A stretch of DNA of 64,000 bases, taken from contig CAYIOP010000001.1 of the NCBI GenBank assembly GCA_964365185.1, forward strand, positions 180,579 through 244,578, written 5' to 3'. Shown here piece after piece: positions 1 through 64,000 of this stretch. The notes under the pieces were generated by a model. It was given only the letters and a program-made list of their open reading frames with translations, was not told where the DNA came from and did no database searches. The position numbers and the translations under genes are program-made. Each line of letters begins with the position of its first letter. Within the stretch, counting starts at the first letter, position 1. The stretch comes from an uncultured Candidatus Saccharibacteria bacterium. GTDB taxonomy: Bacteria; Patescibacteriota; Minisyncoccia; UBA6257; 2-01-FULL-56-20.

Positions 1-40
1 CTTCTATTTTAGTGATTAAATCTTTTAATTTGTCGTCCAT
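1..40 (-). CDS. rplL: Start of ribosomal protein L7/L12 (partial; gene runs off window)
   Basis: Reverse complement of 1-40 reads ATG GAC GAC AAA TTA AAA GAT TTA ATC ACT AAA ATA GAA (MDDKLKDLITKIE). It lies 53 nt downstream of the rplJ stop, the canonical rplJ-rplL order. Confidence 0.4.
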   Translation of the reverse strand, partial: MDDKLKDLITKIE

Positions 41-93
41 TTTAATGGCAAATAGCAAATCGTTTGGCGATTCACACTTTACGATTAGCTTTT

Positions 94-618
94 CTAAGTT
101 GCGACCTTTTTGGATTTCTCTTTCATCAGGTAGAGCAGAGAACTTAGAGGGGCTTGGATCATGCCCAAAAGCTGGGCGAGTAGAACTTCTCTTGGAGGCA
201 GATTACCAATCATCACCACGTGGCCGGATTCGATGAACACTTTGTCGTTTATATGATAGCCGCCCAAAATTTTTTCCGCGGCTTTGATTTCTTCTTTTAA
301 GTCGTTGAAAAATTTTACAACCGGGCCGGCGATTTCTTCGATGTGTTTGTTTGAATAGATGGCGCCGATTGAAAGCTTATGGGCTTTAGGATTAAACTCT
401 ATCCCTTTTTCTTTAAGGAGCAAACCCATGAGACGTTTTTTGATGACCATATAGTCGGCGTCTTGCTCGCGTAAGGCTTTGCGGAGCAGTTTTAATTCAT
501 TCACTTTGATTCGACTAAAGTCGGTCAAAATCAAAGTCCGGCTCTTTTCAAGGAGCTTTTTGGCTTTTTCAAGTTCGGTTTGTTTTTGGGATTTGGATTT
601 CATTGAAATATGTACCAA
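94..618 (-). CDS. rplJ: 50S ribosomal protein L10
   Basis: 174-aa ORF with an L10-like sequence, followed by an rplL start. A long untranslated region lies upstream. Confidence 0.8.
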   Translation of the reverse strand: MVHISMKSKSQKQTELEKAKKLLEKSRTLILTDFSRIKVNELKLLRKALREQDADYMVIKKRLMGLLLKEKGIEFNPKAHKLSIGAIYSNKHIEEIAGPVVKFFNDLKEEIKAAEKILGGYHINDKVFIESGHVVMIGNLPPREVLLAQLLGMIQAPLSSLLYLMKEKSKKVAT

Positions 619-800
619 TATACGAATAATACTGATAATGGTAATCCTTCGACTCCGCTCAGGATGTTTTATTCTCCGAGAGAATAAAACAAAAAACGAC
701 CCTACCTAAGGACCGTTTACGAGGACCACTATTGGCTATTCCCTAGTGGCTAATGGCTTCTGCCATACTCCTCGGCGGGGCTTATTCCTTTTCCTTTGGA
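619..800 (-). promoter_or_regulatory. Long 5' leader of rplJ (possible L10-leader autoregulatory region)
   Basis: ~180 nt with no convincing ORF lies upstream of the rplJ start. Imperfect inverted repeats are present (e.g. TTGGCTATTCCCTAGTGGCTAATGG). Assignment rests on position only. Confidence 0.25.
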
Positions 801-975
801 TGCCCGTTGTCTTAGGATTGGTTTTAGTATAGCAGGTGGAGAGGGGGTGTCAAGAGTTATTTTTTCTTGTAAAAATTCAACAAAACTGGTAGTTTTATGC
901 ATCAGGCTAGGAGTATTTCTGACCTTGAAATGTCTTGCACTTCGACAATTGAATATGAAAGGAGATAGAAATTCC

Positions 976-1713
976 ATGAAAAATGGATTGTTAAATCTTG
1001 CTATTTGCATATCTGGAGGCGGGACAACAATGCGGGAAATCATGCGAGCGTGCAGAGACCACCGCTTGCTCCATGTCAATCCTGCTCTCGTAATTTCAAG
1101 TAGACCAGATGCCGGTGGAATTGAAAAGGCAAAAGGAGAAGGCATTCTAGAAAAAGATATTGTAGTTCTTGTTCGAAAACAGTTTGAGAACTCCGATGCT
1201 TTTAGTGAAGCTATTCTTAAAGAATGTCGATTTCGCGAAGTGGATTTAATCGCTCAATGCGGTTTTCTTCCACTTATGCCTTCAAATGTGATCGCTACAT
1301 ATCGCTCAAAAATTTTTAATCAACACCCAGGACCTCTTGATCAAAATCGTCTTGGTTTCGGCGGTAAAGGTATGTATGGACAGAGAGTTCATCATGCCGT
1401 AGTTTATTTCTCTAAACGAGTTGGTCGTCCATTCCGAACAGAGGCAACTGTCCATAGGGTGACTGATGAGGTGGATGGCGGCGCTATTCTTGGTATTCGA
1501 CCGGTTGAGATAACGGACGGAGATAACGCCCAAAAACTCGCGGCGCGAGTTTTGCCATACGAACATGGTCTTGTTATTGAGACGATATTACAATTCTCGG
1601 AGTTTGGTGGGCCTCACGAAATACACCGTGAGAGTCCGCTTATTAAGGAGGGCGAAGAGTCCTTGCTAAATGAAGCAAAAAAATCTGGAATCGAAACTTT
1701 TCCGAATGGATGA
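976..1713 (+). CDS. purN: Phosphoribosylglycinamide formyltransferase (PurN-like formyltransferase)
   Basis: ISGGGT N-terminus, HPGPLD (the 'HPSLLP'-type motif) and GxTVHxVxxxxDxGxIL are present. An SD AAAGGAGA lies 10 nt upstream of ATG 976. An in-frame ATG at 955 is an alternative start (ORF track 796..1713). Confidence 0.75.
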   Translation: MKNGLLNLAICISGGGTTMREIMRACRDHRLLHVNPALVISSRPDAGGIEKAKGEGILEKDIVVLVRKQFENSDAFSEAILKECRFREVDLIAQCGFLPLMPSNVIATYRSKIFNQHPGPLDQNRLGFGGKGMYGQRVHHAVVYFSKRVGRPFRTEATVHRVTDEVDGGAILGIRPVEITDGDNAQKLAARVLPYEHGLVIETILQFSEFGGPHEIHRESPLIKEGEESLLNEAKKSGIETFPNG

Positions 1714-1743
1714 ATCATGAAAGCGAATCCGCGTTATTTTTTA

Positions 1744-1790
1744 AAAAAATCGGCCCCACATCCTCTATGGATGGGGGCCTTTTTGTTGTT
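1744..1790. terminator. Bidirectional intrinsic terminator between convergent purN and purL
   Basis: Hairpin GGCCCC-a-CATCC/tctat/GGATG-GGGGCC is flanked by an A-run on the 5' side and TTTTTGTTGTT on the 3' side. Confidence 0.65.
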
Positions 1791-1798
1791 GAATTTAA

Positions 1799-4700
1799 CT
1801 AATGTTCCAGGCACCACTTTTTGGCGTTTTGGAACATTCGTAACCAAGGAGAAACAGTGAGATTCTTTCTAAAATCTTCTGGCATCCATGGCCACTGCCA
1901 CAAAAGAAAGCAACGTTCGGGATGAGGCATCATTGCAAGATGGCGACCGTCTGGAGAGCAAAGAGCAGTTAATCCAAGCTGCGAACCATTAGGATTATAT
2001 GGATACTCTTCAGTGGGAACTCCTTCGGGATCGACATACATAAGGGGAGCAAGCGACTCGCGTTTAATTATTTCGACTAGCGAAGGATCTGGAAAGAATA
2101 ATCTCCCCTCGCCGTGAGCAACCCAAATCCCAAGCACTGAACCCTTCATGCCGCTGAAAAATATCGATGGGCTTTCAGTAACTTGTACTTCTGCCCAGCG
2201 AGATTCAAAGCGACACGAAAAATTACGAACGAAACGGGGCTGCTTAATCTCAGAGAGGCCTCGCCACGGTACCCAACCCAAAAGTGCCATCAGTTGACAT
2301 CCATTACAGACGCCGAGTGAAAAAGTGTCTAATCGATTATAAAATCGATCGAACATCTCTTGGAGTTCTGGATTAAACCGAATTACACCACCCCAACCCT
2401 TACCGCTGTCGAAGACATCCATAAATGAGAATCCTCCGGGAAAAACTAGACCCCGAAATTCATCTAGAGTTGATCTTTTAGAAAGAAGATCGCTCATAGT
2501 GATATCCCAGGGCTCAAAACCAGCAGTAAAAAATGCCACCGCCATTTCTCTATCGCCGTTTGTGCCTTCTTCGCGAAGAATCGCCACGCGGGGGCGAATC
2601 GACGAGAAAGAAACATTCGGCGTATCCGTTGATGGATAAAATGATAAATGGTACTTTGGATTTTTGAGTTGGTTGTGCGTTTTAACCTCGGATTCCGTTG
2701 TTGAAGTACTTGTTTGGAGAAGTTCTAGTCGAGAACTGGTTTCTTCCCACCATGATCTAAGCTGTTTGAGTGGTTTTGAGAAAAAGATTCCTTCTTGCGC
2801 TCTCCATCGCACAACGAATGACTGGACAGTCATAGTGGTTCCGAGACACTGAAATGGAACATGGTAAAGACTAAGGATAGCATTTATCACGGCTTCTTTT
2901 TCCGGCAAATATTCAAACACAAAACCAAGTTCTTCAGAGAAGAGTTCGGCAAAGACATCTGAATTTTTGCTAATGGAGATGTTGGCTCCGCAATTAGCGG
3001 CTAAACACATCTCGATTACGCTAGTGATAAGTCCACCATCGCTGCGGTCATGAAGCGCGGTAATATAATTGCCATCAATTAGTTCTTGAACTGCTCTAAA
3101 AGCACTTCCAAGAAAGGAGGGATTGTCCACATCAGGAGATTCATTTCCAACTTGACCGTATGCTTGGGCTAGACTTGAACCACCGAGACGATTCTTACCG
3201 CTACCAAGATCAATGAAACCAATTAAGCTGTCGCCGGCTCGTTTGAAATCCGGGGTCATGACTTTTGTGATATTCGGCACAGGAGCGTACCCCAAAATTA
3301 CAAGTTCGCCAGGAGATTTTACAATCGTTCCATTTACGGTTGCTGCCATAGAAAGGCTGTCTTTTCCTCCATCGGCGGCAATACCGAGCGCGATCATAAA
3401 ATCACGCAGAGCAGTGGCGGCGTCGTAGAGTAAAGCGCCTTCTCCAGATAACTTTGCTGGCCACATCCAGTTCACTCGGCAACGAACATCTTTGAGTTCA
3501 CTAATTTTGGCTGACGCTAAATTAGTAAGCATTTCGCCGACTGCCATACGAGCACCGGCTGCTGGATTTAAAAGCATTTTAATTGGTTGTTCACCAATTG
3601 CCGTTGCTGCTCCGGTTGTGCCGAAATAACCGTCGGCAGTAACTGAAACATCGGCCACTGGTATCTGCGCTGGTCCGCAGCACTGCTGACGAGCAACAAG
3701 ACCAGTAACACTTCGATCAACTTTGTGAACAAGAAATCCCTTTGAGCCAACCTGTGGAAGACGGAATACGTTGCGAAGCGCATCTTCGATTTTCAGATCT
3801 GGTGGTAATGAGAGCGAACTAAATTGTCGTGACTGTCGCTCTAACTCAAAAGTTTTTTGAGGTATCCCTGTTAGGATATCCTCAAGATTAAGGCAGACAG
3901 GAGTTGCTCCGTCTTGTGAGTCGATGACGGTGATGTGTCCGTCGCCAGTGATATCACCTACGACTTCGCAATTCACGCGTTCGCGCTCACAGATTGTTTT
4001 AAACTCTTCAAGCCGTGTTGGTTGAATGAGAAGACCATACCCTTCTTGATATTCAGCGCTCCAAATTTCAAGAACAGACAAAGTTCTGTCGCCAAGGATG
4101 ATTTTGCGAATATCAATCCTTCCACCGGCTGGTTCTAGTAATTCCGTGAGGACATTACTTGGACCTCCGGCGCCTTGATCGTGAATACTTTCAATTGGAT
4201 TTTTATCTCCCCTTTCGATGCATGCTCGGATAACACGGTTAGCTCGATTTTCCATTTCGGCATTGCCTCTTTGAACCGAATTGAAATCAAGATCTGCGGT
4301 GTTTTCGCCTTGCATCATACTTGAAGCACTGCCACCCCCAATTCCAATTCTATAAGCTGGCCCGCCGATACGGATAATAAGCATTCCTGTTTCCGGTCGA
4401 TTCTTTTCAGAATGAATCGCTTGGATGCGACCCACGCCGCCAGTGTAGAGAACTGGTTTACGGAATTCTCGCCGTTCGCCGTTTACAACTTGACCGAAGG
4501 TTCGTGTAAAACCGCCAATGAGCGGTTCGCCGAATCGGTTGCCGTAGTCGGAGATTCCATTACTCCCTTCTATAAGAATCTGGGCTGGTGACGCGTATTG
4601 CTGCGTCTCTTCGCCGCCGATATTCTCACCCGGGATTTGATAATCAGGAAAAAACAGATTACCAACACAGTAACCGGCTAATCCAGCGAATGGCAGAGCA

Positions 4701-5614
4701 CCACGACCTGGAGCAGAATTATCTCTAATTCTTCCTCCAGAACCAGTTTCTGCGCCAGGATAAGGAGCAACTAATGTTGGATGATTGTGCGTTTCAGCTG
4801 TACAGGCGATGTGCCAAAATCCTTTCTGTTGAATAAGTCGGGCGGGATAACCGGGACTTTCCGCTATAAAAGCGGTGATGTTATGTCCACGAATTACTCC
4901 GGCGTTATCGCGAAAGGCAAGTACGCTGTTTGAATCGTTAAGAACTTTAAGAGGTGTTCTAACAATATCAAAAAGCGAGTGCGGCATTTCTGACCCATCG
5001 ATGACAAGTTTGCCTTTGAAAAACCAGTGTCGACTATGTTCGCTGTTGGCATTGCCAATTTGGAAAATCTCAACGTCAGTGGGATTTTTCTTTCGACGAA
5101 GAAAAATGCGGGTGTAGTGATCAATATCCCAGCTATCCATTCCTAAACCAAGATCAATGTTGAGATCTCGAAGCGCATCTGCGCCACGCTCGAGTATTGG
5201 AATGACTCGCATTGATTTAGGTGTAATGGTTTGAGTAAATGTTGAAATTGACTCTAAATAAACAACTTGAGTCATTCGATCTAAGTGAGAAGCAATAATA
5301 ATTTCTTCAGTTATCAAATTTGATAACTGATAGCGCAGCGACCGTTCAATTCTTGTGACCTTGGTAAGTCCCATAGATTGACAGATCGCAACAGCATTAG
5401 ATGAAAAAGGAGTTTCAACACTTAGTCGTGGTCCAATCTCCAGAATGCGGCCTTTCTCAAAGAATGGCTTGAACCTAGTTTTTTCTGGCTCAAATGTTTC
5501 GGCTATCAGCCATCTGATGCGTTCTGTTTCTTGTTCGGTGAGTGGCGCCGAGGTTTCGATATAGAGACATTGCTCGATTGCGCTATCCACCTCTCGGTAG
5601 ATTTTTATAAGCAT
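1799..5614 (-). CDS. purL: Phosphoribosylformylglycinamidine synthase, large single-chain form (FGAM synthetase with a C-terminal glutamine amidotransferase)
   Basis: 1271 aa. The AIR-synthase-related repeat domains and a C-terminal GATase with GVCNGCQ are present. An SD AAGGAAGG lies 6 nt upstream of the ATG. Confidence 0.9.
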   Translation of the reverse strand: MLIKIYREVDSAIEQCLYIETSAPLTEQETERIRWLIAETFEPEKTRFKPFFEKGRILEIGPRLSVETPFSSNAVAICQSMGLTKVTRIERSLRYQLSNLITEEIIIASHLDRMTQVVYLESISTFTQTITPKSMRVIPILERGADALRDLNIDLGLGMDSWDIDHYTRIFLRRKKNPTDVEIFQIGNANSEHSRHWFFKGKLVIDGSEMPHSLFDIVRTPLKVLNDSNSVLAFRDNAGVIRGHNITAFIAESPGYPARLIQQKGFWHIACTAETHNHPTLVAPYPGAETGSGGRIRDNSAPGRGALPFAGLAGYCVGNLFFPDYQIPGENIGGEETQQYASPAQILIEGSNGISDYGNRFGEPLIGGFTRTFGQVVNGERREFRKPVLYTGGVGRIQAIHSEKNRPETGMLIIRIGGPAYRIGIGGGSASSMMQGENTADLDFNSVQRGNAEMENRANRVIRACIERGDKNPIESIHDQGAGGPSNVLTELLEPAGGRIDIRKIILGDRTLSVLEIWSAEYQEGYGLLIQPTRLEEFKTICERERVNCEVVGDITGDGHITVIDSQDGATPVCLNLEDILTGIPQKTFELERQSRQFSSLSLPPDLKIEDALRNVFRLPQVGSKGFLVHKVDRSVTGLVARQQCCGPAQIPVADVSVTADGYFGTTGAATAIGEQPIKMLLNPAAGARMAVGEMLTNLASAKISELKDVRCRVNWMWPAKLSGEGALLYDAATALRDFMIALGIAADGGKDSLSMAATVNGTIVKSPGELVILGYAPVPNITKVMTPDFKRAGDSLIGFIDLGSGKNRLGGSSLAQAYGQVGNESPDVDNPSFLGSAFRAVQELIDGNYITALHDRSDGGLITSVIEMCLAANCGANISISKNSDVFAELFSEELGFVFEYLPEKEAVINAILSLYHVPFQCLGTTMTVQSFVVRWRAQEGIFFSKPLKQLRSWWEETSSRLELLQTSTSTTESEVKTHNQLKNPKYHLSFYPSTDTPNVSFSSIRPRVAILREEGTNGDREMAVAFFTAGFEPWDITMSDLLSKRSTLDEFRGLVFPGGFSFMDVFDSGKGWGGVIRFNPELQEMFDRFYNRLDTFSLGVCNGCQLMALLGWVPWRGLSEIKQPRFVRNFSCRFESRWAEVQVTESPSIFFSGMKGSVLGIWVAHGEGRLFFPDPSLVEIIKRESLAPLMYVDPEGVPTEEYPYNPNGSQLGLTALCSPDGRHLAMMPHPERCFLLWQWPWMPEDFRKNLTVSPWLRMFQNAKKWCLEH

Positions 5615-5796
5615 AACGGCCTTCCTTTCGTCCGTTTATTTATTGTTTTCAAGTTACATAATAACAAAGAGCTAAAGTTCTAGGTGCATCCTATCAATAA
5701 AGGCAGAAGATGTAAAATTAGGGTTCTTGAAGAAAGATTCTTTTTTGATTCGATATAAAAAAACAGAGTGGCACTAATTTTTAGCGCTCACTCTGC

Positions 5797-6321
5797 TTAT
5801 GGGTTGGATAATACGAGAAAGATGGACAGGCATATGGCCGCGTAGACGCCAGCAATGAAATCGTCCAGCAAAACTCCGTGGGCGTTTTTCATTCTATCAA
5901 AGAAACGTGTTGGGGGAATTTTGATAATATCAAAGAAGCGAAACAGAACGAAGATGAGCGGTATAACTTTCCAGTTATAATCTACCTTAAAGATGATTAG
6001 TGGAAGACAGGATACTAGCATGCCCAACACTTCGTCGATGACAATTTGGTTTTGATCTTTTGTTTTGGCTTGACCTCGCCAATCAATTCTTGTCCCTAGT
6101 TCTTTCTCTGTTATTGGTATACTCCAAAGCCCTATAAGGTAGATCAAAATCAGAATGACAAAAAAATAGAGGATGCTGCTGTGGGAGAAAAATAACGCAA
6201 GAAGACAAAACGGAATGCTGAAAAAACTTCCGTAGGTTCCTGCCATGCTTTGTAGTCCAATAGGCCGTATTAAACCAGAGTAAAACCAGGTCGCGATTAA
6301 AACTGCTGTTCTATTTTTCAA
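5797..6321 (-). CDS. pgpA: Phosphatidylglycerophosphatase A
   Basis: PgpA-family motifs match: ATWFYSGLIRP..AGTYGSFFSIPF, IVIDEVLGML, FRFFDIIKIPPTRFFD and HGVLLDDFIAGV. Confidence 0.75.
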   Translation of the reverse strand: MKNRTAVLIATWFYSGLIRPIGLQSMAGTYGSFFSIPFCLLALFFSHSSILYFFVILILIYLIGLWSIPITEKELGTRIDWRGQAKTKDQNQIVIDEVLGMLVSCLPLIIFKVDYNWKVIPLIFVLFRFFDIIKIPPTRFFDRMKNAHGVLLDDFIAGVYAAICLSIFLVLSNP

Positions 6322-6393
6322 AGAGCACCTCCAAAGTTATTAAGAACTGCTAGTAAGGTATCTTAGGAAATTTGAAATGTCAAAGAAGAGGGT

Positions 6394-6469
6394 TGGGCGG
6401 GTCCGGCAGGAGTCGAACCTGCAGTTCTGGTTTTGGAGACCAGTGGTTTGCCATTAACCGACGGACCCG
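6394..6469 (-). tRNA. tRNA-Trp (anticodon CCA)
   Basis: Hand-folded cloverleaf with acceptor CGGGTCC/GGACCCG, anticodon loop CU-CCA-AA, T-loop GGTTCGACTCC and an encoded CCA. Confidence 0.85.
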
Positions 6470-6514
6470 TTTTGGAGACCCGCCATAGGCGGGCAGGCCT
6501 CGCTAATTATCACT

Positions 6515-6546
6515 TTCCTCCGGAGGAGGATCCGCCTTTGGCGGAA
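6515..6546 (+). repeat. Dispersed triple-palindrome repeat, copy A (TCCTCCGGAGGAGGATCCGCCTTTGGCGGAA)
   Basis: One of 5 near-identical copies in this window (see findings). Confidence 0.7.
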
Positions 6547-6609
6547 ACTAAGCTCCCCTATCCATGCGCATGTAACATGTATCACGCAACATGTAACAAG
6601 AGAATTTTA

Positions 6610-6651
6610 CTATTTTCTGCTCTCCTTATGTAGGGTGTGTTTTCTACACCC
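6610..6651 (-). other. Degenerate tandem duplicate of the rpmG 3' end (encodes ...[13 protein letters not shown])
   Basis: Reverse-complement translation matches the last 12 codons of rpmG, with many synonymous differences. It lies ~65 nt downstream of the real stop. Confidence 0.5.
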
Positions 6652-6713
6652 CCTCGACTCATTTCATTCGCTCGGGGCAAGCAATAGTTTACCCAGAGAT
6701 TGAAGTTGTATTT

Positions 6714-6881
6714 CTACTTTTTACTTTCCTTATGTAGGGTATGCTTGCGGCACCAGCTACAATACTTTTTGAGTTCTATTTTTTTCTCAACTTTCTTTTT
6801 GTTTTTATCGGCATAAATAGCCCGTTTGCACGTGGCGCATCTTAAACGTATTAATCTTTCGGCGCGTTTGATTTTGGCCAT
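6714..6881 (-). CDS. rpmG: 50S ribosomal protein L33 (zinc-ribbon form)
   Basis: Hand translation gives [55 protein letters not shown], with CxxC...CxxC. It is missing from the ORF track (55 aa). It sits upstream of tRNA-Trp, as in many bacteria. Confidence 0.8.
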
Positions 6882-6979
6882 GGTAAATCATGAAACATGT
6901 AGCATGTAACATGTAGCCAATATAGTAATCCAAAAATCGAAAGGAGTCAATTTGGGGGTTAAATTCTGTGTTTCTTTAT

Positions 6980-7008
6980 TTGCCTCTGCTGTCTAAATAC
7001 TGTAAATT
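6980..7008 (+). promoter_or_regulatory. Candidate sigma70-type promoter for tRNA-Thr(GGU)
   Basis: TTGCCT-17 nt-TGnTAAATT (extended -10), ~15 nt upstream of the tRNA 5' end. Confidence 0.3.
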
Positions 7009-7023
7009 GAATATTGCCCAAAA

Positions 7024-7095
7024 GCCGTTGTAGTTCAGTGGCAGAACGTTTTCTTGGTAAGAAAAAGGTCGGGAGTTCGATTCTCCCCAACGGCT
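7024..7095 (+). tRNA. tRNA-Thr (anticodon GGU)
   Basis: GCCGTTG acceptor, D-arm AGTTCAGTGGCAGAAC, anticodon loop TT-GGT-AA, T-arm GGTTCGATTCC. CCA is not encoded. Confidence 0.8.
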
Positions 7096-7107
7096 CAAAA
7101 GTGCTTG

Positions 7108-7150
7108 CAAATAAAAACCCCGGCACCTTGGTTGGTGACGGGGGTTGGGG
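7108..7150. terminator. Hairpin between tRNA-Thr and purB (possible bidirectional terminator)
   Basis: CCCCGGCACC/ttggtt/GGTGACGGGGG with flanking A/T runs. Confidence 0.35.
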
Positions 7151-7151
7151 T

Positions 7152-8513
7152 TTAACTGTTTGAATCCGCAGGTTTGGCAGAATTCTTAAAGATATATTCG
7201 ATTCCTTCTTTGATGTAGGTAATGGGATCGAAACATTTTTTTAAGGCATCCGCGCCAAGAATATCGAGGGCAGTTGCGGATTTTGTTTCGGAAATTGATT
7301 CACTGCAAAGTGAGCGGAAGAGATCGCCGTCATTGTTCTCGCTAACTTTAAATGAAAGGCGTTGGAGATAGATGTAGGCATCGTCGTAACTTATTCCGGC
7401 ACCCATCAGGGCGTTACGAACTTTCTGACTAGCCCAGGTGCCGTGAGTGGCTCCCAGGTTTTGTTTCATCCTTTCTGGAAAAACCTCGAGATTCTGAACT
7501 AGCCACTTCATTTTGTTTGCCATGTAGTGGACTAGGCCAGTGGCAGTCGGAAACCCTTCTCTTTCAACGTTGGATTGGGAAATGTCTCGGCATTCTGGAG
7601 TAGCAATGTTTTCGAAGGCAGCACCAGTATGACCTCTTACTTCTATCGCCATACCCATCAGCCGTTCAGTTAAAATAGGATTACGTTTGTGGGCCATAGC
7701 AGAAGAGCCGCGCTGTCTTGGACTTCTGGGCTCTCTGAGTTCGCCGACATCGCTTCTCATCATTTCCCAAAAAGTTCTGGCAATTTGTTCAATACTGGCG
7801 GCAGCAATGGCTAACACGCTCATTAAAGCGGCGTGTCGATCGCGCTGAAGGATCTGGGTTTCGGCGGGAGCTTGTTTAAGTCCAAGGATTGCCAAAGCGT
7901 CATCCCCTATGCGGGGATCCATACCGGCGAAATTACCGACGGCTCCGGAGATTTTAGCTTCGCCTAACTCTTCGATCATGATCCGATCTACTCGATTTAT
8001 ACTCCTTTTAATAGATTCAGAGAAAACAAGCAGGAGATGACCGAAGGTGTCGGGTTCGGCGAACTGGCCGTGGGTGCGAGCAATCATCAAGGTCCATTGA
8101 TGTTCGACGGCTTTTTGTCGCAGAGCTTGATAGAGTTCGAATAAACTCTGACGAATTAAAGCCATAGCTTCGCGGAGCATGAGCACAAGGGCCGGATCTT
8201 CGATATCAAAGGAAGTAAGATATCTATGAAATTCTTCTTTGCAGTGACCCCATCCATTCGCCACTAGATATTCTTGAACCGAAACAACGAAGGCAATGAA
8301 GTCGTGATTATATTCGGCCTCAAGCTCATCGATCCGATCGGGATTGATGACTATGCCGGAACTGATGATATCTTGATAAATACCTCTATCAAGATTGCCG
8401 GCTTTAAAACGCGCTTCGAGATAGGCCTTTTCAACTTCAAGCCAATACTCGAATTTAGTTTTGAGATCCAGCCAGAGCTTTTTCATATCTGGCAGAGTGT
8501 AACGTTTCAGCAT
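7152..8513 (-). CDS. purB: Adenylosuccinate lyase
   Basis: 453 aa with the fumarate-lyase signature GSSAMAHKRNP. Confidence 0.9.
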   Translation of the reverse strand: MLKRYTLPDMKKLWLDLKTKFEYWLEVEKAYLEARFKAGNLDRGIYQDIISSGIVINPDRIDELEAEYNHDFIAFVVSVQEYLVANGWGHCKEEFHRYLTSFDIEDPALVLMLREAMALIRQSLFELYQALRQKAVEHQWTLMIARTHGQFAEPDTFGHLLLVFSESIKRSINRVDRIMIEELGEAKISGAVGNFAGMDPRIGDDALAILGLKQAPAETQILQRDRHAALMSVLAIAAASIEQIARTFWEMMRSDVGELREPRSPRQRGSSAMAHKRNPILTERLMGMAIEVRGHTGAAFENIATPECRDISQSNVEREGFPTATGLVHYMANKMKWLVQNLEVFPERMKQNLGATHGTWASQKVRNALMGAGISYDDAYIYLQRLSFKVSENNDGDLFRSLCSESISETKSATALDILGADALKKCFDPITYIKEGIEYIFKNSAKPADSNS

Positions 8514-8614
8514 AAAATACCTCCTGCTGAAGTTAGGGTTGCATTTCGTTTATGGTTTACAAGTTACCGAGAGATATAGTAATCCTGTGAATAATTTTTG
8601 TCCAGTTTCTAATG

Positions 8615-8686
8615 AGCCAGCGGTCGGATTTGAACCGACGACCTACTGTTTACAAAACAGTTGCTCTGCCACTGAGCTACGCTGGC
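8615..8686 (-). tRNA. tRNA-Thr (anticodon UGU)
   Basis: Reverse complement is GCCAGCGTAGCTCAGTGGCAGAGC...ACTGT-TTTGTAA-ACAGT...GGTTCAAATCC...CGCTGGC. Confidence 0.8.
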
Positions 8687-8790
8687 GATAAACGACTATA
8701 TTAATGAGATTAGCGAAAAAATGTAAATAAATCAAAAGCCCGTCTTATTACGACGAGCTTTGAAAATGTTTTCGGATGACAAGATGACAA

Positions 8791-9168
8791 TTAGTTGAAA
8801 GTAATTTCTGGGCAAATTTTTTTCCAGAATGCGACGATCGCCTTTCCTAGGAATCTGGGGATGTCGGATTTGATGATGCGGCGCATGACAAAAAATAGAA
8901 TAATCCCGAATAGGAGAATTAATAACCACTCTCCCAGGTCATTCCGAACAATATGAACTGCATTATCAGAACCGGGAATGATAATATGTTTAACCAGCCC
9001 ATAAATCAGTAGAGATACCGCAGCAAATATGAGTGCGATAAATAACCCGGTTATGACGATTTCGTGATATCTTTCACTCCAAATTTTGAAAGGCCAGCAA
9101 AATTGCTCTTGGCCAAATCGATCTACCTTCGCAAATTGAAGCGATGGCCGTCCGCCGAAAATAAGCAC
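8791..9168 (-). CDS. Hypothetical small membrane protein (two predicted TM helices)
   Basis: ORF with hydrophobic segments. An overlapping out-of-frame ORF (9074..9400) suggests a possible frameshift or a spurious call. Confidence 0.3.
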   Translation of the reverse strand: MLIFGGRPSLQFAKVDRFGQEQFCWPFKIWSERYHEIVITGLFIALIFAAVSLLIYGLVKHIIIPGSDNAVHIVRNDLGEWLLILLFGIILFFVMRRIIKSDIPRFLGKAIVAFWKKICPEITFN

Positions 9169-9403
9169 CAGCCAACCAAGGATTAGCCAGGCCAGAAATA
9201 TTCCAGGTCAAACAATGAAAAAAGCGAAGATGAATCTTGGCAGCAATCCACAGAGATGGAATTTCTGTTGGTAAAAGGGAAGGTTTGAATAACGAAAGCA
9301 AATTTTCGCAACCCACCCGTCTTTCCTGAGTGTCATAAAACCTCCGATAAATTGTTAAGTTGCTTGGGGTAAAAATAGCAGTTTTAGCTAATAAAATCAA
9401 GGG

Positions 9404-9432
9404 TTTTGAGGCGCTAAAATATAGGTTATAAT
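9404..9432 (+). promoter_or_regulatory. Candidate dnaE promoter (near-leaderless)
   Basis: TATAAT at 9427-9432 lies 12 nt before the ATG. A weak -35 (tTTGAg) is present. No SD is visible. Confidence 0.3.
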
Positions 9433-9443
9433 AGACCTATCTT

Positions 9444-12400
9444 ATGGGAAAATTTGTCCACTTACATACACATTCTCATTATTCCCTGCTCGATGGGCTC
9501 GCGAAAATTGATGACTTGATTTTACGCACTAAGGAATTAGGGATGGATTCTTTGGCGATTACGGACCACGGGGTTTTATACGGCGCAATTGAGTTTTACA
9601 AAAAAGCCAAGAAGGCCGGCATCAAGCCGATTTTAGGAGTGGAGGCGTATATCGCTCAAGGCAGTCGGCATAAAAAAGAGGCGGGAGAGAAATACTATCA
9701 TTTGATTTTACTTTGCGAGAATCTGACTGGTTGGAAAAATCTGGTGAAACTGATATCAATCGCGCATTTAGAGGGTTTTTATTATAAGCCGAGAATTGAT
9801 AAGGAACTTTTAAGAGAATATCACGAGGGGTTGATTGGCCTTTCAGCTTGTTTGACCGGCGAGGTAAATAAATTATTAGTCAATGATAAATTTGAAGAAG
9901 CCAAACAAGCGGCAAAAGAATACGAAGAAATTTTAGGCAAAGAAAATTTCTTTTTAGAAATTGGCGATCACCCGAATATTCCGGAAGCGACAAAACTCCG
10001 AGAACGAGTTATTAAACTTTCGAAGGAAGTGGAAATAGGAATGGTGGGCACGCAAGACATCCATTACGCGAAACCAGAGGATGCGGAATACCACGACATA
10101 CTAGTCGCGGTTCAGACCGGCAGCCGGCTGTCAGACGACGACCGATTAACGCTTAAGGCCGATGATTTTTCTATGACCTCGCCTGAGGTAATGATAGAGA
10201 AATTTAAAGATGTGCCGGAGGCGATTATAAATACCGTAAAAATCGCGGAGCGATGCCAGGTTGAGCTTGAGTTGGGAAAAATTATTCTGCCAAATTTTCC
10301 GAAACCGGACGGCAAAGCCGCGAATGAATATCTAGAAGAACTAATTCAAGAAAGAATTAACAAAAGATTCCCCGGAGAAAAATTAACTCAAGAAATAAGA
10401 GATCGACTTCAAATGGAACTGGGAGTAATCGAGAAAACCGGATTTGCGGATTACTTTTTGATTGTTCAGGACTTTATTCAATGGGCGAAAACGCATGGCA
10501 TTGCCGTTGGTCCGGGCCGGGGTTCGGCCGCCGGCAGTATTGTCTCGTTCATATTGGGCATTACGGATATTGACCCGATTGAATACGGACTGCTATTTGA
10601 AAGATTTTTAAACCCAGACAGAATTCAGATGCCGGATGTGGATGTTGATTTTGCTGACACCGGCCGCGATAGAGTTTTGGCTTATGTTAAAGAAAAATAC
10701 GGAGAAAATCGCGTGGCCCAGATTATTACTTTTGGAACAATGGCGGCCAGAGCCGGAGTGAGAGACGCGGGGCGAGCCATGGGCCTTTCATATAATTTCT
10801 GCGATCAGCTGGCAAAACTGATTCCTTTTAACGCCAAACTAGACGAGGCAATAGAGAAAGTGCCAGAGTTAAAAGAATTTTATGAGACCAATGAAGACGC
10901 CAAACGAGTGCTTGAAGCGGCCAAACACTTAGAAGGCGTGGCGAGGCACGCTTCGGTACATGCTTGCGGAATAGTCATTTCAAAAGAATCGCTAATGGAA
11001 TATTTGCCGCTTCAGCTGGCTCCGCAAGACAAAAACAATATTATTACACAATTTGAGATGCACGCGGTTGAAGACCTGGGACTTTTAAAAATAGATTTTT
11101 TGGGCCTTAAAAATTTAACTATTATCGAGGAAACAACAAAGTTAGTGAAAGAACGACAGGGAATAAATATAAAAATATCGGAGTTACCGCTGAATGACGA
11201 AAAGACATTTAAACTACTAAGAAGAGCGGATACCACGGGAGTTTTTCAATTGGAGGGCGGGGGCATGAGGCGATATTTAAAAGAACTGCAGCCATCGGAA
11301 CTTGAGGATATTATTGCCATGATTTCTCTTTACCGGCCGGGAACGCTCGACGCGGGAATGGTGCCGCATTATATTTCCCGCAAACTGGGCAGAGAGAAAG
11401 TGACCTATCTTCATCCCAAATTGGAGCCAATACTAAAAAAAACATACGGCATTATGGTTTACCAAGAGCAACTAATGGAGGTGGCGAGGGTGCTCGCGGG
11501 ATTTACTTTTTCAGAGGCCGATACCTTAAGAAAAGCGGTGGGGAAAAAAATAAAATCATTACTTAAAGAACAGGAGGAAAAACTTATCTCCGGAATGATT
11601 AAAAACGGAATTGACAATAATAAAGCCAAAGAAATTTGGCAGTGGTTTGAACCCTTTGCCAGGTACGGATTTAATCGCTCACACGCGGCGAGCTATGCGC
11701 TTATCGGATATCAAACAGCGTACTTGAAGGCCAACTTTCCTGAAGAATTTACGGCGAGCTTGTTAAATTCAGAATTAGACGATATTGATCGCATCGCATT
11801 TCTGGTTGATGATGCCAAAAAAGCCAATATCTTAATCTTGCCGCCGGATATTAATAAAAGCTTTGTAAATTTCACGCCGGAAGATGGAAAAATCAGATTT
11901 GGACTTTTAGCCATTAAAAATGTAGGTGAACAAATTGCCAATAATATCATCAAAGAGCGAATCCGGGGTGGCGACTTTCAGGATTTGAAGGATTTTTTGG
12001 GCAGAATTCAGCATAAGGACCTAAACAAAAAATCATTGGAGAGTTTAATTAAGGGAGGGGCGTTAGATAATTTAGGCATTGAAAGAAATCAACTAATTCA
12101 AAATATTGATGAAATTTTAAAATTTAGCGCGGTGACCAAAAGAGGTTTAGTTTCAAATCACAACTCTCTTTTTGGAGAAACGATGGTTGGTTTTAGCGCG
12201 TTGAAATTAAAAGAGGCGCCGCCAGCAACTCCAGAAGAAAGATTAATTTGGGAAAAAGAGCTTTTAGGACTATATCTTTCGAACCATCCACTTAAAAGAT
12301 TCGCGGATAAAATGAAGGCCTCACAAGCCAGGCCAATCAATGAAGTCAAGCTCATTAAAAACGAGAATCAGATTTTTCGAATCGCGGGCTTGCTTTCTAA

Positions 12401-12620
12401 AATACAGAGAGTAATTACGAAGACCGGAAAACCAATGATCTTCGCTAAAGTTGAAGACCTATCACCGCAATCGATTGAAGTGATAGTTTTTAACAACACT
12501 TTAAATAAAACCGTGCCGGTGTGGCAAGAAAATAATATAGTGCTTATTCAGGGCAAAATTTCCTGGCGAGACGGAGACCCGAAAGTAATTTGCGACCAAG
12601 CTAAAATTCTTGAGGTCTAA
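9444..12620 (+). CDS. dnaE: DNA polymerase III alpha subunit
   Basis: N-terminal PHP domain (HLHTHSHYSLLDG) with pol IIIalpha palm and fingers motifs. 1058 aa. Confidence 0.9.
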   Translation: MGKFVHLHTHSHYSLLDGLAKIDDLILRTKELGMDSLAITDHGVLYGAIEFYKKAKKAGIKPILGVEAYIAQGSRHKKEAGEKYYHLILLCENLTGWKNLVKLISIAHLEGFYYKPRIDKELLREYHEGLIGLSACLTGEVNKLLVNDKFEEAKQAAKEYEEILGKENFFLEIGDHPNIPEATKLRERVIKLSKEVEIGMVGTQDIHYAKPEDAEYHDILVAVQTGSRLSDDDRLTLKADDFSMTSPEVMIEKFKDVPEAIINTVKIAERCQVELELGKIILPNFPKPDGKAANEYLEELIQERINKRFPGEKLTQEIRDRLQMELGVIEKTGFADYFLIVQDFIQWAKTHGIAVGPGRGSAAGSIVSFILGITDIDPIEYGLLFERFLNPDRIQMPDVDVDFADTGRDRVLAYVKEKYGENRVAQIITFGTMAARAGVRDAGRAMGLSYNFCDQLAKLIPFNAKLDEAIEKVPELKEFYETNEDAKRVLEAAKHLEGVARHASVHACGIVISKESLMEYLPLQLAPQDKNNIITQFEMHAVEDLGLLKIDFLGLKNLTIIEETTKLVKERQGINIKISELPLNDEKTFKLLRRADTTGVFQLEGGGMRRYLKELQPSELEDIIAMISLYRPGTLDAGMVPHYISRKLGREKVTYLHPKLEPILKKTYGIMVYQEQLMEVARVLAGFTFSEADTLRKAVGKKIKSLLKEQEEKLISGMIKNGIDNNKAKEIWQWFEPFARYGFNRSHAASYALIGYQTAYLKANFPEEFTASLLNSELDDIDRIAFLVDDAKKANILILPPDINKSFVNFTPEDGKIRFGLLAIKNVGEQIANNIIKERIRGGDFQDLKDFLGRIQHKDLNKKSLESLIKGGALDNLGIERNQLIQNIDEILKFSAVTKRGLVSNHNSLFGETMVGFSALKLKEAPPATPEERLIWEKELLGLYLSNHPLKRFADKMKASQARPINEVKLIKNENQIFRIAGLLSKIQRVITKTGKPMIFAKVEDLSPQSIEVIVFNNTLNKTVPVWQENNIVLIQGKISWRDGDPKVICDQAKILEV

Positions 12621-12692
12621 TCCATCACCCTTTAGAAAAGGATGAGGGATAAATTTTGCTAAGACAATGACTAGCGCGGAAATATCTAGTTT

Positions 12693-13106
12693 CTAATTCT
12701 TTATTTTACTAGATTTATAGGTTTCGGGTTTAAAAGCAGGAATTTTTTTGATTTGAGGATGAAAAGATTTTTCGGTCTCAAAATAATCTTTTAAACTGTT
12801 TTCAAGATCTTCTTGGTCATAACCTAGGGCAATAATATCGGGCTTGACGCTTTTGAAAATATTCCAGCTGCCGATTTCGCTATCCCCTTTTATAATTTCG
12901 TCGACAAAATTAAACTCTTTTAATTTTTTAATCCGCCCGGATAAATTATCGATTGGTGATTTATTTTTCAGCTTACGGACGACTTCATCTGGAGTGACCG
13001 CCACAATTAAATAATCACCGAACTTTTTGGCTTCGCGCAAAAAAAATTGGTGGCCGGCATGGAGACCATCGAAGACGCCGAAGACGAGTACCTTTTTTTG
13101 TGTCAT
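12693..13106 (-). CDS. Cytidylyltransferase-family nucleotidyltransferase (TagD/RibL-like)
   Basis: GVFDGLHAGH (the GxFDxxHxGH motif) followed by the LGDYLIVAV pattern typical of glycerol-3-phosphate cytidylyltransferase and FAD-synthetase-like enzymes. Confidence 0.55.
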   Translation of the reverse strand: MTQKKVLVFGVFDGLHAGHQFFLREAKKFGDYLIVAVTPDEVVRKLKNKSPIDNLSGRIKKLKEFNFVDEIIKGDSEIGSWNIFKSVKPDIIALGYDQEDLENSLKDYFETEKSFHPQIKKIPAFKPETYKSSKIKN

Positions 13107-13154
13107 GTATCAGGTGTCAGATACCAAGTAAACTCGCAATACCTGAAATTCAAC

Positions 13155-14609
13155 TTACTTAGTTTTTGGAGCGCGCATGAGGGGGAAAATGACGGTTTCG
13201 CGCACGGGCTTATCCAGAATAACCGCGAAGAGACGTTCAGAGACACCAAAGCCAGAAGCTGGAGGCATGCCGTATTCTAGGGCTTCTAAGAAATCCTCGT
13301 CGAGTTGCTGAGCTTCGGTATCCCCGGCTGCTCGAAGTTTCATCTGCTCCTCGAAGCGCTTTCGCTGATCAATAGGATTGTTTAATTCGGAAAATCCCTT
13401 GCCGAGCTCGGTACCAGCGGCCATCATTTGAAATCTTTCGACAACAGCGGGATTTTTATCATGGCGTTTAGCTAAGGGTTCAACTTCAACCGGCGGATTA
13501 ATTAAAAAGCAGGGCTGAATGAATTTAGGCCGAATAGTTTTTTTATAAATAAGATCTATCAATCGTCCTTTCCCGAAATTCCTATCGGGTTTCAAATCAA
13601 GAGCGATGGCTTTTTGAAATAGTTCTTCGCGGCTGGCGGAAGTTGGATTTAAGTGATTAGCTTTTTCAAATTCTTTGACATAGTCCACTTGAGGCCATTT
13701 TTTGGCCCAATTGATTTTTTGACCTTGATAAGTTGTGGTTAAAGAGCCAACGGTTTTTTTGATGACGGTTTTATAAAGTTTCTCGATGAATTTCATTAAT
13801 TCTTCATAATCGCTGTAGGCCCAATAAAATTCGAGCTGGGTGTAGTCCTGAAGATGTTCGCGATCGATGCCCTCATTTCTGAAAACTCGGCCGATTTCAA
13901 AAACCTTTTCAAAACCGCCAACGAGGAGTTTTTTAAGCGGGAGCTCTAATGAAATTCTTAAATAGAAATCGGCGTCTAATGCATTGTGATGAGTTTTAAA
14001 TGGTTCGGCCTCGGCGCCACCGGGAATTGATTCTAAGACAGGGGTCTCAACTTCAAGAAAACCAGAATTTTTCATTTCATCCCTAAAAGTATCCCAAAAG
14101 ACAGATTTTTGATAGAAAATTTTCTTGGCCTCTGGATTTAACAAAAGATCCAAATAGCGTTTGCGAAGGCGAAGTTCTATGTCTTCCAGTCCAAAATGAT
14201 CACTCGGCAAAGGATGAAGGCCCTTGGAAAGCAACATAGAGGATTTTACTTCTAAACTTTCTTCGCCTTTTTTGGTTTTAAAAGGAATACCGAGAGCCCA
14301 ATAAAAGTCGCCCCGATCAAGAGTACTTTTTATAAAATTAAAATTCTTTAAAATATCTTTCTTAAAGACCAATTGAATTTGAGAATTTTCGTCCTTTAAG
14401 TCGGCGAACAAGACCCCGCCCTGGTCTCTAAAAGAGACGATGCGACCAGAGACAGCAACCCTGACTCGGCGCCTGGCTAAAGCAACAAATTTTTTTCTAA
14501 CTTCACCAATCGAAACTCTTTTTTTGGTCTTGACGGGATAGGGATTTAAGCCAGATTTTTTGATGGCTTCCAGTTTTTTGAAACGTTCCTCAATGAGGTC
14601 GTGAAGCAT
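13155..14609 (-). CDS. lysS: Lysyl-tRNA synthetase (class II)
   Basis: FRNEGIDREHLQDYTQLEFYWAY and class II motifs are present. 484 aa. Confidence 0.9.
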   Translation of the reverse strand: MLHDLIEERFKKLEAIKKSGLNPYPVKTKKRVSIGEVRKKFVALARRRVRVAVSGRIVSFRDQGGVLFADLKDENSQIQLVFKKDILKNFNFIKSTLDRGDFYWALGIPFKTKKGEESLEVKSSMLLSKGLHPLPSDHFGLEDIELRLRKRYLDLLLNPEAKKIFYQKSVFWDTFRDEMKNSGFLEVETPVLESIPGGAEAEPFKTHHNALDADFYLRISLELPLKKLLVGGFEKVFEIGRVFRNEGIDREHLQDYTQLEFYWAYSDYEELMKFIEKLYKTVIKKTVGSLTTTYQGQKINWAKKWPQVDYVKEFEKANHLNPTSASREELFQKAIALDLKPDRNFGKGRLIDLIYKKTIRPKFIQPCFLINPPVEVEPLAKRHDKNPAVVERFQMMAAGTELGKGFSELNNPIDQRKRFEEQMKLRAAGDTEAQQLDEDFLEALEYGMPPASGFGVSERLFAVILDKPVRETVIFPLMRAPKTK

Positions 14610-14618
14610 GAATAACTA

Positions 14619-15077
14619 CTACTCGATCATCGTGATCAAGTAACTTAACTCGCCGTTTGGGGTTTGAACCGAAACTTTATCGCCTATTTTGTGCCCTAGA
14701 ATAGCTTGACCGAGCGGCGACTCGTTAGAAATTCGGCCTTCTTCCGGCTTAGTTTCGTTAGAACCAACAATGGAATATTTTATAGTGGTAGTATTTTTTT
14801 TCAGAGTAACCACGGAGCCAACTCTAACTTTATCAACCGAACCGCTTTTTTCGATGATGACAACTTGTTTTAGAATTCCTTCAAGTTCATTGATGCGAGT
14901 TTCGACTTTAGCTTGTTCTTCTCTGGCTTCGGAATATTCCGAGTTTTCGGAAAGGTCGCCGTATTCTTTGGCGGTTTTTAATCGCTCGGCGATTTCACGT
15001 CTTTTTTCTATTTTTAGCGACTCAAGCTCTTTTTTGAGCTCACTTAGACGTTCTTCAGTGAGATAACTTTTGTTCAT
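14619..15077 (-). CDS. greA: Transcription elongation factor GreA
   Basis: N-terminal coiled-coil plus C-terminal FKBP-like domain. The typical GreA sequence includes YGDLSENSEY. Confidence 0.85.
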   Translation of the reverse strand: MNKSYLTEERLSELKKELESLKIEKRREIAERLKTAKEYGDLSENSEYSEAREEQAKVETRINELEGILKQVVIIEKSGSVDKVRVGSVVTLKKNTTTIKYSIVGSNETKPEEGRISNESPLGQAILGHKIGDKVSVQTPNGELSYLITMIE

Positions 15078-15170
15078 AGTGATGATAAATATTTAGCTTA
15101 AGTTTACATAAAATTCTTCACAAACGCAAACAAAACCTCATTATTTAAAGCAGAAAATGCAGAAACTGAT

Positions 15171-15815
15171 CTAAACCAAATAAGACGGAAAGGTGATAGA
15201 AACCGGAACCTCCTGAATTCTAAGATTGCTTTTTTGGGCTAACTTAATCGTCTCAATTAAAAAATTTCGGTTTTTGGATTTTGATAAGCTAAAAATTTTC
15301 TCGGCGGAATCAGCAGTAAAACCGCGGAAGCTTGAAGTGGGATCTTTGAGTAAATTCTTAAAAAAGGCTTTTCTGAAAAAGAAATTAATTGGCTGAGGAA
15401 GAAACCATTTAAAAAATAAAGCGGGGTTGGTTTTTTGAATTAAATGACGGTGGCCGATAACAATATCCGCTCCGGCTTTAAATAAAGGCAACATGTTTTT
15501 GATATTTTGGGCAGAGATAAAATTATTGGAATCGATAATTAACCTGATCTCTCCGCTTGCAAGAAGCATGCCTTGCCGAATGGCATCACCAATGCCCGAA
15601 TTTTCTGAAGCATTAACGAACTTTAGATTGTTTACGGCTTCAGACATTTTTTTAACAATCTCGCCAACATTATTTTTATTGCCGAAACTAACAACAATCA
15701 ATTCAGTAGGAACTTTAAGATTCTCGAGATGCTGATCGACGTCGCTTATAATTAGTGGCAGATTTTCAATCTCTTTTGAGACCGGAAGGATGGCGGATAG
15801 AAAAGGTTTGGACAT
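15171..15815 (-). CDS. Family 2 glycosyltransferase (dolichyl-phosphate sugar synthase-like)
   Basis: GT2-like N-terminal domain (ILPVSKE..., DxD-type region). Confidence 0.55.
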   Translation of the reverse strand: MSKPFLSAILPVSKEIENLPLIISDVDQHLENLKVPTELIVVSFGNKNNVGEIVKKMSEAVNNLKFVNASENSGIGDAIRQGMLLASGEIRLIIDSNNFISAQNIKNMLPLFKAGADIVIGHRHLIQKTNPALFFKWFLPQPINFFFRKAFFKNLLKDPTSSFRGFTADSAEKIFSLSKSKNRNFLIETIKLAQKSNLRIQEVPVSITFPSYLV

Positions 15816-15950
15816 TTAAATAGAAAGTAGAATTTAGAAAATAGAAAATAGGATTTAGAAAAGAAAAAGTAGAAAATAAAAAATAGGATTTAGAAAATAG
15901 TAAGTAGGAAGTATTGGGTATTGGGTATTAGGATTATTATAGCATTACTT
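15816..15950. repeat. AT-rich low-complexity spacer of TAGAAAATAG/GGATTTAG motifs
   Basis: Tandem, imperfect TAGAAAATAGGATTTAGAAAA units. The same motif family recurs in many intergenic spacers in this window. Confidence 0.5.
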
Positions 15951-16724
15951 TTAGGTTCGGGTTAGAACGCAGGGGCCTTGGGCGGTTAAAGCAATGGTAT
16001 GTTCAAAATGAGCAGAGAGATCGTGATTTTTAGTTATAAAACTGCCGTCGGATAATTCTTTGATTTGACTCCCCTCGGGTGGAGACCCGGATGAAACCAT
16101 GGGCTCAATAGCCAATACGGTGCCAATTTCAAGTTCCTCGCCTGATTTAGGCCGACCAAAATTTAAAACATTAGGATCTTCGTGGAGTTTGCGGCCAATG
16201 CCATGGCCAGTTAACCTCTCGACAATAGAAAAATTCTCTTTAGTCACTCGTTTTTCGATGGCTGAACCAATATCACCTAAAGTATTGCCAACTTTGACTT
16301 CTTTAATAGCCAAATCAAGAGCTTCTTTAGTTGCTAAGATAAGACGCTCCCCAATTTTGGGAATATTGCCAACGCCAACTGTAATCGCCGAATCGAGATA
16401 AAATCCTTGATAGATTAGACCTAAATCTAATTTAACGAGATCGCCATCTTGAATAACGTAACTCGAGGGAAGGCCATGTACAATGGTTTCATTTATGGAA
16501 GCACATAAAGTTTTAGGATAAGGTTTTTGGCCTCTATGAGAACGGTAGCCCAAAAAAGCGGGCTTAGCTCCGTAGTTTTTTATAAGTTTAGAAGCCAGTT
16601 CATCCAAAAAATCAGTAGTTATGCCGGGTAATACTTCTTTTTTTAACGCCTCAATGACAGCGGCTAAAATTTGGCCGCCTTCGGCCATAATCTCAATTTC
16701 TTCGGGATTTTTTAAGATGGCCAT
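15951..16724 (-). CDS. map: Methionine aminopeptidase type I
   Basis: MAP fold motifs are present. The first ATG (16724) overlaps the adk 3' end by 32 nt; an internal ATG at ~16688 is an alternative start. Confidence 0.9.
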   Translation of the reverse strand: MAILKNPEEIEIMAEGGQILAAVIEALKKEVLPGITTDFLDELASKLIKNYGAKPAFLGYRSHRGQKPYPKTLCASINETIVHGLPSSYVIQDGDLVKLDLGLIYQGFYLDSAITVGVGNIPKIGERLILATKEALDLAIKEVKVGNTLGDIGSAIEKRVTKENFSIVERLTGHGIGRKLHEDPNVLNFGRPKSGEELEIGTVLAIEPMVSSGSPPEGSQIKELSDGSFITKNHDLSAHFEHTIALTAQGPCVLTRT

Positions 16725-17379
16725 AAATTTGATTGAAAACTTTGTAGGGCGCCGGTTCGGCGCTAATTTTGTAAATTTTGTACTTTCTGGCGGCCAATAT
16801 TTCTATAATCGGTTCGGTTCTTTTTCGATATTCCCCTAATCGTACTTTGATAGTTTCGACTGTGTCTAAAGTCCGGCGATAAAACGGCCCGGCGCAAACC
16901 GGACAATGTTTTGGATTTCTAGATGGATAGTAGGTGGTTAAAAGTGGAGATTTACAGACCGAACAAAGAATGCGGCGACTGTTTCTTTTTATAGAAAGTT
17001 CTTCGCTCATTTTTAAAACAAGAACATAAATATTTTTTCGGCCATAGAGACGATCCAAAATCGGCAGAACTTTTTCGGATTCATAGATAGTTCTTGGCGA
17101 GCCGCTAAAAACTATGCCGTGGCCGGTTTTAGCTATAGTTCGAATATGTTGGATGATTTCTCGCGCCACAAAACTAGGAGTCATTAGCTTACCGGAATCA
17201 AAAAGTTTTCTTTCTCGAGAAATAACTTTATTTTTTTTGCCCGTTCCGCCATGAACCAGCGACTCCAAAAAGCGGCCGGTGTCAAAATGCATTAAATCAA
17301 GCTTCCCCGCCAAAAGATTGGCTTGAGTGCCTTTACCGCTGCCTGGAGGCCCGTACATAATAACCGCGATTTTAGCCAT
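16693..17379 (-). CDS. adk: Adenylate kinase (with Zn lid CxxC...CxxC)
   Basis: P-loop GPPGSGKGTQ and lid CSVCKSP...CPVCAG. Confidence 0.9.
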   Translation of the reverse strand: MAKIAVIMYGPPGSGKGTQANLLAGKLDLMHFDTGRFLESLVHGGTGKKNKVISRERKLFDSGKLMTPSFVAREIIQHIRTIAKTGHGIVFSGSPRTIYESEKVLPILDRLYGRKNIYVLVLKMSEELSIKRNSRRILCSVCKSPLLTTYYPSRNPKHCPVCAGPFYRRTLDTVETIKVRLGEYRKRTEPIIEILAARKYKIYKISAEPAPYKVFNQIYGHLKKSRRN

Positions 17380-17387
17380 ATTTTTTT

Positions 17388-18659
17388 CTATTCAAGCCCA
17401 TCGTATTCGCGAACCGTGAGTTGAGAGTTGACTTGCCGCATGGTTTCAAGAGCAACAGAGACAACAATTAGAAGAGCGGTGCCACTAATGGTTAAAACGC
17501 CAATACCGGTTAAATTTTGAATAATAATCGGGGAGACGGCAATTAACCCTAAAAAAAGCGCGCCAAAAAGAGTGAGTCGCTTAATGGTGTGGGAGAAATA
17601 TTTCCCAGTGCTCTCTCCGGGACGGATACCGGGCACAAAGCCGCCGCTCCGCTGGAGATTTTTCGACATCTCTTCAGGATTAAAAGTGATGGCAGTGTAA
17701 AAGTAGGTAAAAGCAAAAACTAGGCCAAAATAGAAAATGCCGTAGAAAAGCTGGTTGTTTAAAACACTCGTGACTAAACTATTTAATTTGACAGAGAAAT
17801 CGGGAGAAATAATCGAAGAAATTTGGGCCAGAAATTGAGGGAAGAGTAAAACCGAAATAGCGAAGATAAGAGGAATCATTCCGGCTTGATTGACTTTAAG
17901 GGGCAAATAACTAGAGGAACCGCCGTAAATCTTATTACCCCTTACCCGACGGGCGTAAGCGATAGGCACTTTGCGTTCACCTTCATTTAAATAAACGACG
18001 CCAACAATCAAAAGAAAAGCTATAACAATGAAACCGATAAAAATGGGAAGTTGGCTAGAGGTATAGGAAGCAACAACCAAACGAAGGGTTTGGGGCAAAC
18101 TGGCTAATATACCAGCCACGATGATTAAAGAGATGCCGTTTCCGATTTTCTTTTCACTAATTATTTCTCCTAACCAAAGAGCCAACATGGAGCCACCGGT
18201 AATAACAAAAACATTGGTAATCATATTAATAAAATCTGGCCGGTCAATAACTCCTTGGCTAATTAATAAACTTAAGAAACCATAGGATTGAAGAGCAGCC
18301 AAAGGAACGGTCAAAAGCCGAGAATACTGATTAAATTTAGCCCTACCCTGCTCCCCTTCTTCGTAATAAAGAGCCTTGAACTTGGGAAAAATCATGGTTA
18401 AAAGCTGCATAATAATGGTAGCGGTGATGTAGGGACCAACACCAAGCATGACAACTGAAAGATTGTCTAACCCGCCACCAGAGAAAATATTTAAGAACCC
18501 TAGGAGTTGATTAGAAGAAAAATAAGCGGCCAAACGTTCGGCATCTATGCCAGGAATAGGCACAGCGCCTAAAAGCCGGTAAGCAACCAAAAGACCGGCC
18601 ACAATCAAAATTTTGTTGCGGATGTCTTTAATTTTAAAAATTTGAAGGAAACGGTTCAT
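17388..18659 (-). CDS. secY: Preprotein translocase subunit SecY
   Basis: 423-aa polytopic membrane protein in the conserved position after rplO. Confidence 0.9.
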   Translation of the reverse strand: MNRFLQIFKIKDIRNKILIVAGLLVAYRLLGAVPIPGIDAERLAAYFSSNQLLGFLNIFSGGGLDNLSVVMLGVGPYITATIIMQLLTMIFPKFKALYYEEGEQGRAKFNQYSRLLTVPLAALQSYGFLSLLISQGVIDRPDFINMITNVFVITGGSMLALWLGEIISEKKIGNGISLIIVAGILASLPQTLRLVVASYTSSQLPIFIGFIVIAFLLIVGVVYLNEGERKVPIAYARRVRGNKIYGGSSSYLPLKVNQAGMIPLIFAISVLLFPQFLAQISSIISPDFSVKLNSLVTSVLNNQLFYGIFYFGLVFAFTYFYTAITFNPEEMSKNLQRSGGFVPGIRPGESTGKYFSHTIKRLTLFGALFLGLIAVSPIIIQNLTGIGVLTISGTALLIVVSVALETMRQVNSQLTVREYDGLE

Positions 18660-18714
18660 AAGTTGACTTATAATTAATAACTAATGACTGACGACAATAA
18701 AAGGGAAGGTAGAT

Positions 18715-19158
18715 TTAACTAGTTGAGCCACCGGCTTTCTCAATTTTTATTTTAACACTTTTTGAGAATTTCAAGCCCTTCAAAGCAACGGCAATTTTAA
18801 TGTCATGATTGCCCAAAATTTTGATATCGCCTTTGTACTTTTTAGGAATAAGGCCCGCTTGACTCAAAAGATTTCGGTCGATGATGGCCGGTTTTTCTTT
18901 CTTAGGAATAGGATTGAGCTTGGCGATTACGGTTTTTAGATTCAAGACCAAAGATTTGGGACTGGTTGGCTTATTTTTGAAACCGCGTTTTTTAGGAAGA
19001 CGAATGATAAGATCTCTTTCGGCCTGCCGAATGCGGCGGCCGGCCCGAGATTTTTGGCCTTTAATGCCCCGACCGGAATACGTTCCTCTTTTACCACCAC
19101 GACCGACTCTTTTTTTACTTTTTCTTTTTTCGATTGAAATAAGATTGTGAAGCTGCAT
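18715..19158 (-). CDS. rplO: 50S ribosomal protein L15
   Basis: GRGGKRGTYSGRGIKGQKSRAG motif. Confidence 0.9.
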   Translation of the reverse strand: MQLHNLISIEKRKSKKRVGRGGKRGTYSGRGIKGQKSRAGRRIRQAERDLIIRLPKKRGFKNKPTSPKSLVLNLKTVIAKLNPIPKKEKPAIIDRNLLSQAGLIPKKYKGDIKILGNHDIKIAVALKGLKFSKSVKIKIEKAGGSTS

Positions 19159-19162
19159 AAAT

Positions 19163-19624
19163 TTATTTTTTCAACTTTTGAAGCGCTCGAATAGTCGCCA
19201 TGGCGTTGGTTAATTTATTAGTTGTCCGTCCAAGATTTTTAGCAGAAGCATCTTTGACGCCGGCTAAACTCAAAACAAAGCGCGCGGCGCCACCGGCTTT
19301 TAGGCCGTGTCCGGCTGCGGAGGGTTTAATCAAAATCTTCGCGGCGCTGTATTTTGCCATAACTTCGTGAGTAATAGTCCGACCGTCTTTAAGATTCACA
19401 AACAAAAGGGCTTTTTTGGCTTTTTCCTTAGCTTTACCAACAGCAGATTGAACATCGAGGCCTTTGGCGACACCGATGCCAACCCTGCCTTTTTCATCGC
19501 CGATAGCAACCGTGGCTCTAAACCGAAACCGCTTGCCGCCAGCGACGACCCGAGTGACCCGCCTTAAATCAAGGACTTTTTCTTTAAATTCGCTTTTTAC
19601 CATTTTCGGAATAAAATTACGCAT
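19163..19624 (-). CDS. rpsE: 30S ribosomal protein S5
   Basis: Typical S5 sequence. It is followed directly (4 nt) by rplO, with no L30 gene between. Confidence 0.9.
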   Translation of the reverse strand: MRNFIPKMVKSEFKEKVLDLRRVTRVVAGGKRFRFRATVAIGDEKGRVGIGVAKGLDVQSAVGKAKEKAKKALLFVNLKDGRTITHEVMAKYSAAKILIKPSAAGHGLKAGGAARFVLSLAGVKDASAKNLGRTTNKLTNAMATIRALQKLKK

Positions 19625-19629
19625 AATAT

Positions 19630-19992
19630 TTAGATTTTAATACCGCTTTTTCTAATACCTTCGGCAATGGCCGCGACCCGACCATGGTAGAGGTAGTGGC
19701 GCTTATCAAACACAAATTGACTAAGCCCCAACTCAATCGCTTTTTTGCCCAACATTTCTCCCACTAAATAGGCCTGCTCTTTTTTGGTTTTCTTTAAATC
19801 CGTCGGTTTTAAATTTTTAGATGAAGCCGAAAGAAGAGTGTTTCCTTTTTCGTCGTCAATAACTTGGCAATAAATAAAACGATTACTTCTTGAAACAGCT
19901 AAACGGGGCTTTTTTGGGCTCCCAAAAATTTTAGCTCGAGTTCGATTAACTCTTTTTAGTTTTTTTTGATTTAAGCTTTTTTTAGAATTCAT
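19630..19992 (-). CDS. rplR: 50S ribosomal protein L18
   Basis: L18 family sequence (RLAVSRSNRFIYCQVIDD...). Confidence 0.85.
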   Translation of the reverse strand: MNSKKSLNQKKLKRVNRTRAKIFGSPKKPRLAVSRSNRFIYCQVIDDEKGNTLLSASSKNLKPTDLKKTKKEQAYLVGEMLGKKAIELGLSQFVFDKRHYLYHGRVAAIAEGIRKSGIKI

Positions 19993-20007
19993 GTTGGTTT
20001 TTAAAAA

Positions 20008-20550
20008 TTAAGTCGTTGCGGTAGCTTTTTTGCCGGTTTTGCGGCGAACAACTTCGCCTTGATAACGAATACCTTTGCCTTTATATGGTTCGGGTTTTTT
20101 GAAGGCGCGAATTTTAGCGGCAGCTTGTCCGACTTTTTCTTTATCAATGCCGGTAATTGTAATCTGGTTTTTTTCCACTTTAATATCGATACCTTCGGGA
20201 GTTTCAAAATTTACCGGATGAGAAAAACCGAGCGAAAGGACAAGTTTTTTACCCTCAAGATTAGCTTTAAAGCCAATGCCTTCTATTTCCAGTACTTTTT
20301 TAAATCCGCGACTCACACCTTCCAAGGCATTTCTCACTAAAGACCACGTGGTACCTATATCGGCCCGGGCTTGTTTAGAGCTATTAGTAGTTTGAACACT
20401 GATTAAATTGTCCTGAATTTTAATTTCGACATTGGGGGAAATTTTTAATTTTCTTTCTCCATGAGATCCTTTAATTAAAATAACACCCGCATCAAGGACA
20501 GCAGTATTTCCTTTTTCAATTAAAATTGGTTTTTTAGCTAAGCGGCTCAT
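20008..20550 (-). CDS. rplF: 50S ribosomal protein L6
   Basis: Two-domain L6 sequence. Confidence 0.9.
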   Translation of the reverse strand: MSRLAKKPILIEKGNTAVLDAGVILIKGSHGERKLKISPNVEIKIQDNLISVQTTNSSKQARADIGTTWSLVRNALEGVSRGFKKVLEIEGIGFKANLEGKKLVLSLGFSHPVNFETPEGIDIKVEKNQITITGIDKEKVGQAAAKIRAFKKPEPYKGKGIRYQGEVVRRKTGKKATATT

Positions 20551-20605
20551 AAATTTAGATAGAATTTAGAAAATAGAAAGTAGAAAATGGGTTGGGTTAA
20601 TAAAT

Positions 20606-20986
20606 TTACCAGATTTCAAAAAGATATTCTCCTCCGATTTTATTTTTTCTGGCCTTACGATTATCCATAATGCCCTTGGAGGTAGATAAAATACCCAGGC
20701 CATAACCATTTTTGACTTGTTTTAACTCAAAAGAACTGACGTAGAACCTGCGCCCCGGCCGACTGAAAATTTTAAAACTACCCAGAACAGGTTTATTGTC
20801 ATGAAAAGCCAATTTCATTTCAAGAAAATTCCTGCGATTGATGACTTTTTTTTCAACATCTTTAAGATATCCTGACTTGGTTAGAACCTTGGCAATTTCA
20901 AAATCCATTTTGGAAAGGGGAAAAGTGATTGAAGTTTTTCCAGCTTGGCCGGCGTTTTTAATTTTGGACAATAAATCGTAGTACAT
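20606..20986 (-). CDS. rpsH: 30S ribosomal protein S8
   Basis: S8 family sequence (...GGEYLFEIW C-terminus). Confidence 0.9.
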   Translation of the reverse strand: MYYDLLSKIKNAGQAGKTSITFPLSKMDFEIAKVLTKSGYLKDVEKKVINRRNFLEMKLAFHDNKPVLGSFKIFSRPGRRFYVSSFELKQVKNGYGLGILSTSKGIMDNRKARKNKIGGEYLFEIW

Positions 20987-21036
20987 AAAATTTAGAAGTT
21001 AGAAAGTAGAAAATAGAAAATAAGAATTGATAATGA

Positions 21037-21222
21037 TTACCAGGAAGATTTTCTGACCCCTGGAATTTCGCCCTTTGAAGCCATTTCCCTAAAACAAATA
21101 CGGCAAATCCCGAAAGTCCTCATATAGGCTCTTTTTCGACCACACCTAAAACATCGCCGCACAATGCGAGTGCTGAACTTAGGTTTCTTTTTACTTCTTG
21201 CAACAACTGAGGTTTTAGCCAT
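21037..21222 (-). CDS. rpsN: 30S ribosomal protein S14 type Z (zinc-binding)
   Basis: 61 aa with CFRCGRK...CRIC. Confidence 0.85.
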
Positions 21223-21228
21223 AATTTA

Positions 21229-21747
21229 TTATTTTTTTAAAGGGACGCCGAGTTTACGGTAGGCCTCCAAAGCAAAAGCTCTGTCTTTAATTTTGGGCAC
21301 GATATTTATTCCAAGAGAAAATGAAATCGGAGAATGCTCGGGGTTGACCTCGGGAAAAACCAGTTGTTCTTTTAGGCCGATATTTAAAATCCCATGCTGA
21401 TCGACTGATTTAGGGTCTAAACCGTGAAAATCCCTAACTCTAGGCAAAACTATTTTAATTAAACGCTCAAAAAAATCAAACATTTTTTTTCGGCGCAAAG
21501 TCACCTGAACGCCCACGATTTGACCTTCGCGGGTTTTAAAACTGGCAATTGATTTTTTGGCCGACCTTGGCGCAGGTTTTTGGCCAGTGATGGAACTTAA
21601 GTCCTTATTAATTTGAAGCAAAGTTTTGTCCTCAAAATTTGGTTGAGTGCTTAAGCGGCCGACTCCGGCGTTAACGACAATTTTGTCAAAAACAATCCTG
21701 GGATTTAAAGATTGCTTCTCAATAAAAGAAATGGTTTTTTTATTCAT
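21229..21747 (-). CDS. rplE: 50S ribosomal protein L5
   Basis: L5 family sequence. Confidence 0.9.
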   Translation of the reverse strand: MNKKTISFIEKQSLNPRIVFDKIVVNAGVGRLSTQPNFEDKTLLQINKDLSSITGQKPAPRSAKKSIASFKTREGQIVGVQVTLRRKKMFDFFERLIKIVLPRVRDFHGLDPKSVDQHGILNIGLKEQLVFPEVNPEHSPISFSLGINIVPKIKDRAFALEAYRKLGVPLKK

Positions 21748-21750
21748 GAT

Positions 21751-22077
21751 TTAAGTTGAAATATTGCATTTTTTGCAGAATCGAACTTTATCCTGGCCTT
21801 CATGGCGGTAACCGACTCGAGTCGGTTTTTTGCAGTTTTTACAAATTAACATAACATTTGAAACCGAAAGCGGCCGAGGAACCAAAACAATTTCTCCTTT
21901 TTCGCCTTGTTTTTTGGGCCGACTTCTTTTTTTATACAGATTTAAACCGTCAATGACCACCTTGTCGTCTTTAGGGAAAACCCGAAGAACCACTCCGGTC
22001 TTCAAGCGGTCTTTACCAGAAATTATTTTAATTTGATCACCTTTTTTTATTTTCATAGTTAAAAATAAATTAGACAA
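21751..22077 (-). CDS. rplX: 50S ribosomal protein L24 (with C-terminal CxxC...CxxC zinc-ribbon-like segment)
   Basis: KOW motif KIKKGDQIKIISGKD. The C-terminal CKNCKKPTRVGYRHEGQDKVRFCKKCN aligns to the non-Cys C-terminus of E. coli L24. Confidence 0.85.
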   Translation of the reverse strand: MSNLFLTMKIKKGDQIKIISGKDRLKTGVVLRVFPKDDKVVIDGLNLYKKRSRPKKQGEKGEIVLVPRPLSVSNVMLICKNCKKPTRVGYRHEGQDKVRFCKKCNIST

Positions 22078-22438
22078 CTTCTTCGGCCATACTTATTAAT
22101 TTCTCAAAACCTTTGGCTTTAAGTTCCTTAGGTAGGGGTCCAAAAATTCTGGTGGCAACAGGTTCTTTTTTATTATCAACCACAATAACCGCATTTTCAT
22201 CAAAACGAATATAGGAACCGTCGGAACGCCTTAAGGGTTTGCGCTGTCTCACTATTAAAACTTTAACAATATCTTTCTTTTTGATATTCTTCCGAGGTTC
22301 GGCCACCTGAACAGAGGCAATGATAATATCGCCGACTTGGGCATAACGACGCCGGGTAGCGCCCAAAATTCTAAAACACCGGACTATTTTGGCACCGGAG
22401 TTATCAGCTACTTTTAAAATTGATCTTTCTTGAATCAT
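22070..22438 (-). CDS. rplN: 50S ribosomal protein L14
   Basis: L14 family sequence. Confidence 0.9.
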   Translation of the reverse strand: MIQERSILKVADNSGAKIVRCFRILGATRRRYAQVGDIIIASVQVAEPRKNIKKKDIVKVLIVRQRKPLRRSDGSYIRFDENAVIVVDNKKEPVATRIFGPLPKELKAKGFEKLISMAEEVV

Positions 22439-22450
22439 GAATTTTTAAAA

Positions 22451-22699
22451 TTAAACTTTGGCGACTATTTTCCAATGTTTTTCTTTTGACATTGGGCGAG
22501 TTTCTTCGATGACGACTTTATCTCCGGATTTATATTCGTTGTTTTCGTCGTGAGCCTTAAATTTGGCGGTGACTTTGTAATATCTTAAATATTTCGGATG
22601 TTTTTTAAAACGATAAACAGCCACCACTCTGGTTTTAGTCATTTTGTCGCTTAAAACAACGCCAATGAGTTTTCTTTTTTTATCGGTCTTGGTATTCAT
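22451..22699 (-). CDS. rpsQ: 30S ribosomal protein S17
   Basis: S17 family sequence. Confidence 0.85.
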
Positions 22700-22702
22700 A
22701 AT

Positions 22703-22894
22703 TTATTTTTGGTTGGAAAAAGTAAGAATTCTGGCAATTAATTTTTTAATTTTCCTAAGTTCCGTAACATTTTTAACTTTACCGGCCGCTAAATCGAATT
22801 TTAGACTTCTTAGTTTATCGCGATTTTCTTGAAGAAGTTTAAAAAGTTCGCCTTCGGATTTATTTTTTAATTCTTTAATTTCTGAATTTTTCAT
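22703..22894 (-). CDS. rpmC: 50S ribosomal protein L29
   Basis: 63-aa helical L29-like protein. Confidence 0.8.
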   Translation of the reverse strand: MKNSEIKELKNKSEGELFKLLQENRDKLRSLKFDLAAGKVKNVTELRKIKKLIARILTFSNQK

Positions 22895-22905
22895 AAAACT
22901 ATTTA

Positions 22906-23316
22906 TTATTTTGAGATGACTCGGGTCTTAAAAGGCATTTTATAACCGGCCAATTTTAAGGCCTCGTGGGCTATTTCTCGACTGACGCCATCTAGTTCAA
23001 AAATAATTCGACCGGGCCTAACCGGAAAAACATAGTGGTCAACCGTGCCTTTGCCGCCGCCTAAGGTTGACTCAGGCGGACGCTTAGTAATGGGCTTATC
23101 GGGAAAAACTCTAACCCAAAGCCGACCTTGGCGTTTAATAAAATTAGTAATCACTCGGCGACCAGATTCAATCTGACGCGAATTAAGCCAAGCCGAACCA
23201 AGCGCCTTTAGACCGTACTGACCATAATTTAAAACCAGACCGCGAGTTTCAACCTGGCGCGATTTTGATCTGCCTTTTTGCCATTTTCTATGTTTTACTT
23301 TTTTAGGAATTAACAT
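22906..23316 (-). CDS. rplP: 50S ribosomal protein L16
   Basis: L16 family sequence. Confidence 0.9.
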   Translation of the reverse strand: MLIPKKVKHRKWQKGRSKSRQVETRGLVLNYGQYGLKALGSAWLNSRQIESGRRVITNFIKRQGRLWVRVFPDKPITKRPPESTLGGGKGTVDHYVFPVRPGRIIFELDGVSREIAHEALKLAGYKMPFKTRVISK

Positions 23317-23318
23317 GG

Positions 23319-24020
23319 CTATTTATTTTCTGGGCTATTTATCTTCTTGTTTTTATTCGAGGCCTTTTCATTGAAAATTTCACCTTTATAAATCCAAACC
23401 TTAATGCCAATGGTGCCATAAGTGGTAAAGGCGGTGGCCCCACCATAATCAATATCAGCTCGCAGAGTTTGAAGAGGAAGCATGCCCCTTTTTAACCATT
23501 CCCGTCTGGCGATTTCAGCTCCGCCCAATCGGCCTGAGAGAAGAATTTTTGCGCCTTTCGCATCTCGATTTTGCATTACTTGATCTAAATATTTTTTAAT
23601 AGCCCGGCGGAATGGCAATCTTTTTTCTAAATCCCAACCAACTTGCTGAGCAATATAAACAGCGGAAATTTCACTTCTCTTAAGCTCTTCAACGTTGACG
23701 CTTAAACTAATTCGATTTTTATCTTGGCGAAGTTTAGAAAGAGCCAATTCTATTTCTTTAGTTAAGTCCTCAATCCCCTTTCCTCCTCGGCCGATGACCA
23801 ACCCGGGTCTCGCCGCTTTAATAGTGACACGAAGATTATTGCTGGTTCGCTCTATCTCAATCGCCACGATACCAGCTAAACTAATCTTTTTTTTGATAAT
23901 CCGGCGAATAGTTTCATCCTCTTCTAAGTATTTTTTATAGGCGCTTTTAATAAACCAACGGCTCATCCAGCCTTGAGTTATGCCTAACCTAAATGATTGA
24001 GGATTAATTTTTTGACCCAT
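23319..24020 (-). CDS. rpsC: 30S ribosomal protein S3
   Basis: KH domain and S3 C-terminal domain. Confidence 0.9.
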   Translation of the reverse strand: MGQKINPQSFRLGITQGWMSRWFIKSAYKKYLEEDETIRRIIKKKISLAGIVAIEIERTSNNLRVTIKAARPGLVIGRGGKGIEDLTKEIELALSKLRQDKNRISLSVNVEELKRSEISAVYIAQQVGWDLEKRLPFRRAIKKYLDQVMQNRDAKGAKILLSGRLGGAEIARREWLKRGMLPLQTLRADIDYGGATAFTTYGTIGIKVWIYKGEIFNEKASNKNKKINSPENK

Positions 24021-24028
24021 ATTATTTC

Positions 24029-24553
24029 TTATTGACCGGGATTAGCTTTACGCCGGAAAATTCTTTGAAGGACGCTTGATTTTTTATGAGGCGCGACTTT
24101 TTTGGTTTCAACAACTTCCTTTTCTTTGGATTTTGTTTTTTGTGGTTTCTTGGTGCCGCCCTCGGGAAGTTTAATTTTCTTTTTGACTTCGATTTTGAAA
24201 CGGGGCAACCTAATTTTTTCGCTCTCGGAAAGAATCAGAGTGATATGACTCATCTTTTTTTGAATTGGGGTGGCCATGCCTCTGGCTCTGGGTAGATATC
24301 GCTTTAACATCGGACCCTGATCAACTCGAATTTCTTTAATGACCAGCTTGTCGGGATTTAAATGTTTGTTATTTTTAGCATTGGCTACACCTGAATGCAA
24401 TAGTTTTAAAATAGCTCGAGCCGCGCGACGCCTTTCAACTAAAAGCTGGGCAATGGCATCGTTGACCGATAGATTCTTAATAAGACCGGCAATTAACCGA
24501 ACCTTTCGGGGCGCTATTTTTAAATAATTTAATTTTGTGATTTGGTCGGCCAT
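24029..24553 (-). CDS. rplV: 50S ribosomal protein L22 (with a Lys-rich C-terminal extension)
   Basis: L22 family core followed by a ~60-aa basic tail. Confidence 0.85.
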   Translation of the reverse strand: MADQITKLNYLKIAPRKVRLIAGLIKNLSVNDAIAQLLVERRRAARAILKLLHSGVANAKNNKHLNPDKLVIKEIRVDQGPMLKRYLPRARGMATPIQKKMSHITLILSESEKIRLPRFKIEVKKKIKLPEGGTKKPQKTKSKEKEVVETKKVAPHKKSSVLQRIFRRKANPGQ

Positions 24554-24565
24554 AAATTTATATTT

Positions 24566-24898
24566 TTATTTTTTAGCTTTAGTCGAAGCATTAGGAGCGG
24601 GCTTCGCCGGAGTGGTGGATTTTTGTTCCAGTTCTTTTTGTATTTTACCGCCATGCCTCAAAAATTTTTTCGTGGGCGAAAATTCGCCTAAACGATGACC
24701 AACCATATCTTCGCTAATTTTTACAGAAATAAAAGTTTTTCCGTTGTGCACAGCAAAAGTATAACCCACCATTTCCGGCGATATTTCAGATGACCGAGAC
24801 CAAGTTTTAATAACCGCATCGGCTTCCGGTTTTATTTTAGAAATTTTCTTTAAAAGATTTGGATCCACAAAAGGACCTTTTTTAATTGAGCGGCTCAT
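24566..24898 (-). CDS. rpsS: 30S ribosomal protein S19
   Basis: S19 family sequence with a short basic C-terminal extension. Confidence 0.9.
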
Positions 24899-24943
24899 AT
24901 TTAAATAGAATTTAGGATTTAGGATATAAAATCGATTTGGGAA

Positions 24944-25780
24944 TTATTTTCGGGTTTTCTTGGGTCTACGGGAAAGAATTAATTTATTCGACCATTTTTT
25001 CGGATTCCTGGTTTTATGGCCACCAGTTATCTTACCCCATAAAGTTTTGGGTCGCCGTAATCCTCGCTTGCTCCTGCCTTCACCGCCGCCATAGGGATGA
25101 TCAACAGGATTCATAGCTGAACCGCGAACAGTGGGACGAATACCGAGCCAGCGAGAACGTCCGGCTTTACCGATAGTAATCAAATTATATTCGGGATTAG
25201 AAACCTGGCCTAAAGAAGCATACCCTTCCCAAGGAACACGGCGAACCTCTCCAGAAGATAGTTTTAAATCGGTATAGCCGCCAGATTGAGCAAGAATTTC
25301 AACAGAAGAACCAGCGGAACGGGCCAATTTAGCTCCGCTTTGGGGTTTTAGCTCAACGTTAAAAATCTGATAGCCAACAGGAATATTCTTAAGCTTAAGA
25401 CGGTTACCTTTTTTTAATGGAGCTTGCTCAGCAGAAATTAAAGTGTCCCCAATTTTAATTCCATCCCAAGCTAAAACATAAGATTCTTTTCCATCTTGAT
25501 AAGTTATAAGGGCAATAAAAGCGGTTCGGTAGGGATCATATTCAAGAGTTTTGACCGTGGCCGGAACATCTAAGTGTGTTTGTTTAAAGTCAATTAGGCG
25601 ATAAAGTTTTTTGTGCCCTCCGCCTTGATGCCGAACAGTAATCCGACCTTGAGAATTTCTGCCGGCGTGGCTTTTAAGGCGCACCAAAAGCGACTTCTTA
25701 GGCTCAACTTTAGAAAGATGAGAGTAGGTTACAGAAGTCATATGCCTTCTTGATGGTGTTGTGGGATTATATTTTTTCAT
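24944..25780 (-). CDS. rplB: 50S ribosomal protein L2
   Basis: L2 family sequence. Confidence 0.9.
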   Translation of the reverse strand: MKKYNPTTPSRRHMTSVTYSHLSKVEPKKSLLVRLKSHAGRNSQGRITVRHQGGGHKKLYRLIDFKQTHLDVPATVKTLEYDPYRTAFIALITYQDGKESYVLAWDGIKIGDTLISAEQAPLKKGNRLKLKNIPVGYQIFNVELKPQSGAKLARSAGSSVEILAQSGGYTDLKLSSGEVRRVPWEGYASLGQVSNPEYNLITIGKAGRSRWLGIRPTVRGSAMNPVDHPYGGGEGRSKRGLRRPKTLWGKITGGHKTRNPKKWSNKLILSRRPKKTRK

Positions 25781-25781
25781 A

Positions 25782-26057
25782 TTACTTAACTAAATCAATT
25801 TTCTGACCCTTTTTTACCGTGACGATGGCTTTTTTAAAACCAGAACTCTCGCTTTTTATATTTCGGAATTTCTTGGGTTTAGAACTTTGATTGATAATAT
25901 TAACTTGGACCGCATCAACTTTATAGAGAGCTTTAATAGCTTTTTTAACTTCGTTTTTAGTTGAATTTTTATCAACCATAAAAACATACTTTCCGCTTTC
26001 AGAAAGAATTCCTGATTTTTCAGTGAAAAAAGGTTTTTTAATTAAATCTGAATTCAT
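25782..26057 (-). CDS. rplW: 50S ribosomal protein L23
   Basis: L23 family sequence. Confidence 0.85.
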   Translation of the reverse strand: MNSDLIKKPFFTEKSGILSESGKYVFMVDKNSTKNEVKKAIKALYKVDAVQVNIINQSSKPKKFRNIKSESSGFKKAIVTVKKGQKIDLVK

Positions 26058-26701
26058 GATTTTTGATACTGGCGAGTAATAATTTCCACAGCAGGTTGTT
26101 CAATAAAAATTTGATGATAATTTAAAAGGTCGTAGGTATTTAAAGAATTGGATCCTAAAACTTTAATTTTGGGCAGATTACGCGCAATTCGGCCTAAATT
26201 TTTATTTTCTGGAGATGGGATAATAAGCAGATCAAATTTTTTGGAATTTTTGTTTAGACCTAAAATGAATTTTAGTGTTTGAGCGACGATTTTAGTTTTT
26301 TTGGGTTCAAAATCAAAATTATTAAATATTTTTATTTGGTTATCTTTTAATTTTTTGGAAAGAACGGTTTTGACCGCTAAGCTTTTCATTTTCTTGTTAA
26401 CTTTCTGCTCATAATTTCTTTCTTTACTTGGGCCATGAGCTTTGCCGCCGCCAATCCAAATTGGAGAACGAATAGAGCCGTGTCTGGCCCTACCAGTGCC
26501 TTTTTGACGCCACGGCTTGCGGCCACCACCTCTCACTTCACCTCTGCCTTTAGCGTGGGCAATCGGCGTGCGACGGTTGGCAAGTTGAGCAACTAAAATC
26601 TGGTGAATTAAACTGGCATTCCACTTAACTTTAAAAATGGAATCGTTAAGTTCAATGGATTGAACTTTTTCGTTTTTTAAATTATAGACATCAGCGTTCA
26701 T
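26054..26701 (-). CDS. rplD: 50S ribosomal protein L4
   Basis: L4 family sequence. It overlaps rplW by 4 nt. Confidence 0.85.
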   Translation of the reverse strand: MNADVYNLKNEKVQSIELNDSIFKVKWNASLIHQILVAQLANRRTPIAHAKGRGEVRGGGRKPWRQKGTGRARHGSIRSPIWIGGGKAHGPSKERNYEQKVNKKMKSLAVKTVLSKKLKDNQIKIFNNFDFEPKKTKIVAQTLKFILGLNKNSKKFDLLIIPSPENKNLGRIARNLPKIKVLGSNSLNTYDLLNYHQIFIEQPAVEIITRQYQKS

Positions 26702-26748
26702 GTTTTTAGGATATAGAATAGAGGATTTAGAATATAGGATTATTAGAT

Positions 26749-27303
26749 TTAGGATTTTTTCATTTTGGAAATTTCGAGCAAGTTGCCTTTTGAGCCAGGA
26801 ACAGCGCCTCTTACGAAAAGAAGATTATTTTCTTTATCAATTTTAGCCACTTTTAAATTAATCACCGTAACCCGATCGGTTCCCATGTGGCCGGCCATTT
26901 TTCTTCCGGGAACAACTCTTTGGAAAGCAGTGCTACCAATAGAGCCGGGGGCGCGATGACGATTTTTCTGGCCATGAGTTTTAGGCCCGCCTCCAAAACC
27001 GTGACGCTTCACGACTCCTTGAAATCCCCTGCCTTTTGATATGCCGCTCACTCTTACTAAATCGCCTTCGGAAAAAGCGGAAACATTGATTGAATCCTGA
27101 AATTTTAAGTCCAAATTCATCCTTTCAGTTCTGAATTCTTTTTTGTTTTTGCCCAAAGACAACTGAACGGCTTCGTAATTATGTTTATCTTTGGTTTTAA
27201 TTATGGAGACAAGATTGGGCTCGGCTTTAATAACCGTAACCGGAGTCACTTTGTCGCCTTCCCAGATTTGATCCATTTTTATTTTTTTGCCGAGAATAAA
27301 CAT
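26749..27303 (-). CDS. rplC: 50S ribosomal protein L3
   Basis: L3 family sequence. Repeat copy B lies 20 nt upstream of its ATG. Confidence 0.9.
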   Translation of the reverse strand: MFILGKKIKMDQIWEGDKVTPVTVIKAEPNLVSIIKTKDKHNYEAVQLSLGKNKKEFRTERMNLDLKFQDSINVSAFSEGDLVRVSGISKGRGFQGVVKRHGFGGGPKTHGQKNRHRAPGSIGSTAFQRVVPGRKMAGHMGTDRVTVINLKVAKIDKENNLLFVRGAVPGSKGNLLEISKMKKS

Positions 27304-27321
27304 ATTGATAAAATTTCAATT

Positions 27322-27355
27322 ATTCCGCCGGAGGCGGATCCGCTTTTGGCGGACA
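27322..27355 (+). repeat. Dispersed triple-palindrome repeat, copy B
   Basis: ATTCCGCCGGAGGCGGATCCGCTTTTGGCGGACA. Confidence 0.7.
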
Positions 27356-27371
27356 ATTTAGGAATTGCGAT

Positions 27372-27401
27372 TTAAAAAAACCGAGGTTAAATCTGGCCTC
27401 G
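27372..27401 (-). terminator. Intrinsic terminator in the rpsJ-rplC spacer
   Basis: On the minus strand, CCGAGGCCAGATTTAACCTCGG is followed by TTTTTTT. Confidence 0.55.
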
Positions 27402-27589
27402 GCAATTTACCTTATTTGAGAAATCAAAATGGAATCAGATTGGCCGGGTGAAATTTTTTTTGAGTTGCTTCATAAAAAAATAAGGCCCTCCCTAATCAAC
27501 ATTCCCCCTAAGGTAAATCGCAAAACCTATGGGGGTTATTCTACATTATAGAAATAAGGTTGTCCAGAGGAGAAAGGGAGATTTAGATG

Positions 27590-27634
27590 CCACTAAAAAA
27601 CCCAGATTTTACGGGGTTTTTTAGTGGTTTTAAG
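27590..27634 (-). terminator. Terminator-like hairpin immediately after the rpsJ stop
   Basis: On the minus strand, CCACTAAAAAACCC-cgtaaaatct-GGGTTTTTTAGTGG forms a 14-bp A/U-rich stem. Confidence 0.45.
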
Positions 27635-27644
27635 TCTACCGACT

Positions 27645-27977
27645 TTACATCATTTTAATTTCAATGTCCACGCCGGCTGGCAGATTTAAATTACTTAACG
27701 ATTCAATGATTTTTTGGCTGGGATTCAAGATATCAATCATCCGCTTGTGAATCCGAAGCTCAAACTGCTCTCTTGAGTCCTTATGGACAAAAGTTGAGCG
27801 ATTGACGGTATATTTCTTGATTTCTGTTGGCAAGGGAATAGGACCGATCATCTTGGCATCTTGGCGAGAAGCGGTGTCGATAATTTGTTTTAAGGAATTA
27901 TCGACTAATTTATGATCATAGCCGCGGATCCTGAGCCGCAGCTTCTGAGCTATTTCGATTTCTTTCTTTTTGGCCAT
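27645..27977 (-). CDS. rpsJ: 30S ribosomal protein S10
   Basis: S10 family sequence. Confidence 0.9.
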   Translation of the reverse strand: MAKKKEIEIAQKLRLRIRGYDHKLVDNSLKQIIDTASRQDAKMIGPIPLPTEIKKYTVNRSTFVHKDSREQFELRIHKRMIDILNPSQKIIESLSNLNLPAGVDIEIKMM

Positions 27978-28077
27978 TGGGATTAGGTTTTAGGTTATAG
28001 ATGTTAAGTTATAGAGAAATGAATCTAAAAATAGAATTTAAAAGAACCAATCACTTCTAAAACCTGAAACCTATCTC

Positions 28078-29274
28078 CTATTTCAAGATTTTGGTCACCA
28101 CGCCAGCTCCAACTGTTTTACCTCCCTCTCTAATTGCAAATCGCTGCTTTTCCTCAAGAGCAACTGGAGCAATAAGTTTAACGACTAACTTGATAGTGTC
28201 TCCAGGCATCACCATTTCAGTGCCTTCGGGCAAAGTGACTTCTCCGGTGACATCAGTGGTGCGAATATAAAACTGGGGCTTATATCCTTTAAAGAAAGGA
28301 GTGTGACGCCCACCTTCTTCTTTGCTTAAAATGTAAACTTCGGCATCAAATTCAGTATGAGGATTGACGGCTCCAGGTTTAGTAATAACCTGACCTCTCT
28401 CTACATCTTCTTTCTTTAATCCCCTAAGCAGAATACCGACGTTGTCACCAGCTAAACCTTCGTCAAGAAGTTTATTGAACATTTCAATGCCCGTAACCAC
28501 GGTTTTTTGAGTAGGCCTTAAACCAACAATTTCAATTTCTTCATTGACTTTAACCCGACCTCTTTCAGCTCGGCCCGTAACTACCGTGCCTCTTCCCTCA
28601 ATCGAGAAAATATCTTCAATCGGCATCAAAAATGGCTTATCTAATTCTCGGACTGGTTCTGGAATGTATTCATCAAGAGCTTTGATAAGCTCCACGATTG
28701 GTTTGGCAGCCTCATCATCAGCAGACGTAGCTTCCAAGGCCTTAAGAGCTGAACCGCGAATAATCGGGGTGGTGTCGCCAGGAAATTCATACTTTTTCAA
28801 AAGCTCCCTAATTTCTGATTCGACAAGATCAATTAATTCTGGGTCATCAACCTGATCGATTTTATTAATAAAAACAACGATCGCCGGAACACCCACCTGT
28901 CTGGCTAAAAGAATGTGTTCCCTAGTTTGAGGCATAGGGCCGTCGGTCGCGGCAACCACCAGAATCGCGCCGTCCATCTGAGCAGCGCCAGTAATCATAT
29001 TTTTAATATAGTCAGCATGCCCCGGAGCATCAATGTGGGCGTAGTGTCTTTTTTCGGATTCATATTCCGAATGATGAAGAGCAATCGTAATTCCACGAGC
29101 TTTTTCTTCTGGGGCGTTATCAATTTGATCGACTGTTTCAACTCGGCTTTTAAAACCCTTAAGGTTTAAAACTTTGGTGATAGCGGCAGTTAAAGTGGTT
29201 TTGCCGTGGTCAACGTGACCAATAGTGCCGACATTGACGTGGGGTTTAGAACGCTCAAAAACTTCTTTAGCCAT
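28078..29274 (-). CDS. tuf: Elongation factor Tu
   Basis: GHVDHGKTT and the other G-motifs. 398 aa. Confidence 0.95.
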
Positions 29275-29281
29275 TTAATTA

Positions 29282-29316
29282 GGTGTTAGGTTATAGGTGT
29301 TAGGTTATAGGATGAT
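29282..29316. repeat. Tandem 14-mer AGGTGTTAGGTTAT x ~2.3
   Basis: AGGTGTTAGGTTATAGGTGTTAGGTTATAGG immediately upstream of the tuf start. Confidence 0.6.
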
Positions 29317-29414
29317 TTGTCGATTTTGCTAATTAATTTTCTAAAAACTATAAACTATTACCTGCAACCTGTTTTTCTTTTTCGACTATTTTTTTAATAA
29401 TTTTATAACAAGAT

Positions 29415-29442
29415 TAAGTATAGCTGGACTTAAATAATTGTC
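29415..29442 (-). promoter_or_regulatory. Candidate sigma70 promoter for tuf
   Basis: On the minus strand: TTGACA-16 nt-TATACT, ~140 nt upstream of the tuf ATG. Confidence 0.4.
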
Positions 29443-29460
29443 AACTAGCGATAGTATTTT

Positions 29461-29509
29461 TCTAAAAATACAGATAGAAACTACATTAAAATGTTGTTTC
29501 TATCTGTAT
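29461..29509 (-). terminator. Intrinsic terminator after the small Cys-rich ORF
   Basis: Perfect 14-bp stem ATACAGATAGAAAC/GTTTCTATCTGTAT with a 14-nt loop, followed on the minus strand by TTTTTAGA. Confidence 0.6.
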
Positions 29510-29526
29510 GCCGCAAAGAAAAATGT

Positions 29527-29691
29527 TAAGTGTATTCTTTGACGTATATAACACAATCATCTTTGCAGTTATCTCCACAGCAAGGAAGAGTGTAAGTTTC
29601 TCTTCTCCCTGCTCTTGAGATATGGATTGTTGTTGTCTTCGATGTTTTACGCCAACAACCTAAACATTTTTGAGAACGTTTTTTGGACATC
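29527..29691 (-). CDS. Small basic Cys-rich protein (54 aa), unknown function
   Basis: Hand translation gives MSKKRSQKCLGCWRKTSKTTTIHISRAGRRETYTLPCCGDNCKDDCVIYVKEYT*. A strong SD GGAGGT lies 5 nt upstream. It has its own terminator. It was not in the ORF track. Confidence 0.5.
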
Positions 29692-29816
29692 GAACCTCCA
29701 CTAATTTCCTAAATCAATTATTATCGAAGCAGAAATTTATTGCAAGTCCACTTTTATTTCTTTTTGCCTTCGACCCTTCAAATATTTCAGGGTCTATGGG
29801 AAAGTTTATTATTATT

Positions 29817-31922
29817 CTATTTGCGCTTCCCTTCGACAATTAATTGCTCAATGTTTTTAGGAACTGACTCATAATGGTCGAATTCCATAGTGAAAGAGCC
29901 GCGGCCTTGAGTCATGGAACGAAGTTCGGTGGCATAGCCAAACATCTCAGAGAGAGGCACTTGAGCGTCAATAACCTTAACAGTGGCCCGATCACCCAAA
30001 CTTTCAACTTTACCTCGGCGAGCGTTTAAGTTGCCGGTAACATCACCCAAAAATTGGGCTGGCACCAAAACTTGGGTTTTCATAATCGGCTCTAAAATAA
30101 CCGGCTTGGCTAATTTGGCGCCTTCTTGAAAAGCAATTGAGCCAGCAATTTTGAAAGCCGCTTCAGAAGAATCAACATCATGGAATGAGCCGTCAAAAAG
30201 AGTAACTTCGACATCAATCATTGGATAATGAGCTACCACGCCTTTATCAACAGCTTCTTTAACGCCCTTTTCAACCGCTGGGATAAATTCTTTGGGAATA
30301 TCACCGCCTTTAATCGCGTCAACAAAAACAAAACCTTCGCCTCTCAAAAGGGGTTTTAACGTAAGCCAAACATGGCCATATTGACCCCGACCGCCGGACT
30401 GACGAATATATTTGCCTTCGGCTTCGGATTCGGCGGTGATGGTTTCTTTATAAGCTACCTGCGGCCGGCCGACATTGGCCTCAACGCTAAATTCTCTTTT
30501 CATTCGATCAACAATGATTTCAAGGTGAAGCTCTCCCATACCAGAGATAATAGTCTCGCCGGTTTCAAGATCGCCGCTCACTCTAAAAGTCGGGTCTTCT
30601 TCCGCCAGACGCCTTAAAGCCATGCCCATTTTTTCTTGGTCGATTTTGGTCTTCGGATCAATCCGAATGCCAATAACCGGTTCGGGGAAAATTATGCGTT
30701 CCAGAATTAAAGGATTGTCCGGAGAACAAAGGGTGTCTCCAGTAGTGGTATTTTTGAGCCCAACAATCGCGGCGATTTCACCGGCGTAGACCTCGTCCAC
30801 TTCTTCTCTTTGGTTAGCATGCATTCTTACAATCCGACCGACTCTTTCTTGTTCGCCTTTATTGGCGTTTAAAATATAACTGCCTCGTTTAATAGTGCCG
30901 GAATAATTTCTAAAATAAGTTAGGGTCCCCACGTAAGGATCAGCGGCTACTTTAAAAGCCAAAGCAGATAACGGCTCTTCATCTTTAGGATAACGCAGGA
31001 CTTCTTCCGAGGTCTTAGGGTGAAGGCCTTTGGTTGCGGACAGGTCTAAAGGAGACGGCAGATAATCAATAACCGCATCTAGAACGAACTGGACGCCTTT
31101 ATTTTTAAGAGCTGAGCCGCAAAAAACCGGCACTAACTTATTTTCAATTGTAGCTTTCCGAAGAATTCTTTTTAAATCCTCGGTTTTAATTTCTTTGCCC
31201 TCAAGATATTCGCTCATTAACGCGTCGTCGTTTTCGACAATTTTTTCAATCAGGTGATGCCTAGCTTTTTTAACGGCGTCTTCAAGATTTTGAGGAATCG
31301 GAATTTCAACAATTTTTTCTCCGTGATCGCCTTGAAATTCAAAGGCCTGATTTTTCAGAAGATCGATGACGCCACTAAAATTAGCTTCACTGCCGATTGG
31401 AAGTTCAAGCGGCACAGCATTCGGAGTTAACCGCTCGTGAATAGAGAGCAAACTTTTTTCGAAATTCGCGCCCATCCGGTCGAGTTTATTGATAAAACAA
31501 ATTCTAGGCACCTTGTATTCATCGGCGTAGTGCCAGTTTGTTTCTGATTGCGGCTCAACGCCAGCCACGCCATCAAAAACAACCACCGCGCCATCTAGAA
31601 CTCGAAGAGAACGCTTAACTTCAACAGTAAAATCAATATGGCCGGGGGTATCAATAATATTTATTCGGTGTTCAAAATTTTTATCGCCTTTTTGATAAGT
31701 CGGTGTCCAAAAAGCGGTGGTAGCGGCTGAAGTAATAGTAATACCACGCTCGCGTTCCTGTTCCATCCAATCCATCACAGTGGTGCCTTCGTGAACTTCG
31801 CCAATTTTGTGAGAAATACCGGTATAAAAAAGGACCCTCTCAGTAACGGTGGTTTTGCCGGCATCAATGTGGGCAATAATGCCAATATTTCTTATTTTTT
31901 CGATGGGGTAGGTACGAGGCAC
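29817..31922 (-). CDS. fusA: Elongation factor G
   Basis: [10 protein letters not shown]-domain and EF-G domains II-V. 701 aa. Confidence 0.95.
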
Positions 31923-32012
31923 GTTAAAAATTTAAAATTTAAATATCAAAATTGAAAATGACAATGAAAAATTCAAAATAGCGAATGAATTAGACCACAT
32001 TCTAGTAACTCG

Positions 32013-32492
32013 TTATCTATTGGGACGATTGGCGAAGTGAGCAAAAGCGCGGTTGGCTTCGGCCATTCTGTGCGTGTCGAGTTTTTTCTTAATGGCCGCC
32101 CCTTCGTTTTTAGAGGCCGCAATAATTTCATTGGCTAGTTTATCTATCATGGAGATGCCTTTTTTAGACCTAGCGGACTGAATCAACCAGCGGCAAGCCA
32201 GAATAAATTTTCTCTCTGGAGCCACTTCTTGAGGAACTTGATAATTGGCGCCTCCCACTCTTTTTGAAACTACCTCTAGTAAGGGCGAAGTGTTAGCGAG
32301 GGCTTTTTCAAAAATCGTAAGCGGATCTACTTTGGTTTCTTTTTCTATTTTTTCTAAAGCCGAGTAAAAAACTTTGGCAGCGGTGCTTTTTTTGCCGTTC
32401 CAAGTTAAATAATTAATAAATCTTCCCAAATCAACGCGGTGGTATTTGAAATCGGGTTTATAGTGTTTTTTGTAAATTCTTTTTTTACGCAT
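32013..32492 (-). CDS. rpsG: 30S ribosomal protein S7
   Basis: S7 family sequence. Confidence 0.9.
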   Translation of the reverse strand: MRKKRIYKKHYKPDFKYHRVDLGRFINYLTWNGKKSTAAKVFYSALEKIEKETKVDPLTIFEKALANTSPLLEVVSKRVGGANYQVPQEVAPERKFILACRWLIQSARSKKGISMIDKLANEIIAASKNEGAAIKKKLDTHRMAEANRAFAHFANRPNR

Positions 32493-32581
32493 GTTCAGTA
32501 TTAAGTATCAAATATCATGTATCATGTATCATGTATCAAATTAGTTTTTAATTCTTGACACCTGATACCTGACACGTGACA

Positions 32582-32998
32582 CTATTTGGCTTTGGGGCGC
32601 TTAGCTCCGTACTTAGATCGTTGTTGTTTCCGGCCTTCGACACCACCGGTATCTAAAATTCCTCGCACAACGTGGTAACGCACACCTGGCAAGTCCTTAA
32701 CTCTGCCGCCTCGAATTAAAACCATCGAATGTTCTTGAAGATTGTGGCCTTCGCCGGGGATGTAAGCGGTTACTTCTGAACCGTTAGTTAAACGAATCCG
32801 GCAAACTTTTCTTAAAGCCGAATTTGGTTTTTTAGGAGTCGTGGTAAAAACCTTAAGACAAACTCCCCTTTTAAATGGAGAGGAGGAATCAAGGGGTCGA
32901 TTTTTTAAGGTATTAAAATAGAAAGACAAAGCCGGCGATTTGCTTTTAAACTTAATGGATTTTCTTCCTTTTTTAATTAATTGGTGAGTGGTGGGCAT
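32582..32998 (-). CDS. rpsL: 30S ribosomal protein S12
   Basis: S12 family sequence ([11 protein letters not shown]...). Repeat copy C lies 14 nt upstream of its ATG. Confidence 0.95.
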
Positions 32999-33011
32999 AC
33001 GAATTAGGTTT

Positions 33012-33045
33012 ATCCGCCGGAGGCGGATCCGCCTTTGGTGGAAGG
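33012..33045 (+). repeat. Dispersed triple-palindrome repeat, copy C
   Basis: ATCCGCCGGAGGCGGATCCGCCTTTGGTGGAAGG. Confidence 0.7.
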
Positions 33046-33399
33046 CGTAAGGTTGTAAAATGAAACAGAAGCCTGAATGTTAAAAAAATGAACTGCCCCG
33101 TGACAGTTCAAAAAGATAAGCTTTTTTACTGTTTAGGACATTGAAGATATGTTAGGAAAAATATGGATAAGTGTCAACTGGCGCTCGTATTTTCCTCTTG
33201 GAGAGCCGGCCTCGATTTTTTTCCAGCGAAAAATCGGGCCTGCATCTCGTCCCTATGGGTCCCGCCAGGGCGGGACACCAAGCCCATCTGGGACTCCGAT
33301 AGCCTCTCCAAAAGGAAAATATTCGCGCTGGTTTATTGATTATAAAAAATGCCGCGGTTCTATTTCTAGAATCACGGCAGAAAGTTATTTTTTTAAAAT

Positions 33400-33846
33400 T
33401 TACTGGCCAATATCCTCTACGAAAGCTTTGATGTGACCGTCAAAATCAAGCACCCACCCATCTCTAAATAGACCGTCCTCTGGTTTCGGATAAGCTAAGA
33501 TTGCATAAGCTCGATAACTCGTTTCATTTCCTTCGATGGAATATTGATACTTGGCGTCCGGCGGAATCAAGACGCCAATTTTAAGGAAAGCGCCAATGTT
33601 CTTTTTATCAGCGATTCTATCTTCGCTCTCAGGAATCCAGTAAGCGCCGGCAGGATTATTCTTCTTGAATTCTTCCTCAGCTAAGTATACTTGAGTTAGA
33701 ATTTTTTTGGCCTCCGCCTGGATTGTACGCTTCGGGTTATTAACAACCCTAGGAATTACCAGGGCCGCGAGAATACCAATAATGATTATAAAAATCAATA
33801 CATTGGAAACGTAAGGAGCCCTATGAATTTCGATTTCTGAAGACAC
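33400..33846 (-). CDS. Pilin/pseudopilin-like small secreted protein (GTG start)
   Basis: The N-terminal hydrophobic helix IFIIIIGILAALVIP is followed by a pilin-like segment (AEAKKILTQVYLAEEEF). An SD AGGAGG precedes the GTG. There is no canonical G|FTLIE cleavage motif. Confidence 0.4.
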   Translation of the reverse strand: MSSEIEIHRAPYVSNVLIFIIIIGILAALVIPRVVNNPKRTIQAEAKKILTQVYLAEEEFKKNNPAGAYWIPESEDRIADKKNIGAFLKIGVLIPPDAKYQYSIEGNETSYRAYAILAYPKPEDGLFRDGWVLDFDGHIKAFVEDIGQ

Positions 33847-33980
33847 ATTTCCTCCTTCTCGTGTCTGGCGAGAAAAAAATGGTTAGAGATGGCTGATTTT
33901 TTTTCAATTTTCAAGGTCGGTATTCTTTCCCGACTGTCCTTTTTTAATTTATCATATACAGAAACTTGTGTCAAATATTT

Positions 33981-34628
33981 TTAGCCACTAAAAAAGTTGG
34001 CCATGGTTAAGAAAACTTCGGGGCCGGAAATGAAAATAAAAAGATAAGTGGCGATTTTCCAGATTATTCCGGAGAAAAGAAAGAGAAATAGAAAAACTAA
34101 GAGAATTCCGAACATACCCAGTTTTTCTATATGCACGCCGACCTTAGGAAAAATAAGCGGCAAGATTTTTGAACCGTCTAATGGCGGAATCGGCACCAAA
34201 TTAAAAATAGCCAAGATGGCGTTTAGATAAGCGATAAAGCCAAAAAGAGCGATTAAATTAGGACTTAAAAAAGCAAAGCCAAATCGAGCGATGAGACCTA
34301 AAATTAGAAGGATAAGAAGATTAGAAATGGGTCCGGCGAGCGCAACTTTTAGGGGGCCGTATTTAAAATCCTTGTGCAGGTTATAAGGGTTATAAGGAAC
34401 GGGTTTGGCCCAACCTAAAACAACCGGTGAGTGAGTGATAAATAAAATAAGAGGTAGTAAAATCGAGCCGAAGGGGTCGATGTGTTTTAAAGGATTTAAA
34501 GTTAACCGGCCTGCCATTCTGGCAGTAGAGTCACCTAATTTTTCCGCAACAAAGCCGTGCGAGATTTCGTGAATCATGACTGAAAAAATCAAAACGACAA
34601 ATTGAAAAATAATGAGGGGTAAGTCCAT
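33981..34628 (-). CDS. Site-2 protease family (peptidase M50) intramembrane metalloprotease
   Basis: HEISHG (HExxH) lies in a TM segment of a polytopic membrane protein. Confidence 0.6.
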   Translation of the reverse strand: MDLPLIIFQFVVLIFSVMIHEISHGFVAEKLGDSTARMAGRLTLNPLKHIDPFGSILLPLILFITHSPVVLGWAKPVPYNPYNLHKDFKYGPLKVALAGPISNLLILLILGLIARFGFAFLSPNLIALFGFIAYLNAILAIFNLVPIPPLDGSKILPLIFPKVGVHIEKLGMFGILLVFLFLFLFSGIIWKIATYLFIFISGPEVFLTMANFFSG

Positions 34629-34711
34629 TAGCTCAATTTTAACCCATAGAACATTTTTTGGAAAAAAACGAGGAAATGTTGTAATGTTGTAATGTTCTAA
34701 AGACTATTTTT

Positions 34712-34785
34712 GCGCCCATAGCTCAATTGGATAGAGTATCTGCCTTCGAAGCAGAGGGTTCCAGGTTCGAGTCCTGGTGGGCGCA
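34712..34785 (+). tRNA. tRNA-Arg (anticodon UCG)
   Basis: GCGCCCA acceptor, anticodon loop CT-TCG-AA, T-arm GGTTCGAGTCC. Confidence 0.8.
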
Positions 34786-34839
34786 CAAATGAAAATCTTT
34801 CCGCCATAAAGCTATAGATAGTATGTTATAATTAGTTTT

Positions 34840-35679
34840 ATGCTCAAAAAGATTCTCATTATATTTGGAATAGTAATAGTAATTTTTATAATTCGTTTCT
34901 TGATTTGGCAAAGCGGCCTGCTTATTAAAATAGCACCGACATCCGACATGGCTTCTGATGTTTCCGGATATTCTTCAAAAGTAAATACAGAAAATGTCAT
35001 ACAACAATTTTTTACCCTTAATGATGGCAGTTTTTTAATAACAAGATACGTGCATCAATATAAAATGGCAGAGGGTTTTCGAGCCTTTCCAGATGGTGGA
35101 ATTCCTTATGAACTTTTAAAAATGCACGATTTAATTAGAGTCTCAAATAAAGGAGAAATCTTGTGGCAGAAATTATTTATAGAAAATGAAGCTCCTAATT
35201 ATGACTATTCAGCTTTTTTAATAAAAAATTCTAAAAAAAGCAGAGAGGGATTTCCGAGCATTTTGAGCCTTCCGTACGCCAGCATTAATACAATTAGAGA
35301 ATGCTCACCTTCTATTATTCAACTCTCAAGAAGAAAAGAGCAAAAGATTCCGGGGCAGAGTGGATATTACGAAAAAGATTATGTATTTCTTGAATCCTTT
35401 GAACCTCAGAATGGAATTAATTTAAATATAGAAAATGGAGATATAAATTCAATTACAGATCCAAAAGATCTTTGCATAAAAGACATTCGAGAAGAAATAA
35501 CAGCTTTGAAAAGTTGTAGCCCAGAATTTAGTGACCTTAATGGAATTTCTTCTAGAAAATTTGGACTTTCCATCGCTGGTTATGACTTTAGAAGATATGG
35601 ACAATATTTGAATGAGTGTATATCCCCATTACTTAATGAAGTATCTTCACCTAGGAATATTACCTTTAGAGGAAAGTAA
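34840..35679 (+). CDS. Hypothetical membrane-anchored protein
   Basis: N-terminal TM helix. No recognisable domains. AT-rich. Confidence 0.4.
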   Translation: MLKKILIIFGIVIVIFIIRFLIWQSGLLIKIAPTSDMASDVSGYSSKVNTENVIQQFFTLNDGSFLITRYVHQYKMAEGFRAFPDGGIPYELLKMHDLIRVSNKGEILWQKLFIENEAPNYDYSAFLIKNSKKSREGFPSILSLPYASINTIRECSPSIIQLSRRKEQKIPGQSGYYEKDYVFLESFEPQNGINLNIENGDINSITDPKDLCIKDIREEITALKSCSPEFSDLNGISSRKFGLSIAGYDFRRYGQYLNECISPLLNEVSSPRNITFRGK

Positions 35680-35791
35680 TAAATTGATTTTACAGAGATC
35701 AAAAATAATCCTAATTCTCATATCTTCTAAGAAGTGCGGAATGGCTGAAATTCTTTCTGATTGAGTTCTCTAAAAAAGACCTAATAAGAAA

Positions 35792-37723
35792 CTACTTTAA
35801 AAAAATATTGACGAATGGATTTAGAATAATTCCTAAAAGAGAGGGGCTATCCAGACCGCCTTCGGTAGACGGGGGCAGAGGTATAGTTTGGAATTGGCCG
35901 TCATTGGGATAAGGAATTCCTTGTGGAGGCATGGGAAAACTGTTGGGGTCGAAATTATTTCTGTCGAAACCTGGCGGAGGAACAGATTTTTCTCCTGAAT
36001 TTTGAAGATGGGGCATTCCAGAAAATTCAGTAAAACATTTTCGAATAATTTCTTGGATTGGACCAGAGGGCTGATCACCACGGAGAAGTTTTTGAACCTC
36101 TTCTTCTTTTAAATTGCTCTTGAGACAAGCGGCCACTGGCTCGGGAAATATTCCAGTTCGGAGCATTGGCATATTTCTGCCCTGATTAGTCGGCGAATTT
36201 TGGAACATCTTTTCTTTTCTTTCTGGAGGCATAAAACCAGGACTAGATTCTCCGTAATTTCCACCTTCGTGGGGTCGAGGAGTAAACGATTCAAAACATG
36301 GCCTAATTTTGGATTCTATATCTAGTCCAGGCATCAATTCTCCGGACTTAATTTTTTCAAAATCAGCGCCTAAGTTATTACTGAAACATTCTTTAACTTC
36401 AGCCGGGGCGGTTTTAAGAAAGTCGCCAAAACCGGGGGGTGGACCGTCGAAATTCCTCTCGGAATTGTTTTGCCCTTGCCCGCCAAATTGAAAACGCGAG
36501 GCCTCAAAACAAACTCGGAAAGTATCACCCATCTCAGGTGTAAATTCTCCTGTTCCGGATTTGATTTTTTCAACATCAATCCCTTTTTCAGTTAGGCATG
36601 ACAAAACTTCCAGTGGCGCATCTTTAAACATTTCATGGGGTCTAAAACCGACACCGGATTTTTCAAAACAGGTCTTCACTTTCTCCCCTATTTCCTGGCC
36701 AGGAACGAGATTACCGCTTTCAATATTTTGAATGATATTAGAACCTAAATTTTCTTTAAGACAGGCGCGCACTTCTTCAGGCGCGTTCTTGAGGCCGGCG
36801 CGCATTCTTGAAAAACCCTCCTTGGTTTTTTGGATTTCTTCGGGTTTAATTAATCCATTTTCTTCGGCAAATTTAAAACAAGCTTGCTGATTAGCTGGAT
36901 TATTACAGTAGGTCTCGCAGGCCTGTTTACCAATACAACCGCCGGGGCCTTTGCCGCCGGTTTTTTTAATCCGGGTGGCTTCTTCTTGATTCATAAAACC
37001 AGCTTCTTCTGCAAAGGCAAGGCACGCTTCAAAATTATTTTGGTCACCGCAGAAAACATCACATTCTTTTTTTGACTTACAGCCGCCGGGGGTCTTGCCA
37101 GCTTTCATTAATTCCAGAACTTTTTTAGGCGGCACGCCATCTTTTTCACCCTTTATATCCAAACCGGCTTTTTCGGCAAAAGCGATGCATTCTTCGGCGT
37201 GATCAAAATTACCGCAGTAATTTTCACACGATTCTTTAGAGATACAGCCGCCAGGCATTTGGCCACCGGAACGAATAAACGTCTGAATTTTTTTGGCTTC
37301 TTTAAAATGGCTGTCGGTAATTTGGTTTTGTTCAGCCCAAGTGAGACAAACTTCCAAATTTTCCACCGAACTGCAAAACACTTTACAACTCTTCGGATCC
37401 GTGCAGCCGCCGGGACCGGCTTGAGTTTTCAAACTTTTGGAAAAGCGCCCGGCCCGAGCGGCCTCTGCTTCGTCCATTAAGCCGTTCTTTTTAGCAAAGA
37501 CAATGCAGGCCTCGATATTTTCTTTTTTATCACAAAAGTTTTTACACTCGGTTTTACTCGCGCAATTACCGAGCTCGGGAATTGGAAAAGTAATTTTACT
37601 TAAAATCGCCGATTCATTAATTGCATTAATATTATCTTCGGTTTGAGCTAAAGCAGAATAAAAAACAGAAAAGCCAATCAAGATAATTGAGATTGACAAC
37701 GAAACCCAGATAATTTTTTTCAT
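35792..37723 (-). CDS. Secreted Cys-rich modular repeat protein (5 x 4-Cys modules + 4 x 2-Cys modules)
   Basis: Signal peptide, then repeated PGGCxxxxxCxxFCxxxxNxExCxxFAxxxG units, then repeated APxEVxxC(L/F)...CFE units. 643 aa. Confidence 0.6.
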   Translation of the reverse strand: MKKIIWVSLSISIILIGFSVFYSALAQTEDNINAINESAILSKITFPIPELGNCASKTECKNFCDKKENIEACIVFAKKNGLMDEAEAARAGRFSKSLKTQAGPGGCTDPKSCKVFCSSVENLEVCLTWAEQNQITDSHFKEAKKIQTFIRSGGQMPGGCISKESCENYCGNFDHAEECIAFAEKAGLDIKGEKDGVPPKKVLELMKAGKTPGGCKSKKECDVFCGDQNNFEACLAFAEEAGFMNQEEATRIKKTGGKGPGGCIGKQACETYCNNPANQQACFKFAEENGLIKPEEIQKTKEGFSRMRAGLKNAPEEVRACLKENLGSNIIQNIESGNLVPGQEIGEKVKTCFEKSGVGFRPHEMFKDAPLEVLSCLTEKGIDVEKIKSGTGEFTPEMGDTFRVCFEASRFQFGGQGQNNSERNFDGPPPGFGDFLKTAPAEVKECFSNNLGADFEKIKSGELMPGLDIESKIRPCFESFTPRPHEGGNYGESSPGFMPPERKEKMFQNSPTNQGRNMPMLRTGIFPEPVAACLKSNLKEEEVQKLLRGDQPSGPIQEIIRKCFTEFSGMPHLQNSGEKSVPPPGFDRNNFDPNSFPMPPQGIPYPNDGQFQTIPLPPSTEGGLDSPSLLGIILNPFVNIFLK

Positions 37724-37734
37724 ATAATAAATAA

Positions 37735-37995
37735 TTAATCTTGGAAGGGATTTTGATAAGCGCCTTCCAGAGGATTTACGCTAGCCATATTGCCGGTTGC
37801 GGGAAGGTTTTCTCCTAAAGGGTTTTGGATTTTGGCCGAGATTTCACTGCCCAACCCGCCGGGTTGATTTGAGTTTTCAGTTTGGGCTTGAATTGGTTTT
37901 TCGGTGGTTATATTTTTATTGGAAATAAACCACCACAAAAAAATAGCGATTAAAGCGACCAGAAAAATAGAGACGACAATAACTGGTTTGTTCAT
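37735..37995 (-). CDS. Small membrane-anchored/secreted protein, co-oriented upstream partner of the Cys-rich protein
   Basis: 86 aa with an N-terminal TM helix. It lies 12 nt upstream of the 643-aa ORF. Confidence 0.4.
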   Translation of the reverse strand: MNKPVIVVSIFLVALIAIFLWWFISNKNITTEKPIQAQTENSNQPGGLGSEISAKIQNPLGENLPATGNMASVNPLEGAYQNPFQD

Positions 37996-38093
37996 AGTTT
38001 TTATTAATTTAATTTTACAGGATTTAAAAATCTAAGCATAAACTAAATTATCCCCAATTTAGAATTATCGCTTTATGGTATATAATATTTGGT

Positions 38094-38816
38094 ATGATTA
38101 AATATACTATGAAAAAGAAGATGGAAGCTAAAGAACTAAGGAAGCGGGGTATGAGCTATCGCGAGATTTCGAGTTATTTGGATATAGCTAAAAGCACAGC
38201 TAAACTCTGGTGTAAAGATGTAGAGTTGAATCAAGAGCAAAGAAAAATTTTATACAAAAAGCAAATAGAGCTAATGGCGAGAGGGCCGAATAGTAGTCGC
38301 GCAAGACGAAACAGGGAGATTGAAAAAATTCTTTCCAGCGCAGAAAAAGAGCTTAAATTACCGATTGATTCTGAAACTTACCGACTACTCGGAGCAATGA
38401 TATATTGGGGAGAAGGAGATAAAACACAGCATTTCGGTATTGCTAACTCAGATCCTTTTTTAATAAAATTCATGATTAAATGGTTAGAAGATATATTGGG
38501 TATTATGCCAAACCGCATAAAAGCTTATTTGAATATTCATTCTCAGCAGAATGATATAGAAATTAAAAAATTTTGGTCAGAATTAACTGAAATTCCCATT
38601 CAAAATTTTGGAAAGACTTTTATAAAACCGACAAATAAAAATTTTAAGAAAAATAATCTTTATTATGGAACGATTCGTATAATAATTTCGAAAGGAACTG
38701 ATTTACGCTATCGTGTTATGGGTTGGATTTCAGCTCTTCTCGCTAGTCAAAATCTTGAGGTTGAAAAAATTCAAAACAAGTGGCATAAATTAAGGGAAGA
38801 ATATAGCCGCCCATAG
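38094..38816 (+). CDS. HTH-domain protein with a LAGLIDADG-like motif (possible homing-endonuclease-like or DNA-binding mobile-element protein)
   Basis: N-terminal HTH (SYREISSYLDIAKSTAKLW). LLGAMIYWGEGDKT resembles a LAGLIDADG motif. A TATAAT lies 8 nt upstream of the ATG (leaderless). The stop codon lies inside tRNA-Lys. Confidence 0.4.
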   Translation: MIKYTMKKKMEAKELRKRGMSYREISSYLDIAKSTAKLWCKDVELNQEQRKILYKKQIELMARGPNSSRARRNREIEKILSSAEKELKLPIDSETYRLLGAMIYWGEGDKTQHFGIANSDPFLIKFMIKWLEDILGIMPNRIKAYLNIHSQQNDIEIKKFWSELTEIPIQNFGKTFIKPTNKNFKKNNLYYGTIRIIISKGTDLRYRVMGWISALLASQNLEVEKIQNKWHKLREEYSRP

Positions 38817-38880
38817 CTCAGTCTGGTAGAGCTGCTCGCTCTTAACGAGAAGGTCCCAGGTTCAAATCCTGGTGGGCGGA
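38807..38880 (+). tRNA. tRNA-Lys (anticodon CUU)
   Basis: CCGCCCA/TGGGCGG acceptor, GCTCAGTCTGGTAGAGC D-arm, anticodon loop CT-CTT-AA, T-arm GGTTCAAATCC. Confidence 0.75.
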
Positions 38881-39043
38881 CGATTAAAAAATCTTTGCTC
38901 CGTACTCGAGCTTAGATTTTTTTACCTGCCTTGCCAAAGATTCATCGAAGGCAGGAGTCCCGAGCGAGGTCGCCTTAGCGACTGACGAGGGGCTACCTAA
39001 TTATTCTGATTTCAAAAAATACCCATAAAGGTATAATTAGGGC

Positions 39044-40027
39044 ATGGATGTAAGTTGGATGTATGCCAAGCGAAGGGCGGCTCCCGAGGCGCCCAAAAAA
39101 TCTAAAACTTATCTTTATGTTTTGGTGGGCGTGATTTCCGTGTTTTTGGTCGGAGGAATAGGCGGGTATTTATTTTACGAATCAAAATCGCAAACAGCCC
39201 AAGAAATTGAAGACCCTAACAAAGAGTGCGAACGAATTTTAATGGCGGTTAAAAAAGATCAAACCAGCATCAGCATCTGCGTTAAAAGTGATGGCAGCTT
39301 GAGATTGCTCTGGGAAAAATTGCCAGTCGGAGCTAATAAAATTGATATTTATTTTAAGGATGATAACGGAGATCGAAAATTATGGACCACGGTTTTTGTA
39401 ACTTCGGAATCAGGATACCTAGATTTATCTAAAACCGACCAAGGCGGCGCGGGTTATGAATTTGAAATTTATGATGGTTCGGGAAAGATTTTAATGAAAA
39501 GCGAGGGGTCGAGTCCGGCCCCAAGCGCCAGTCCCCCACCCAATACCGGCTCTCCGCAAAATCCGCCGCCCTCAAATCAACCAAACGAAAATCCGCCGGC
39601 GCCGACTCCGCCAAACCAACCCCAGCCAAATCTGCCGCCAGATAGCGGAACTCCGCCTGCCAACCCAACGCCAACTTCTTCGCCTTCGACCGACACTTCA
39701 ACTCAAACATATTACACGCCAACCGGCGAGGTTTCGGGAACCAGCACTGTGCCCACGGAAAATTTTTGGGTTTTACATGTACACAACAAAATTGAAATCG
39801 GCTGGCAAAATATTCCTTCAAGCACCAACCAAATTATTATTTATCGCTCGAAAACCGAAACCGGCGGTTATCAAAAACTTTTAGAACAACAGAATCCCAA
39901 AACAACTTATGACTTTCTAAGAATTGACGACCATACGCTTCCCGAGGCCTATTACTACAAAATGGAAACCAAGATGAATTCGACGATTCTAGAAACCTAC
40001 GGACCGGAATTTCTTCCGAGTTTATAA
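39044..40027 (+). CDS. Membrane-anchored protein with Pro/Thr/Ser-rich linker (surface or secreted)
   Basis: N-terminal TM. A ~70-aa low-complexity P/N/T/S-rich tract is followed by a C-terminal globular domain. TATAAT lies 8 nt upstream (leaderless). Confidence 0.5.
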   Translation: MDVSWMYAKRRAAPEAPKKSKTYLYVLVGVISVFLVGGIGGYLFYESKSQTAQEIEDPNKECERILMAVKKDQTSISICVKSDGSLRLLWEKLPVGANKIDIYFKDDNGDRKLWTTVFVTSESGYLDLSKTDQGGAGYEFEIYDGSGKILMKSEGSSPAPSASPPPNTGSPQNPPPSNQPNENPPAPTPPNQPQPNLPPDSGTPPANPTPTSSPSTDTSTQTYYTPTGEVSGTSTVPTENFWVLHVHNKIEIGWQNIPSSTNQIIIYRSKTETGGYQKLLEQQNPKTTYDFLRIDDHTLPEAYYYKMETKMNSTILETYGPEFLPSL

Positions 40028-40117
40028 GTTTGGAGGATTTAAAATTTCATTCGCAATTTGTTGATTCGCCCGCCTGACTTCGAGTTTGACGAAGTCAAAG
40101 TCGGGCAGACATAAAAT

Positions 40118-40146
40118 TTGTAGATTAGCATCATAATTTGTATAAT
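40118..40146 (+). promoter_or_regulatory. Candidate recG promoter (extended -10, leaderless GTG start)
   Basis: TTGTAG-17 nt-TGtTATAAT. The GTG lies 8 nt downstream. Confidence 0.35.
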
Positions 40147-40153
40147 GTAGGCG

Positions 40154-42313
40154 GTGATCAGGACTCAAACTCCGCTTTCTAAATTAACTCACATTAGTCC
40201 TAAATTTTTAAAGGGATTAGAAAGGTTGGGACTTAAAACAGTTGCCGATTTAATCTGGCACTTTCCCAGCCGTTATGAAGATTTTTCTCAAATTTATAAA
40301 ATCTCGGATTTAGAGCCGGGCCAGCAAGCCACTATCCAAGGCCTCATTAAAAAAATAGATACCCGAAGAAGCTTTAGGCGGCGAATGACGATTGTGGAAG
40401 CGCTCATACAAGATGAAACCGGCTCAATCCGCGCGGTTTGGTTTAACCAGCCCTATCTTAAAAATACCCTTCATCCTCAGAGATTAATGAATTTCTCGGG
40501 AAAAGTATCGATTTCCGAAAATGATCTCTATTTATCTCATCCTGATTATGAACTTTCAAATAGTGCCCAGGGGCAAGATACGCGACACACCGGAAGATTA
40601 GTGCCGATTTATCCGGAGACCAAAGGGCTCACTTCGCGGGCTCTACGTTTTATCATTCAACCCGTGCTTCGAGATTTGGAAAAAATGCCGGAGTTTATGC
40701 CGGAGGAAATACTCAATCGGGAAAATTTTCCGGAGATAAATCAAGCCATTCAAAAAATTCATTTTCCGGAAACAACCGAAGAATCGGAAAAAAATAAAGA
40801 ACGTTTCTCTTTTCAAAATTTATTCTTGCTTCAACTTTTTAATTTGGAGCAAAAACTAAAATTAGCCGGCCAAAGAGCGCCATCAATTATCTCCCAGATT
40901 CCATATATCAAAGAAATTATAGAAACCCTGCCTTTTGAGCTTACGGACTCTCAAAAAAAATCTCTGTGGGAAATTATTCAGGATATGGAACGTTCCTCTC
41001 CAATGAACCGCCTGCTTCAGGGTGATGTGGGCTCGGGAAAAACCGTGGTGGCGGCGATCGCGGCGCTTACCGCGGCTAAAGCCGGTTTTCAGGCGGTTTT
41101 TTTGGCGCCGACCGAGGTTCTCGCTTCTCAGCATTTTAAGACGATGAAAAGCTTATTTAACGGAATCAAACAGAAAAATAAAAATGAGACGCTTCCAACT
41201 TTAGGAATTTTAACATCCTCTCAATCAAAAATTTTCTGGCCGGATCTGGAAAATGAAAGTGAATGGAAAAAAACAGAATTTCGGAAAAAAATTTCAACCG
41301 CTGAGATAAAAATTATCATTGGCACTCACGCCTTAATTCAAAAAATAGTCAAATTTAAAAATTTAGGACTCACGATTGTCGATGAACAGCACCGCTTTGG
41401 CGTCAGGCAAAGAGCTCTACTTGCTCACGGACAGACGCAAGCAATAAGGCAGGCGGTACCGCATTTTTTAAGCATGTCGGCCACTCCAATTCCGCGAACA
41501 CTGATGCTCACGGTTTTTGGGGACTTAGATTTGTCGATTATTGACGAATTACCGAGTGGCCGAAAAAATATCATCACCAAAGTGGTGGCACCAGAAAATC
41601 GTCTCAAGGCCTATGGCTTTATTCGCGAACAAGTTAGAAGAGGTCGGCAAGCGTTTGTTATTTGTCCACGCATTGAACCCTCGACTAACGACCAAAAACT
41701 AACTAGCCGCGAAAAGAAATTATGGGAGGTAAAGTCGGTTAAAGAAGAGTATGAAAAACTATCCAAGAAAATTTTTACTGAATTTAAAGTAGAAATGCTC
41801 CACGGACAAATTAAGTCTAAAGAAAAGGAGAAAATAATGAGCGATTTTAAAGACAACAAAATTCAGATTCTGGTTTCCACTTCCGTGGTTGAAGTTGGAG
41901 TAGACGTGCCGAACGCGGTTATCATGATGATTGAAGGCAGTGACCGATTTGGCCTCTCTCAACTCTACCAATTTCGCGGGCGAGTGGGGCGAGGCGAACA
42001 CCAATCATTTTGTTTTTTATTTACCGAATCACAGAGCAGAACCACTGAGGCGCGGCTAAACGCCTTAATTAAGGCCAAAAACGGCTTTGAGCTGGCGGAG
42101 TTGGATTTGAAATTCCGCGGCCCGGGAGAGTTTTTGGGGGCTGGCCAGAGCGGAATACCGGATATTGCCATGAGGGGACTGCAAGATATGAATTTGGTTA
42201 AAACCAGTCGTGAGGCGGCGCTAAAAATTATGGGGGCTTCCCAAGGACTTAAAAAATATCCCCTGCTTAAGGAGAAACTAGATGAGTTTGAAAGACGGTT
42301 GCATAAGGAGTGA
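40154..42313 (+). CDS. recG: ATP-dependent DNA helicase RecG
   Basis: Wedge domain, SF2 helicase motifs (GDVGSGKT, DEQHRFG) and RecG N-terminal pattern HFPSRYEDF. Confidence 0.9.
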   Translation: MIRTQTPLSKLTHISPKFLKGLERLGLKTVADLIWHFPSRYEDFSQIYKISDLEPGQQATIQGLIKKIDTRRSFRRRMTIVEALIQDETGSIRAVWFNQPYLKNTLHPQRLMNFSGKVSISENDLYLSHPDYELSNSAQGQDTRHTGRLVPIYPETKGLTSRALRFIIQPVLRDLEKMPEFMPEEILNRENFPEINQAIQKIHFPETTEESEKNKERFSFQNLFLLQLFNLEQKLKLAGQRAPSIISQIPYIKEIIETLPFELTDSQKKSLWEIIQDMERSSPMNRLLQGDVGSGKTVVAAIAALTAAKAGFQAVFLAPTEVLASQHFKTMKSLFNGIKQKNKNETLPTLGILTSSQSKIFWPDLENESEWKKTEFRKKISTAEIKIIIGTHALIQKIVKFKNLGLTIVDEQHRFGVRQRALLAHGQTQAIRQAVPHFLSMSATPIPRTLMLTVFGDLDLSIIDELPSGRKNIITKVVAPENRLKAYGFIREQVRRGRQAFVICPRIEPSTNDQKLTSREKKLWEVKSVKEEYEKLSKKIFTEFKVEMLHGQIKSKEKEKIMSDFKDNKIQILVSTSVVEVGVDVPNAVIMMIEGSDRFGLSQLYQFRGRVGRGEHQSFCFLFTESQSRTTEARLNALIKAKNGFELAELDLKFRGPGEFLGAGQSGIPDIAMRGLQDMNLVKTSREAALKIMGASQGLKKYPLLKEKLDEFERRLHKE

Positions 42314-42339
42314 AAGATTAAATTATAGGTGTTAGGTTT

Positions 42340-42373
42340 TTCCTCCGGAAGAGGATCCTCCTTTGGCGGAAGG
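42340..42373 (+). repeat. Dispersed triple-palindrome repeat, copy D
   Basis: TTCCTCCGGAAGAGGATCCTCCTTTGGCGGAAGG. Confidence 0.7.
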
Positions 42374-42432
42374 TGAGAGGTGATAGAAGAGAGAAGATAG
42401 AATATTGAGATACTAATGAAATTAAAAAAATA

Positions 42433-43911
42433 TTACCATTTAGCTAGACACAAAAACCTAATACCCGCCGACCCACTAGCGCCGCAACCAACGTTACCTC
42501 CTGCTGAATTAAGACCGTATAAACAAATCGCAGTAACTCCGATAGCATTAGTACAAGATGTTGCACCACTCGATGGGGCGTTCGCTACAACAGAATAAAG
42601 ATAAAGTCCACCGCTTAAACCACTAGAACTTCTAAGTAGCGTCGCGGAGACACCGGATGCGGGAGCGATATCTAATTTTGCTCCTGGCGAGGCGACTCCA
42701 ACTCCCACGTTTGTTCCATCATCATAAATAACACTGTTTGTTAAAGTGGCTCCGCCTGCAGCCCATTTCGATATATAATTTTGTGAGCCGCTGCCGGGAT
42801 TGGCGGCGGTGGTTTGGCGAGTGCCGTCTGGGAAAACAATAGCCGTACCGGATTGTGATAACCTAATATCATTTTGATGAGTGGACGTTGCGGTAAATCT
42901 AGAAGTGCCGGAAACATCAAGTTTATAAGTCGGATTACTTTGGCCAATGCCGACATTGCCTTTGACTGCGGCGAGGGTAGTGGTGGCAGAAGTGTAGAAA
43001 GTGACATCAGGTAATCCGGCGCTACCGACTGAAAGAGAGCCGGTGAAAAAAGAATTTAAACCGACCTCAAATGACGCTAACTGGGATGGATTTAGCACTC
43101 CAATTCCTATTGCTCCGTTATTTTTGAGAATCAAGTTATATTTGCTTGGTATAGCACCGTTATTAAAAATTAGATCGCCGTTCGCCATTTTAACTGAAAA
43201 TTGAGAAGTTCCGGTTGAGCTTTTAAAATCAATTAAATCAAATCCGGTTGCTCCTCCTTGAAGAATAGTAAGAGGATGGGTTAATGGAGTAGAAGTAGCG
43301 TTGACGCCTAATTTACCTGGAAAATAATAGTTGCCGTTGCCAGTTAAAGAACCAAAAGTACCAGCGGAAACATTGCCGGCATTAATAGTAATGGAAGCGC
43401 CATTCGCAACAATAGTGCCAGAGGCATAGATGTTTTGGGCTCGAATGGTATTAGCTAAAAGACGGCCGCGAACATAAATTCGGGGGGTGTCTTGATCGAT
43501 TCCAGAATCATAAAAACCTGTTAAATCCGTCACATCATCTGGATGAAGAAGACTGCCAATACTGATACCTACGCGATCACCGAATGGAGGAGTAGCAGTA
43601 CTATTACGGATAGCAACAAAAGTATTATAAGAAGTTGGTAAACTTGCGCCAAAACGACCATCAGTGATTTTAAAAAGATAATTCTCGCCACCAAAAAGAG
43701 GAGTAGTAATAGTAAATTTGGTATCAGAAGGAACGGTTGAAGAACCGATAATTAAATTACTGCCGTTGGTATTTAAGATACCACTTCCGCCGGGCGGAGG
43801 ATCTGTTGGCCCGACAAAGGCCCGCGCTACCCAAATCCCGAGCGGCATTACCAAAACAACCACGAAAACAGTAATAAAGATTTTGATAAGGTTGATATTT
43901 TTAGCTTTCAT
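42433..43911 (-). CDS. Secreted Gly/Ser/Thr/Asn-rich repeat protein (predicted beta-rich surface protein)
   Basis: N-terminal hydrophobic anchor, 492 aa, compositionally biased (G, S, T, N, A). It is the last gene of a 5-gene minus-strand cluster. Confidence 0.45.
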   Translation of the reverse strand: MKAKNINLIKIFITVFVVVLVMPLGIWVARAFVGPTDPPPGGSGILNTNGSNLIIGSSTVPSDTKFTITTPLFGGENYLFKITDGRFGASLPTSYNTFVAIRNSTATPPFGDRVGISIGSLLHPDDVTDLTGFYDSGIDQDTPRIYVRGRLLANTIRAQNIYASGTIVANGASITINAGNVSAGTFGSLTGNGNYYFPGKLGVNATSTPLTHPLTILQGGATGFDLIDFKSSTGTSQFSVKMANGDLIFNNGAIPSKYNLILKNNGAIGIGVLNPSQLASFEVGLNSFFTGSLSVGSAGLPDVTFYTSATTTLAAVKGNVGIGQSNPTYKLDVSGTSRFTATSTHQNDIRLSQSGTAIVFPDGTRQTTAANPGSGSQNYISKWAAGGATLTNSVIYDDGTNVGVGVASPGAKLDIAPASGVSATLLRSSSGLSGGLYLYSVVANAPSSGATSCTNAIGVTAICLYGLNSAGGNVGCGASGSAGIRFLCLAKW

Positions 43912-43918
43912 TTTTTTG

Positions 43919-44365
43919 TTAATTAGGATTTTGGTTTTGGGCGCCGGAGCCAGAAAGGTCTGGAATTTGATTTAGAGATTCAAGAGTGGGGTTTTTAAGC
44001 TGGTCATCGATTAATCTGGCCACTTGACTGTCCCCTTTTAGCTTGGTCCAAAAAATTATTTCTTTGGAATTTAAACGAATTTCGTTTTTTGGGCCCCAAA
44101 AAATATCCTGGAAGGTCTGCAAACTGAATTCAAAATTGCTGCCGGTCTCGTTTCTTTGGATAAAGAAAACATTTTTTAGTTTGGGGTATGGAAACCAGCT
44201 TAGCTTGCCAAAATAAACTTCGCCGTTTGAGAGGTAAACTGCGGAATAGGGCGAGTCCTTGACGCCAGAGCTTCCTTGATTGGTTTTGGTAATAAGCCAG
44301 ATAATTGCGCCTAAAAGCACGGCTAAAATAACGATTAAGATAGTGATGATAATTTTGGTCTTCAT
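43919..44365 (-). CDS. Hypothetical membrane-anchored protein
   Basis: N-terminal TM helix. 8-nt gap to the neighbouring genes. Confidence 0.4.
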   Translation of the reverse strand: MKTKIIITILIVILAVLLGAIIWLITKTNQGSSGVKDSPYSAVYLSNGEVYFGKLSWFPYPKLKNVFFIQRNETGSNFEFSLQTFQDIFWGPKNEIRLNSKEIIFWTKLKGDSQVARLIDDQLKNPTLESLNQIPDLSGSGAQNQNPN

Positions 44366-44373
44366 TTAAATTT

Positions 44374-44913
44374 TTATTTGATAACTAAATATCCAACTGG
44401 GCCTTTATCTGGCCCACCGCAGGAGGGACAGAAAAATTTAAACTTACCAGAGGCGGAGGCCTGAAGAGAAATTAATCCCGAGCCGCCTTTTTTAATGGAT
44501 TTAGAAAAACCGAAATCCGGCTGGGAAATATCGTAATTTTTGTCAATAGCCGAAAATTGTAGATTAAGAACGTCGCCGGAGTTTACAATCACTGTGTCGG
44601 GAATAAATTTATTTTTATCAATCTTGATTTCAAATATTCTTAATTTAGAATCAGAGCCGGGCGCGGCGGGAACGACATTTTCCGGTCGAGCAACATTAGC
44701 CGGAAGGTTTTTTGAATCTTGGTTAGGGACAATAATATTATTAACAGAGGCATCTAAGGGAATGCGGGTGGTACTAGGCGGTGTTTCGTTTTGAGAGTTA
44801 TTAGCTGATTTCGAATCTGAATTCCCTACTCCTGATTTATTAGAAAATCCATAAATTATCATGCCGACCCCAAGCACAACTACCGCGGAGATAATGATAG
44901 TATTTTTATTCAT
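44374..44913 (-). CDS. Membrane-anchored beta-rich protein with C-terminal FCPSCGG motif (possible metal-binding, cupredoxin-like)
   Basis: N-terminal TM helix. The C-terminal ...KFKFFCPSCGGPDKGPVGYLVIK pattern is reminiscent of cupredoxin/CuA-type C-termini but lacks His and Met. Confidence 0.35.
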   Translation of the reverse strand: MNKNTIIISAVVVLGVGMIIYGFSNKSGVGNSDSKSANNSQNETPPSTTRIPLDASVNNIIVPNQDSKNLPANVARPENVVPAAPGSDSKLRIFEIKIDKNKFIPDTVIVNSGDVLNLQFSAIDKNYDISQPDFGFSKSIKKGGSGLISLQASASGKFKFFCPSCGGPDKGPVGYLVIK

Positions 44914-44921
44914 GGAAATTA

Positions 44922-45989
44922 CTAATAAGGAGCTGAAGTGGTAGCCATTAAATTATACCACGTAAAGATGCCGCCCACCTTAACACAGATTTGAAAAAGG
45001 TCATCTCCTCCTGATTTTTCAAACCAAATACTACCGCGGGTGCTATCGTCGCAAGTGTCTTTTGCGAAGCCGCCAGCAGGAATCAAGCGCATGCCACCCA
45101 CAATAGTCAATTCTTGGTCAGTCGAAGTGGCGGTGGTGGTGCCGATGCCTAACCGAACCAATCCTCCTCCGCCAGCTACCACATAAACCGGACTGGTTAA
45201 ACGAGAAGGAGCACTCAGAACGTCAAAGCCATATGAAGAGTCGGGCGCGGCGCCAATGCCAACATTACTATTACCAAAATAAATAACTCCATTAACTGAC
45301 CCCCATTTTCTACCGGGTACGCCAAGTTGAAGAGCTGAAGGATTAGCGGTGGAGCTAGGAACGATATCAGAATCAAAAGTAGCGGCGTTAATTCTGGCAA
45401 CACCAGTTTGAATAAGTTGAGAAAATCTTTTTTGGATGTTGGTAGCATTGTAGTGAATACCGATCGTAACATCGACAGAATCTAAAGCATCGGGATAAAT
45501 TCTTTTCACAAACTCCAATCTATCAATCACCACGCGATCTGAAGTTAGGGCTTGAGGAATGCCGTTCTCTCCTTCTTTTAAATAGGCCTTGCCTTGGTCT
45601 AGGTAGATGTAGTTTTTGGCCACGGGCAAAAACTGTTCGGGCGGACCAGCAATGTAGTCAGTGCTTGAAGTCACTCGAAAAGTAAGAGTGCTAGTGGGAA
45701 CAGCCACTAGCCGGCCACCAACATCAGTTACTTCATTTTCGGTTTCGATTAAACTTGATTCTTCAACAAAACGCTGAATGACATTTAATAAAAATTGGCT
45801 CTGCCGATTAACTTCGGCTCTGGATGACTCTCTATTTTGAACTTGAAGAACTGTTAGAAGAATGGAAACAAAAGCAATGGAAATAACGCTAAAGATAGCG
45901 ATAAAAACTAGAATCTCGATAAGAGTCAGGCCTTGCTTTTTTCGCGTGAGATAAATAAATTTTTTAAGCAGGTTTATCATTAATTTCAT
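44922..45989 (-). CDS. Type IV pilin/pseudopilin-like protein (prepilin-type N-terminal cleavage/methylation motif)
   Basis: KKQG|LTLIEILVFIAIFSVI has Gly(-1), Glu(+5) and a hydrophobic helix. 355 aa. Confidence 0.6.
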   Translation of the reverse strand: MKLMINLLKKFIYLTRKKQGLTLIEILVFIAIFSVISIAFVSILLTVLQVQNRESSRAEVNRQSQFLLNVIQRFVEESSLIETENEVTDVGGRLVAVPTSTLTFRVTSSTDYIAGPPEQFLPVAKNYIYLDQGKAYLKEGENGIPQALTSDRVVIDRLEFVKRIYPDALDSVDVTIGIHYNATNIQKRFSQLIQTGVARINAATFDSDIVPSSTANPSALQLGVPGRKWGSVNGVIYFGNSNVGIGAAPDSSYGFDVLSAPSRLTSPVYVVAGGGGLVRLGIGTTTATSTDQELTIVGGMRLIPAGGFAKDTCDDSTRGSIWFEKSGGDDLFQICVKVGGIFTWYNLMATTSAPY

Positions 45990-46014
45990 TAATCATCTTG
46001 CTTGCTAGAATTTT

Positions 46015-46422
46015 TTACAATAAACCAAACCAACTAAAAAGATTAAAAATATTAATATCAGTTTCAACAGTTAGAGCCACTAAAGCCGCGCCCAAAATTA
46101 GAAGATCAAATTCAAAACCATTGACTAGAGGTTTTTTGGTCGCGATTTTCCAGATATTTATTATTAAAAATTGAATAATAAGTAGGATGGAAATCGGCTG
46201 AACTAAAATTCCAACAATTAAAAGCAGACCGCCCACAAATTCGACAATCGCCACAACAGGCGCCCAAAAATTCCCGGGTTTAAAACCAACGCTCGATAAC
46301 CATTCGGCGGTGCTTTTTAGATTTTTTAATTTCGGCCAACCGTGAGCAACTAAAATCACGCCCAAGATAATTCTTAAAAAGAAGATGGCCCAATTGCTAA
46401 ATATCCAAAAGAAAGGAAACAT
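46015..46422 (-). CDS. DoxX-family membrane protein
   Basis: Four-TM small membrane protein with a DoxX-like pattern (LRIILGVILVAHGWPKL...). Confidence 0.6.
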   Translation of the reverse strand: MFPFFWIFSNWAIFFLRIILGVILVAHGWPKLKNLKSTAEWLSSVGFKPGNFWAPVVAIVEFVGGLLLIVGILVQPISILLIIQFLIINIWKIATKKPLVNGFEFDLLILGAALVALTVETDINIFNLFSWFGLL

Positions 46423-46506
46423 TAATATTTATTATAACATATTCAAAATAGCAAGATATAATTAACTTGATAACTTATGGCTTATAATTTATAAATTAAA
46501 GGTAAT

Positions 46507-46578
46507 GGCCCTATCGTCTAATGGTTAGGACATCGGCTTTTCAAGCCGGTAACCGGGGTTCGACTCCCCGTAGGGCTG
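46507..46578 (+). tRNA. tRNA-Glu (anticodon UUC)
   Basis: GGCCCTA acceptor with G1-U72, anticodon loop TT-TTC-AA, T-arm GGTTCGACTCC. Confidence 0.75.
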
Positions 46579-46596
46579 CGAATTAAATTTTTAAGA

Positions 46597-47784
46597 ATGG
46601 AAATCCTGGCCATCGAGACGAGTTGCGATGAAACAGCCTTGGCTTTAGTTCAGGCCGAAGGCGGCATTGCAAATCCGCGTTTTGAGGTTTTGAAAAGCGT
46701 GGTGGCTTCGCAGATTGCCGTACACCGGCCATTTGGGGGAGTTGTGCCTAACCTAGCTAAAAGAGAACACCTTAAAAATTTGCCAATATTGTTCGAGCAA
46801 ATTTTTAAAAATTATCAATTACCAATTTCCGATTTTTCAAAGAAATCTCAAAAAGATAAAAAGATGCGTGCTGTAGGATACGGGTTACAGGATGTAGATT
46901 TGATTGCGGTTACAGTGGGACCAGGGCTTGAGCCGGCGCTTTGGACGGGAATTAATTTTGCCAAAGAAATTGGCAAAGTTGGCAAATCGCCCTCCTTCGC
47001 CAAGGCTGCGGCGGGCAAGCAAATGGTAAATCGCAAAATTGTTGGAGCTAACCATCTGGAGGGCCACCTATATTCCTTTCTTTTGCCGAATCGATCTATA
47101 ACCTATAACCTAAAACCTAAAACCTTATTTCCGGCTGTTGCTTTGATTGTGAGTGGTGGACATACGGTTTTGTTGAAAATGGATAGTTTAGTGAAATGGG
47201 AAAAAATCGGAGAAACAAGAGATGACGCAGTGGGCGAGGCATTTGATAAGGTAGCGCGGCTTTTAGGACTCCCCTATCCGGGCGGACCGGAGATTGAAAA
47301 AATTGCCCAAAAAGGAAGCTCGACGTCTATAAATTTTCCAAGACCGATGATTTATGAGAAAAATTTTGATTTCAGTTTTTCGGGCCTGAAGACGGCGGTG
47401 CTTTATCACTTGCGTGATTTAGGATATAGCCATCAGCCACTAGCCACTGGGGTAAAAAAATTACTAAACCCTATACCCAAAACCCTAGTGGCTAATATAG
47501 CGGCGTCTTTTCAGGCGGCGGCAATTGAAGTTTTGGTTAAAAAAACAATGCGGGCGGCGCAAGAATTTGGCGCTAGGTCGGTTTTGCTCTCCGGTGGAGT
47601 GGCGGCCAACGCTTTTTTGCGAAATAGTTTAAAAAAATCGGCGAGTAAGGCCGGAGTTCAATTTTTAGTGGCGGATAAAAAATATAATACTGACAATGCG
47701 GTGATGATCGCGGCCGCCGGGTATATGACGTATTTACGCAAGAAAAAATACCCGTTTAAAGCAAACGGCAACCTTGAAATTTAA
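46597..47784 (+). CDS. tsaD: tRNA N6-adenosine threonylcarbamoyltransferase TsaD (Kae1/Gcp family)
   Basis: N-terminal ILAIETSCDETALAL and an ASKHA-fold sequence. Confidence 0.9.
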   Translation: MEILAIETSCDETALALVQAEGGIANPRFEVLKSVVASQIAVHRPFGGVVPNLAKREHLKNLPILFEQIFKNYQLPISDFSKKSQKDKKMRAVGYGLQDVDLIAVTVGPGLEPALWTGINFAKEIGKVGKSPSFAKAAAGKQMVNRKIVGANHLEGHLYSFLLPNRSITYNLKPKTLFPAVALIVSGGHTVLLKMDSLVKWEKIGETRDDAVGEAFDKVARLLGLPYPGGPEIEKIAQKGSSTSINFPRPMIYEKNFDFSFSGLKTAVLYHLRDLGYSHQPLATGVKKLLNPIPKTLVANIAASFQAAAIEVLVKKTMRAAQEFGARSVLLSGGVAANAFLRNSLKKSASKAGVQFLVADKKYNTDNAVMIAAAGYMTYLRKKKYPFKANGNLEI

Positions 47785-48264
47785 TCATTCCACTATAGAA
47801 GAATATTCATTTATAATGGAATAGAAAAAAGGTATGCTTTGGGCGAATGGGAATCTTTCTATTTAGAATTAAGAATTAGGAATAATGAATTAGGAGATAA
47901 TCTTATTGAAATTTCTGACTGGATTTTGTAGAATAATTTTGAAATCTTTCACTAGATTTCTCTGACTCCGTAGTGAGCGAAGTGCTACTTGCCTCTGTTC
48001 ATCTTACCCAGTTCCAAGTAGGTGTCTTACCAAATAATCCACCACTTTGCCATGACCTACGGGGTCTTTTTTTATTTCGATTAAATAGGTTGATTTTTAA
48101 AGATTGTTTCCTATAATGATTATGCTCCTTCTATGACAATAGTGGGAGTAAATTGTTTCTAGCACCCGGTGGGATGAAGTACAGATAGTCAACACTTCAT
48201 AACACCGGTGCTTTTTTATTTGATTGATTGGAAAACTTAAGAAAATTAAGTAAAATCATTAGAT

Positions 48265-51041
48265 ATGAGTGAACTTGGACCGAGATACGATCACAAAGAA
48301 ATTGAAGATAAGATTTATAAACTCTGGGAGAAATCCGGGTATTTCTCCGCCGAAGGCGGATCCGCCTCTGGCGGAAATCCTGATAAGCGCAAACCCTATT
48401 CAATAATTATGCCGCCGAATAATGCGAACGGCTCGCTGCATTTGGGGCACGCGGTAGGACTGACTTTGCAGGATATTTTAATTCGATACTGGCGGATGCA
48501 AGGTCGAAAAACGCTTTGGCTGCCGGGGGCGGATCACGCGGGATTTGAAACCCAGGTGGTGTATGACAAAAAACTGGATAAGGAAGGACGGAATAGATTT
48601 ACCATTCCCCGCGAGGAACTTTGGAGAGAAATTTGGGATTTTACACAGACCAACAAAAAATTGATGCAGGAGCAGACCAAGAAACTCGGAGCTTCTTGTG
48701 ATTGGTCGCGCGAGCGATTTACGCTGGACCCGGAAATTATAAAAGTCGTTTATGAGACCTTTGAACAGTTATATAAAGACGGCTTGGCTTACCGCGATTT
48801 AAAAGTGGTGAACTGGTGCCCTAAACATCGCACCGCGCTTTCGGATTTGGAAGTAAAATTTGTGGAGCAAGAAGACCCGCTTTATTTTATAAAATACGGA
48901 CCGCTTACGGTGGCGACAGTGCGTCCAGAGACGAAATTTGGCGACACAGGGCTCGCGGTTAATCCTAAAGACGCGCGATATAAAAAATATATAGGTAAGG
49001 AAATAGAGGCAACCGGAGTTTTGGGACCGCTTAAATTTAAAGTGATTGCGGATGAGGCGGTGGACCTAAAATTTGGCACGGGAGTGGTTAAAGTGACACC
49101 AGCACATGACCAGACGGACTTTGAAATTTGGCAAAGGCATAAAGATGAAATCCCGGGACCAAAGCAGATTATTGATGAGTTGGGGCGACTGATGACTAGT
49201 AGCGGACTCGGCGAGTACGGAGGGTTGAAAGTTATGGAAGCGCGGGAAAAGGTGGTGGAAGCAATGAAGCAAATTGGAATTTTAGAAAAAGTAGACCCGA
49301 ACTATAAACACCAAATCGCGACTTGTTATAAGTGTGGCAACACGCTTGAGCCATTGCCTAAGATGCAGTGGTTTATTCGTATGACTACTCAAGCTAAAAG
49401 CGAAAAGCTAAAAGCGAAAAGTAATGGAAAGTCGCTTAGGGATTTGGCGGTGGAGGCGGTTAAAAGCGGAAGGGTAAAATTTACGCCGAAGCGGGCGGAG
49501 AAAGTTTTCATGCACTGGATGAAAAATATTCGGGATTGGAACATATCGCGGCAGATTGTTTGGGGAATTCGGATTCCGGCGTGGTTTTGCGTTAGTTGTG
49601 GGAAAGAGAAAATTAATCCTCTTATAAAATCCAAGTGGTTTTTGGTGCGACACGGAGAAACGGATTGGAATGTTGAGGGAAGGGCAAATGGTCATACGGA
49701 TATACCGCTGAATAAAATAGGATTTCAACAAGCTAATATGGCCGCTGAAAAATTAAAAGGTGAAAATATTGATTTGGTTCTATGCTCAGATCTTAAACGA
49801 GCTTCTCAAACCGCAGAGATTATAGCTAAAAGATTAGGTGTTGAATTAATAATAGATAAAGATCTGAGAGAAAGAAACATGGGCGTTGTTGAAGGAATGT
49901 TAAGAGAGGAATGGAAACAAAAACATCCAAATATGTCAGAAAGTTTAGAAAGTAGGCCGCTAGACGGAGAAAGCTTAGGTGAATTACAAGATAGAATATT
50001 TAAAACTTTTAATAAGCACAAATCACAGCATAAACATAAAAATATTGTCCTAGTAACTCATGGCGGCTCAATTAGATCATTGTTAGGCAAACTCAGAAAT
50101 ATGAAATTTGAGGATTGGGCTCATTTACAGTCAAAAAATACCGAAATTTTTAAATTTGATATTAGCGAAGATTGTGGAAAATGTGGTTTAGATTTATACG
50201 AGCAAGACCCGGATGTTTTTGATACTTGGTTTTCGTCGGGGCAGTGGCCGTTCGCGACTCTAATGAGTCGTGAAAGTTCAAAGTTAAAAGCGAAAAGCGA
50301 AAAGTTGGGAAAGGACGATTTCAAAAATTTCTATCCGACGGATGTGATGGAAACGGGCTATGACATTTTGTTTTTCTGGGTGGCGAGGATGATTATGCTG
50401 GGGATTTACCGAACCGGCAAAGTGCCTTTTAAAAACGTCTACTTGCACGGACTAGTGCGCGACAAAGACCGGCAGAAGATGTCTAATCCAAAGGCAATGT
50501 GATTGACCCGCTGGGCGTAGCCGAGACCTACGGCACGGACGCGGTTAGAATGGCGCTCGTTGTTGGCAATACGCCCGGCAATGACATTGTGATTTCAGAG
50601 GACAAAATCCGCGGGTATCGAAATTTCGCCACGAAAATTTGGAACGTAGCCAGATTTGTGATGATGAACTCGCCCTCCAAAATTTTGCGGAGCAAAACTT
50701 GGGAGGGTAAACCTTCTTTCACTACGCAAGATAAAAAAGATTTAGCGGCGCTTAAGAAAATAAAAACACAAGTGGCTAACCATATTGAAAAATTCGAATT
50801 TCATTTGGCGAGTGAAAAAGCGTACCACTATTTCTGGCATACTTTGGCTGATAAAATAATCGAAGAGACCAAGCCTAGATTGAACAGGAAGGATTCGAAA
50901 GATGCGGCAGTGGCTTATTTTAAACTCGAGACCGTTTTGCTTGAGTCGTTAAAGATACTGCACCCTTTTATGCCGTATGTGACTGAAGAGATTTGGCAGA
51001 AATTTAGGCCGGGAACAATATTGATGATAGAAAAATACTAA
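48265..51041 (+). CDS. valS: Valyl-tRNA synthetase carrying a nested histidine-phosphatase domain and a -1 frameshift in the KMSKS codons
   Basis: Colinear with E. coli ValS: PPNNANGSLHLGHA, TLWLPGADHAGFETQVV, CP1 TVRPETKFGDTGLAVNP / GTGVVKVTPAHDQTDFEIWQRH, VFDTWFSSGQWPF, QKMSNP|KGNVIDPL, GYRNFATKIWNVARFVMMN. Reading frame 1 ends at 50502; the frame continues as 50488..51041. Confidence 0.85.
48344..48377 (+). repeat. Dispersed triple-palindrome repeat, copy E (in-frame inside valS, encoding AEGGSASGGN)
   Basis: TCTCCGCCGAAGGCGGATCCGCCTCTGGCGGAAAT. Confidence 0.65.
49642..50169 (+). other. Histidine phosphatase (phosphoglycerate-mutase-like, RHG motif) domain inserted in the ValS zinc knuckle
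   Basis: LVRHGETDWN...LVLCSDLKRASQTAEII...LVTHGGSIRSLL, ~176 aa. It is flanked by CVSCG (upstream) and CGKCG (downstream). Confidence 0.7.
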
Positions 51042-51048
51042 AAATACT

Positions 51049-51780
51049 ATGCTTATTTTAGCAATTATTTTAGGACTACTACCGGGATTTGCTTGGCTCA
51101 TTTTTTATTTTAAGGAAGATTTGCATCCAGAGCCCAAAAAATTAGTGGCGTTGGTTTTTATCGCGGGCGCGGGAATAACTTTATTGGCCTATATCTTTCA
51201 ATGCATTTCGTTTAAGGGATTTTTCCCAAGCGAGGGTTGCGGGCTGGGACTGGATGCGGCCATAGCCAACTCCCCTGTTTTAAAAGGGATACTTTTGATT
51301 CTTGTTCTTGCAGTAATTGAAGAAGTTTTGAAATTCGGAGCCGCATATTTAGTGGTCAATAAAAGCGCTAATTTTGACGAACCAGTGGACGCAATGATTT
51401 ATCCGGTGGTGGCGGCCTTGGGTTTTGCCACAGTCGAGAATTTCGCGGTAGCTTATCAACTATTACATACTGGAGGTTTAAATGGAGAAATAACATCGAT
51501 AGTTGGCGCGTTTAGAGCAATTTCTCTTAGATTTACCGGAGCTACCCTACTACATGCTTTAACTTCAGGAATAGTGGGTTATTTTTGGGCTAAATCCATA
51601 AGAAATTTTGAGAAAAAACGGATGATTTTTACCGGGTTAATACTGGCCACCGTGTTGCACGCGATTTTTAATTACCTTATAATTGAATTTGACGATCGAA
51701 TTTATACAGCTTTATTTCTGATTATTATTGGATTTTTTGTTATAGCTGATTTTGAAAAATTAAAGCGGCGAAAAATATAA
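51049..51780 (+). CDS. PrsW-family intramembrane protease-like protein
   Basis: Polytopic membrane protein with EEVLKFGAAY, FATVENF and LHAxxN-type motifs characteristic of the PrsW/CPBP-like family. Confidence 0.55.
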   Translation: MLILAIILGLLPGFAWLIFYFKEDLHPEPKKLVALVFIAGAGITLLAYIFQCISFKGFFPSEGCGLGLDAAIANSPVLKGILLILVLAVIEEVLKFGAAYLVVNKSANFDEPVDAMIYPVVAALGFATVENFAVAYQLLHTGGLNGEITSIVGAFRAISLRFTGATLLHALTSGIVGYFWAKSIRNFEKKRMIFTGLILATVLHAIFNYLIIEFDDRIYTALFLIIIGFFVIADFEKLKRRKI

Positions 51781-51781
51781 A

Positions 51782-52252
51782 ATGAATAACTCCGAAGAAA
51801 AATTTTTTGAGGAATATGCGGAACACAACGCCAACGAAGGAGAGGCGGAATTAGTGGGCGCCAATACCCTAAATAGCAAAATGAAAGTGAATTCTAAAAA
51901 AGCCGAATTAGAAATCGATTCCGAACCAGAAGGCCAGCTCACAATTGACGTCTATCAAACGCCAACGGAAATAGTGGTTGAGTCGGCGGTGGCTGGAGTG
52001 AGCCCTGATGACTTAGACATTAATGTGACCGCGGATTCGGTATCGATTGTGGGCCGAAGAAAAAGAGAAAAACAAGTGAGCGAAGAAAATTATATTTACC
52101 AAGAATGTTACTGGGGCAAATTTTCGCGATCAATAATTCTCCCCCAGGAAGTTGATCCGGATGAAGCATCGGTTGATTTTAAAAATGGAATTCTTTCTAT
52201 CCACTTGCCAAAACTTAACCGTAAAAAAGCTAAGAAATTAAAGGTAGGGTAA
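51782..52252 (+). CDS. Hsp20/alpha-crystallin family small heat-shock protein
   Basis: Alpha-crystallin domain (…GILSIHLPK) ~90 aa from the C-terminus. Confidence 0.85.
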   Translation: MNNSEEKFFEEYAEHNANEGEAELVGANTLNSKMKVNSKKAELEIDSEPEGQLTIDVYQTPTEIVVESAVAGVSPDDLDINVTADSVSIVGRRKREKQVSEENYIYQECYWGKFSRSIILPQEVDPDEASVDFKNGILSIHLPKLNRKKAKKLKVG

Positions 52253-52298
52253 ACTTAGAAGTTAGAAATTAGGAGTTAGAATGATTAGAAATGAGTTG

Positions 52299-52337
52299 AC
52301 CCCTGTACTAATTTTATTAGTTCAGGGGTTGATTTTT
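52299..52337 (+). terminator. Intrinsic terminator after hsp20
   Basis: ACCCCTG-17 nt loop-CAGGGGT followed by TGATTTTT. Confidence 0.5.
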
Positions 52338-52364
52338 ACTCTGTAATAAGATAAGATTAGCCCC

Positions 52365-52553
52365 ATGCGAAAGTGTGAAATTTGCGGCCGGGGTTCAGTG
52401 ATGCAAGGCAAGAGAAAACTGCTTCGTGGCCACTATAATCCAGTCAATTATTTAAGAAAATATCCCAATCTCCAAAAAACTAAACTTCCGGACGGAAAGG
52501 GGGTTTTGGCGTGTACGCGATGTATGAGGACGCTTCAAAAAACTCCTAGATAA
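52365..52553 (+). CDS. rpmB: 50S ribosomal protein L28 (zinc-ribbon form)
   Basis: MRKCEICGRG...NLQKTKL..ACTRCMR. The L28 pattern includes CxxC...CxxC. Confidence 0.7.
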   Translation: MRKCEICGRGSVMQGKRKLLRGHYNPVNYLRKYPNLQKTKLPDGKGVLACTRCMRTLQKTPR

Positions 52554-52591
52554 GGTAGGTTTTTTAAATTTTTTCGGTAGTTAAATTTCTA

Positions 52592-52662
52592 CGGGCTGTA
52601 GTATAACGGCAGTATACACCCTTGGGGTGGGTGCGACCCGGGTTCAATTCCCGGCAGCCCGA
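52592..52662 (+). tRNA. tRNA-Pro (anticodon GGG)
   Basis: CGGGCTG/CAGCCCG acceptor, anticodon arm CACCC-TTGGGGT-GGGTG, T-arm CCGGGTTCAATTCCCGG. Confidence 0.7.
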
Positions 52663-52744
52663 CACTAGATTTTGTTGACGAACTTAAGAGTTTACAAAAT
52701 CTTGTGTCCCGTCTTAGGCGGGGCAACAATAAATTCAAGAAAAA

Positions 52745-53401
52745 ATGTTCGATCTTACAGCGTTAATTCAGGCGGTTGGCTATGTGGGGATATTTGGAAT
52801 TGTTTTTGCTGAATCAGGTATTTTCTTGGGTCTTTTTTTGCCGGGCGATTCCTTGCTTTTTACCAGCGGTCTTTTGGTTTATAAAGGAATTCTTAACTTC
52901 GAAATACTCGCAATCGTAACTTTTTTAGCGGCGATTTTGGGTGATAGTTTTGGATATGCTTTTGGCCGGCGAGTGGGCCCGGCAATATTTAAGAAAGAGG
53001 ATTCGATTTTATTTCATAAAGACCATCTGGAAAGAGCTAAGAAATTTTATGAAAAGCACGGCGGCAAAGCTATTATTTTGGCCCGCTTTATGCCGATTAT
53101 AAGAACTTTTGCTCCAATTTTGGCTGGAGTCGGCGGAATGAAATACTCAAGATTTATTTTTTTTAACGTTGTCGGCGCTTTCTTGTGGAGTTTAGGACTT
53201 ATCACTCTAGGTTACTATCTAGGAGCTTTAATACCTAATATCGAATATTTTATATTACCGATTATAGCGTTAATTATTTTGGCATCGATTTCACCGACTA
53301 TAATTGCCTTAATCAAAAATGAAAATTATCGAAGAGAGGGATGGAAACAAATCAAAGATTTTTATTTAAAAGTAAGAAATCGCAAAAAAAACAACCAATA
53401 G
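52745..53401 (+). CDS. DedA-family (SNARE-associated) membrane protein
   Basis: The typical DedA sequence includes GDSLLFTSG and IIRTFAPILAG. Confidence 0.7.
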   Translation: MFDLTALIQAVGYVGIFGIVFAESGIFLGLFLPGDSLLFTSGLLVYKGILNFEILAIVTFLAAILGDSFGYAFGRRVGPAIFKKEDSILFHKDHLERAKKFYEKHGGKAIILARFMPIIRTFAPILAGVGGMKYSRFIFFNVVGAFLWSLGLITLGYYLGALIPNIEYFILPIIALIILASISPTIIALIKNENYRREGWKQIKDFYLKVRNRKKNNQ

Positions 53402-53653
53402 AAATCCCGCCCAGATATCCGGCCTTTCGCCAGTCCTAAATTAAAAACTTAGGTTGGGAACTCACTTTTAGCGAGCTGGATAACCAACAAGCCAGAAGTC
53501 AAGTTATCCCCTAATTAATTATTTGATCCGGAATCTTAGGCGGGATTCCTAATTCTATTATAGCACTAATTTTTTAAAAATTTGGAAAACTCTGTGGAAA
53601 AAAAACCGAGCAACTAGCTTTAATTTAAGGAGGGGGTTCTTATCCTCTCTGGC

Positions 53654-54085
53654 CTAACTAACTGATTTTGAATCAAGCTTACGCTTCAAGTAAATTAAAC
53701 CTAAAGAAGCTGCGGTGACGCTGCCTAAAAGATCTAAGAAAAGATCGAAAAGAGTATCAGGAAGAACCAGTGGGTTTGGCGCGAAATTTAGGGGGTGTCT
53801 TTTTAATAGATAGACATCGGCTAAATATTCGTAGAATTCCCAAAGCACGCCCACTAAAGCAACGAACCCTAAAATAATAATCAATTTTGTGAAAAAATGG
53901 GTGTTGTCTCCAAAAATATGATTTTTAACAAAGGCAAAGTAAATAAAAAAAAGAGCTACCCAAACACCCCCCGAAAAATGCAGGAGATCGTCGAGATACC
54001 AGATAGAATCATACCAATCGAAATATCCGGCAATAATATGAACAACTGCTATTACAAAGAACAAGATCAAAATCAGTCGTTTCAT
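53654..54085 (-). CDS. Hypothetical polytopic membrane protein
   Basis: 143 aa with 4 hydrophobic helices. No recognisable motif. Confidence 0.4.
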   Translation of the reverse strand: MKRLILILFFVIAVVHIIAGYFDWYDSIWYLDDLLHFSGGVWVALFFIYFAFVKNHIFGDNTHFFTKLIIILGFVALVGVLWEFYEYLADVYLLKRHPLNFAPNPLVLPDTLFDLFLDLLGSVTAASLGLIYLKRKLDSKSVS

Positions 54086-54107
54086 GAGTAAATTGTGGAG
54101 AAAAAAA

Positions 54108-54192
54108 CTACCGCTTCTTCCATTGTGGGTCGTCCGCTAGGACTCCTTCAAAACCCTCGGTTTTGAATAATTTCCTACTCGGGAAACCGACG
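54108..54192 (-). other. Degenerate tandem duplicate of the rpsI 3' end (encodes ...VGFPSRKLFKTEGFEGVLADDPQWKKR*)
   Basis: Aligns with the rpsI C-terminus SGFPSGRKKKYGLKKARRAPQWKKR* at ~60-65% nucleotide identity. It lies ~30 nt downstream of the real stop. Confidence 0.5.
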
Positions 54193-54226
54193 TTTTCCCG
54201 ACCCCTTTCCTCCGCAATGCGAAAAA

Positions 54227-54703
54227 CTAACGTTTTTTCCATTGCGGTGCCCGCCTGGCCTTTTTCAAACCGTATTTTTTTCTTTCTACCGCTCGGGAAT
54301 CCCGAGTAAGAAATCCTAGCCCTCGTAATCTTTTTTTGAAATCAGAATTTAAATTTACCAGAGCTCGAGAGAGACCGTGACGAACAGCTTCAGCTTGAGC
54401 CTTAAGGCCACCTCCATGAATATTCACGGTGATATGAAATTTTTCTTCAAGTTTAAGATTAGCAATGGGAGACAACGCCATTTCCTGTAATTCTCCCGGC
54501 TTGAAGTATTCAGAAATCTTTTTGTCGTTAATGCGGGCATCACCGCGACCGCTCATGATTCTTACTCGAGCGATAGCTGTTTTACGCCGGCCAACCCCTT
54601 CAAAATATCGTCCATCAGAAGAACTGGTTGGTTCTTTTTTTTCGGCTTTATTCTGATCTTCATCAGCAGAAATTTTGCTTTTTCTAATCATATTATTCTT
54701 CAA
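54227..54703 (-). CDS. rpsI: 30S ribosomal protein S9 (with ~35-aa N-terminal extension)
   Basis: C-terminal GRRKTAIARV ... KARRAPQWKKR. Confidence 0.85.
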   Translation of the reverse strand: MKNNMIRKSKISADEDQNKAEKKEPTSSSDGRYFEGVGRRKTAIARVRIMSGRGDARINDKKISEYFKPGELQEMALSPIANLKLEEKFHITVNIHGGGLKAQAEAVRHGLSRALVNLNSDFKKRLRGLGFLTRDSRAVERKKYGLKKARRAPQWKKR

Positions 54704-55034
54704 AAATTAAATGGTGAAGACGCTTTTGGTTTAACAAATTTTTAGGCAACATTCGGCGCACGGTTTCCTGAATGACTTTCTTAGGATTTTTAGTAAAGGC
54801 CTGATCGAAAGTTAACGACTTTAAATGACCGACATAACCGGTATGGCGATGATACACTTTTTCCTTGAATTTACGGCCGGTTAAAACAATATTTTTATAG
54901 TTTTTTAAAATAACCCTGTCAGAACCAATTAAACGAGGATCATAAGCAGGGCTTTGCTTGCCCTGAAGAATAACGGCGATTTCCGAAGCCAGACGGCCAA
55001 GTTTTTTATTTTTAGCATCAATGTGAAAATCCAT
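54693..55034 (-). CDS. rplM: 50S ribosomal protein L13 (short, 113 aa)
   Basis: N-terminal L13 pattern (IDAKNKKLGRLASEIAVILQGK...). The ORF ends ~25 aa before the usual L13 C-terminus and overlaps the rpsI start by 11 nt. Confidence 0.8.
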   Translation of the reverse strand: MDFHIDAKNKKLGRLASEIAVILQGKQSPAYDPRLIGSDRVILKNYKNIVLTGRKFKEKVYHRHTGYVGHLKSLTFDQAFTKNPKKVIQETVRRMLPKNLLNQKRLHHLIFEE

Positions 55035-55039
55035 AATAA

Positions 55040-55399
55040 TTATTCTTGAATAAATTCAATAGTGGCCAAAGGAGCGCCATCTCTTTTTCGGGATTTTCCA
55101 ACTTTAACAATTCTTAAATAGCCACCGGGCCGATTTTGATATCGCGGAGCGATAATATCAAGAAGTTTTTTTACGGTTTTTGGATTTTGAAGTCGGGAAG
55201 AAATGAGTCGGCGACTGGCGAGATTTTGCTTTCTGGCTAAGGTAACCATTTTTTCAACCATTGGTCGGATGGCTTTGGCGCGGGTTTCGGTTGTTTCAAT
55301 TTTGCCTCGTGTAATCAGATTATTAGCCAAATTCCTCAGAAAAGATTTTCGGCGACCTGAAAGTCGCCCGAATTTTTTACCTTTTTTTAAGTGACGCAT
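55040..55399 (-). CDS. rplQ: 50S ribosomal protein L17
   Basis: L17 family sequence. Confidence 0.85.
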   Translation of the reverse strand: MRHLKKGKKFGRLSGRRKSFLRNLANNLITRGKIETTETRAKAIRPMVEKMVTLARKQNLASRRLISSRLQNPKTVKKLLDIIAPRYQNRPGGYLRIVKVGKSRKRDGAPLATIEFIQE

Positions 55400-55407
55400 A
55401 TCGGAAA

Positions 55408-56205
55408 TTATTCAGATTTTTTGCCGGAAGCTTTCTTTTTGGATTTGGTTTTTTCCTCTTTTTCGGCTTTGGTTCCAACTTTAGGAAAACTCAGAAGTTC
55501 AAATTCCTGAACAGCGACTTCGGAAATGGTTTTGAAATGATCGTTTAAAATATTCGATGCTTTCCTTAGCGCCGAAGATGGGCTAATAGTGCCATCGGTT
55601 TCGATTTCTAGTCGCAGACGGTTATAGTTGGTTCTGTCGCCAACGCGCATATCTTCGATTGAATAACTGACATTAGAGACGGGCGAGAAAAAGGCGTCGA
55701 TAGCAATGGTGCCAATCGCCAATTTTTCTTCTTCTTTTCTTGATTCAACAGCTGAATAACCTAATCCCCTTTCAACTTTTATTTCGATATCCAATTCAGC
55801 GTGTTTATCGGTGATGGTAGCGATAGTTTCGCTGGGATTTAAAATGATGATATTGGAATTAATTTTAATATCGGAAGCGGTAACGTCTTTAATCCCTTTC
55901 ACTTTTAAAAGCAAGGTTTGGGGTTCATCAACATTCATATGGAACCTGATTTTTTTGAAGTTCAAGCTTAATTCAACCATATCCTCTTTAATGCCGGGGA
56001 GGGTTGAAAATTCGTGGGAAACTCCTTTAATTTTAATTTGAGTGATAGCCGCGCCAGGCAAAGAAGACAAAAGAACTCTTCTTAAAGTATTGGCGATGGT
56101 TAGGCCATAACCGGCAAAAAGACCCTCAATTTCAAAAACGCCAGATTTCTGATTCTCAGAAACAGTTTTAATAGAAACAGATTTACTTAAATAACTCCAG
56201 TACAT
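55408..56205 (-). CDS. rpoA: DNA-directed RNA polymerase alpha subunit (N-terminal domain only; no alpha-CTD)
   Basis: The alpha-NTD pattern is conserved. It ends after a Lys/Glu-rich tail at 265 aa. Confidence 0.8.
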   Translation of the reverse strand: MYWSYLSKSVSIKTVSENQKSGVFEIEGLFAGYGLTIANTLRRVLLSSLPGAAITQIKIKGVSHEFSTLPGIKEDMVELSLNFKKIRFHMNVDEPQTLLLKVKGIKDVTASDIKINSNIIILNPSETIATITDKHAELDIEIKVERGLGYSAVESRKEEEKLAIGTIAIDAFFSPVSNVSYSIEDMRVGDRTNYNRLRLEIETDGTISPSSALRKASNILNDHFKTISEVAVQEFELLSFPKVGTKAEKEEKTKSKKKASGKKSE

Positions 56206-56211
56206 TTTTTA

Positions 56212-56832
56212 TTATTTAGAAAATGATTCGACTAAAAGATTGATTTCTAGGTGGGGAGAGGCCTCTTCGGGGAATTTAATTATTGTACCTTCTACTTTTT
56301 CTTTATCCAGAGATAACCAAGCGGCTGGTTCATATTTTTTGATGCGGTCCTTCATTTCGTTAAACCACTTTAATTTTTTTGAATCTTCTCTGAAACCGAT
56401 AATATCATGGATTTTGACTTGGTAACCCGGAGACCTTACTCGATGACCATTTATGGTGACGTGGCCGTGAATAATCATTTGTCTTGAGGTGGCACGAGAA
56501 GAAAAAAATCCCAAGCTAAAAATAACATTATCTAACCGACGTTCTAGAAGCTCCATAATTTTGGCGGTGGTAGAACCGGTTTCTTTTTCAGCTTGTTTAA
56601 ACAATCTTAAAAGATTTTTCTCGTTTAAGCCATAGGTTAATTTAAATTTTTGTTTTTCGGCGAGTTGCCGGCCAAATTCAGAAAGAGCGCGGCGCCTTTT
56701 ACTTACTGGACCGTGCATGCCAGGCGGATACGGCTTTCTAACAGCCGCGCATTTAGGAGAATTGCAGCGCTCCCCTTTTAGACCAAGGCGAACTCCTAGG
56801 GCACGTTCTCTTTTTTCTTTTACTTTAGGCAT
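56212..56832 (-). CDS. rpsD: 30S ribosomal protein S4
   Basis: S4 N-terminal Zn-like CNSPKC and an S4 RNA-binding domain. Confidence 0.9.
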   Translation of the reverse strand: MPKVKEKRERALGVRLGLKGERCNSPKCAAVRKPYPPGMHGPVSKRRRALSEFGRQLAEKQKFKLTYGLNEKNLLRLFKQAEKETGSTTAKIMELLERRLDNVIFSLGFFSSRATSRQMIIHGHVTINGHRVRSPGYQVKIHDIIGFREDSKKLKWFNEMKDRIKKYEPAAWLSLDKEKVEGTIIKFPEEASPHLEINLLVESFSK

Positions 56833-56877
56833 AAAAATAGGTTAGAGGTTTTAGGTGATAGGTTAATAGTTAATTGA

Positions 56878-57330
56878 TTAGACGCGTCTAGGTTTAGCCG
56901 GACGGGGGCCATTGTGAGGAATTGGAGTCACGTCTCTGATTGAAGTGACATTAAAGCCGTGATTTACCAAAGAACGAATAGCGGAGTCGCGGCCGCCGCC
57001 AACGCCTCTTACTATAACATCGACATCAGTGGGCCCTGTTATTTTAAGTTTTTCACTTAAAGCCGCAATAATTTTTGACGACGCAAAAGGAGTGGCTTTT
57101 TTAGGACCAGAAAAACCCAAGGATCCAGCCGAAACCCAAGTGATAACATTTCCCGCAGTGTCAGTCACGGTAATCAAAGTATTATTAAATGAGGTTTTGA
57201 TATAGACTCGGCCGTGAGTTATTTTCTTGGTTTTTTTGGAAGCAACAGTTTTGGCCATAGCGGCTTCCCTAACGGCTTTTTCTTTTAAAACCTCTTCTGA
57301 TGTTTGTTTGATGACTTTTTTCTTGCCCAT
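56878..57330 (-). CDS. rpsK: 30S ribosomal protein S11
   Basis: S11 family sequence. Confidence 0.9.
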   Translation of the reverse strand: MGKKKVIKQTSEEVLKEKAVREAAMAKTVASKKTKKITHGRVYIKTSFNNTLITVTDTAGNVITWVSAGSLGFSGPKKATPFASSKIIAALSEKLKITGPTDVDVIVRGVGGGRDSAIRSLVNHGFNVTSIRDVTPIPHNGPRPAKPRRV

Positions 57331-57334
57331 AGTT

Positions 57335-57718
57335 TTATTTCAGATCAACTTTTCTTTTGCCGCTGCCAGCGGTTTTTCGAACATTACCGCGGACGGTTCG
57401 AGAATTAGTTTTGGTGCGTTGACCTCGAGCGGGCAACCTTTTTAAATGCCGCGTACCCCGATAAGCTTGAATATCTTTTAACCGCTGGATATTGCGTTTG
57501 ATAATTTGTTTTAATTCTCCTTCAACTGAATAATTTTTTTCGATAAGACTTTGAATCCGGTTAATTTCTTCGCTGGTTAAATCTTTGGTTCTTTTGGTTA
57601 AATCGATTTTGGCATCGGTTAAAATGCGACGACTGGCGGTTCGCCCAACGCCATAAATATAAGTCAAGGCCACTTCGACAACTTTATTATCAGGAATGTT
57701 GATACCTAAAATACGCAT
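57335..57718 (-). CDS. rpsM: 30S ribosomal protein S13
   Basis: S13 family sequence. Confidence 0.9.
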   Translation of the reverse strand: MRILGINIPDNKVVEVALTYIYGVGRTASRRILTDAKIDLTKRTKDLTSEEINRIQSLIEKNYSVEGELKQIIKRNIQRLKDIQAYRGTRHLKRLPARGQRTKTNSRTVRGNVRKTAGSGKRKVDLK

Positions 57719-57742
57719 GAAAAAAATTTAAAAATAAAGCTC

Positions 57743-57856
57743 TTAGCCTTGTCTTTGTTTGTGCTTGGGATTGTTGCAAATAATGTAAATTCTCCTTTTC
57801 CTTCTTACGACCTTACAATTTTTACAGATTTTTTTAACTGATGTTCTTACTTTCAT
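57743..57856 (-). CDS. rpmJ: 50S ribosomal protein L36
   Basis: Hand translation gives [37 protein letters not shown]. It was missing from the ORF track. Confidence 0.8.
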
Positions 57857-57862
57857 ATTGGT

Positions 57863-58081
57863 TTAAAGCCGCCTTACAATCCGGCCACGACGCCCATCTG
57901 GCCCAACTTCAACTAAAACCTTATCTCCTGGAAGAACACGAATGTGGTGAATTTTAAGCCTACCCGAAAGATAGGCTAAAACTTCTTGATTATCATCAAG
58001 TAAGACCTTAAAAGCTAACGCTGGCAAGGCCTCTTTGACTAAACCCGTGCGGCGATTATCTCGAGAATCAGAAGGAGTCAT
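57863..58081 (-). CDS. infA: Translation initiation factor IF-1
   Basis: S1-like OB fold in a 72-aa protein in the conserved position before rpmJ. Confidence 0.85.
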   Translation of the reverse strand: MTPSDSRDNRRTGLVKEALPALAFKVLLDDNQEVLAYLSGRLKIHHIRVLPGDKVLVEVGPDGRRGRIVRRL

Positions 58082-58149
58082 TGCTAATACTAAAACGGTT
58101 CAAGAATTATAAAGCAAGTGATTTATTTGTCAACCAATTTTTTCGCTAG

Positions 58150-59754
58150 TTAATTAACCTCTATTTTAATACGTTTAGAGCTGTTTGGCAATTTCTTAAA
58201 CAAAGACGGCCAAACCGATACTTTAGCATCCGAAAGCCCTGGAAGCTTCTTAATTATAGAATTAACTTCGTCAACATTATGTCCAATAATTTCTAATTTA
58301 AACTTTTCAATATCAAAATCTTGAGTGAGAGTGCCGTTAGAATTTAATTCAAAATTCAAAAGGCCTTTCTCAAAATTAACCGTTGAAACTTTATACTCCA
58401 GGCCTAAATTTTTAAAAATCGTATTGGGGTTATCTTTGTGGGCTAACTCAAGCAAAACGGATTTCAAGTCAGTTTCCCTGAAACCAACAGCTTCAAAAAG
58501 AGCCTCTCCAAAAACGCTGAAATTCCCCTTGTCGTCGGTCTGAGTATTAACCGAAGTACGCACAATTTTAACTTGGGAAGATTTTTCTAAGAGTTTAAAT
58601 TCGGGCGGCAAAACACTGCCCAAATCTTTATTGAATGATGATTTTAAAACCTCGCCTATTTTTTCTTTGGCTAATTTAATATCTTTGTCACTCGGAAAAG
58701 CTCTCTCGCCAATAAAGCCACCGCTAGCTTTAACTAAAGAACCGTAAAATTTTTCATATTTTGGAGAACCCTTAAAACCAGGAATGGAAAGATGTTCAAT
58801 TGGGCCAGAATTATAATTAACGCCGGCTTTGTCAGCAGTAACATCCGCTTCAATCGCGACGGCAATAATTTGGCCATCTTTAATTTCTGCCCCTGGGACA
58901 ATAATATTTTTGTCTAAACGATAAATTCTTCCGTCAGCGGTTAAAAACCGAGTGGTGGCGACAAGCGCCTGGGGATCGGAACTGTAAGTATTGTAAATTT
59001 TAATCTTGCCGGTGGCTTTTTCGGAAACAGATTTGCGACTAGAGGCGGGATAAAGTTCAGTAAGATTTTTTTCTTGAGTAAAGGTTTCAGCCGGAATTAA
59101 ATTTTTAGAAATGTCGGCTTCTTTAATATTGATGTTGGCTGAAAAATTTCCCTGATATTCAAAGGGAATGGCTTTAAAATTGATAGCAACCGTGGCTTTT
59201 TTAGAAATATTAAGAAATATAAAAATTCCCGCGATGATAACAATAGGAACGGCAATCCAAATAATTTTTTTAAAGGAAAAAGGCGGGCGCGTAGTTTTAG
59301 AGATTTGGTAAGGAGATATAACGTTTCTTAACGGTCTTTGAACTCCTTCATTTTCTTTAGTTTCTTCATCGTCGGATTCAGAGATCAATTCAACTTCTTC
59401 TTCTATTTCTTCTTCGACCTTAGGTTGGCTTTTGTTGCTGCCCTTTAAAACAATATCAGAGGTAGATGAGCTTTTTTTTCTGAAAAGCGGGTGGACAGCA
59501 TCAATGTGGCTGGATTTAGCCAAAGATAAAACCGCTTCATCAACGGACTCGATTATAATTTTTTTACCTGCGGCATCGGCTTCTCTTTTAATTAGACGAA
59601 AATCGCTTAAAGAGTCGCTTAAAATAGTTTCTCGGGGAATTACTAAAATAATTTCTGATTCTGGCTCCGAGATGATTTTTTCAACTACTTCGGCAACGCT
59701 ATCGTTTTTACTGATAAAAACTTTTTTCATATTTGGATCATTGTATTTTAACAT
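58150..59754 (-). CDS. Hypothetical bitopic membrane protein (cytoplasmic N-domain, one TM, large external domain)
   Basis: 534 aa with a TM helix near residue 170. No recognised motifs. Confidence 0.4.
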   Translation of the reverse strand: MLKYNDPNMKKVFISKNDSVAEVVEKIISEPESEIILVIPRETILSDSLSDFRLIKREADAAGKKIIIESVDEAVLSLAKSSHIDAVHPLFRKKSSSTSDIVLKGSNKSQPKVEEEIEEEVELISESDDEETKENEGVQRPLRNVISPYQISKTTRPPFSFKKIIWIAVPIVIIAGIFIFLNISKKATVAINFKAIPFEYQGNFSANINIKEADISKNLIPAETFTQEKNLTELYPASSRKSVSEKATGKIKIYNTYSSDPQALVATTRFLTADGRIYRLDKNIIVPGAEIKDGQIIAVAIEADVTADKAGVNYNSGPIEHLSIPGFKGSPKYEKFYGSLVKASGGFIGERAFPSDKDIKLAKEKIGEVLKSSFNKDLGSVLPPEFKLLEKSSQVKIVRTSVNTQTDDKGNFSVFGEALFEAVGFRETDLKSVLLELAHKDNPNTIFKNLGLEYKVSTVNFEKGLLNFELNSNGTLTQDFDIEKFKLEIIGHNVDEVNSIIKKLPGLSDAKVSVWPSLFKKLPNSSKRIKIEVN

Positions 59755-59770
59755 ACCCCGTAGGAAATAA

Positions 59771-60925
59771 CTATTTTTGAGAACCTAACCAGTGCAGCCG
59801 TCTTCTTAACCAATGATTTATTTCAATATCTTCCTTATTATAATAAAATTCGAAAAATGGGGCTAGGTGTTTTAAGGCCTCTTCATCTTTCCACGGCAAA
59901 TGGCTTCTGATTTTAAATCCTAATTTATTGACCAAATCCTTGAAGGGAAGGGGGTTAAAACTGACTTGGTTGCGCCGCCTAGGGAAAGATAAAGGCAGGG
60001 GCAAAAAAGTATCAATGTAGAGTCCACCTTTGATTTTGAATCGATCGAGCTGTTTTAAAAATTGGTTCAATTCGATTTTAAAAAGAGAGGTAAAATAACG
60101 GGACATTTTAGAGGAAACGGACCCGGCAAGATACAGTGAATATAATTTTCTCGCGACTTTAGGGCTCACGCCCAAACTGGATTCTATTTTTTCCAAGAAA
60201 ATGCCGGGGGACCAATTAATTTTCTTCCGAAAAATGACTTCCCCAATAACAACTTTCTCGAGTTTAAAAATATAGGAAGGAAAATAGGAATTTAGGACTA
60301 AAAGGTGAATGGGAAGAGATTTAGCTTTTTTTAGGGCGAAAAGCTCGGCTTTGGCTGATTCGGTAAAAAAGAAATTCTTGGTTTTGCCGATATTGAAAAA
60401 ATTCTTCCAGTGTTCAAAAATAATCCGGTTAGTTAGTGTAATTTCCAAAATAGCTTCTATTTTTTTGGCCTTAAAATCGACTGGATTTAAAACATGGTGG
60501 CCGTCAACTTTAAAATTAACGACGCGATTGTCTATTAGAATGGCGTCCAGCTCATCAATATTAAGTTCCAAGCTGGCTTCTTCGCGACACTTAGTAAAAA
60601 CCTTGGCAATGGTCTGAGCCAGTAAATTTTCAAGCTCAATGCCCGAAAGCGGAGATTTAACCAGATCGGCATCTCGCTCAAGCTTAATGGGTAAAATTTG
60701 AGTTAACGCTAAAGAGGAATCGGCGGCAACAATAACTTTCCATTTTTCAAGATGACGCCTAAAGCGTCGAGAAATTTGGAACCAATCAAAATCCGGCCAG
60801 ATTTTTTCGACGAAGAGATGTTTTTCAGAATCTAAGCTTAAAAGGAAACCAGTTGTTTTTTCCTTAAAAACTTCTAGAACCAAAAATTTTTCTTTTTTTC
60901 TCCAATGATAAAAATCAATCACCAA
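59771..60925 (-). CDS. Hypothetical protein
   Basis: 384-aa ORF with no recognised motifs. Confidence 0.35.
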   Translation of the reverse strand: MVIDFYHWRKKEKFLVLEVFKEKTTGFLLSLDSEKHLFVEKIWPDFDWFQISRRFRRHLEKWKVIVAADSSLALTQILPIKLERDADLVKSPLSGIELENLLAQTIAKVFTKCREEASLELNIDELDAILIDNRVVNFKVDGHHVLNPVDFKAKKIEAILEITLTNRIIFEHWKNFFNIGKTKNFFFTESAKAELFALKKAKSLPIHLLVLNSYFPSYIFKLEKVVIGEVIFRKKINWSPGIFLEKIESSLGVSPKVARKLYSLYLAGSVSSKMSRYFTSLFKIELNQFLKQLDRFKIKGGLYIDTFLPLPLSFPRRRNQVSFNPLPFKDLVNKLGFKIRSHLPWKDEEALKHLAPFFEFYYNKEDIEINHWLRRRLHWLGSQK

Positions 60926-60956
60926 TTATTATTCTAACACACTATGCTTAAAGTTA

Positions 60957-63188
60957 TTAGACAGATTCAAGCCGAAGAGAAACAATCTTAGAGGTTCCGT
61001 CCGCGTTTAAGGTAACGCCGTAGAGAATATTAGCCACCTCCATAGTGGCGCGATTATGGGTAATGATAATGAATTGGGTTTTTTTGGAGAAATCTTTAAG
61101 CATCGCGGAGAAGCGTCGAGCGTTTCTTTCATCTAGCGCGGCGTCAATTTCATCTAGAACTAAAAATGGAGGGGGGCTCACCGAAATCATCGAAAAAAGC
61201 GCGGCAATGCCAACTAAGCTTCTTTCTCCGCCGGATAAAATTTCCAACGAAGAAAGCCGTTTCTTGGGCAAGCTCAGGTCAATCTCGAGTCCTGGTTCTT
61301 CTTCTTCGGGTTCTATTTCAATTGAATTTTCGTTCGAATCATTTGATTCAATTTCTATTAATTCGGAGGACTCTGATTTTTGACGCTTCAAATTTGCCCT
61401 CGAAGAAGACGATTTTGAAGTTAATTTTAGCTTGGCGTGGCCACCACTGAACATCGACCGGAAAAAATTATTGAATTCCTTATTAATATCATGGAGGGCA
61501 ATGTTAAATTCGGTTTTAATTTTACTCGATAATTCACTGATTAAATCCTTTAGGTCTTCCTTGGCTTTTTCGGTATCAACTAGTTCGGTTTTAAGAAATT
61601 CGTATCGACTTTCTGTTTCTTGCGCCTCTTTAAGAATGGCATGGTCGATTTCGCCAATAACGGCTAAATCACCCCTTAATTTAAAAAGTCTCTGCTCCCA
61701 TTCCCGGAGTTCTGGGCTTTCCAGACCTTGTTTTAACTCTTTTAAAGTGCCAGAATTGATATTATCACCAAATTCCCTCGGATTGCGGCCAATTTGAATG
61801 ATTTGCCTTTTTAAATCCTCTAATCTAATTTCTAGCCGCTCTTTTTCAAAAGCAATTTTTTGATTTTTAAGATCCCACTCCTCGATTTTACTTTTGATAT
61901 TTTCTACAGAAAGCACAGCGGCTTTAAAGGATTCATAAAATTCGCCTTGGCTTTTTTCAAGAGTTTTTTCTTTATCTCTTAGATTTTCGATTTGGGTTTT
62001 AATTTCTTTTAAATCACTCTCAACTTTCGTAAATTGCGATTTTAAATTCGGCGAGAATGAGTTGCTGGACGATGAATCAGGAGCGGCAGAGTATGAATCA
62101 ATTTCTTTAATCAATTCCGAAACGATGACACGCGCATCATCCAGATTATTTTTTAAAATATTTTCAAGGCGAACTCTAATTTTTTTTATGAAGTTAAAGA
62201 GATTTGAGGCAGCCGGCAAAGACGGTTCCATTTTTCTTTCGGTCATCTCGAGCTGGGCTTCAAAACGGCTGATATCTTTCTCAAATTTGATTTGGGTTTG
62301 CAAAAGCTCGTCAATCTGAATTTTTATTTTTTTAAGCTCGGCTCTTTCTTTGGGCTCACCAGCTTCGATTTCTTTTTGGTTTCTTTCAAGTTCAATTTTT
62401 TTGGCTTCGAGAGTTTTATATTCCGTATGGTGAGCGCTGATTTCTTCGGCAACGGTTTTAATTTTGCTTTCAAGCCAGTTAGTTTGGGTGCCAAAGAAAA
62501 GATTCTCCACTTCTCTAAGTTCTGCCTCAAGAATCTCCCGTTTCTCCCAACGACCAGTTTGACGCCGCAGCGAACGCAGATGGGGCAAAATTTCTTCGAT
62601 TAAGGCCCTAACTTTTTCTAAATTAATTTGAGTGTTTTTTAACTGGTTTTCAGCTCGAGTTTTTTTAATTTGAAACTCCCTGAGCCCCAACATCTCCTCA
62701 ATCATCTCCCGCCTTTCTTTGGGCGTGGCCCGAATAAAAACATCACTATTACCTTGACTCACGATCGTTAAGCCCTTAGTGCCAAGTTTGGCTTTGGCAA
62801 AAAAATCAATTAAATCCTTGAGGCGAACCTCGGATTTATTGATAAAATATTGGCTGGTTCCATCTCTAGCGACTTGGCGCAAAATATTAATCTCGGCAGC
62901 GTCAATCGGGAAAAAATCGTTTTTATTTTCAAAGCTTAAGCTGGCTTGAGCTAAACTCATCTTGGGTTTCTCGGGAGTGCCGGCAAAAATAAGGTCTTCG
63001 GCCTTGCTGCCTCTTAAGTTTTTAGCTTCTCTTTCTCCGAGAAGCCAACGGATGGCATCCACAACATTAGATTTGCCAGATCCATTTGGGCCGACAATAG
63101 CAGTAATGCCTTCTGGAAAATCCAAGACCACTTTTTGGGCAAAGGATTTAAAACCGTTTAATTCTAGATTTTTTAGGAGGTGGGGCAT
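60957..63188 (-). CDS. smc: SMC-family chromosome-partition ATPase (short, 743 aa)
   Basis: N-terminal Walker A GPNGSGKSN. C-terminal ABC signature LSGGERSLV and Walker B LVLDEIDAALD. Coiled-coil-like middle region. It lies adjacent to rnc, as in many bacteria. Confidence 0.7.
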   Translation of the reverse strand: MPHLLKNLELNGFKSFAQKVVLDFPEGITAIVGPNGSGKSNVVDAIRWLLGEREAKNLRGSKAEDLIFAGTPEKPKMSLAQASLSFENKNDFFPIDAAEINILRQVARDGTSQYFINKSEVRLKDLIDFFAKAKLGTKGLTIVSQGNSDVFIRATPKERREMIEEMLGLREFQIKKTRAENQLKNTQINLEKVRALIEEILPHLRSLRRQTGRWEKREILEAELREVENLFFGTQTNWLESKIKTVAEEISAHHTEYKTLEAKKIELERNQKEIEAGEPKERAELKKIKIQIDELLQTQIKFEKDISRFEAQLEMTERKMEPSLPAASNLFNFIKKIRVRLENILKNNLDDARVIVSELIKEIDSYSAAPDSSSSNSFSPNLKSQFTKVESDLKEIKTQIENLRDKEKTLEKSQGEFYESFKAAVLSVENIKSKIEEWDLKNQKIAFEKERLEIRLEDLKRQIIQIGRNPREFGDNINSGTLKELKQGLESPELREWEQRLFKLRGDLAVIGEIDHAILKEAQETESRYEFLKTELVDTEKAKEDLKDLISELSSKIKTEFNIALHDINKEFNNFFRSMFSGGHAKLKLTSKSSSSRANLKRQKSESSELIEIESNDSNENSIEIEPEEEEPGLEIDLSLPKKRLSSLEILSGGERSLVGIAALFSMISVSPPPFLVLDEIDAALDERNARRFSAMLKDFSKKTQFIIITHNRATMEVANILYGVTLNADGTSKIVSLRLESV

Positions 63189-63199
63189 TGAAGGGGGCA

Positions 63200-63245
63200 G
63201 GTTATAGGTTATAGGTTATAGGTTATAGGTTATAGGTTATAGGTT
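63200..63245. repeat. Heptanucleotide tandem repeat (GGTTATA) x 6-7
   Basis: AGGTTATAGGTTATAGGTTATAGGTTATAGGTTATAGGTTATAGGTTTC lies between the rnc stop and the smc start. Confidence 0.85.
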
Positions 63246-63944
63246 TCATGATTTAGGGCGGGGCTTCATTTGTTTTAAGGCTTTTTTGGCGGCTTCAACT
63301 TCGGCCTCCTGCTTTGAATGGCCTAAACCATCGGCGATTAAATCATTCCCAAAATAAACCCCGACTCGAAAGGTTTTTTGGTGCGCGGGGCCATCTTCTT
63401 CCAAGACCTGATAAGTGGGCGTGAGTTTTAATTTTTCTTGAATAATTTCCTGAAGCGTGCTTTTAGAGTCCTTATAGCTTTTAGTTTTAATAATCACGTC
63501 GAGGCCATGAAGAATAAATTTATCAATAAAAGACGCCACGGGATTTAATCCTTGGTCAAGATAAATGGCGCCGATTAAGGCCTCAATGGCGTTGGCTAAA
63601 ATCACCTCTCGGGCCTTGCCTTCATCTTTGGCTTCGCCTTTAGAAAGATAAATAAATTTCTCGAGTTTTAATTCAAGCGCCACTTGAGCCATGTTTTGAT
63701 AGTTAACCAAAGCGGCCCGAAGCACGGTGAGCTGGCCTTCGGGATAACTCGGAAATTTTTTATAAAGCGCTTCGGTTGTAACCAGTTCCAAAACAGCATC
63801 GCCTAAATATTCCAACCTTTCGTTATGAGGAAAAGGCCACTTAGGTTTTTCGTTCAAGTAAGAACGGTGAGTGAGGGCTTCATTTAAAATAGCTTGGTCT
63901 TTAAAATGGAAACCAATTTTAGTTTCAAGTTCTTTTAGGTTCAT
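63246..63944 (-). CDS. rnc: Ribonuclease III
   Basis: ERLEYLGDAVLE signature and a C-terminal dsRBD. Confidence 0.9.
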   Translation of the reverse strand: MNLKELETKIGFHFKDQAILNEALTHRSYLNEKPKWPFPHNERLEYLGDAVLELVTTEALYKKFPSYPEGQLTVLRAALVNYQNMAQVALELKLEKFIYLSKGEAKDEGKAREVILANAIEALIGAIYLDQGLNPVASFIDKFILHGLDVIIKTKSYKDSKSTLQEIIQEKLKLTPTYQVLEEDGPAHQKTFRVGVYFGNDLIADGLGHSKQEAEVEAAKKALKQMKPRPKS

Positions 63945-64000
63945 GAGGATAAAAAACGTAAATAACTATTTTTTAGTTTGGCTACTACTCTTCTCTTGGA

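Follow-up and report, generated by a model that had tools for sequence, protein, structure and literature searches.

A 30-bp palindromic repeat occurs five times in the 64-kb stretch of DNA analysed here (the window), and we consider it, with a probability of about 75%, to be a non-autonomous insertion element resembling REP and Rickettsia palindromic elements (RPE) rather than a control signal of ribosomal protein genes. For an element of this kind it is unusually small and taxonomically broad. The consensus, TCCGCCNNAGGCGGATCCGCCTNNGGCGGA, has the form TCCGCC-NNA-GGCGGA followed directly by TCCGCC-TNN-GGCGGA, and the repeat unit is this pair of abutting hairpins, each with a 6-bp stem and a 3-nt loop. 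Because the two tandem hairpins have identical stems, the entire 30-mer is its own near reverse complement, a near-perfect palindrome whose polarity resides in four loop bases only. An earlier note on this DNA had described three overlapping palindromes; the palindromy stands, the actual form being two tandem hairpins. The five repeats that it listed are all present, with coordinates correct to 1–2 nt (Table 1). When up to three mismatches were allowed, four copies were found in the window versus 0.00 expected from 100 shuffles; copy D was recovered by a half-pattern search, and a search of the window with up to six stem mismatches gave no copies beyond these five. True single hairpins are rarer than doublets (about 1 to 10), TCCGCC...GGCGGA at other spacings represents background or ordinary terminators, and no cargo-bearing versions, with the half-sites spaced by longer DNA, were found.

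Table 1. Copies of the 30-bp repeat, and a related single hairpin, in the 64,000-nt window
Feature	Position	Strand	Description
Copy A	6516..6545		TCCTCC-GGA-GGAGGA/TCCGCC-TTT-GGCGGA; intergenic, 46 nt upstream (- strand) of tRNA-Trp (6394-6469)
Related single hairpin	6479..6493		CCCGCC-ATA-GGCGGG; between tRNA-Trp and copy A
Copy B	27324..27353		20 nt upstream of rplC (26749-27303, - strand), between the rplC start and a terminator-like hairpin with a T-run (about 27375-27405); one T.G pair
Copy C	33013..33042		14 nt upstream of rpsL (32582-32998, - strand), downstream of a terminator-like hairpin (33089-33110); one G.T pair
Copy D	42341..42370		Decayed, 4 stem mismatches, z -0.3; between the convergent genes recG (40154-42313, +) and an ORF without assigned function (42433-43911, -)
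Copy E	48346..48375	+	Perfect stems, loops GAA/TCT; in-frame in valS, between TTC (Phe) and AAT (Asn)

Both strands of the 30-mer adopt a two-hairpin fold (-11 to -13 kcal/mol, z about -4; for copy A as DNA, -11.1 kcal/mol, z -4.1). Among 147 copies, the variant stem pairs of the tandem-hairpin model comprise 18 Watson-Crick compensated, 16 G.T and 28 mismatched pairs, as against 5, 13 and 51 in the model of a single long hairpin, a fold rejected on this covariation. The compensated pairs (18 versus 5) support the earlier proposal of a REP/MITE-like dispersed element under hairpin constraint. Stem conservation in the genome-scan set is partly circular, the scan pattern having demanded near-perfect stems, and the set free of this requirement contains only 8 distinct copies. 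In the orientable coding copies, read in the mRNA sense, G.U and A.C pairs are equally frequent (2 versus 2), and loop-loop complementarity within the 30-mer does not exceed chance level. Within the window, the compensatory CCTCC/GGAGG change claimed for copies A and D is real in A, where a G-C pair of the first hairpin has become T-A; copy D keeps the T-A pair and adds C.A and T.C mismatches, and it folds no better than shuffled sequence. Likewise, the plus-strand G.T pairs reported for C and D are found in C, and in B as well, and are missing from D, whose C.A would be a wobble pair if the minus strand were read. The common orientation of all five copies shrinks to that of the four with loops GGA/TTT, which has a chance probability of 1/8; copy E matches the consensus equally well on both strands. 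A strand-oriented DNA signal is not supported, because the 30-mer is palindromic. GC skew in the window tracks gene strand and gave no replication direction.

Evidence that the copies arise by insertion comes from empty sites. Copy E lies in-frame in valS, as the earlier note had it, and its exact 30 nt read SAEGGSASGG, so that the protein has GYF-SAEGGSASGG-NPD where 120 homologues have G(Y/F)F-NPD. At rplC, locus L171 has the empty site gagttcaaagttcaaagttc joined to aaagttcaaagttgac, and L192, with flanks 87% identical, has the same sequence plus 30 bp; rplR offers another pair, filled in L193 and empty in L184. At all three genes the difference is an exact 30-bp insertion without target duplication, and the insertion point lies between TTY and RAA. 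Position -2 is T in 101 of 127 copies, position +2 is A in 100 of 127, and the joint counts (92/50/5) agree with the two preferences being independent and each about 80%. The target is thus two-sided and dyad-symmetric, RnnTTY-RAAnnY, with a weaker symmetric preference at -6 and +6. Apparent 7-bp repeats flank 8 of 144 copies; they were rejected as target duplications, the heptamer array being already present in the L171 empty site, and are due to insertion between units of such arrays. Copies often lie in tandem arrays of heptamers, DNA that is prone to slippage.

It is possible to picture spread without a dedicated enzyme, by replication template switching or microhomology-mediated copying in which the TTY/RAA flanks serve as microhomology and the hairpins promote strand dissociation. 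The lack of target duplication, the similarity of donor and target flanks, the failure to find a linked transposase and the frequency of copies in slippage-prone arrays would all suit such a process. However, 2–3 nt of microhomology would not yield precise, uniform boundaries in more than 140 copies, and the process leaves unexplained why this sequence alone spreads, why there is a symmetric preference at -6/+6, and how the sequence came to be present in about ten phyla. We regard it as quite unlikely.

The same 30-mer was found at no fewer than 119 genome loci (at least 119) of uncultured bacteria, mostly from groundwater and sediment, in about ten phyla that include Patescibacteria, Omnitrophota, PVC, Ignavibacteriota and others. 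Inside ORFs lie 97 of the 131 placeable copies (about 74%), and the host genes include those for ValRS, L3, L18, AtpD, AspRS, PheT, PolA and DnaJ. The unit amounts to ten codons, open in all frames on both strands, and insertion into a gene is therefore not automatically lethal. Phase is strongly biased among the 84 copies in long ORFs (71 in phase 0, 6 and 7 in the others), the favoured frame encoding S-A-x-G-G-S-A-x-G-G; in the L026 copy, a TGA in the loop truncates a T9SS-tail protein. A decay series of copies can also be seen. The BamHI site inside the 30-mer, and the fact that the 30-mer is known from metagenome assemblies only, might raise the suspicion of a linker, an adapter or some other artefact of sequencing or assembly. 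Against this speak four biological signatures: the biased frame, the preferred target, the compensated variants and the decayed copies. Moreover, many projects independent of one another, and many technologies, have yielded the repeat; Mb-scale contigs of MFD-series MAGs are among its sources, as are four separate assemblies of the same population, and the probability of an artefact is practically negligible.

CPR bacteria are thought to depend on DNA uptake. This supposed reliance, together with a palindrome with central GGATCC conserved across phyla, could suggest a genome-wide DNA signal recognised by a host protein that is itself conserved, for instance a site of parS, Chi or dif type or an uptake sequence. 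Such a signal is extremely unlikely: density is low and patchy (5 copies per 64 kb in the window, 1 per about 74 kb in relatives), copies originate by insertion rather than by point mutation and then decay, there is no strand polarity, and GGATCC is neither avoided nor enriched elsewhere in the window. The repeat was also rejected as an intrinsic terminator, its flanks being tttt-30-mer-aaaa versus aaaa-hairpin-tttt in the terminators of these genomes, and a terminator scan called no copy of it.

The positions of copies B and C, whose distances from the start codons of rplC and rpsL (20 and 14 nt) had been given correctly, led to the earlier suggestion of a regulatory role at the heads of ribosomal protein operons, where the double hairpin in the leader would bind a protein or RNA controlling translation or transcription. 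Both copies have the same polarity relative to their genes, and intergenic copies make up four of five in the window versus about 26% overall (P about 0.02). Nevertheless, about 40 relatives lack the doublet upstream of rplC and 11 lack it upstream of rpsL, these being the rplC spacers and rpsL sites examinable (80 rplC-relative loci were fetched), and cis-regulation is largely refuted by this lack of positional conservation. Copy B disrupts a conserved leader in which a short spacer separates a terminator-like hairpin from the ATG, most other copies lie in ORFs of unrelated genes, copies decay after insertion, and the Rfam covariance models gave no match to the 30-mer. Intergenic copies, over-represented about 2–3-fold, occupy tandem, divergent and convergent spacers in background proportions. 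A regulatory element of these operons is accordingly very unlikely, and the window copies upstream of rplC, rpsL and tRNA-Trp are probably tolerated leader or spacer insertions, not regulators. Copy C was found in 4 of 4 Hainich groundwater contigs 99.9% identical to the window, retrieved by an RpsL exact-protein lookup that returned the same population only, with no presence/absence polymorphism among its four contigs.

The intergenic excess in the window and the two copies just upstream of ribosomal protein genes leave room for local co-option. An element of selfish origin may have had some of its leader hairpins kept as 5' stem-loops guarding mRNA from 5'-end-dependent decay. Downstream of the predicted rpsL promoters of relatives (TTGACA-17-TACAAT) comes a stem-loop whose sequence varies, and in L171 (TCCGCC-ATC-GGCGGA) and L201 (TCCGCC-AGA-TGCGGA) single hairpins of the repeat's type occupy the same position in diverged surroundings, about 8 nt past the -10 box of the predicted promoter, at the presumed mRNA 5' end. 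These are two cases only, however, and of single hairpins rather than the doublet, and in the window the doublet adjoins the start codon, the best promoter-like site lying some 100 nt or more away from the doublet. Co-option is therefore unlikely.

A mobile palindromic element, our preferred reading, has several known counterparts. REPs are short GC-rich hairpin repeats with a GTAG (or CGTC) end tag (PMC3733652). Like REPs and REPINs, the 30-mer is a short (20–40 bp) GC-rich imperfect palindrome dispersed in spacers and sometimes in genes, with an inverted-hairpin doublet as the active unit, stems conserved with compensatory change, and no duplication of the target. However, the 30-mer and its TTY/RAA flanks are without GTAG/CTAC or CGTC/GACG, and its hairpins abut with no spacer, giving 30 bp in all versus about 100 bp in REPINs. 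It is mostly intragenic, whereas REPs are predominantly extragenic, downstream of genes; and a single sequence occurs in about ten phyla, while REP families are normally species- or genus-specific. RAYT genes are often flanked by REPs, but none was found in the window or linked at the 119 loci. Insertion without duplication at a short specific target is shared with IS200/IS605-derived (PATE-like) elements, which show a lagging-template strand bias and from which the 30-mer differs in that its hairpins reach the element ends, with no subterminal guide or cleavage sequences, and in its two-sided rather than one-sided target. RPE, which carry a CGTC tag (PMC3733652), are likewise palindromic, in-frame in functional protein genes and translated as an extra peptide, and for neither has the mobilising enzyme been identified; but RPE are about 100–150 bp and confined to Rickettsia and close relatives, unlike a cross-phylum unit of 30 bp. 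Bacterial MITEs (Correia, ERIC, RUP and others) are also non-autonomous, structured, dispersed and co-transcribable with neighbours, yet they measure 70–300 bp with terminal inverted repeats of 15–30 bp and duplicate their target, whereas the 30-mer is coreless, about the size of one MITE end, and left no duplication at the valS, rplC and rplR empty sites. The mitochondrial GC clusters and repetitive hairpin-forming elements of yeasts and sponges are short GC-rich hairpins in AT-rich genomes (PMC2800124). These and the 'byp' elements invade coding regions too, by a mechanism as obscure as that of the 30-mer, but they are organellar and have no sequence relationship to it; byps are skipped by the ribosome, while the frame stays open across the 30-mer, which is most simply taken to be translated.

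The element consists of two head-to-head 15-nt hairpins, TCCGCC-NNA-GGCGGA, and enters as an exact 30-bp unit with the target neither duplicated nor deleted. Intragenic copies survive overwhelmingly in the frame of the flexible S-A-x-G-G-S-A-x-G-G loop, and copies decay once inserted. The conserved stems, compensatory changes, invariant loop A/T and free loop dinucleotides would reflect the needs of a trans-acting enzyme and not those of the host. A guess, and a rather doubtful one, is that this enzyme binds single-stranded DNA hairpins, for example as an HUH/Y1 transposase of the IS200/IS605-RAYT kind; enzymes of that type also insert without duplication beside a short target. Counting against a REP-like element are its stem identity across phyla, unusual for REP-like families, its lack of the REP tag and of the IS200/IS605 guide and cleavage sequences, the presence of copy C in all four Hainich contigs, and the failure to find a mobilising enzyme in the window or linked at the 119 loci. 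The window revealed no transposase, HUH protein or reverse transcriptase, and no gene family is recurrently linked to the 30-mer, any one family being common to at most 4 of the 119 loci. A viral-contig scan produced only 3 matches and no pointer to a phage vector, and the 30-mer has no match among PLSDB plasmids or INPHARED phages. Literature searches by sequence or encoded peptide retrieved only cloning primers and unrelated PARCEL repeats, and keyword searches no description of a 30-bp double hairpin.

If the element is what we propose, a sequence of 30 bp, itself without coding capacity, has made its way into essential genes in many phyla, among them those for ribosomal proteins L3 and L18, several aminoacyl-tRNA synthetases, ATP synthase beta and DNA polymerase I, and a repeat adjoining a start codon is not evidence of regulation. 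It would be a source of 10-residue loop insertions in conserved proteins, met by annotators and structure predictors, and a clean natural system for the mobility of REP-like hairpins, its boundaries being exact, its target symmetric and defined, and its pairs of filled and empty sites many. The 30-mer would also be a ready marker of horizontal exchange in communities of uncultured ultra-small bacteria. A bolder and tentative possibility is that it ranks as the smallest mobile DNA unit known, and that an undescribed insertion machinery of broad host range has it as substrate or product. Such a machinery, for which a hairpin-specific single-stranded DNA transposase and a template-directed 'writer' are candidates, would act across at least ten phyla with groundwater and sediment habitats in common. 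If so, the 30-mer would mark the flow of genes between CPR episymbionts and the other members of their communities.

The window carries five copies of a 30-bp element, and all five, as claimed in the earlier note, were seen on direct reading of the sites. With the 30-mer consensus and up to three mismatches, four window copies were returned against 0.00 expected; copy D, the more degenerate fifth, was recovered by a half-pattern search, and no additional copy was found in the window with up to six stem mismatches allowed. What had been described as three overlapping palindromes is more simply a pair of adjoining 15-nt hairpins whose 6-bp stems are identical (TCCGCC-NNN-GGCGGA), which makes the whole 30-mer a near-perfect palindrome centred on GGATCC. 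Both strands fold into two hairpins with 6-bp stems and 3-nt loops (-11 to -13 kcal/mol, z about -4), except in the decayed copy D, which is no more stable than shuffled sequence when folded. Orientation is set by the loop bases alone, and the common orientation proposed for all five copies holds for A to D, which share GGA/TTT loops (chance 1/8), but not for copy E, whose GAA/TCT loops match the consensus equally on the + and - strands.

Comparison of filled and empty sites shows that the element is a precise 30-bp insertion that leaves no duplication. In the window, ValRS reads ...WEKSGYF-SAEGGSASGG-NPDKRKP..., and its 120 closest homologues all read ...G[YF]F-NPD..., with no insert. Within rplC of locus L192, a relative found through RplC, the element sits between TTC and AAA; rplC of locus L171, with flanks 87% identical, is uninterrupted (gagttcaaagttcaaagttc|aaagttcaaagttgac). 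In rplR (L18), locus L193 is filled (...gaaatt|E|AAGGAC..., where E is the element) and its close relative L184 is empty (...gaaatt|AAAACG...). The same L18 loop holds a perfect copy in two further loci, a one-mismatch copy in another, and in L188 a 36-nt variant, TCCGCC-TTGCGG-GGCGAGATCTCGCC-TCT-GGCGGA, which keeps the outer arms and has AGATCT, not GGATCC, as its central palindrome; the loop is empty in L176 and L125. Decay after insertion can be followed there, from the 10-residue peptide to SAKGESTSGG and then SALRGRDLASGG. Filled at differing stages of decay in several lineages, the L18 loop either marks a hot spot or took an insertion long ago that has since been precisely lost elsewhere. 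Apparent 7-bp direct repeats flank 8 of 144 copies; they arise from the heptanucleotide tandem arrays that abound in these genomes, the element lying between two units. A target duplication is ruled out, as the empty L171 site shows that the array was already there. Degenerate arrays of this kind make up the intergenic spacers throughout the window (AAATAGA x12, CATGTAT x7 and a perfect AGGTTAT x6.7, for example), and a like 7-nt periodicity was seen in element flanks from other phyla (L044, L073, L075, L045, L097, L192).

Over 127-147 copies, the flanks have T at -2 and A at +2 in about 80% of cases each, T or C at -1 and A or G at +1, and, less strongly, R at -6 and Y at +6. Both T(-2) and A(+2) were present at 92 sites, one at 50 and neither at 5. 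These counts agree with two flanks that are chosen independently, each at about 80%, rather than with a one-sided target, and the site is therefore dyad-symmetric, RnnTTY|RAAnnY. Since the TT and AA are already in the empty ValRS and L3 sites, they belong to the target and not to the element.

The hairpin-preserving stem changes noted earlier were borne out by a covariance check, in which variant pairs under the tandem-hairpin model were 18 compensated, 16 G.T and 28 mismatched, as against 5, 13 and 51 under a single long hairpin. Compensated changes occur at 5 of the 12 stem pairs and are mainly G-C to T-A. Part of the stem conservation among the scanned copies is circular, because the genome scan demanded near-perfect stems; in an unbiased set, 668 kb around rplC relatives, eight distinct copies had 0, 0, 0, 1, 2, 3, 3 and 4 stem mismatches. 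About 90% of copies have A as the third loop base of hairpin 1 and T as the first of hairpin 2; the remaining loop bases vary freely and are complementary between loops no more often than by chance. Doublets are about ten times commoner than true single hairpins.

Crude gene calls place 97 of 131 placeable copies in ORFs, with hosts that include AtpD, AspRS, PheT (twice), DnaJ, TsaE, PolA (twice), L3, L18, T9SS sorting domains and a class-I synthetase in which the element adjoins the KMSKS motif. Of 125 sites, 71 fall within ORFs of 120 aa or more in the frame encoding S-A-x-G-G-S-A-x-G-G, and only 6 and 7 in the other two frames. The element is open in every frame on both strands, and the simplest account of the bias is that survival filters the insertions. 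In locus L026 a TGA first loop is an in-frame stop that truncates the protein in its T9SS C-terminal sorting domain (…NYPNPF-SA*GGSAFGG-NPETK…); equivalent F|D/N positions in the T9SS tails of L036, L052, L089 and L090 also hold copies. Intergenic copies are over-represented about 2-3-fold relative to the non-coding fraction, and are spread over tandem, divergent and convergent spacers at background proportions.

A regulatory role at the heads of ribosomal protein operons, as the earlier note suggested, found no support among relatives. The 80 RplC-relative loci (60-73% identity) contain nine element copies, one on a duplicate contig; about 40 loci with an examinable spacer have none upstream of rplC, and 11 have no doublet upstream of rpsL. 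Relatives have a terminator-like hairpin and T-run 15-35 nt before the rplC ATG, and copy B was inserted in the short spacer between this hairpin and the ATG. In this lineage insertions make the S10-L3 junction hypervariable: the rpsJ-rplC gap is 84 to >5000 nt in about 40 relatives (loci L123-L202), and always ends with the terminator-like hairpin and T-run just before rplC. The element matched no Rfam family, a terminator scan called none of its copies, and its tttt-E-aaaa flanks have the reverse polarity to the terminators of these genomes. In two diverged relatives, L171 and L201, a single hairpin of the element's type lies about 8 nt past the -10 box of the predicted rpsL promoter, which would put it at the mRNA 5' end; the stem-loops found there in other relatives are unrelated. 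An element hairpin may occasionally be co-opted as a 5' stem-loop.

Coordinates of the element copies and of other features, in the window and in other loci
Feature	Locus	Position	Setting or sequence
Copy A	Window	6516-6545	46 nt upstream of tRNA-Trp, - strand
Copy B	Window	27324-27353	20 nt upstream of rplC
Copy C	Window	33013-33042	14 nt upstream of rpsL
Copy D	Window	42341-42370	Between convergent recG and unknown ORF
Copy E	Window	48346-48375	Within valS
GC-rich hairpin, similar stem	Window	33259-33276	GTCCCGCC-AG-GGCGGGAC, spacer upstream of rpsL
rpsJ-rplC gap	Window	27304-27644	341 nt
Heptamer arrays	Window	6569-6598, 15818-15900, 20559-20588, 21000-21022, 24906-24925, 26708-26741, 29279-29311, 31927-31979, 32490-32538, 32556-32582, 47096-47125, 52255-52281, 56837-56865, 63199-63245	
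valS	Window	48265-51041	First ORF ends at 50502, next ORF 50499-51041
Heptamer arrays encoding valS stretches	Window	49391-49421, 50273-50306	
purL-like FGAR amidotransferase	Window	1799-5614	
Formyltransferase	Window	796-1713	
Adenylosuccinate-lyase-like gene	Window	7152-8513	
Element	L193	15905	rplR
Element, perfect	L198	16050	L18 loop
Element, perfect	L199	16050	L18 loop
Element, one mismatch	L166	8074	L18 loop
36-nt variant	L188	9592-9627	L18 loop
Element with in-frame stop	L026	1239-1268	T9SS C-terminal sorting domain
Single hairpin	L171	2097-2111	TCCGCC-ATC-GGCGGA
Single hairpin	L201		TCCGCC-AGA-TGCGGA, about 35 nt downstream of TTGACA box
Composite repeats	L005	4569-4752, 6390-6572	
Composite repeats	L004	343, 542	
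Composite repeats	L006		
Composite repeats	L112		

At least 119 loci matched when one genome per species of the GTDB release-232 collection was scanned with the element's pattern. Among the matches listed, and going by record titles, about 59 are in Patescibacteria, 12 in Omnitrophota, 13 in the PVC groups Kiritimatiellae, Lentisphaerae, Planctomycetes and Verrucomicrobiota, 5 in Ignavibacteriota/Bacteroidota, 11 in genomes labelled Gammaproteobacteria and 10 in unclassified ones, the rest falling in Elusimicrobia, Firestonebacteria, Chloroflexota, Firmicutes, Deltaproteobacteria and one Actinomycetota. An artefact is excluded, since the matches span numerous separate projects and some lie on Mb-scale contigs. 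Just 3 matches came from viral contigs, and none from plasmid and phage collections. Larger composite repeats in non-CPR genomes contain the element or a single hairpin along with further GC-rich hairpin modules (for example …GTCATTCCGAGCGTAGCGAGG…), and resemble BIME-like mosaics.

The window is a housekeeping region, with its closest homologues in Patescibacteria/Parcubacteria. It comes from a Hainich groundwater population, from which four contigs (wells H43 and H41) match it at 99.9% identity and all have copy C. The three purine-biosynthesis-type genes are, to our knowledge, unexpected in a Patescibacteria-like genome, where de novo nucleotide synthesis is usually absent. The valS gene looks split: its ORF stops within the KMSKS motif (…RQKMSNPKAM*), and the anticodon-binding domain is carried by the ORF that follows and overlaps it. 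The gene also has an embedded histidine-phosphatase-like segment (…LVRHGETDWN…; PF00300 in the related protein P0003).

We infer that the element is mobilised in trans, and that its conserved features would be what the enzyme must recognise. The likeliest candidate, as a guess, would be an enzyme that reads hairpins in single-stranded DNA, in the manner of the Y1/HUH transposases acting on IS200/IS605 and REPs; enzyme-free spread by template switch is a minor rival. Against an enzyme of the Y1/HUH type itself, the element has no GTAG/CGTC tag and no space for separate cleavage and guide sequences, and its target is two-sided. Nor was a mobilising enzyme found: the 64-kb window has no transposase, HUH protein or reverse transcriptase, and no gene family is common to more than 4 of the at least 119 loci, and therefore nothing is linked to the element. 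The element works like REP/REPIN, but lacks defining features of that class. It differs from REP/REPIN in being tagless, mostly intragenic, only 30 bp long and common to many phyla; it works like RPE too, but differs in its lack of a tag, its length and its cross-phylum range; and unlike a MITE it has neither TIR-core structure nor duplication. No description of it was found in the open-access literature. As a regulatory element it is of low interest, and for mobile-DNA and CPR biology its interest is moderate to high.

Follow-up and report, generated by a model that had tools for sequence, protein, structure and literature searches.

Remnant of a second rpmG allele beside half of an older tRNA-Trp gene, and seven-nucleotide leader repeats, in an uncultured groundwater bacterium

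The gene for ribosomal protein L33 (rpmG) of an uncultured groundwater bacterium is adjoined by the remnant of a second L33 allele and by half of an older tRNA-Trp gene. These features were located in a stretch of 64,000 nucleotides, referred to below as the window; the minus strand is the coding strand at the locus. We give about an even chance to the reading that the locus is the scar of a replacement by a diverged allele and carries, separately, heptad leaders. Two separate things would then be superimposed, the leaders and an allele fossil. The remnant, a heptad array (A′) and the tRNA-Trp 5′ half, which lie as a block between the intact genes for L33 and tRNA-Trp, would be what is left of another rpmG-tRNA-Trp allele that diverged long ago.

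The rpmG locus and its downstream remnant

Read along the minus strand, the locus comprises a promoter-like site, array A, rpmG, a spacer, a motif termed H, the remnant, array A′, the tRNA-Trp 5′ half and an intact tRNA-Trp; pgpA, purL, purN and rplJ lie beyond. The intact rpmG (6881..6714, minus strand) encodes an L33 protein of the four-Cys zinc type with 55 amino acids (Pfam Ribosomal_L33, PF00471, E=2e-15), the nearest L33 being from Paceibacterota (82% identity). Exact-protein lookup returned no record of the product, probably because the gene was never called. The promoter-like site for rpmG (TTGACT, 17-nt spacer, TACTAT; 6950..6922, minus strand) is the sole sigma-70-like match within positions 6300-7200, and TTGACT-17-TAnnAT was also found 5′ of rpmG in four relatives (L081, L083, L087 and L088). 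By direct reading, a spacer of 31 nt (6713..6683, minus strand) follows the rpmG stop codon; comparison with the spacers of relatives revealed no significant similarity.

The order tRNA-Thr, rpmG, tRNA-Trp, rplJ is kept in relatives. In the window it is rearranged: a tRNA-Thr (GGT) gene called by ARAGORN and Rfam on the plus strand (7024..7096) is inverted relative to the conserved order, purB is placed between two tRNA-Thr genes, and pgpA-purL-purN stand between tRNA-Trp and rplJ. The rpmG locus is prone to rearrangement, and the altered gene order counts in favour of a replacement. Pfam scans of the neighbouring ORFs gave matches to PgpA, adenylosuccinate lyase, formyl transferase, L10 and DNA polymerase III alpha; they detected no integrase or other mobile-element domain and no reverse transcriptase domain, and two ORFs had no match. 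A permissive Rfam search of positions 5500-8000 returned two tRNAs and nothing else.

Because the source is metagenome-assembled, it might be supposed that two strain variants of the rpmG 3′ end were merged in one contig. Such an assembly artefact is extremely improbable. An independent per-sample assembly from Hainich groundwater (L218) matches without a single difference over 6,362 nt across the locus, which argues against an artefact, even if the record name puts the coverage of this contig at only about 5x. The two copies are 24% divergent with about 62 nt of unrelated sequence between them, and the same architecture was found in seven assemblies of another species (see below).

The remnant (6651..6610, minus strand) consists of the last 13 codons and the stop codon of a second rpmG allele, as judged from its sequence, and is not an ORF. 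A preliminary description of this DNA had reported a mostly synonymous duplicate of the rpmG 3′ end at 6610-6651, and our analysis bears this out. In an ungapped alignment of 42 nt at an offset of 104 nt, 32 positions are matched, a score attained by none of 500 mononucleotide shuffles. A downstream copy of the 3′ end is unique to rpmG among the 72 genes of the window, the best of the other 71 reaching 25/42. The gap of about 62-64 nt between the rpmG stop codon and the remnant is filled with unrelated sequence. Across the 39 nt counted from the last Cys codon there are nine differences, eight of them synonymous and one nonsynonymous; relative to rpmG the stop codon is retained and indels are absent. 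In the frame of the remnant a TGA occurs six codons upstream and there is no start codon; the remnant is probably non-functional transcribed spacer.

The divergence between gene and remnant is coding-like. In the null model that we simulated, an exact local copy was free to take any change and the gene synonymous changes only; transition and AT biases were varied, and kappa = 6 was among the values. The mean number of nonsynonymous differences was 5.3-6.3 out of 9, against the single one observed (P <= 0.002), and a decayed exact in-situ duplicate was rejected on this basis. Moreover, the remnant is equidistant from its own rpmG (30/39) and from the rpmG genes of Desulfobacterales and Saccharibacteria (30/39 each). 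With its own gene at no smaller distance than foreign ones, the similarity is what any genes for a conserved peptide share. To judge from its sequence, the remnant stems from a separate rpmG lineage that diverged under purifying selection. Its uniqueness among the 72 genes, its coding-like divergence and its equidistance from foreign rpmG all favour a replacement.

The flanks that follow the gene and the remnant were aligned by eye with the spacers of relatives. Their similarity was not significant, so we make no claim as to which copy is native, and the 39 nt of the remnant are too short to name a donor. Both points weigh against the replacement reading, as does the lack of a close relative by which the event could be dated or polarised: in a PurB search for closer relatives, the closest protein beyond the same organism had 62% identity.

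Comparison of about 90 rpmG loci for a remnant-like feature revealed it in one other species, Candidatus Jorgensenbacteria (L001), where L33 is 70% identical and the architecture was seen in seven assemblies. Its rpmG stop codon is followed by 9 nt, the H-like motif CCTGAGTCGAATCGAAGG, 8 nt, and TGCCAG...AAGTAG encoding CQKHTLHKETKK and a stop. This first remnant, separated from rpmG by a gap of 35 nt, has seven synonymous and two nonsynonymous differences (P <= 0.017 under the null), and it is followed by a second remnant, a shortened copy of the first. The two species share the Cys codon at which the remnant begins, and in each of them a motif of the H family comes before it.

A local tandem duplication of the rpmG 3′ end, arising from slippage, or from a template switch, at the H hairpin and then left to neutral decay, would explain the synonymous excess by chance plus transition bias. 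The second remnant of L001 is clearly a local copy of the first, slippage happens often in this genome, as the heptad arrays attest, and H is present at the junction. We nevertheless regard this explanation as improbable. The simulated P values (<= 0.002 for the window and <= 0.017 for L001) stay this low when kappa = 6 and an AT bias are assumed; saturation seems to have been reached at synonymous sites, nonsynonymous sites are almost untouched, the stop codon is intact and no indels are present.

Other candidates were tried and rejected. A VR/TR pair of a diversity-generating retroelement was dismissed, since adenines of the downstream copy account for only four of the ten differences. Both in the window and in L001 the remnant falls in the -1 frame, and rpmG ends with AAA AAG/AAA before its stop; a programmed -1 frameshift or readthrough extension of L33 was rejected because TGA stops intervene, one in the window and two in L001. 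TGA is a normal stop codon here, used by 7 of the 72 genes. Lastly, a reading of "TAT TGC" before H as the old Tyr-Cys codons was abandoned, since its GC is part of the H consensus and the frame, by hand count, is mismatched.

The tRNA-Trp remnant and the H and D units

An intact tRNA-Trp gene (CCA; 6469..6394, minus strand) was called by ARAGORN and by Rfam (64.9 bits) and is of a sequence type unlike that of relatives. Next to it lies a truncated older tRNA-Trp (6557..6470, minus strand), the 5′ half through the anticodon loop: GGGAGCTTAGTT..AAGTGATAAT..GGTCTCCAAAAC. The D-arm and the anticodon loop are present, the 3′ half is absent, and neither ARAGORN nor Rfam called it; with its incomplete cloverleaf it is a tRNA pseudogene. 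Its first 12 nt are identical (12/12) to those of the L088 tRNA-Trp, and the type is intact in L081 and L088. A 12-mer of the anticodon loop with the core GGTCTCCAAAAC is duplicated, at 6469-6480 and 6430-6441. In L087 the old tRNA-Trp 5′ half and its 3′ end (21/22 identical to L088) flank an intact new tRNA-Trp. A truncated older tRNA-Trp next door fits a replacement at the rpmG locus; that its type is intact in two relatives and that a new tRNA is nested within the old one in a third speak for the same reading.

The H motif (GCTTGCCCCGAGC-GAATGAAATGA-GTCGAGGGG; 6682..6650, minus strand) is a GC-rich sequence of 33 nt that abuts the remnant. The 11-nt loop found in the window is a variant of the GAGCGAAGCGA loop form with G-to-A and C-to-T changes. 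Scanning of metagenomes detected the H core in at least 120 contigs, ranging from 39 to 72% GC and with unrelated flanks. Its boundaries are sharp (GCY-TGCCCCGAGC-GNA-GTCGAGGGG), the information content being about 0 outside GCY..GGGG. The unit length is 24-33 nt, and H sometimes occurs in 24-nt tandem arrays. The clearest in-frame case is UvrB, in which H corresponds to a 10-residue insertion relative to solved structures; H is also in frame in ORFs that, from their sequence, we take to be AlaRS, ValRS, GyrB, DnaG and LysRS. No description of H was found in Rfam or in the literature searched by sequence strings. There is no target-site duplication at H, and no flank duplication was observed among 101 other copies, so H is not a general generator of duplications. 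None of the 120 other H loci has rpmG beside H, and elsewhere H shows no association with tRNAs either.

H-like motifs are rare (two per 64-kb window) yet abut the remnant in both species, which favours a replacement. An H-like motif at 646-663 was considered as an island boundary and rejected, as it has the L10 leader on one side and the start codon of rplJ on the other.

The tRNA remnant itself contains a second kind of unit, the D element, a 30-nt double hairpin TCCGCCAAAGGCGGATCCTCCTCCGGAGGA (6545..6516, minus strand). Its 17-nt core was matched nine times, at six sites of the window (0.16 matches expected). The five sites that were read all show the element, and one of these copies is part of the reading frame of a class I aminoacyl-tRNA synthetase. 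The tRNA remnant also holds the hairpin GCCTGCCCGCCTATGGCGGG (6498..6479, minus strand), interpreted from sequence reading and alignments as H-derived; it is probably homologous to H and occupies the position of a canonical H in L087. The H and D units may be a general, overlooked source of short insertions in conserved proteins.

If the locus is a replacement scar, DNA from a related lineage, or from an old paralogous copy, would have replaced or joined the resident genes. One junction would be an illegitimate join at H, as is suggested by its position at a GC-rich inserted motif. A plausible route would be homology-facilitated illegitimate recombination after DNA uptake, which would be expected to leave the incoming gene whole, with a short flank of foreign sequence beside it and the resident copy truncated. 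In situ replacement of an older rpmG by homologous recombination had been put forward in the preliminary description. The replacement is supported in outline by a coding-like remnant of a different lineage and by the tRNA-Trp scar; homologous recombination as the mechanism is not, one junction being at the inserted motif. Against a replacement stand the 101 other copies of H without flank duplication and the identity of A′ and A (23/27), which demands an extra assumption such as conversion, slippage convergence or shared functional constraint. The start at the same Cys codon and the -1 frame in two species could, in addition, mean a site-specific process instead of illegitimate recombination at random.

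One such process would be the integration of an element that targets the last 13 rpmG codons and brings its own 3′ end, so that the gene is kept intact and the original 3′ end is displaced. The element would later have been lost except for about 64 nt including H, and a similar element with its own tRNA-Trp would have hit the tRNA-Trp anticodon loop. The coding-like divergence agrees with this, as do the shared Cys codon and preceding H-family motif in two unrelated species, the two successive remnants of L001, and the nested tRNA-Trp of L087 with its duplicated anticodon-loop core GGTCTCCAAAAC. We consider it rather unlikely all the same. No mobile-element domain was found by Pfam in the neighbouring ORFs, two of which are without a match. 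The gaps are only about 64 nt (window) and 35 nt (L001), and near-total deletions sparing both repeats would be needed three times. Integrases that target tRNA genes usually duplicate the 3′ part of the tRNA, and the tRNA remnant here is a 5′ half. The absence of rpmG from the 120 other H loci is a further point against it.

Should the replacement reading hold, an essential single-copy ribosomal protein gene and the neighbouring tRNA would be replaceable by diverged alleles in an ultra-small uncultured bacterium. Replacement would leave datable scars, with a bearing on how recombination and gene transfer shape Patescibacteria genomes.

Heptad arrays and leaders

Array A (6918..6882, minus strand) reads CTACATG TTACATG CTACATG TTTCATG ATTTACC followed by ATG. 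Since it lies downstream of the promoter-like site, it constitutes the rpmG 5′UTR. The leader-like array A′ (6598..6562, minus strand) reads TTACATG TTGCGTG ATACATG TTACATG CGCATGG. A third CATG-type heptad array, GATACAT repeated, was found directly 5′ of rpsG (32490..32538, minus strand). The 13-mer CATGTAACATGTA is present at 6570-6582 (in A′) and at 6906-6918 (in A), exactly as described previously, and the wider repeat (6569-6595 versus 6889-6915) has 85% identity over 27 nt (23/27, P<0.001). Allowing at most one mismatch, ACATGTNACATGT has three matches in 64 kb, all in A and A′, against 0.02 expected.

The ACATGT repeats seen earlier do exist, four of the six ACATGT hexamers of the window lying in the rpmG arrays. 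They were taken for palindromes; analysis with TRF resolved them into tandem arrays of period 7 (6569-6598 and 6896-6917), with period 14 also detected in array A. The repeat unit of A and A′ is TACATGY, and ACATGT arises only where a TACATG unit precedes T. Nor is there support for the dimeric ACATGT operator that had been suggested: array A begins only after the -10 box and belongs to the transcribed leader, neither overlapping nor flanking the promoter hexamers. Recurrence of ACATGT-N-ACATGT before other genes was likewise not seen. In the 64-kb window it is confined to arrays A and A′, and the rpsG array has ACATGA.

TRF detected dozens more period-7 and period-14 arrays in the intergenic DNA of the window. 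Autocorrelation of intergenic DNA peaks at lags 7, 14 and 21 (0.315, 0.300 and 0.295 versus about 0.27), and coding DNA has no such peaks. By reading of upstream sequences, about a dozen genes were found to have heptad arrays ending a few nucleotides from the ATG. G-poor heptads such as TTCTAnn, TCCTAAA, ACCTATA and CACCTAA occur at other starts, before tuf, before several members of the ribosomal-protein cluster and before an SMC-like gene; ACCTAnn, GTGTCAn and other units are further locus-specific forms. Of the 72 genes of the window, no more than 5 have even a 4-nt Shine-Dalgarno (SD) core, and G accounts for 13% of the 30 nt preceding start codons. Array A has no SD, and 7 nt separate its last recognisable CATG heptad from the ATG. 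Leaders of this kind are widespread in this Patescibacteria genome.

The rpmG leader is conserved across species. Array A was aligned without gaps to the leader of L087 (TTGCATG TTATATG TTACATG TTTCGTG ATTCAAT ATG), whose L33 is 78% identical, with 29 of 40 positions matched and, by our own count, 25 of 28 in the core. The leader of L083 (TTTCAAG TTTCACG TTTCATG ATTCACG) could be aligned partially. What is conserved is the heptad register TTnCAYG and not the ACATGT palindrome, of which L087 keeps some copies and L083 none. Alignment of the locus with relatives, as the preliminary description had proposed, gave in this way a conserved leader register but spacer flanks without significant similarity. 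Judged by eye, A′ is similar to the L087 leader of rpmG as well, at roughly 24 of 31 positions.

Leader-like sequence occurs before tRNA-Trp in the window (P < 0.001), in L087 (P=0.04) and in L088 (P=0.003), and under the replacement reading A′ would belong to transcribed spacer ahead of the old tRNA-Trp. The idea of a selected RNA structure received no support, the folds of the array A leader and of A′ being not significant (z = -1.1 and -1.0). Folding of positions 6470-6720 gave z = -3.1, which, by reading of the fold, comes mainly from the GC-rich hairpin insertions.

A and A′ might alternatively be a functional cis-regulatory array for a DNA- or RNA-binding factor common to rpmG, tRNA-Trp and rpsG, which would co-regulate genes of the translation apparatus. 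This comes near to the operator of the preliminary description, with direct heptads in place of palindromes. Such a regulatory role is possible but unlikely in our view. The leader is conserved between the window and L087 about as well as coding sequence (29/40; 25/28 in the core), similar sequence is found ahead of tRNA-Trp in L087, in L088 and in the window itself, rpsG is preceded by a third CATG-type array, and A and A′ are 85% identical despite the synonymous saturation of the adjoining remnant. On the other hand, heptads of many sequences stand before unrelated genes, so that periodicity alone is generic; the palindrome is not conserved, no structure is predicted, no candidate binding protein was found, and the tRNA-Trp that follows A′ is a dead copy. 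Moreover, a regulatory array would account for the identity of A and A′ and for the leader-like sequence before tRNA-Trp in L087 and L088, and not for the remnant.

As for the heptads themselves, they would probably serve in SD-independent translation initiation or as binding sites of a leader-reading factor. A genome almost devoid of SD sites with G-poor 7-nt tandem repeats at its start codons, at least one leader (that of rpmG) being conserved across species, offers a concrete candidate feature for SD-independent initiation in the Patescibacteria phylum.

A joint reading of leaders and insertions may be entertained only tentatively. It would make H (GCY-TGCCCCGAGC-loop-GTCGAGGGG) an undescribed, very widely distributed insertion unit and, in parallel, the heptad leaders the SD-independent initiation signal of the lineage, read by a protein with 7-nt periodicity. 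Intergenic DNA, RNA genes and, with the frame kept, genes of essential proteins would be the targets of this insertion unit. Where an insertion is not tolerated, as in the L33 zinc knuckle and the tRNA-Trp anticodon stem, it would survive only with a rescuing second gene copy; if true, this would explain why H is found at the boundaries of coding-like remnants in two unrelated Patescibacteria.

Comparison with known systems

The second copy of the rpmG 3′ end may be compared with the duplicated 3′ end of icd in E. coli. After integration of e14 or phage 21 at icd, a functional gene is followed by the displaced 3′ end with mostly synonymous differences, and these arose because the two ends evolved in different functional lineages. 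The second copy of the rpmG 3′ end likewise differs mainly at synonymous sites (8 versus 1). At icd, however, a whole prophage with its integrase lies between the copies, whereas here there are 62 nt and no integrase domain was found nearby.

Homology-facilitated illegitimate recombination of naturally transformable bacteria combines one homologous anchor with one illegitimate join, often at a short GC-rich microhomology. It would fit the architecture at rpmG, to which we apply it by analogy, but it does not predict the recurrence at the same codon in two species.

Rickettsia palindromic elements, like some other short elements, are carried in frame by the genes that they have entered. The H unit of 24-33 nt and the D unit of 30 nt resemble them in being sharply bounded and in occurring in intergenic DNA, in an RNA gene remnant and in frame in conserved proteins. 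They differ in being much shorter, and H keeps an invariant core across contigs whose GC content ranges from 39 to 72%. H is also not a Watson-Crick palindrome, as its stem needs tandem G.A pairs.

Tandem heptamers are known from the STRR repeats of heterocystous cyanobacteria, which share with those of the window the intergenic position, a genome of about 41% GC and a division into several sequence families. The unit sequences and the phylum differ from those of the window, which adds the position at start codons and the cross-species conservation of one array.

The described phenomenon that comes closest to the heptad leaders is that of the intergenic TAACTGA heptamers, direct repeats known from marine Beggiatoaceae and from some Cyanobacteria and Bacteroidetes (MacGregor 2015, PMC4679880). 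A role in translation has been proposed for these repeats, with S1, Csp and CsrA as candidate binders (PMC4679880). The window contains isolated copies of TAACTGA and none in tandem; its units are locus-specific and its host belongs to the Patescibacteria, whereas the TAACTGA system uses one fixed heptamer. Both systems nevertheless have tandem 7-nt units placed a few nucleotides upstream of starts that have no canonical ribosome-binding site, including those of ribosomal protein genes.

Distribution of the H unit

The analysis of metagenome contigs revealed the 24-nt H unit, the GC-rich element that abuts the rpmG remnant in the window, in contigs with handles L098-L217. These contigs range from 39 to 72% GC, and the sequences flanking the unit are unrelated (examples are L151:3604-3625, L115:2983-3004, L164:6262-6283, L193, L101 and L136). 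Tandem units were observed in some of them (L146, L177 and L149). The unit also occurs in frame within UvrB, as checked against solved structures. Other in-frame hosts, recognised from their ORF sequences, are ValRS, GyrB, DnaG, AlaRS and LysRS; the ValRS of L115 seems to hold two copies.

A second H-like unit, CCTGAGCGGAGTCGAAGG, was found in the window on the minus strand (646-663), where it is located between a region resembling an L10 leader and the start codon of rplJ. At the corresponding place L087, the rpmG locus of a relative, is without this unit.

The 30-nt double hairpin

The unit CCGCCAAAGGCGG ATCC GCCTCCGGCGG, a 30-nt double hairpin, is present in the window in multiple copies, at 6516-6545, 27325-27352, 33014-33041, about 42353-42380 and 48347-48374. 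A sixth match to its core (62213-62229) is weak, with 3 mismatches. The settings of the unit include positions upstream of rplC, upstream of rpsL and within the tRNA-Trp remnant; it is also read in frame, as SAEGGSASGGN, within the ORF of a class I aminoacyl-tRNA synthetase.

In the class I synthetase ORF at 48265-50502, residues 459-637 make up a His_Phos_1 (histidine phosphatase) domain, placed between or after the synthetase segments, and the TGA stop of this ORF is overlapped by the next one.

Period-7 arrays and start codons

Many intergenic spacers of the window are filled by G-poor tandem arrays with a period of 7 (also 14 or 21), as seen at 15818-15907, 20559-20588, 21000-21022, 24906-24925, 26708-26769, 29279-29311, 56837-56865 and 63199-63245. 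The last of these, upstream of an SMC-like gene, is a perfect (AGGTTAT)x6.7. Such arrays occur across the window and end at start codons. A Shine-Dalgarno core was found in only 5 of the 72 genes; purB, with a strong AGGAGG, is an exception to most genes here.

The 7-nt register is kept across the whole rpsL-rpsG spacer (32490-32582). Its two arrays, (GTGTCAn)x4 and (CATGATA)x4, are complementary to each other, and a long hairpin is predicted to form from them (-27.1 kcal/mol, z = -4.9).

The rpmG neighbourhood and its tRNA genes

The conserved gene order is dnaE / tRNA-Thr(TGT), tRNA-Thr(GGT), rpmG, tRNA-Trp, rplJ. Compared with this order, in the window tRNA-Thr(GGT) is inverted, the two tRNA-Thr genes have purB between them, and pgpA-purL-purN separates tRNA-Trp from rplJ (7024-7096, 7152-8686 and 796-6321). 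In L087, purD adjoins rpmG.

Both in the window and in the Jorgensenbacteria species L001, the rpmG remnant is shifted into the -1 frame of the gene. The 3′ end of rpmG (window 6714-6722, L001:3160-3171) is in each species an A-run coding for Lys-Lys and then a stop codon, and the stops between gene and remnant are all TGA. We judged this combination to be a coincidence, one of roughly 1 in 100 by a rough hand estimate.

At L087:1444-1629 the remains of an older tRNA-Trp enclose an intact tRNA-Trp, and in the 5′ half of the older gene a canonical H unit stands immediately ahead of the anticodon loop. Upstream of rpmG in L001 (2905-2950), tRNA-Thr(GGT) is recognisable as a 3′ half only, and ARAGORN called no tRNA gene in this interval. 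An intron may interrupt this tRNA-Thr(GGT); tRNAs with group I introns have been described in Patescibacteria (PMC13011429).

What the first reader, a model, noticed from the sequence alone, without database searches (positions are those of the whole stretch)
29461..29816. Independent mini-cistron for a 54-aa basic Cys-rich peptide inserted between fusA and tuf
On the minus strand, between the fusA stop and the tuf promoter, lies an ORF not in the 6-frame track (29527..29691). Its product is MSKKRSQKCLGCWRKTSKTTTIHISRAGRRETYTLPCCGDNCKDDCVIYVKEYT. It has the strongest SD in the region (GGAGGT, 5 nt spacing), whereas most r-protein genes here have no SD. A near-palindromic TTGCAA...TAATAA promoter-like element lies upstream. 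A perfect 14-bp-stem terminator lies immediately downstream, followed by a textbook TTGACA-16-TATACT promoter for tuf. The peptide has a basic N-terminus and the Cys pattern C-x2-C ... CC-x3-C-x3-C. I cannot match it to L36, L33, L28, L31, L32 or S14. It could be an undescribed Zn-binding ribosome-associated protein, a metallothionein-like peptide or a RiPP-like precursor.
Basis: partly seen in the sequence, partly recalled or inferred. Interest (0 to 1): 0.6.

Follow-up and report, generated by a model that had tools for sequence, protein, structure and literature searches.

The report
Orphan mini-gene inserted between fusA and tuf
A groundwater ultra-small bacterium carries about 370 extra bases between two translation-factor genes that look like a tiny gene for a 54-residue, cysteine-rich, basic peptide, but nothing like it exists in any relative or database, so it is at best a strain-specific orphan and not a new conserved ribosome component.

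Summary
The anatomy is real. On the minus strand lie the fusA stop, about 126 nt with two hairpins, GGAGGT, ATG, a 54-codon ORF (29526..29690), a strong intrinsic terminator 16 nt later, and then a TTGACA-16-TATACT promoter for tuf.

The three closest relatives (EF-G 84% identical, same gene order) have only 150-187 nt between fusA and tuf. Their tuf promoter starts 8-45 nt after the fusA stop. The roughly 370 nt at 29445-29816 are therefore a lineage-specific insert.

The peptide has no true homologue in any protein library, family or structure library, nucleotide scan, or the fusA-linked loci fetched. The gap is identical in three assemblies of one aquifer population, so selection cannot be measured.

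For coding:
- ORF plus SD arises in 0.19% of shuffles.
- The module is self-contained.
- A nearby SD-led 148-aa gene is also an orphan.

Against or neutral:
- The coding score is no better than non-coding frames, although genuine L36 scores the same.
- The insert is hairpin-rich, and one hairpin sequesters the SD.
- AlphaFold confidence is low.

Verdict: probably a translated orphan small-protein cistron (about 0.45). The main rival is a structured non-coding spacer with a chance ORF (about 0.35). It is not a conserved ribosomal protein, metallothionein or RiPP. Interest is low to moderate.

The parts
29817..31922 (-). fusA (EF-G, 701 aa), last gene of rpsL-rpsG-fusA; stop codon TAG at 29819-29817
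   Evidence: ORF list. Pfam domains on the identical contig.
29445..29816 (-). Lineage-specific insert of about 370 nt between the fusA stop and the conserved tuf promoter
   Evidence: Relatives with 84% identical EF-G and the same synteny have gaps of 150, 163 and 187 nt, with the promoter 8-45 nt after the fusA stop. No DNA similarity to any relative's gap, to phages or to plasmids.
29772..29794 (-). Hairpin H1 (GACCCU...AGGGUC)
   Evidence: dG -9.6 kcal/mol, z -3.2, 0 of 200 shuffles fold as well.
29691..29750 (-). Imperfect 60-nt hairpin H2; its 3' arm contains the SD
   Evidence: dG -17.2 kcal/mol, z -2.7, 4 of 200 shuffles fold as well. SD bases A59-U62 are paired.
29717..29745 (-). Weak sigma-70-like promoter candidate TTGCAA-17-AATAAT, inside H2
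   Evidence: 9/12 consensus match; not more frequent than in shuffles. Inconclusive.
29694..29699 (-). Shine-Dalgarno GGAGGT, 3 nt before the ATG
   Evidence: Only three known genes in the window have a comparable SD: PgpA, adenylosuccinate lyase and a 148-aa orphan.
29526..29690 (-). 54-codon ORF: MSKKRSQKCLGCWRKTSKTTTIHISRAGRRETYTLPCCGDNCKDDCVIYVKEYT. Net charge about +7; Cys at 9, 12, 37, 38, 42 and 46.
   Evidence: No homologue found. Coding score -0.026 bit/codon.
29571..29621 (-). Strong internal hairpin H5 inside the ORF (codons about 24-40), with no U-tract after it
   Evidence: dG -22.6 kcal/mol, z -4.6, 0 of 200 shuffles fold as well.
29464..29509 (-). Intrinsic terminator: 14+4 bp stem, 4-nt loop and a U-run, starting 16 nt after the ORF stop. 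It works on the minus strand only, because there is no T-run on the other side.
29417..29444 (-). tuf promoter TTGACA-16-TATACT
   Evidence: 11/12 match. The same TTGACA-16/17-TAnAAT element is seen in L082, L083, L084, L171, L173 and L175.
29275..29416 (-). tuf 5' leader, including the tandem 14-nt TAACCTAACACCTA repeat (29280-29307) just before the ATG in place of an SD
28078..29274 (-). tuf (EF-Tu, 398 aa)

Best explanation
The organism is a Paceibacteria/'Liptonbacteria'-like bacterium of the candidate phyla radiation (CPR), from the Hainich aquifer. Its lineage acquired about 370 nt between the fusA stop and the conserved tuf promoter.

The insert is a self-contained mini-cistron. It is transcribed by read-through from rpsL-rpsG-fusA and possibly also from a weak internal promoter. 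A consensus SD and ATG drive translation of a 54-residue peptide that is soluble, strongly basic at its N-terminus and carries six cysteines. A strong intrinsic terminator 16 nt after the stop codon ends the transcript and uncouples the str operon from tuf, which has its own promoter.

The peptide is an orphan accessory product and not a conserved ribosomal protein. Its most likely chemistry (inferred, not shown) is a metal- or disulfide-stabilised beta-hairpin mini-protein that binds nucleic acid or a partner protein. In read-through transcripts the SD sits in a 60-nt hairpin, so translation may be damped there and favoured on transcripts that start at the internal promoter.

Shown: the anatomy, the insertion, the absence of homologues and the signal statistics. 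Inferred: transcription, translation, metal binding and any function.
For: - SD GGAGGT 3 nt before the ATG of the longest ORF in the insert. ORF of 54 or more codons plus SD occurs in 0.19% of 20,000 shuffles.
- Strong SDs are real signals in this genome, but only on non-core genes: PgpA, adenylosuccinate lyase and a 148-aa orphan.
- The terminator lies directly behind the ORF rather than behind fusA.
- The insert is absent from the three nearest relatives, whose tuf promoter abuts fusA.
- In 64 related Patescibacteria loci the same spacer ranges from about 100 nt to more than 3 kb. It often holds real small genes, such as a Phd/YefM-like protein and a bPH_2 protein, so it is a recurrent landing site for accessory genes.
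- A second lineage-specific insert lies next to rpsL. It carries an SD-led 148-aa gene with a normal coding score (0.267) and no homologue outside this population. Orphan status is therefore typical here.
- The ORF's poor coding score equals that of the genuine L36 gene (-0.026 vs -0.018).
- L36 (37 aa) is also missing from the gene-call index, whereas L29 (63 aa) is present. 'Not called' is therefore uninformative.
Against: - No true homologue in 5.8 billion clustered proteins.
- Only two spurious repeat-summed hits in 1.84 billion representatives read in full by HMMER.
- Nothing in Pfam, NCBIfam, PHROGs, PADLOC or PDB at E<=10.
- Nothing in metagenome or viral pattern scans, in the fusA-linked loci fetched, or in phage and plasmid six-frame searches.
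- Gene callers skipped the ORF on both population contigs that span the spacer.
- The codon log-odds lies in the lowest 1.7% of real-gene 53-codon windows and is typical of stop-free non-coding frames.
- GC1/2/3 of 0.32/0.53/0.26 is unlike native genes at 0.49/0.37/0.38.
- The insert is unusually hairpin-rich: z -3.8 without the terminator, H5 at -22.6 kcal/mol inside the ORF, and the SD paired in H2.
- AlphaFold2 gives pLDDT 56.6.
- There is no sequence variation in the population with which to test selection.
- With look-elsewhere correction, chance ORF plus SD is about 0.1.
Confidence: 0.45

Rival explanations
1. The insert is a non-coding, hairpin-rich spacer or fusA 3'UTR. Its real function is RNA-level: terminating and insulating the str operon, stabilising the mRNA 3' end, or acting as a small RNA. 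The 54-codon ORF and its SD-like hexamer are fortuitous. Any peptide made is translational noise.
For: - Four hairpins are each more stable than shuffles: H1 z -3.2, H2 z -2.7, H5 z -4.6, terminator z -8.
- The whole insert folds with z -6.1, and -3.8 without the terminator. Background 150-nt windows have mean z -0.35 and sd 1.2, with 4% at or below -2.7.
- The GGAGGT forms the 3' arm of H2.
- The coding score is indistinguishable from non-coding frames.
- An ORF of 54 or more codons arises in 8.4% of shuffles.
- There are no homologues anywhere.
- One relative (L083) also has a long, ORF-free, structured fusA-tuf spacer.
Against: - A consensus SD at optimal spacing from an ATG that opens the longest ORF occurs in 0.19% of shuffles.
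- No Rfam family matches at E<=1.
- Nearest relatives manage without any such spacer.
- No covariation data exist to support a conserved RNA structure.
Confidence: 0.35
2. It is a dual-function small RNA, analogous to Bacillus SR1/SR1P. That would be an independently transcribed, structured RNA of about 250 nt running from the internal promoter to the terminator. It would act by base-pairing and also encode a small six-cysteine peptide.
For: - It has its own promoter-like site, structured body and terminator.
- The Cys layout C-x2-C...CC-G-x2-C-x3-C resembles SR1P, which has C6, C9, C28, C29, C32 and C34 (PMC3526287).
- The local match IH...T...CCG is seen in BLASTP.
Against: - The pairwise E-value is 0.17, which is not significant.
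- The conserved SR1P motifs MGTIVCQ, FEDEK and VTTLY are absent.
- SR1P is acidic, whereas this peptide is basic.
- The promoter matches only 9/12.
- No target or homologue is known.
Confidence: 0.08
3. It is a leader-peptide attenuator controlling read-through from fusA into tuf. Under this reading, the ribosome's position on a Cys-rich leader ORF decides whether the terminator forms.
For: The ORF stop lies 16 nt before the terminator stem. Weak alternative pairings touch the base of the stem (I9, I10).
Against: - The competing pairings overlap only 3-4 nt of an 18-bp terminator and do not appear in the MFE or centroid fold.
- tuf has its own strong, conserved promoter after the terminator.
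- At 54 codons the ORF is long for a leader peptide.
- Relatives have no such element.
Confidence: 0.03
4. This is the first reader's set of options: an undescribed conserved Zn-binding ribosome-associated protein, a metallothionein-like peptide, or a RiPP precursor.
For: The ORF sits in a translation gene cluster. The N-terminus is basic and there are six Cys.
Against: - The ORF is absent from every relative examined, including those with 84% identical EF-G.
- No r-protein or metallothionein model matches at E<=10.
- L36 is already present in the window, and a stretch at 21085-21159 reads like zinc-type S14 (assignment by eye).
- Only one CxxC knuckle is present.
- There are no modification, transport or immunity genes within +/-5 kb.
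Confidence: 0.04

Closest known systems
Small zinc-binding ribosomal proteins (bL36, bL33, bL31, bL32, bL28, zinc-type uS14)
   Same: Size (37-60 aa), strongly basic, Cys-rich, and encoded among translation genes. The coding statistics are as poor as those of this genome's own L36.
   Different: - No match to any Pfam or NCBIfam model at E<=10.
- Only one CxxC knuckle; the second half is CC-x3-C-x3-C.
- Not conserved in any relative.
- It uses an SD, whereas r-protein genes here do not.
SR1/SR1P dual-function sRNA of Bacillus (PMC3526287)
   Same: A short stand-alone unit with a terminator and a structured RNA. The encoded peptide has six Cys arranged as CxxC ... CCG..C..C.
   Different: - BLASTP E=0.17.
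- The family motifs MGTIVCQ, FEDEK and VTTLY are absent.
- Opposite net charge and an unrelated phylum.
- SR1P was shown not to need Zn.
Accessory genes occupying the fusA-tuf spacer in other Paceibacteria (Phd/YefM-like protein with a C-terminal [ED]DLP[FLIV] tail; bPH_2 membrane protein)
   Same: The same genomic slot between the fusA stop and the tuf promoter, on the same strand, and small size. This shows the spacer tolerates inserted cistrons.
   Different: No sequence relationship. An HMM of the Phd-like family and BLAST of 182 relatives' gap ORFs against the six-frame translation of the window's gap gave nothing. Those proteins are acidic and conserved across many genomes, whereas this one is basic and unique.
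Lineage-specific SD-led orphan gene next to rpsL in the same window (33400..33846, 148 aa)
   Same: - Absent from the three nearest relatives.
- Consensus SD.
- No Pfam match and no homologue outside this population.
   Different: It is long enough and has a normal coding score (0.267), so it is certainly a gene. The 54-aa ORF is not.

Membership tests
bL36 / other zinc-ribbon ribosomal proteins (bL33, bL31, bL32, bL28, uS14) | Match to the family profile (Pfam/NCBIfam) | tested here: not met
   No family matched at E<=10 in Pfam-A or NCBIfam. No PDB chain matched at E<=10.
bL36 / other zinc-ribbon ribosomal proteins (bL33, bL31, bL32, bL28, uS14) | Two metal-binding knuckles (CxxC...CxxC, or CxxC...C-x4-H) | tested here: not met
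   The sequence shows CLGC at 9-12 and then CCGDNCKDDC at 37-46. There is no second CxxC.
bL36 / other zinc-ribbon ribosomal proteins (bL33, bL31, bL32, bL28, uS14) | Conservation across related genomes | tested here: not met
   The ORF is absent from the fusA-linked loci fetched and from the relatives with 84% identical EF-G.
Zinc-ribbon fold in general | Confidently predicted beta-hairpin with knuckles; metal binding | tested here: inconclusive
   AlphaFold2 on the single sequence gave pLDDT 56.6, with only a hairpin at residues 19-36 reaching about 70. Metal binding cannot be tested with these tools.
SR1P (Bacillus dual-function sRNA peptide) | Conserved motifs MGTIVCQ, FEDEK and VTTLY (PMC3526287) | tested here: not met
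   The motifs are absent. BLASTP gave 13.1 bits, E=0.17.
SR1P (Bacillus dual-function sRNA peptide) | Six Cys, CxxC at the N-terminus and CC..C..C at the C-terminus | tested here: inconclusive
   A similar pattern is present but with different spacing (x24 vs x18; x3/x3 vs x2/x1).
Bacterial metallothionein | Profile match; very high Cys/His content with few charged or aromatic residues | tested here: not met
   No Pfam hit. The peptide has 6 Cys in 54 residues, 12 Lys/Arg, 3 Tyr and 1 Trp.
RiPP precursor | Adjacent modification, transport or immunity genes | tested here: not met
   The neighbours within +/-5 kb are S12, S7, EF-G, EF-Tu, S10, L3, L4, L23, L2, S19 and L22.
Rho-independent terminator | Stable stem-loop followed by a U-tract on the transcribed strand | tested here: met
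   An 18-bp interrupted stem with dG -21 to -25 kcal/mol and z about -8, followed by UUUUU. The simple consensus scan missed it.
SD-dependent cistron | Anti-SD-complementary hexamer 3-9 nt upstream of a start codon | tested here: met
   GGAGGT-TCG-ATG. The spacing is comparable to the three confirmed SD genes in the window.
Sigma-70 promoter dedicated to the ORF | -35 and -10 hexamers with 16-18 nt spacing; transcript 5' end | tested here: inconclusive
   TTGCAA-17-AATAAT matches 9/12, and such sites are not enriched over shuffles. The transcription start cannot be tested with these tools.
Leader-peptide attenuator | Mutually exclusive anti-terminator and terminator pairings coupled to the ORF | tested here: not met
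   There is no competing structure in the MFE or centroid fold. The alternative arms overlap only 3-4 nt of the stem.
Known RNA families (Rfam 15) | Covariance-model match | tested here: not met
   No match at E<=1 in 28000-31000. Only tRNAs were found at gathering threshold in the window and six relatives.

The most novel reading that the evidence does not exclude
The most novel reading is a newly born or recently acquired, population-specific mini-protein that is metal-stabilised, basic and carries six cysteines. It would be expressed from the tail of the str operon of a CPR bacterium and would associate physically with the translation apparatus (ribosome, EF-G or EF-Tu). That would make it a strain-level add-on to a minimal ribosome.
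Probability: 0.08. Interest if true: 0.55.

Novelty: new member of a known kind. Interest (0 to 1): 0.25.

Why it matters
If the peptide is real, it shows that even the most conserved operon junction of a streamlined CPR genome can accept and express an orphan micro-gene. It would also give a concrete candidate for de novo or very recent small-protein birth in an uncultivated lineage. It would illustrate how many such cistrons standard gene calling and protein databases miss, since L36 in the same contig is also missing from the index. If the ORF is not real, the case is a useful caution: an SD plus ORF plus terminator in an AT-rich, hairpin-rich spacer can arise without coding. Either way it does not change what is known about ribosome composition.

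Tried and rejected
- Family and structure searches with the peptide (Pfam, NCBIfam, PHROGs, PADLOC, PDB) found nothing at E<=10.
- Word-indexed search of 5.8 billion proteins found nothing, not even the peptide itself. The exact-sequence gene index also had nothing.
- Full HMMER scan of 1.84 billion representatives gave two hits. Both are artefacts of summing weak matches over 11 and 5 internal repeats.
- Back-translated pattern scans of metagenome and viral contigs found nothing. tblastn and blastn against phages and plasmids found nothing significant.
- Synteny test: 160 fusA loci from GTDB genomes and metagenomes, plus the three relatives with 84% identical EF-G, show no homologue of the peptide and no DNA similarity in the spacer.
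- Pseudogene-remnant idea: an HMM of the relatives' Phd-like spacer protein and BLAST of 182 spacer ORFs against the window's six-frame gap found nothing.
- Population genetics: three assemblies of the same aquifer population are 100% identical across the gap, so no dN/dS is possible.
- Rfam gave no hit.
- Duplication origin: similarity of the insert's 5' part to the fusA 3' end (p about 0.1) and to the tuf promoter and leader (p about 0.4) is not significant.
- Mobile-element reading: no terminal inverted repeats or target duplications, and no second copy in the window.
- AlphaFold2 confidence was too low to justify a fold search.
- Literature searches found no description of a fusA-tuf mini-cistron or of new small ribosomal proteins in Patescibacteria.
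- SR1P resemblance was rejected as membership.
- My first shuffle-folding script timed out. I repeated the analysis with the folding tool.

Full report
**What is in the sequence.**
Reading the minus strand from fusA towards tuf:
- fusA ends with TAG at 29819-29817.
- H1 is a 6-bp hairpin at 29794-29772 (dG -9.6 kcal/mol, z -3.2).
- H2 is an imperfect 60-nt hairpin at 29750-29691 (dG -17.2, z -2.7). It contains a weak promoter-like TTGCAA-17-AATAAT (9/12). Its 3' arm carries GGAGGT (29699-29694).
- After 3 nt comes the ATG at 29690.
- The ORF runs 54 codons to TAA at 29528-29526.
- Inside the ORF is a very stable hairpin, H5, at 29621-29571 (dG -22.6, z -4.6).
- Sixteen nt after the stop comes a 14+4-bp hairpin followed by a U-run at 29509-29464 (dG -21 to -25, z about -8). 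It has a T-run on this strand only.
- The TTGACA-16-TATACT promoter follows at 29444-29417 (11/12).
- A 140-nt leader then precedes tuf.

**Source and relatives.**
The identical EF-Tu protein occurs on a 56.9-kb contig from Hainich aquifer well H43, 0.1 um fraction. Other assemblies of the same population are 99.4-100% identical to the window. The three that span the spacer are identical across all 542 nt of it. Selection therefore cannot be measured.

EF-G searches show nothing between 100% and 84% identity. The nearest named relatives are 'Candidatus Liptonbacteria' and Paceibacterota.

**It is an insertion.**
Three relatives with 84% identical EF-G share the gene order M50 peptidase-rpsL-rpsG-fusA-tuf-rpsJ. 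Their fusA-tuf gaps are only 150, 163 and 187 nt. In each, the conserved TTGACA-16/17-TATAAT tuf promoter starts 8-45 nt after the fusA stop. The window's 29445-29816 is therefore about 370 nt of lineage-specific DNA.

Across 64 Patescibacteria loci with both genes, the spacer is highly variable:
- 25 loci have 250 nt or less.
- 9 loci have 251-450 nt.
- 14 loci have 451-750 nt.
- 16 loci have more than 750 nt.

The spacer frequently holds genuine small genes. The slot is thus a recurrent landing site for accessory cistrons.

**No homologue anywhere.**
- Pfam, NCBIfam, PHROGs, PADLOC and PDB are all empty at E<=10.
- The 5.8-billion-protein index is empty.
- The full HMMER scan of 1.84 billion representatives gave two hits. 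Both are repeat-summed artefacts.
- Pattern scans of metagenomes and viral contigs found none.
- tblastn over all fetched loci found none.
- Phage and plasmid six-frame searches found none.
- The insert's DNA matches nothing.
- The insert is not a relic of the proteins that occupy the slot in relatives.

**How much does 'orphan' and 'not called' count?**
Less than it seems. The genuine 37-aa L36 gene of the same contig is also absent from the gene-call index, while the 63-aa L29 gene is present.

A second lineage-specific insert lies next to rpsL at 33149-33846 and is absent in the three nearest relatives. It carries an SD-led 148-aa gene with a normal coding score (0.267). That gene has no Pfam domain and no homologue outside this population. 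SD-led orphans are therefore a real feature of this genome.

**Intrinsic coding evidence.**
- ORF length alone is weak evidence. An ORF of this length appears in 8.4% of dinucleotide shuffles of the insert.
- ORF plus an SD-like 5-mer occurs in 0.19% of shuffles.
- Over the window's roughly 6.6 kb of intergenic DNA on two strands, that gives about a 0.1 chance of one such accident.
- Strong SDs are rare here (59 of 66 genes have none) and mark non-core genes: PgpA, adenylosuccinate lyase and the 148-aa orphan.
- The codon log-odds of the ORF (-0.026 bit/codon) is in the lowest 1.7% of real-gene windows and typical of stop-free non-coding frames.
- The deficit is almost entirely due to amino-acid composition. 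The synonymous-only score is uninformative, with 16% of real windows scoring lower.
- The real L36 gene scores the same.
- GC content (36%) lies between coding (41%) and intergenic (34%) DNA.

Overall, composition is neutral.

**RNA-level evidence.**
The insert folds far better than shuffles: z -6.1 overall, and -3.8 without the terminator. Background 150-nt windows have mean z -0.35 and sd 1.2. Each named hairpin is individually significant. The SD is base-paired in H2. No Rfam family matches, and no covariation test is possible. This keeps a non-coding or dual-function reading alive.

**Peptide properties.**
- Net charge is about +7. The N-terminal 30 residues are very basic and the tail is acidic.
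- There is no hydrophobic segment.
- Cys residues lie at 9, 12, 37, 38, 42 and 46.
- AlphaFold2 without an alignment predicts only a beta-hairpin at 19-36 (pLDDT about 70 there, 56.6 overall).
- There is one CxxC knuckle and not two, so a canonical zinc ribbon is not evident.
- The Cys layout resembles Bacillus SR1P (PMC3526287). However, the family motifs are absent and BLASTP gives E=0.17.

**Conclusion.**
The best-supported reading (about 0.45) is a lineage-specific, SD-dependent orphan mini-cistron. It would be transcribed at the tail of the str operon and closed by its own terminator, which also insulates tuf. The product would be a small, basic, probably metal- or disulfide-stabilised peptide of unknown role.

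Nearly as likely (about 0.35) is that the insert is a hairpin-rich non-coding spacer with a chance ORF. The finder's central hope, an undescribed conserved ribosome-associated protein, is not supported.

Noticed in passing
Related loci L014, L016, L017, L019, L020, L030, L034, L104, L108, L110, L121 (fusA-tuf spacer); variants in L015, L021, L023; 37-aa remnant in L106: Many Paceibacteria carry a conserved 80-135-aa ORF directly upstream of tuf. It has a Phd/YefM-antitoxin-like N-terminus (PF02604, E 2e-4 to 0.05, below cutoff), an acidic low-complexity linker and an invariant C-terminal [ED]DLP[FLIV]. From memory, that tail resembles the protein-recruiting tail of SSB (DDDIPF). No toxin partner lies next to it. 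It is absent from the window.
   Followed up: partly
window 29280-29307 (before tuf), 27982-28014 (before rpsJ), 63199-63243, 42323-42338; also the tuf leaders of L082 and L173: Translation and r-protein genes lack an SD. Instead they carry CCTAA/ACCTAA-rich leaders, including tandem 14-nt TAACCTAACACCTA repeats, immediately upstream of the start codon. The motif is shared with relatives. It may be a non-SD initiation or enhancer element.
   Followed up: partly
window 6522-6545, 27330-27353, 33019-33042 (given on the + strand; the element reads on the - strand): There are three copies of a GC-rich hairpin repeat (TCCGCCAAAGGCGGATCCGCCTCC on the - strand). Two of them lie just upstream of rplC and rpsL.
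   Followed up: no
window 29375-29444; L082, L083, L084, L171, L173, L175 upstream of tuf: The tuf promoter TTGACA-16/17-TAnAAT is conserved across relatives. An (A/G)GTCGA(A/G) motif lies 30-45 nt downstream of the -10 element in all of them. This heptamer is common in the window (30 copies), so its significance is unclear.
   Followed up: partly
window 33149-33846: A second lineage-specific insert of about 900 nt lies between the M50 peptidase gene and rpsL. It holds an SD-led 148-aa orphan with an N-terminal hydrophobic helix (normal coding score, no Pfam domain, no homologue outside this population). It also holds an overlapping 95-aa opposite-strand ORF with a poor coding score that gene callers nevertheless called.
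   Followed up: partly
window 9208-9336 (-): This is another intergenic small ORF (42 aa, hydrophobic C-terminus). It has the same GGAGGT SD (GGAGGTTTTATG), no family match and a poor coding score.
   Followed up: partly
L083 5102-5816: A relative with 82% identical EF-G has a 714-nt fusA-tuf spacer with 45% GC, no convincing ORF and no Rfam hit. It folds with z -3.1. It may be an unknown structured RNA.
   Followed up: partly
window 57743-57856 (-): The genuine L36 gene (37 aa) of this genome is absent from the large gene-call index, while L29 (63 aa) is present. Proteins of about 55 aa or less from such contigs are therefore systematically under-represented in the protein libraries used here.
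   Followed up: yes
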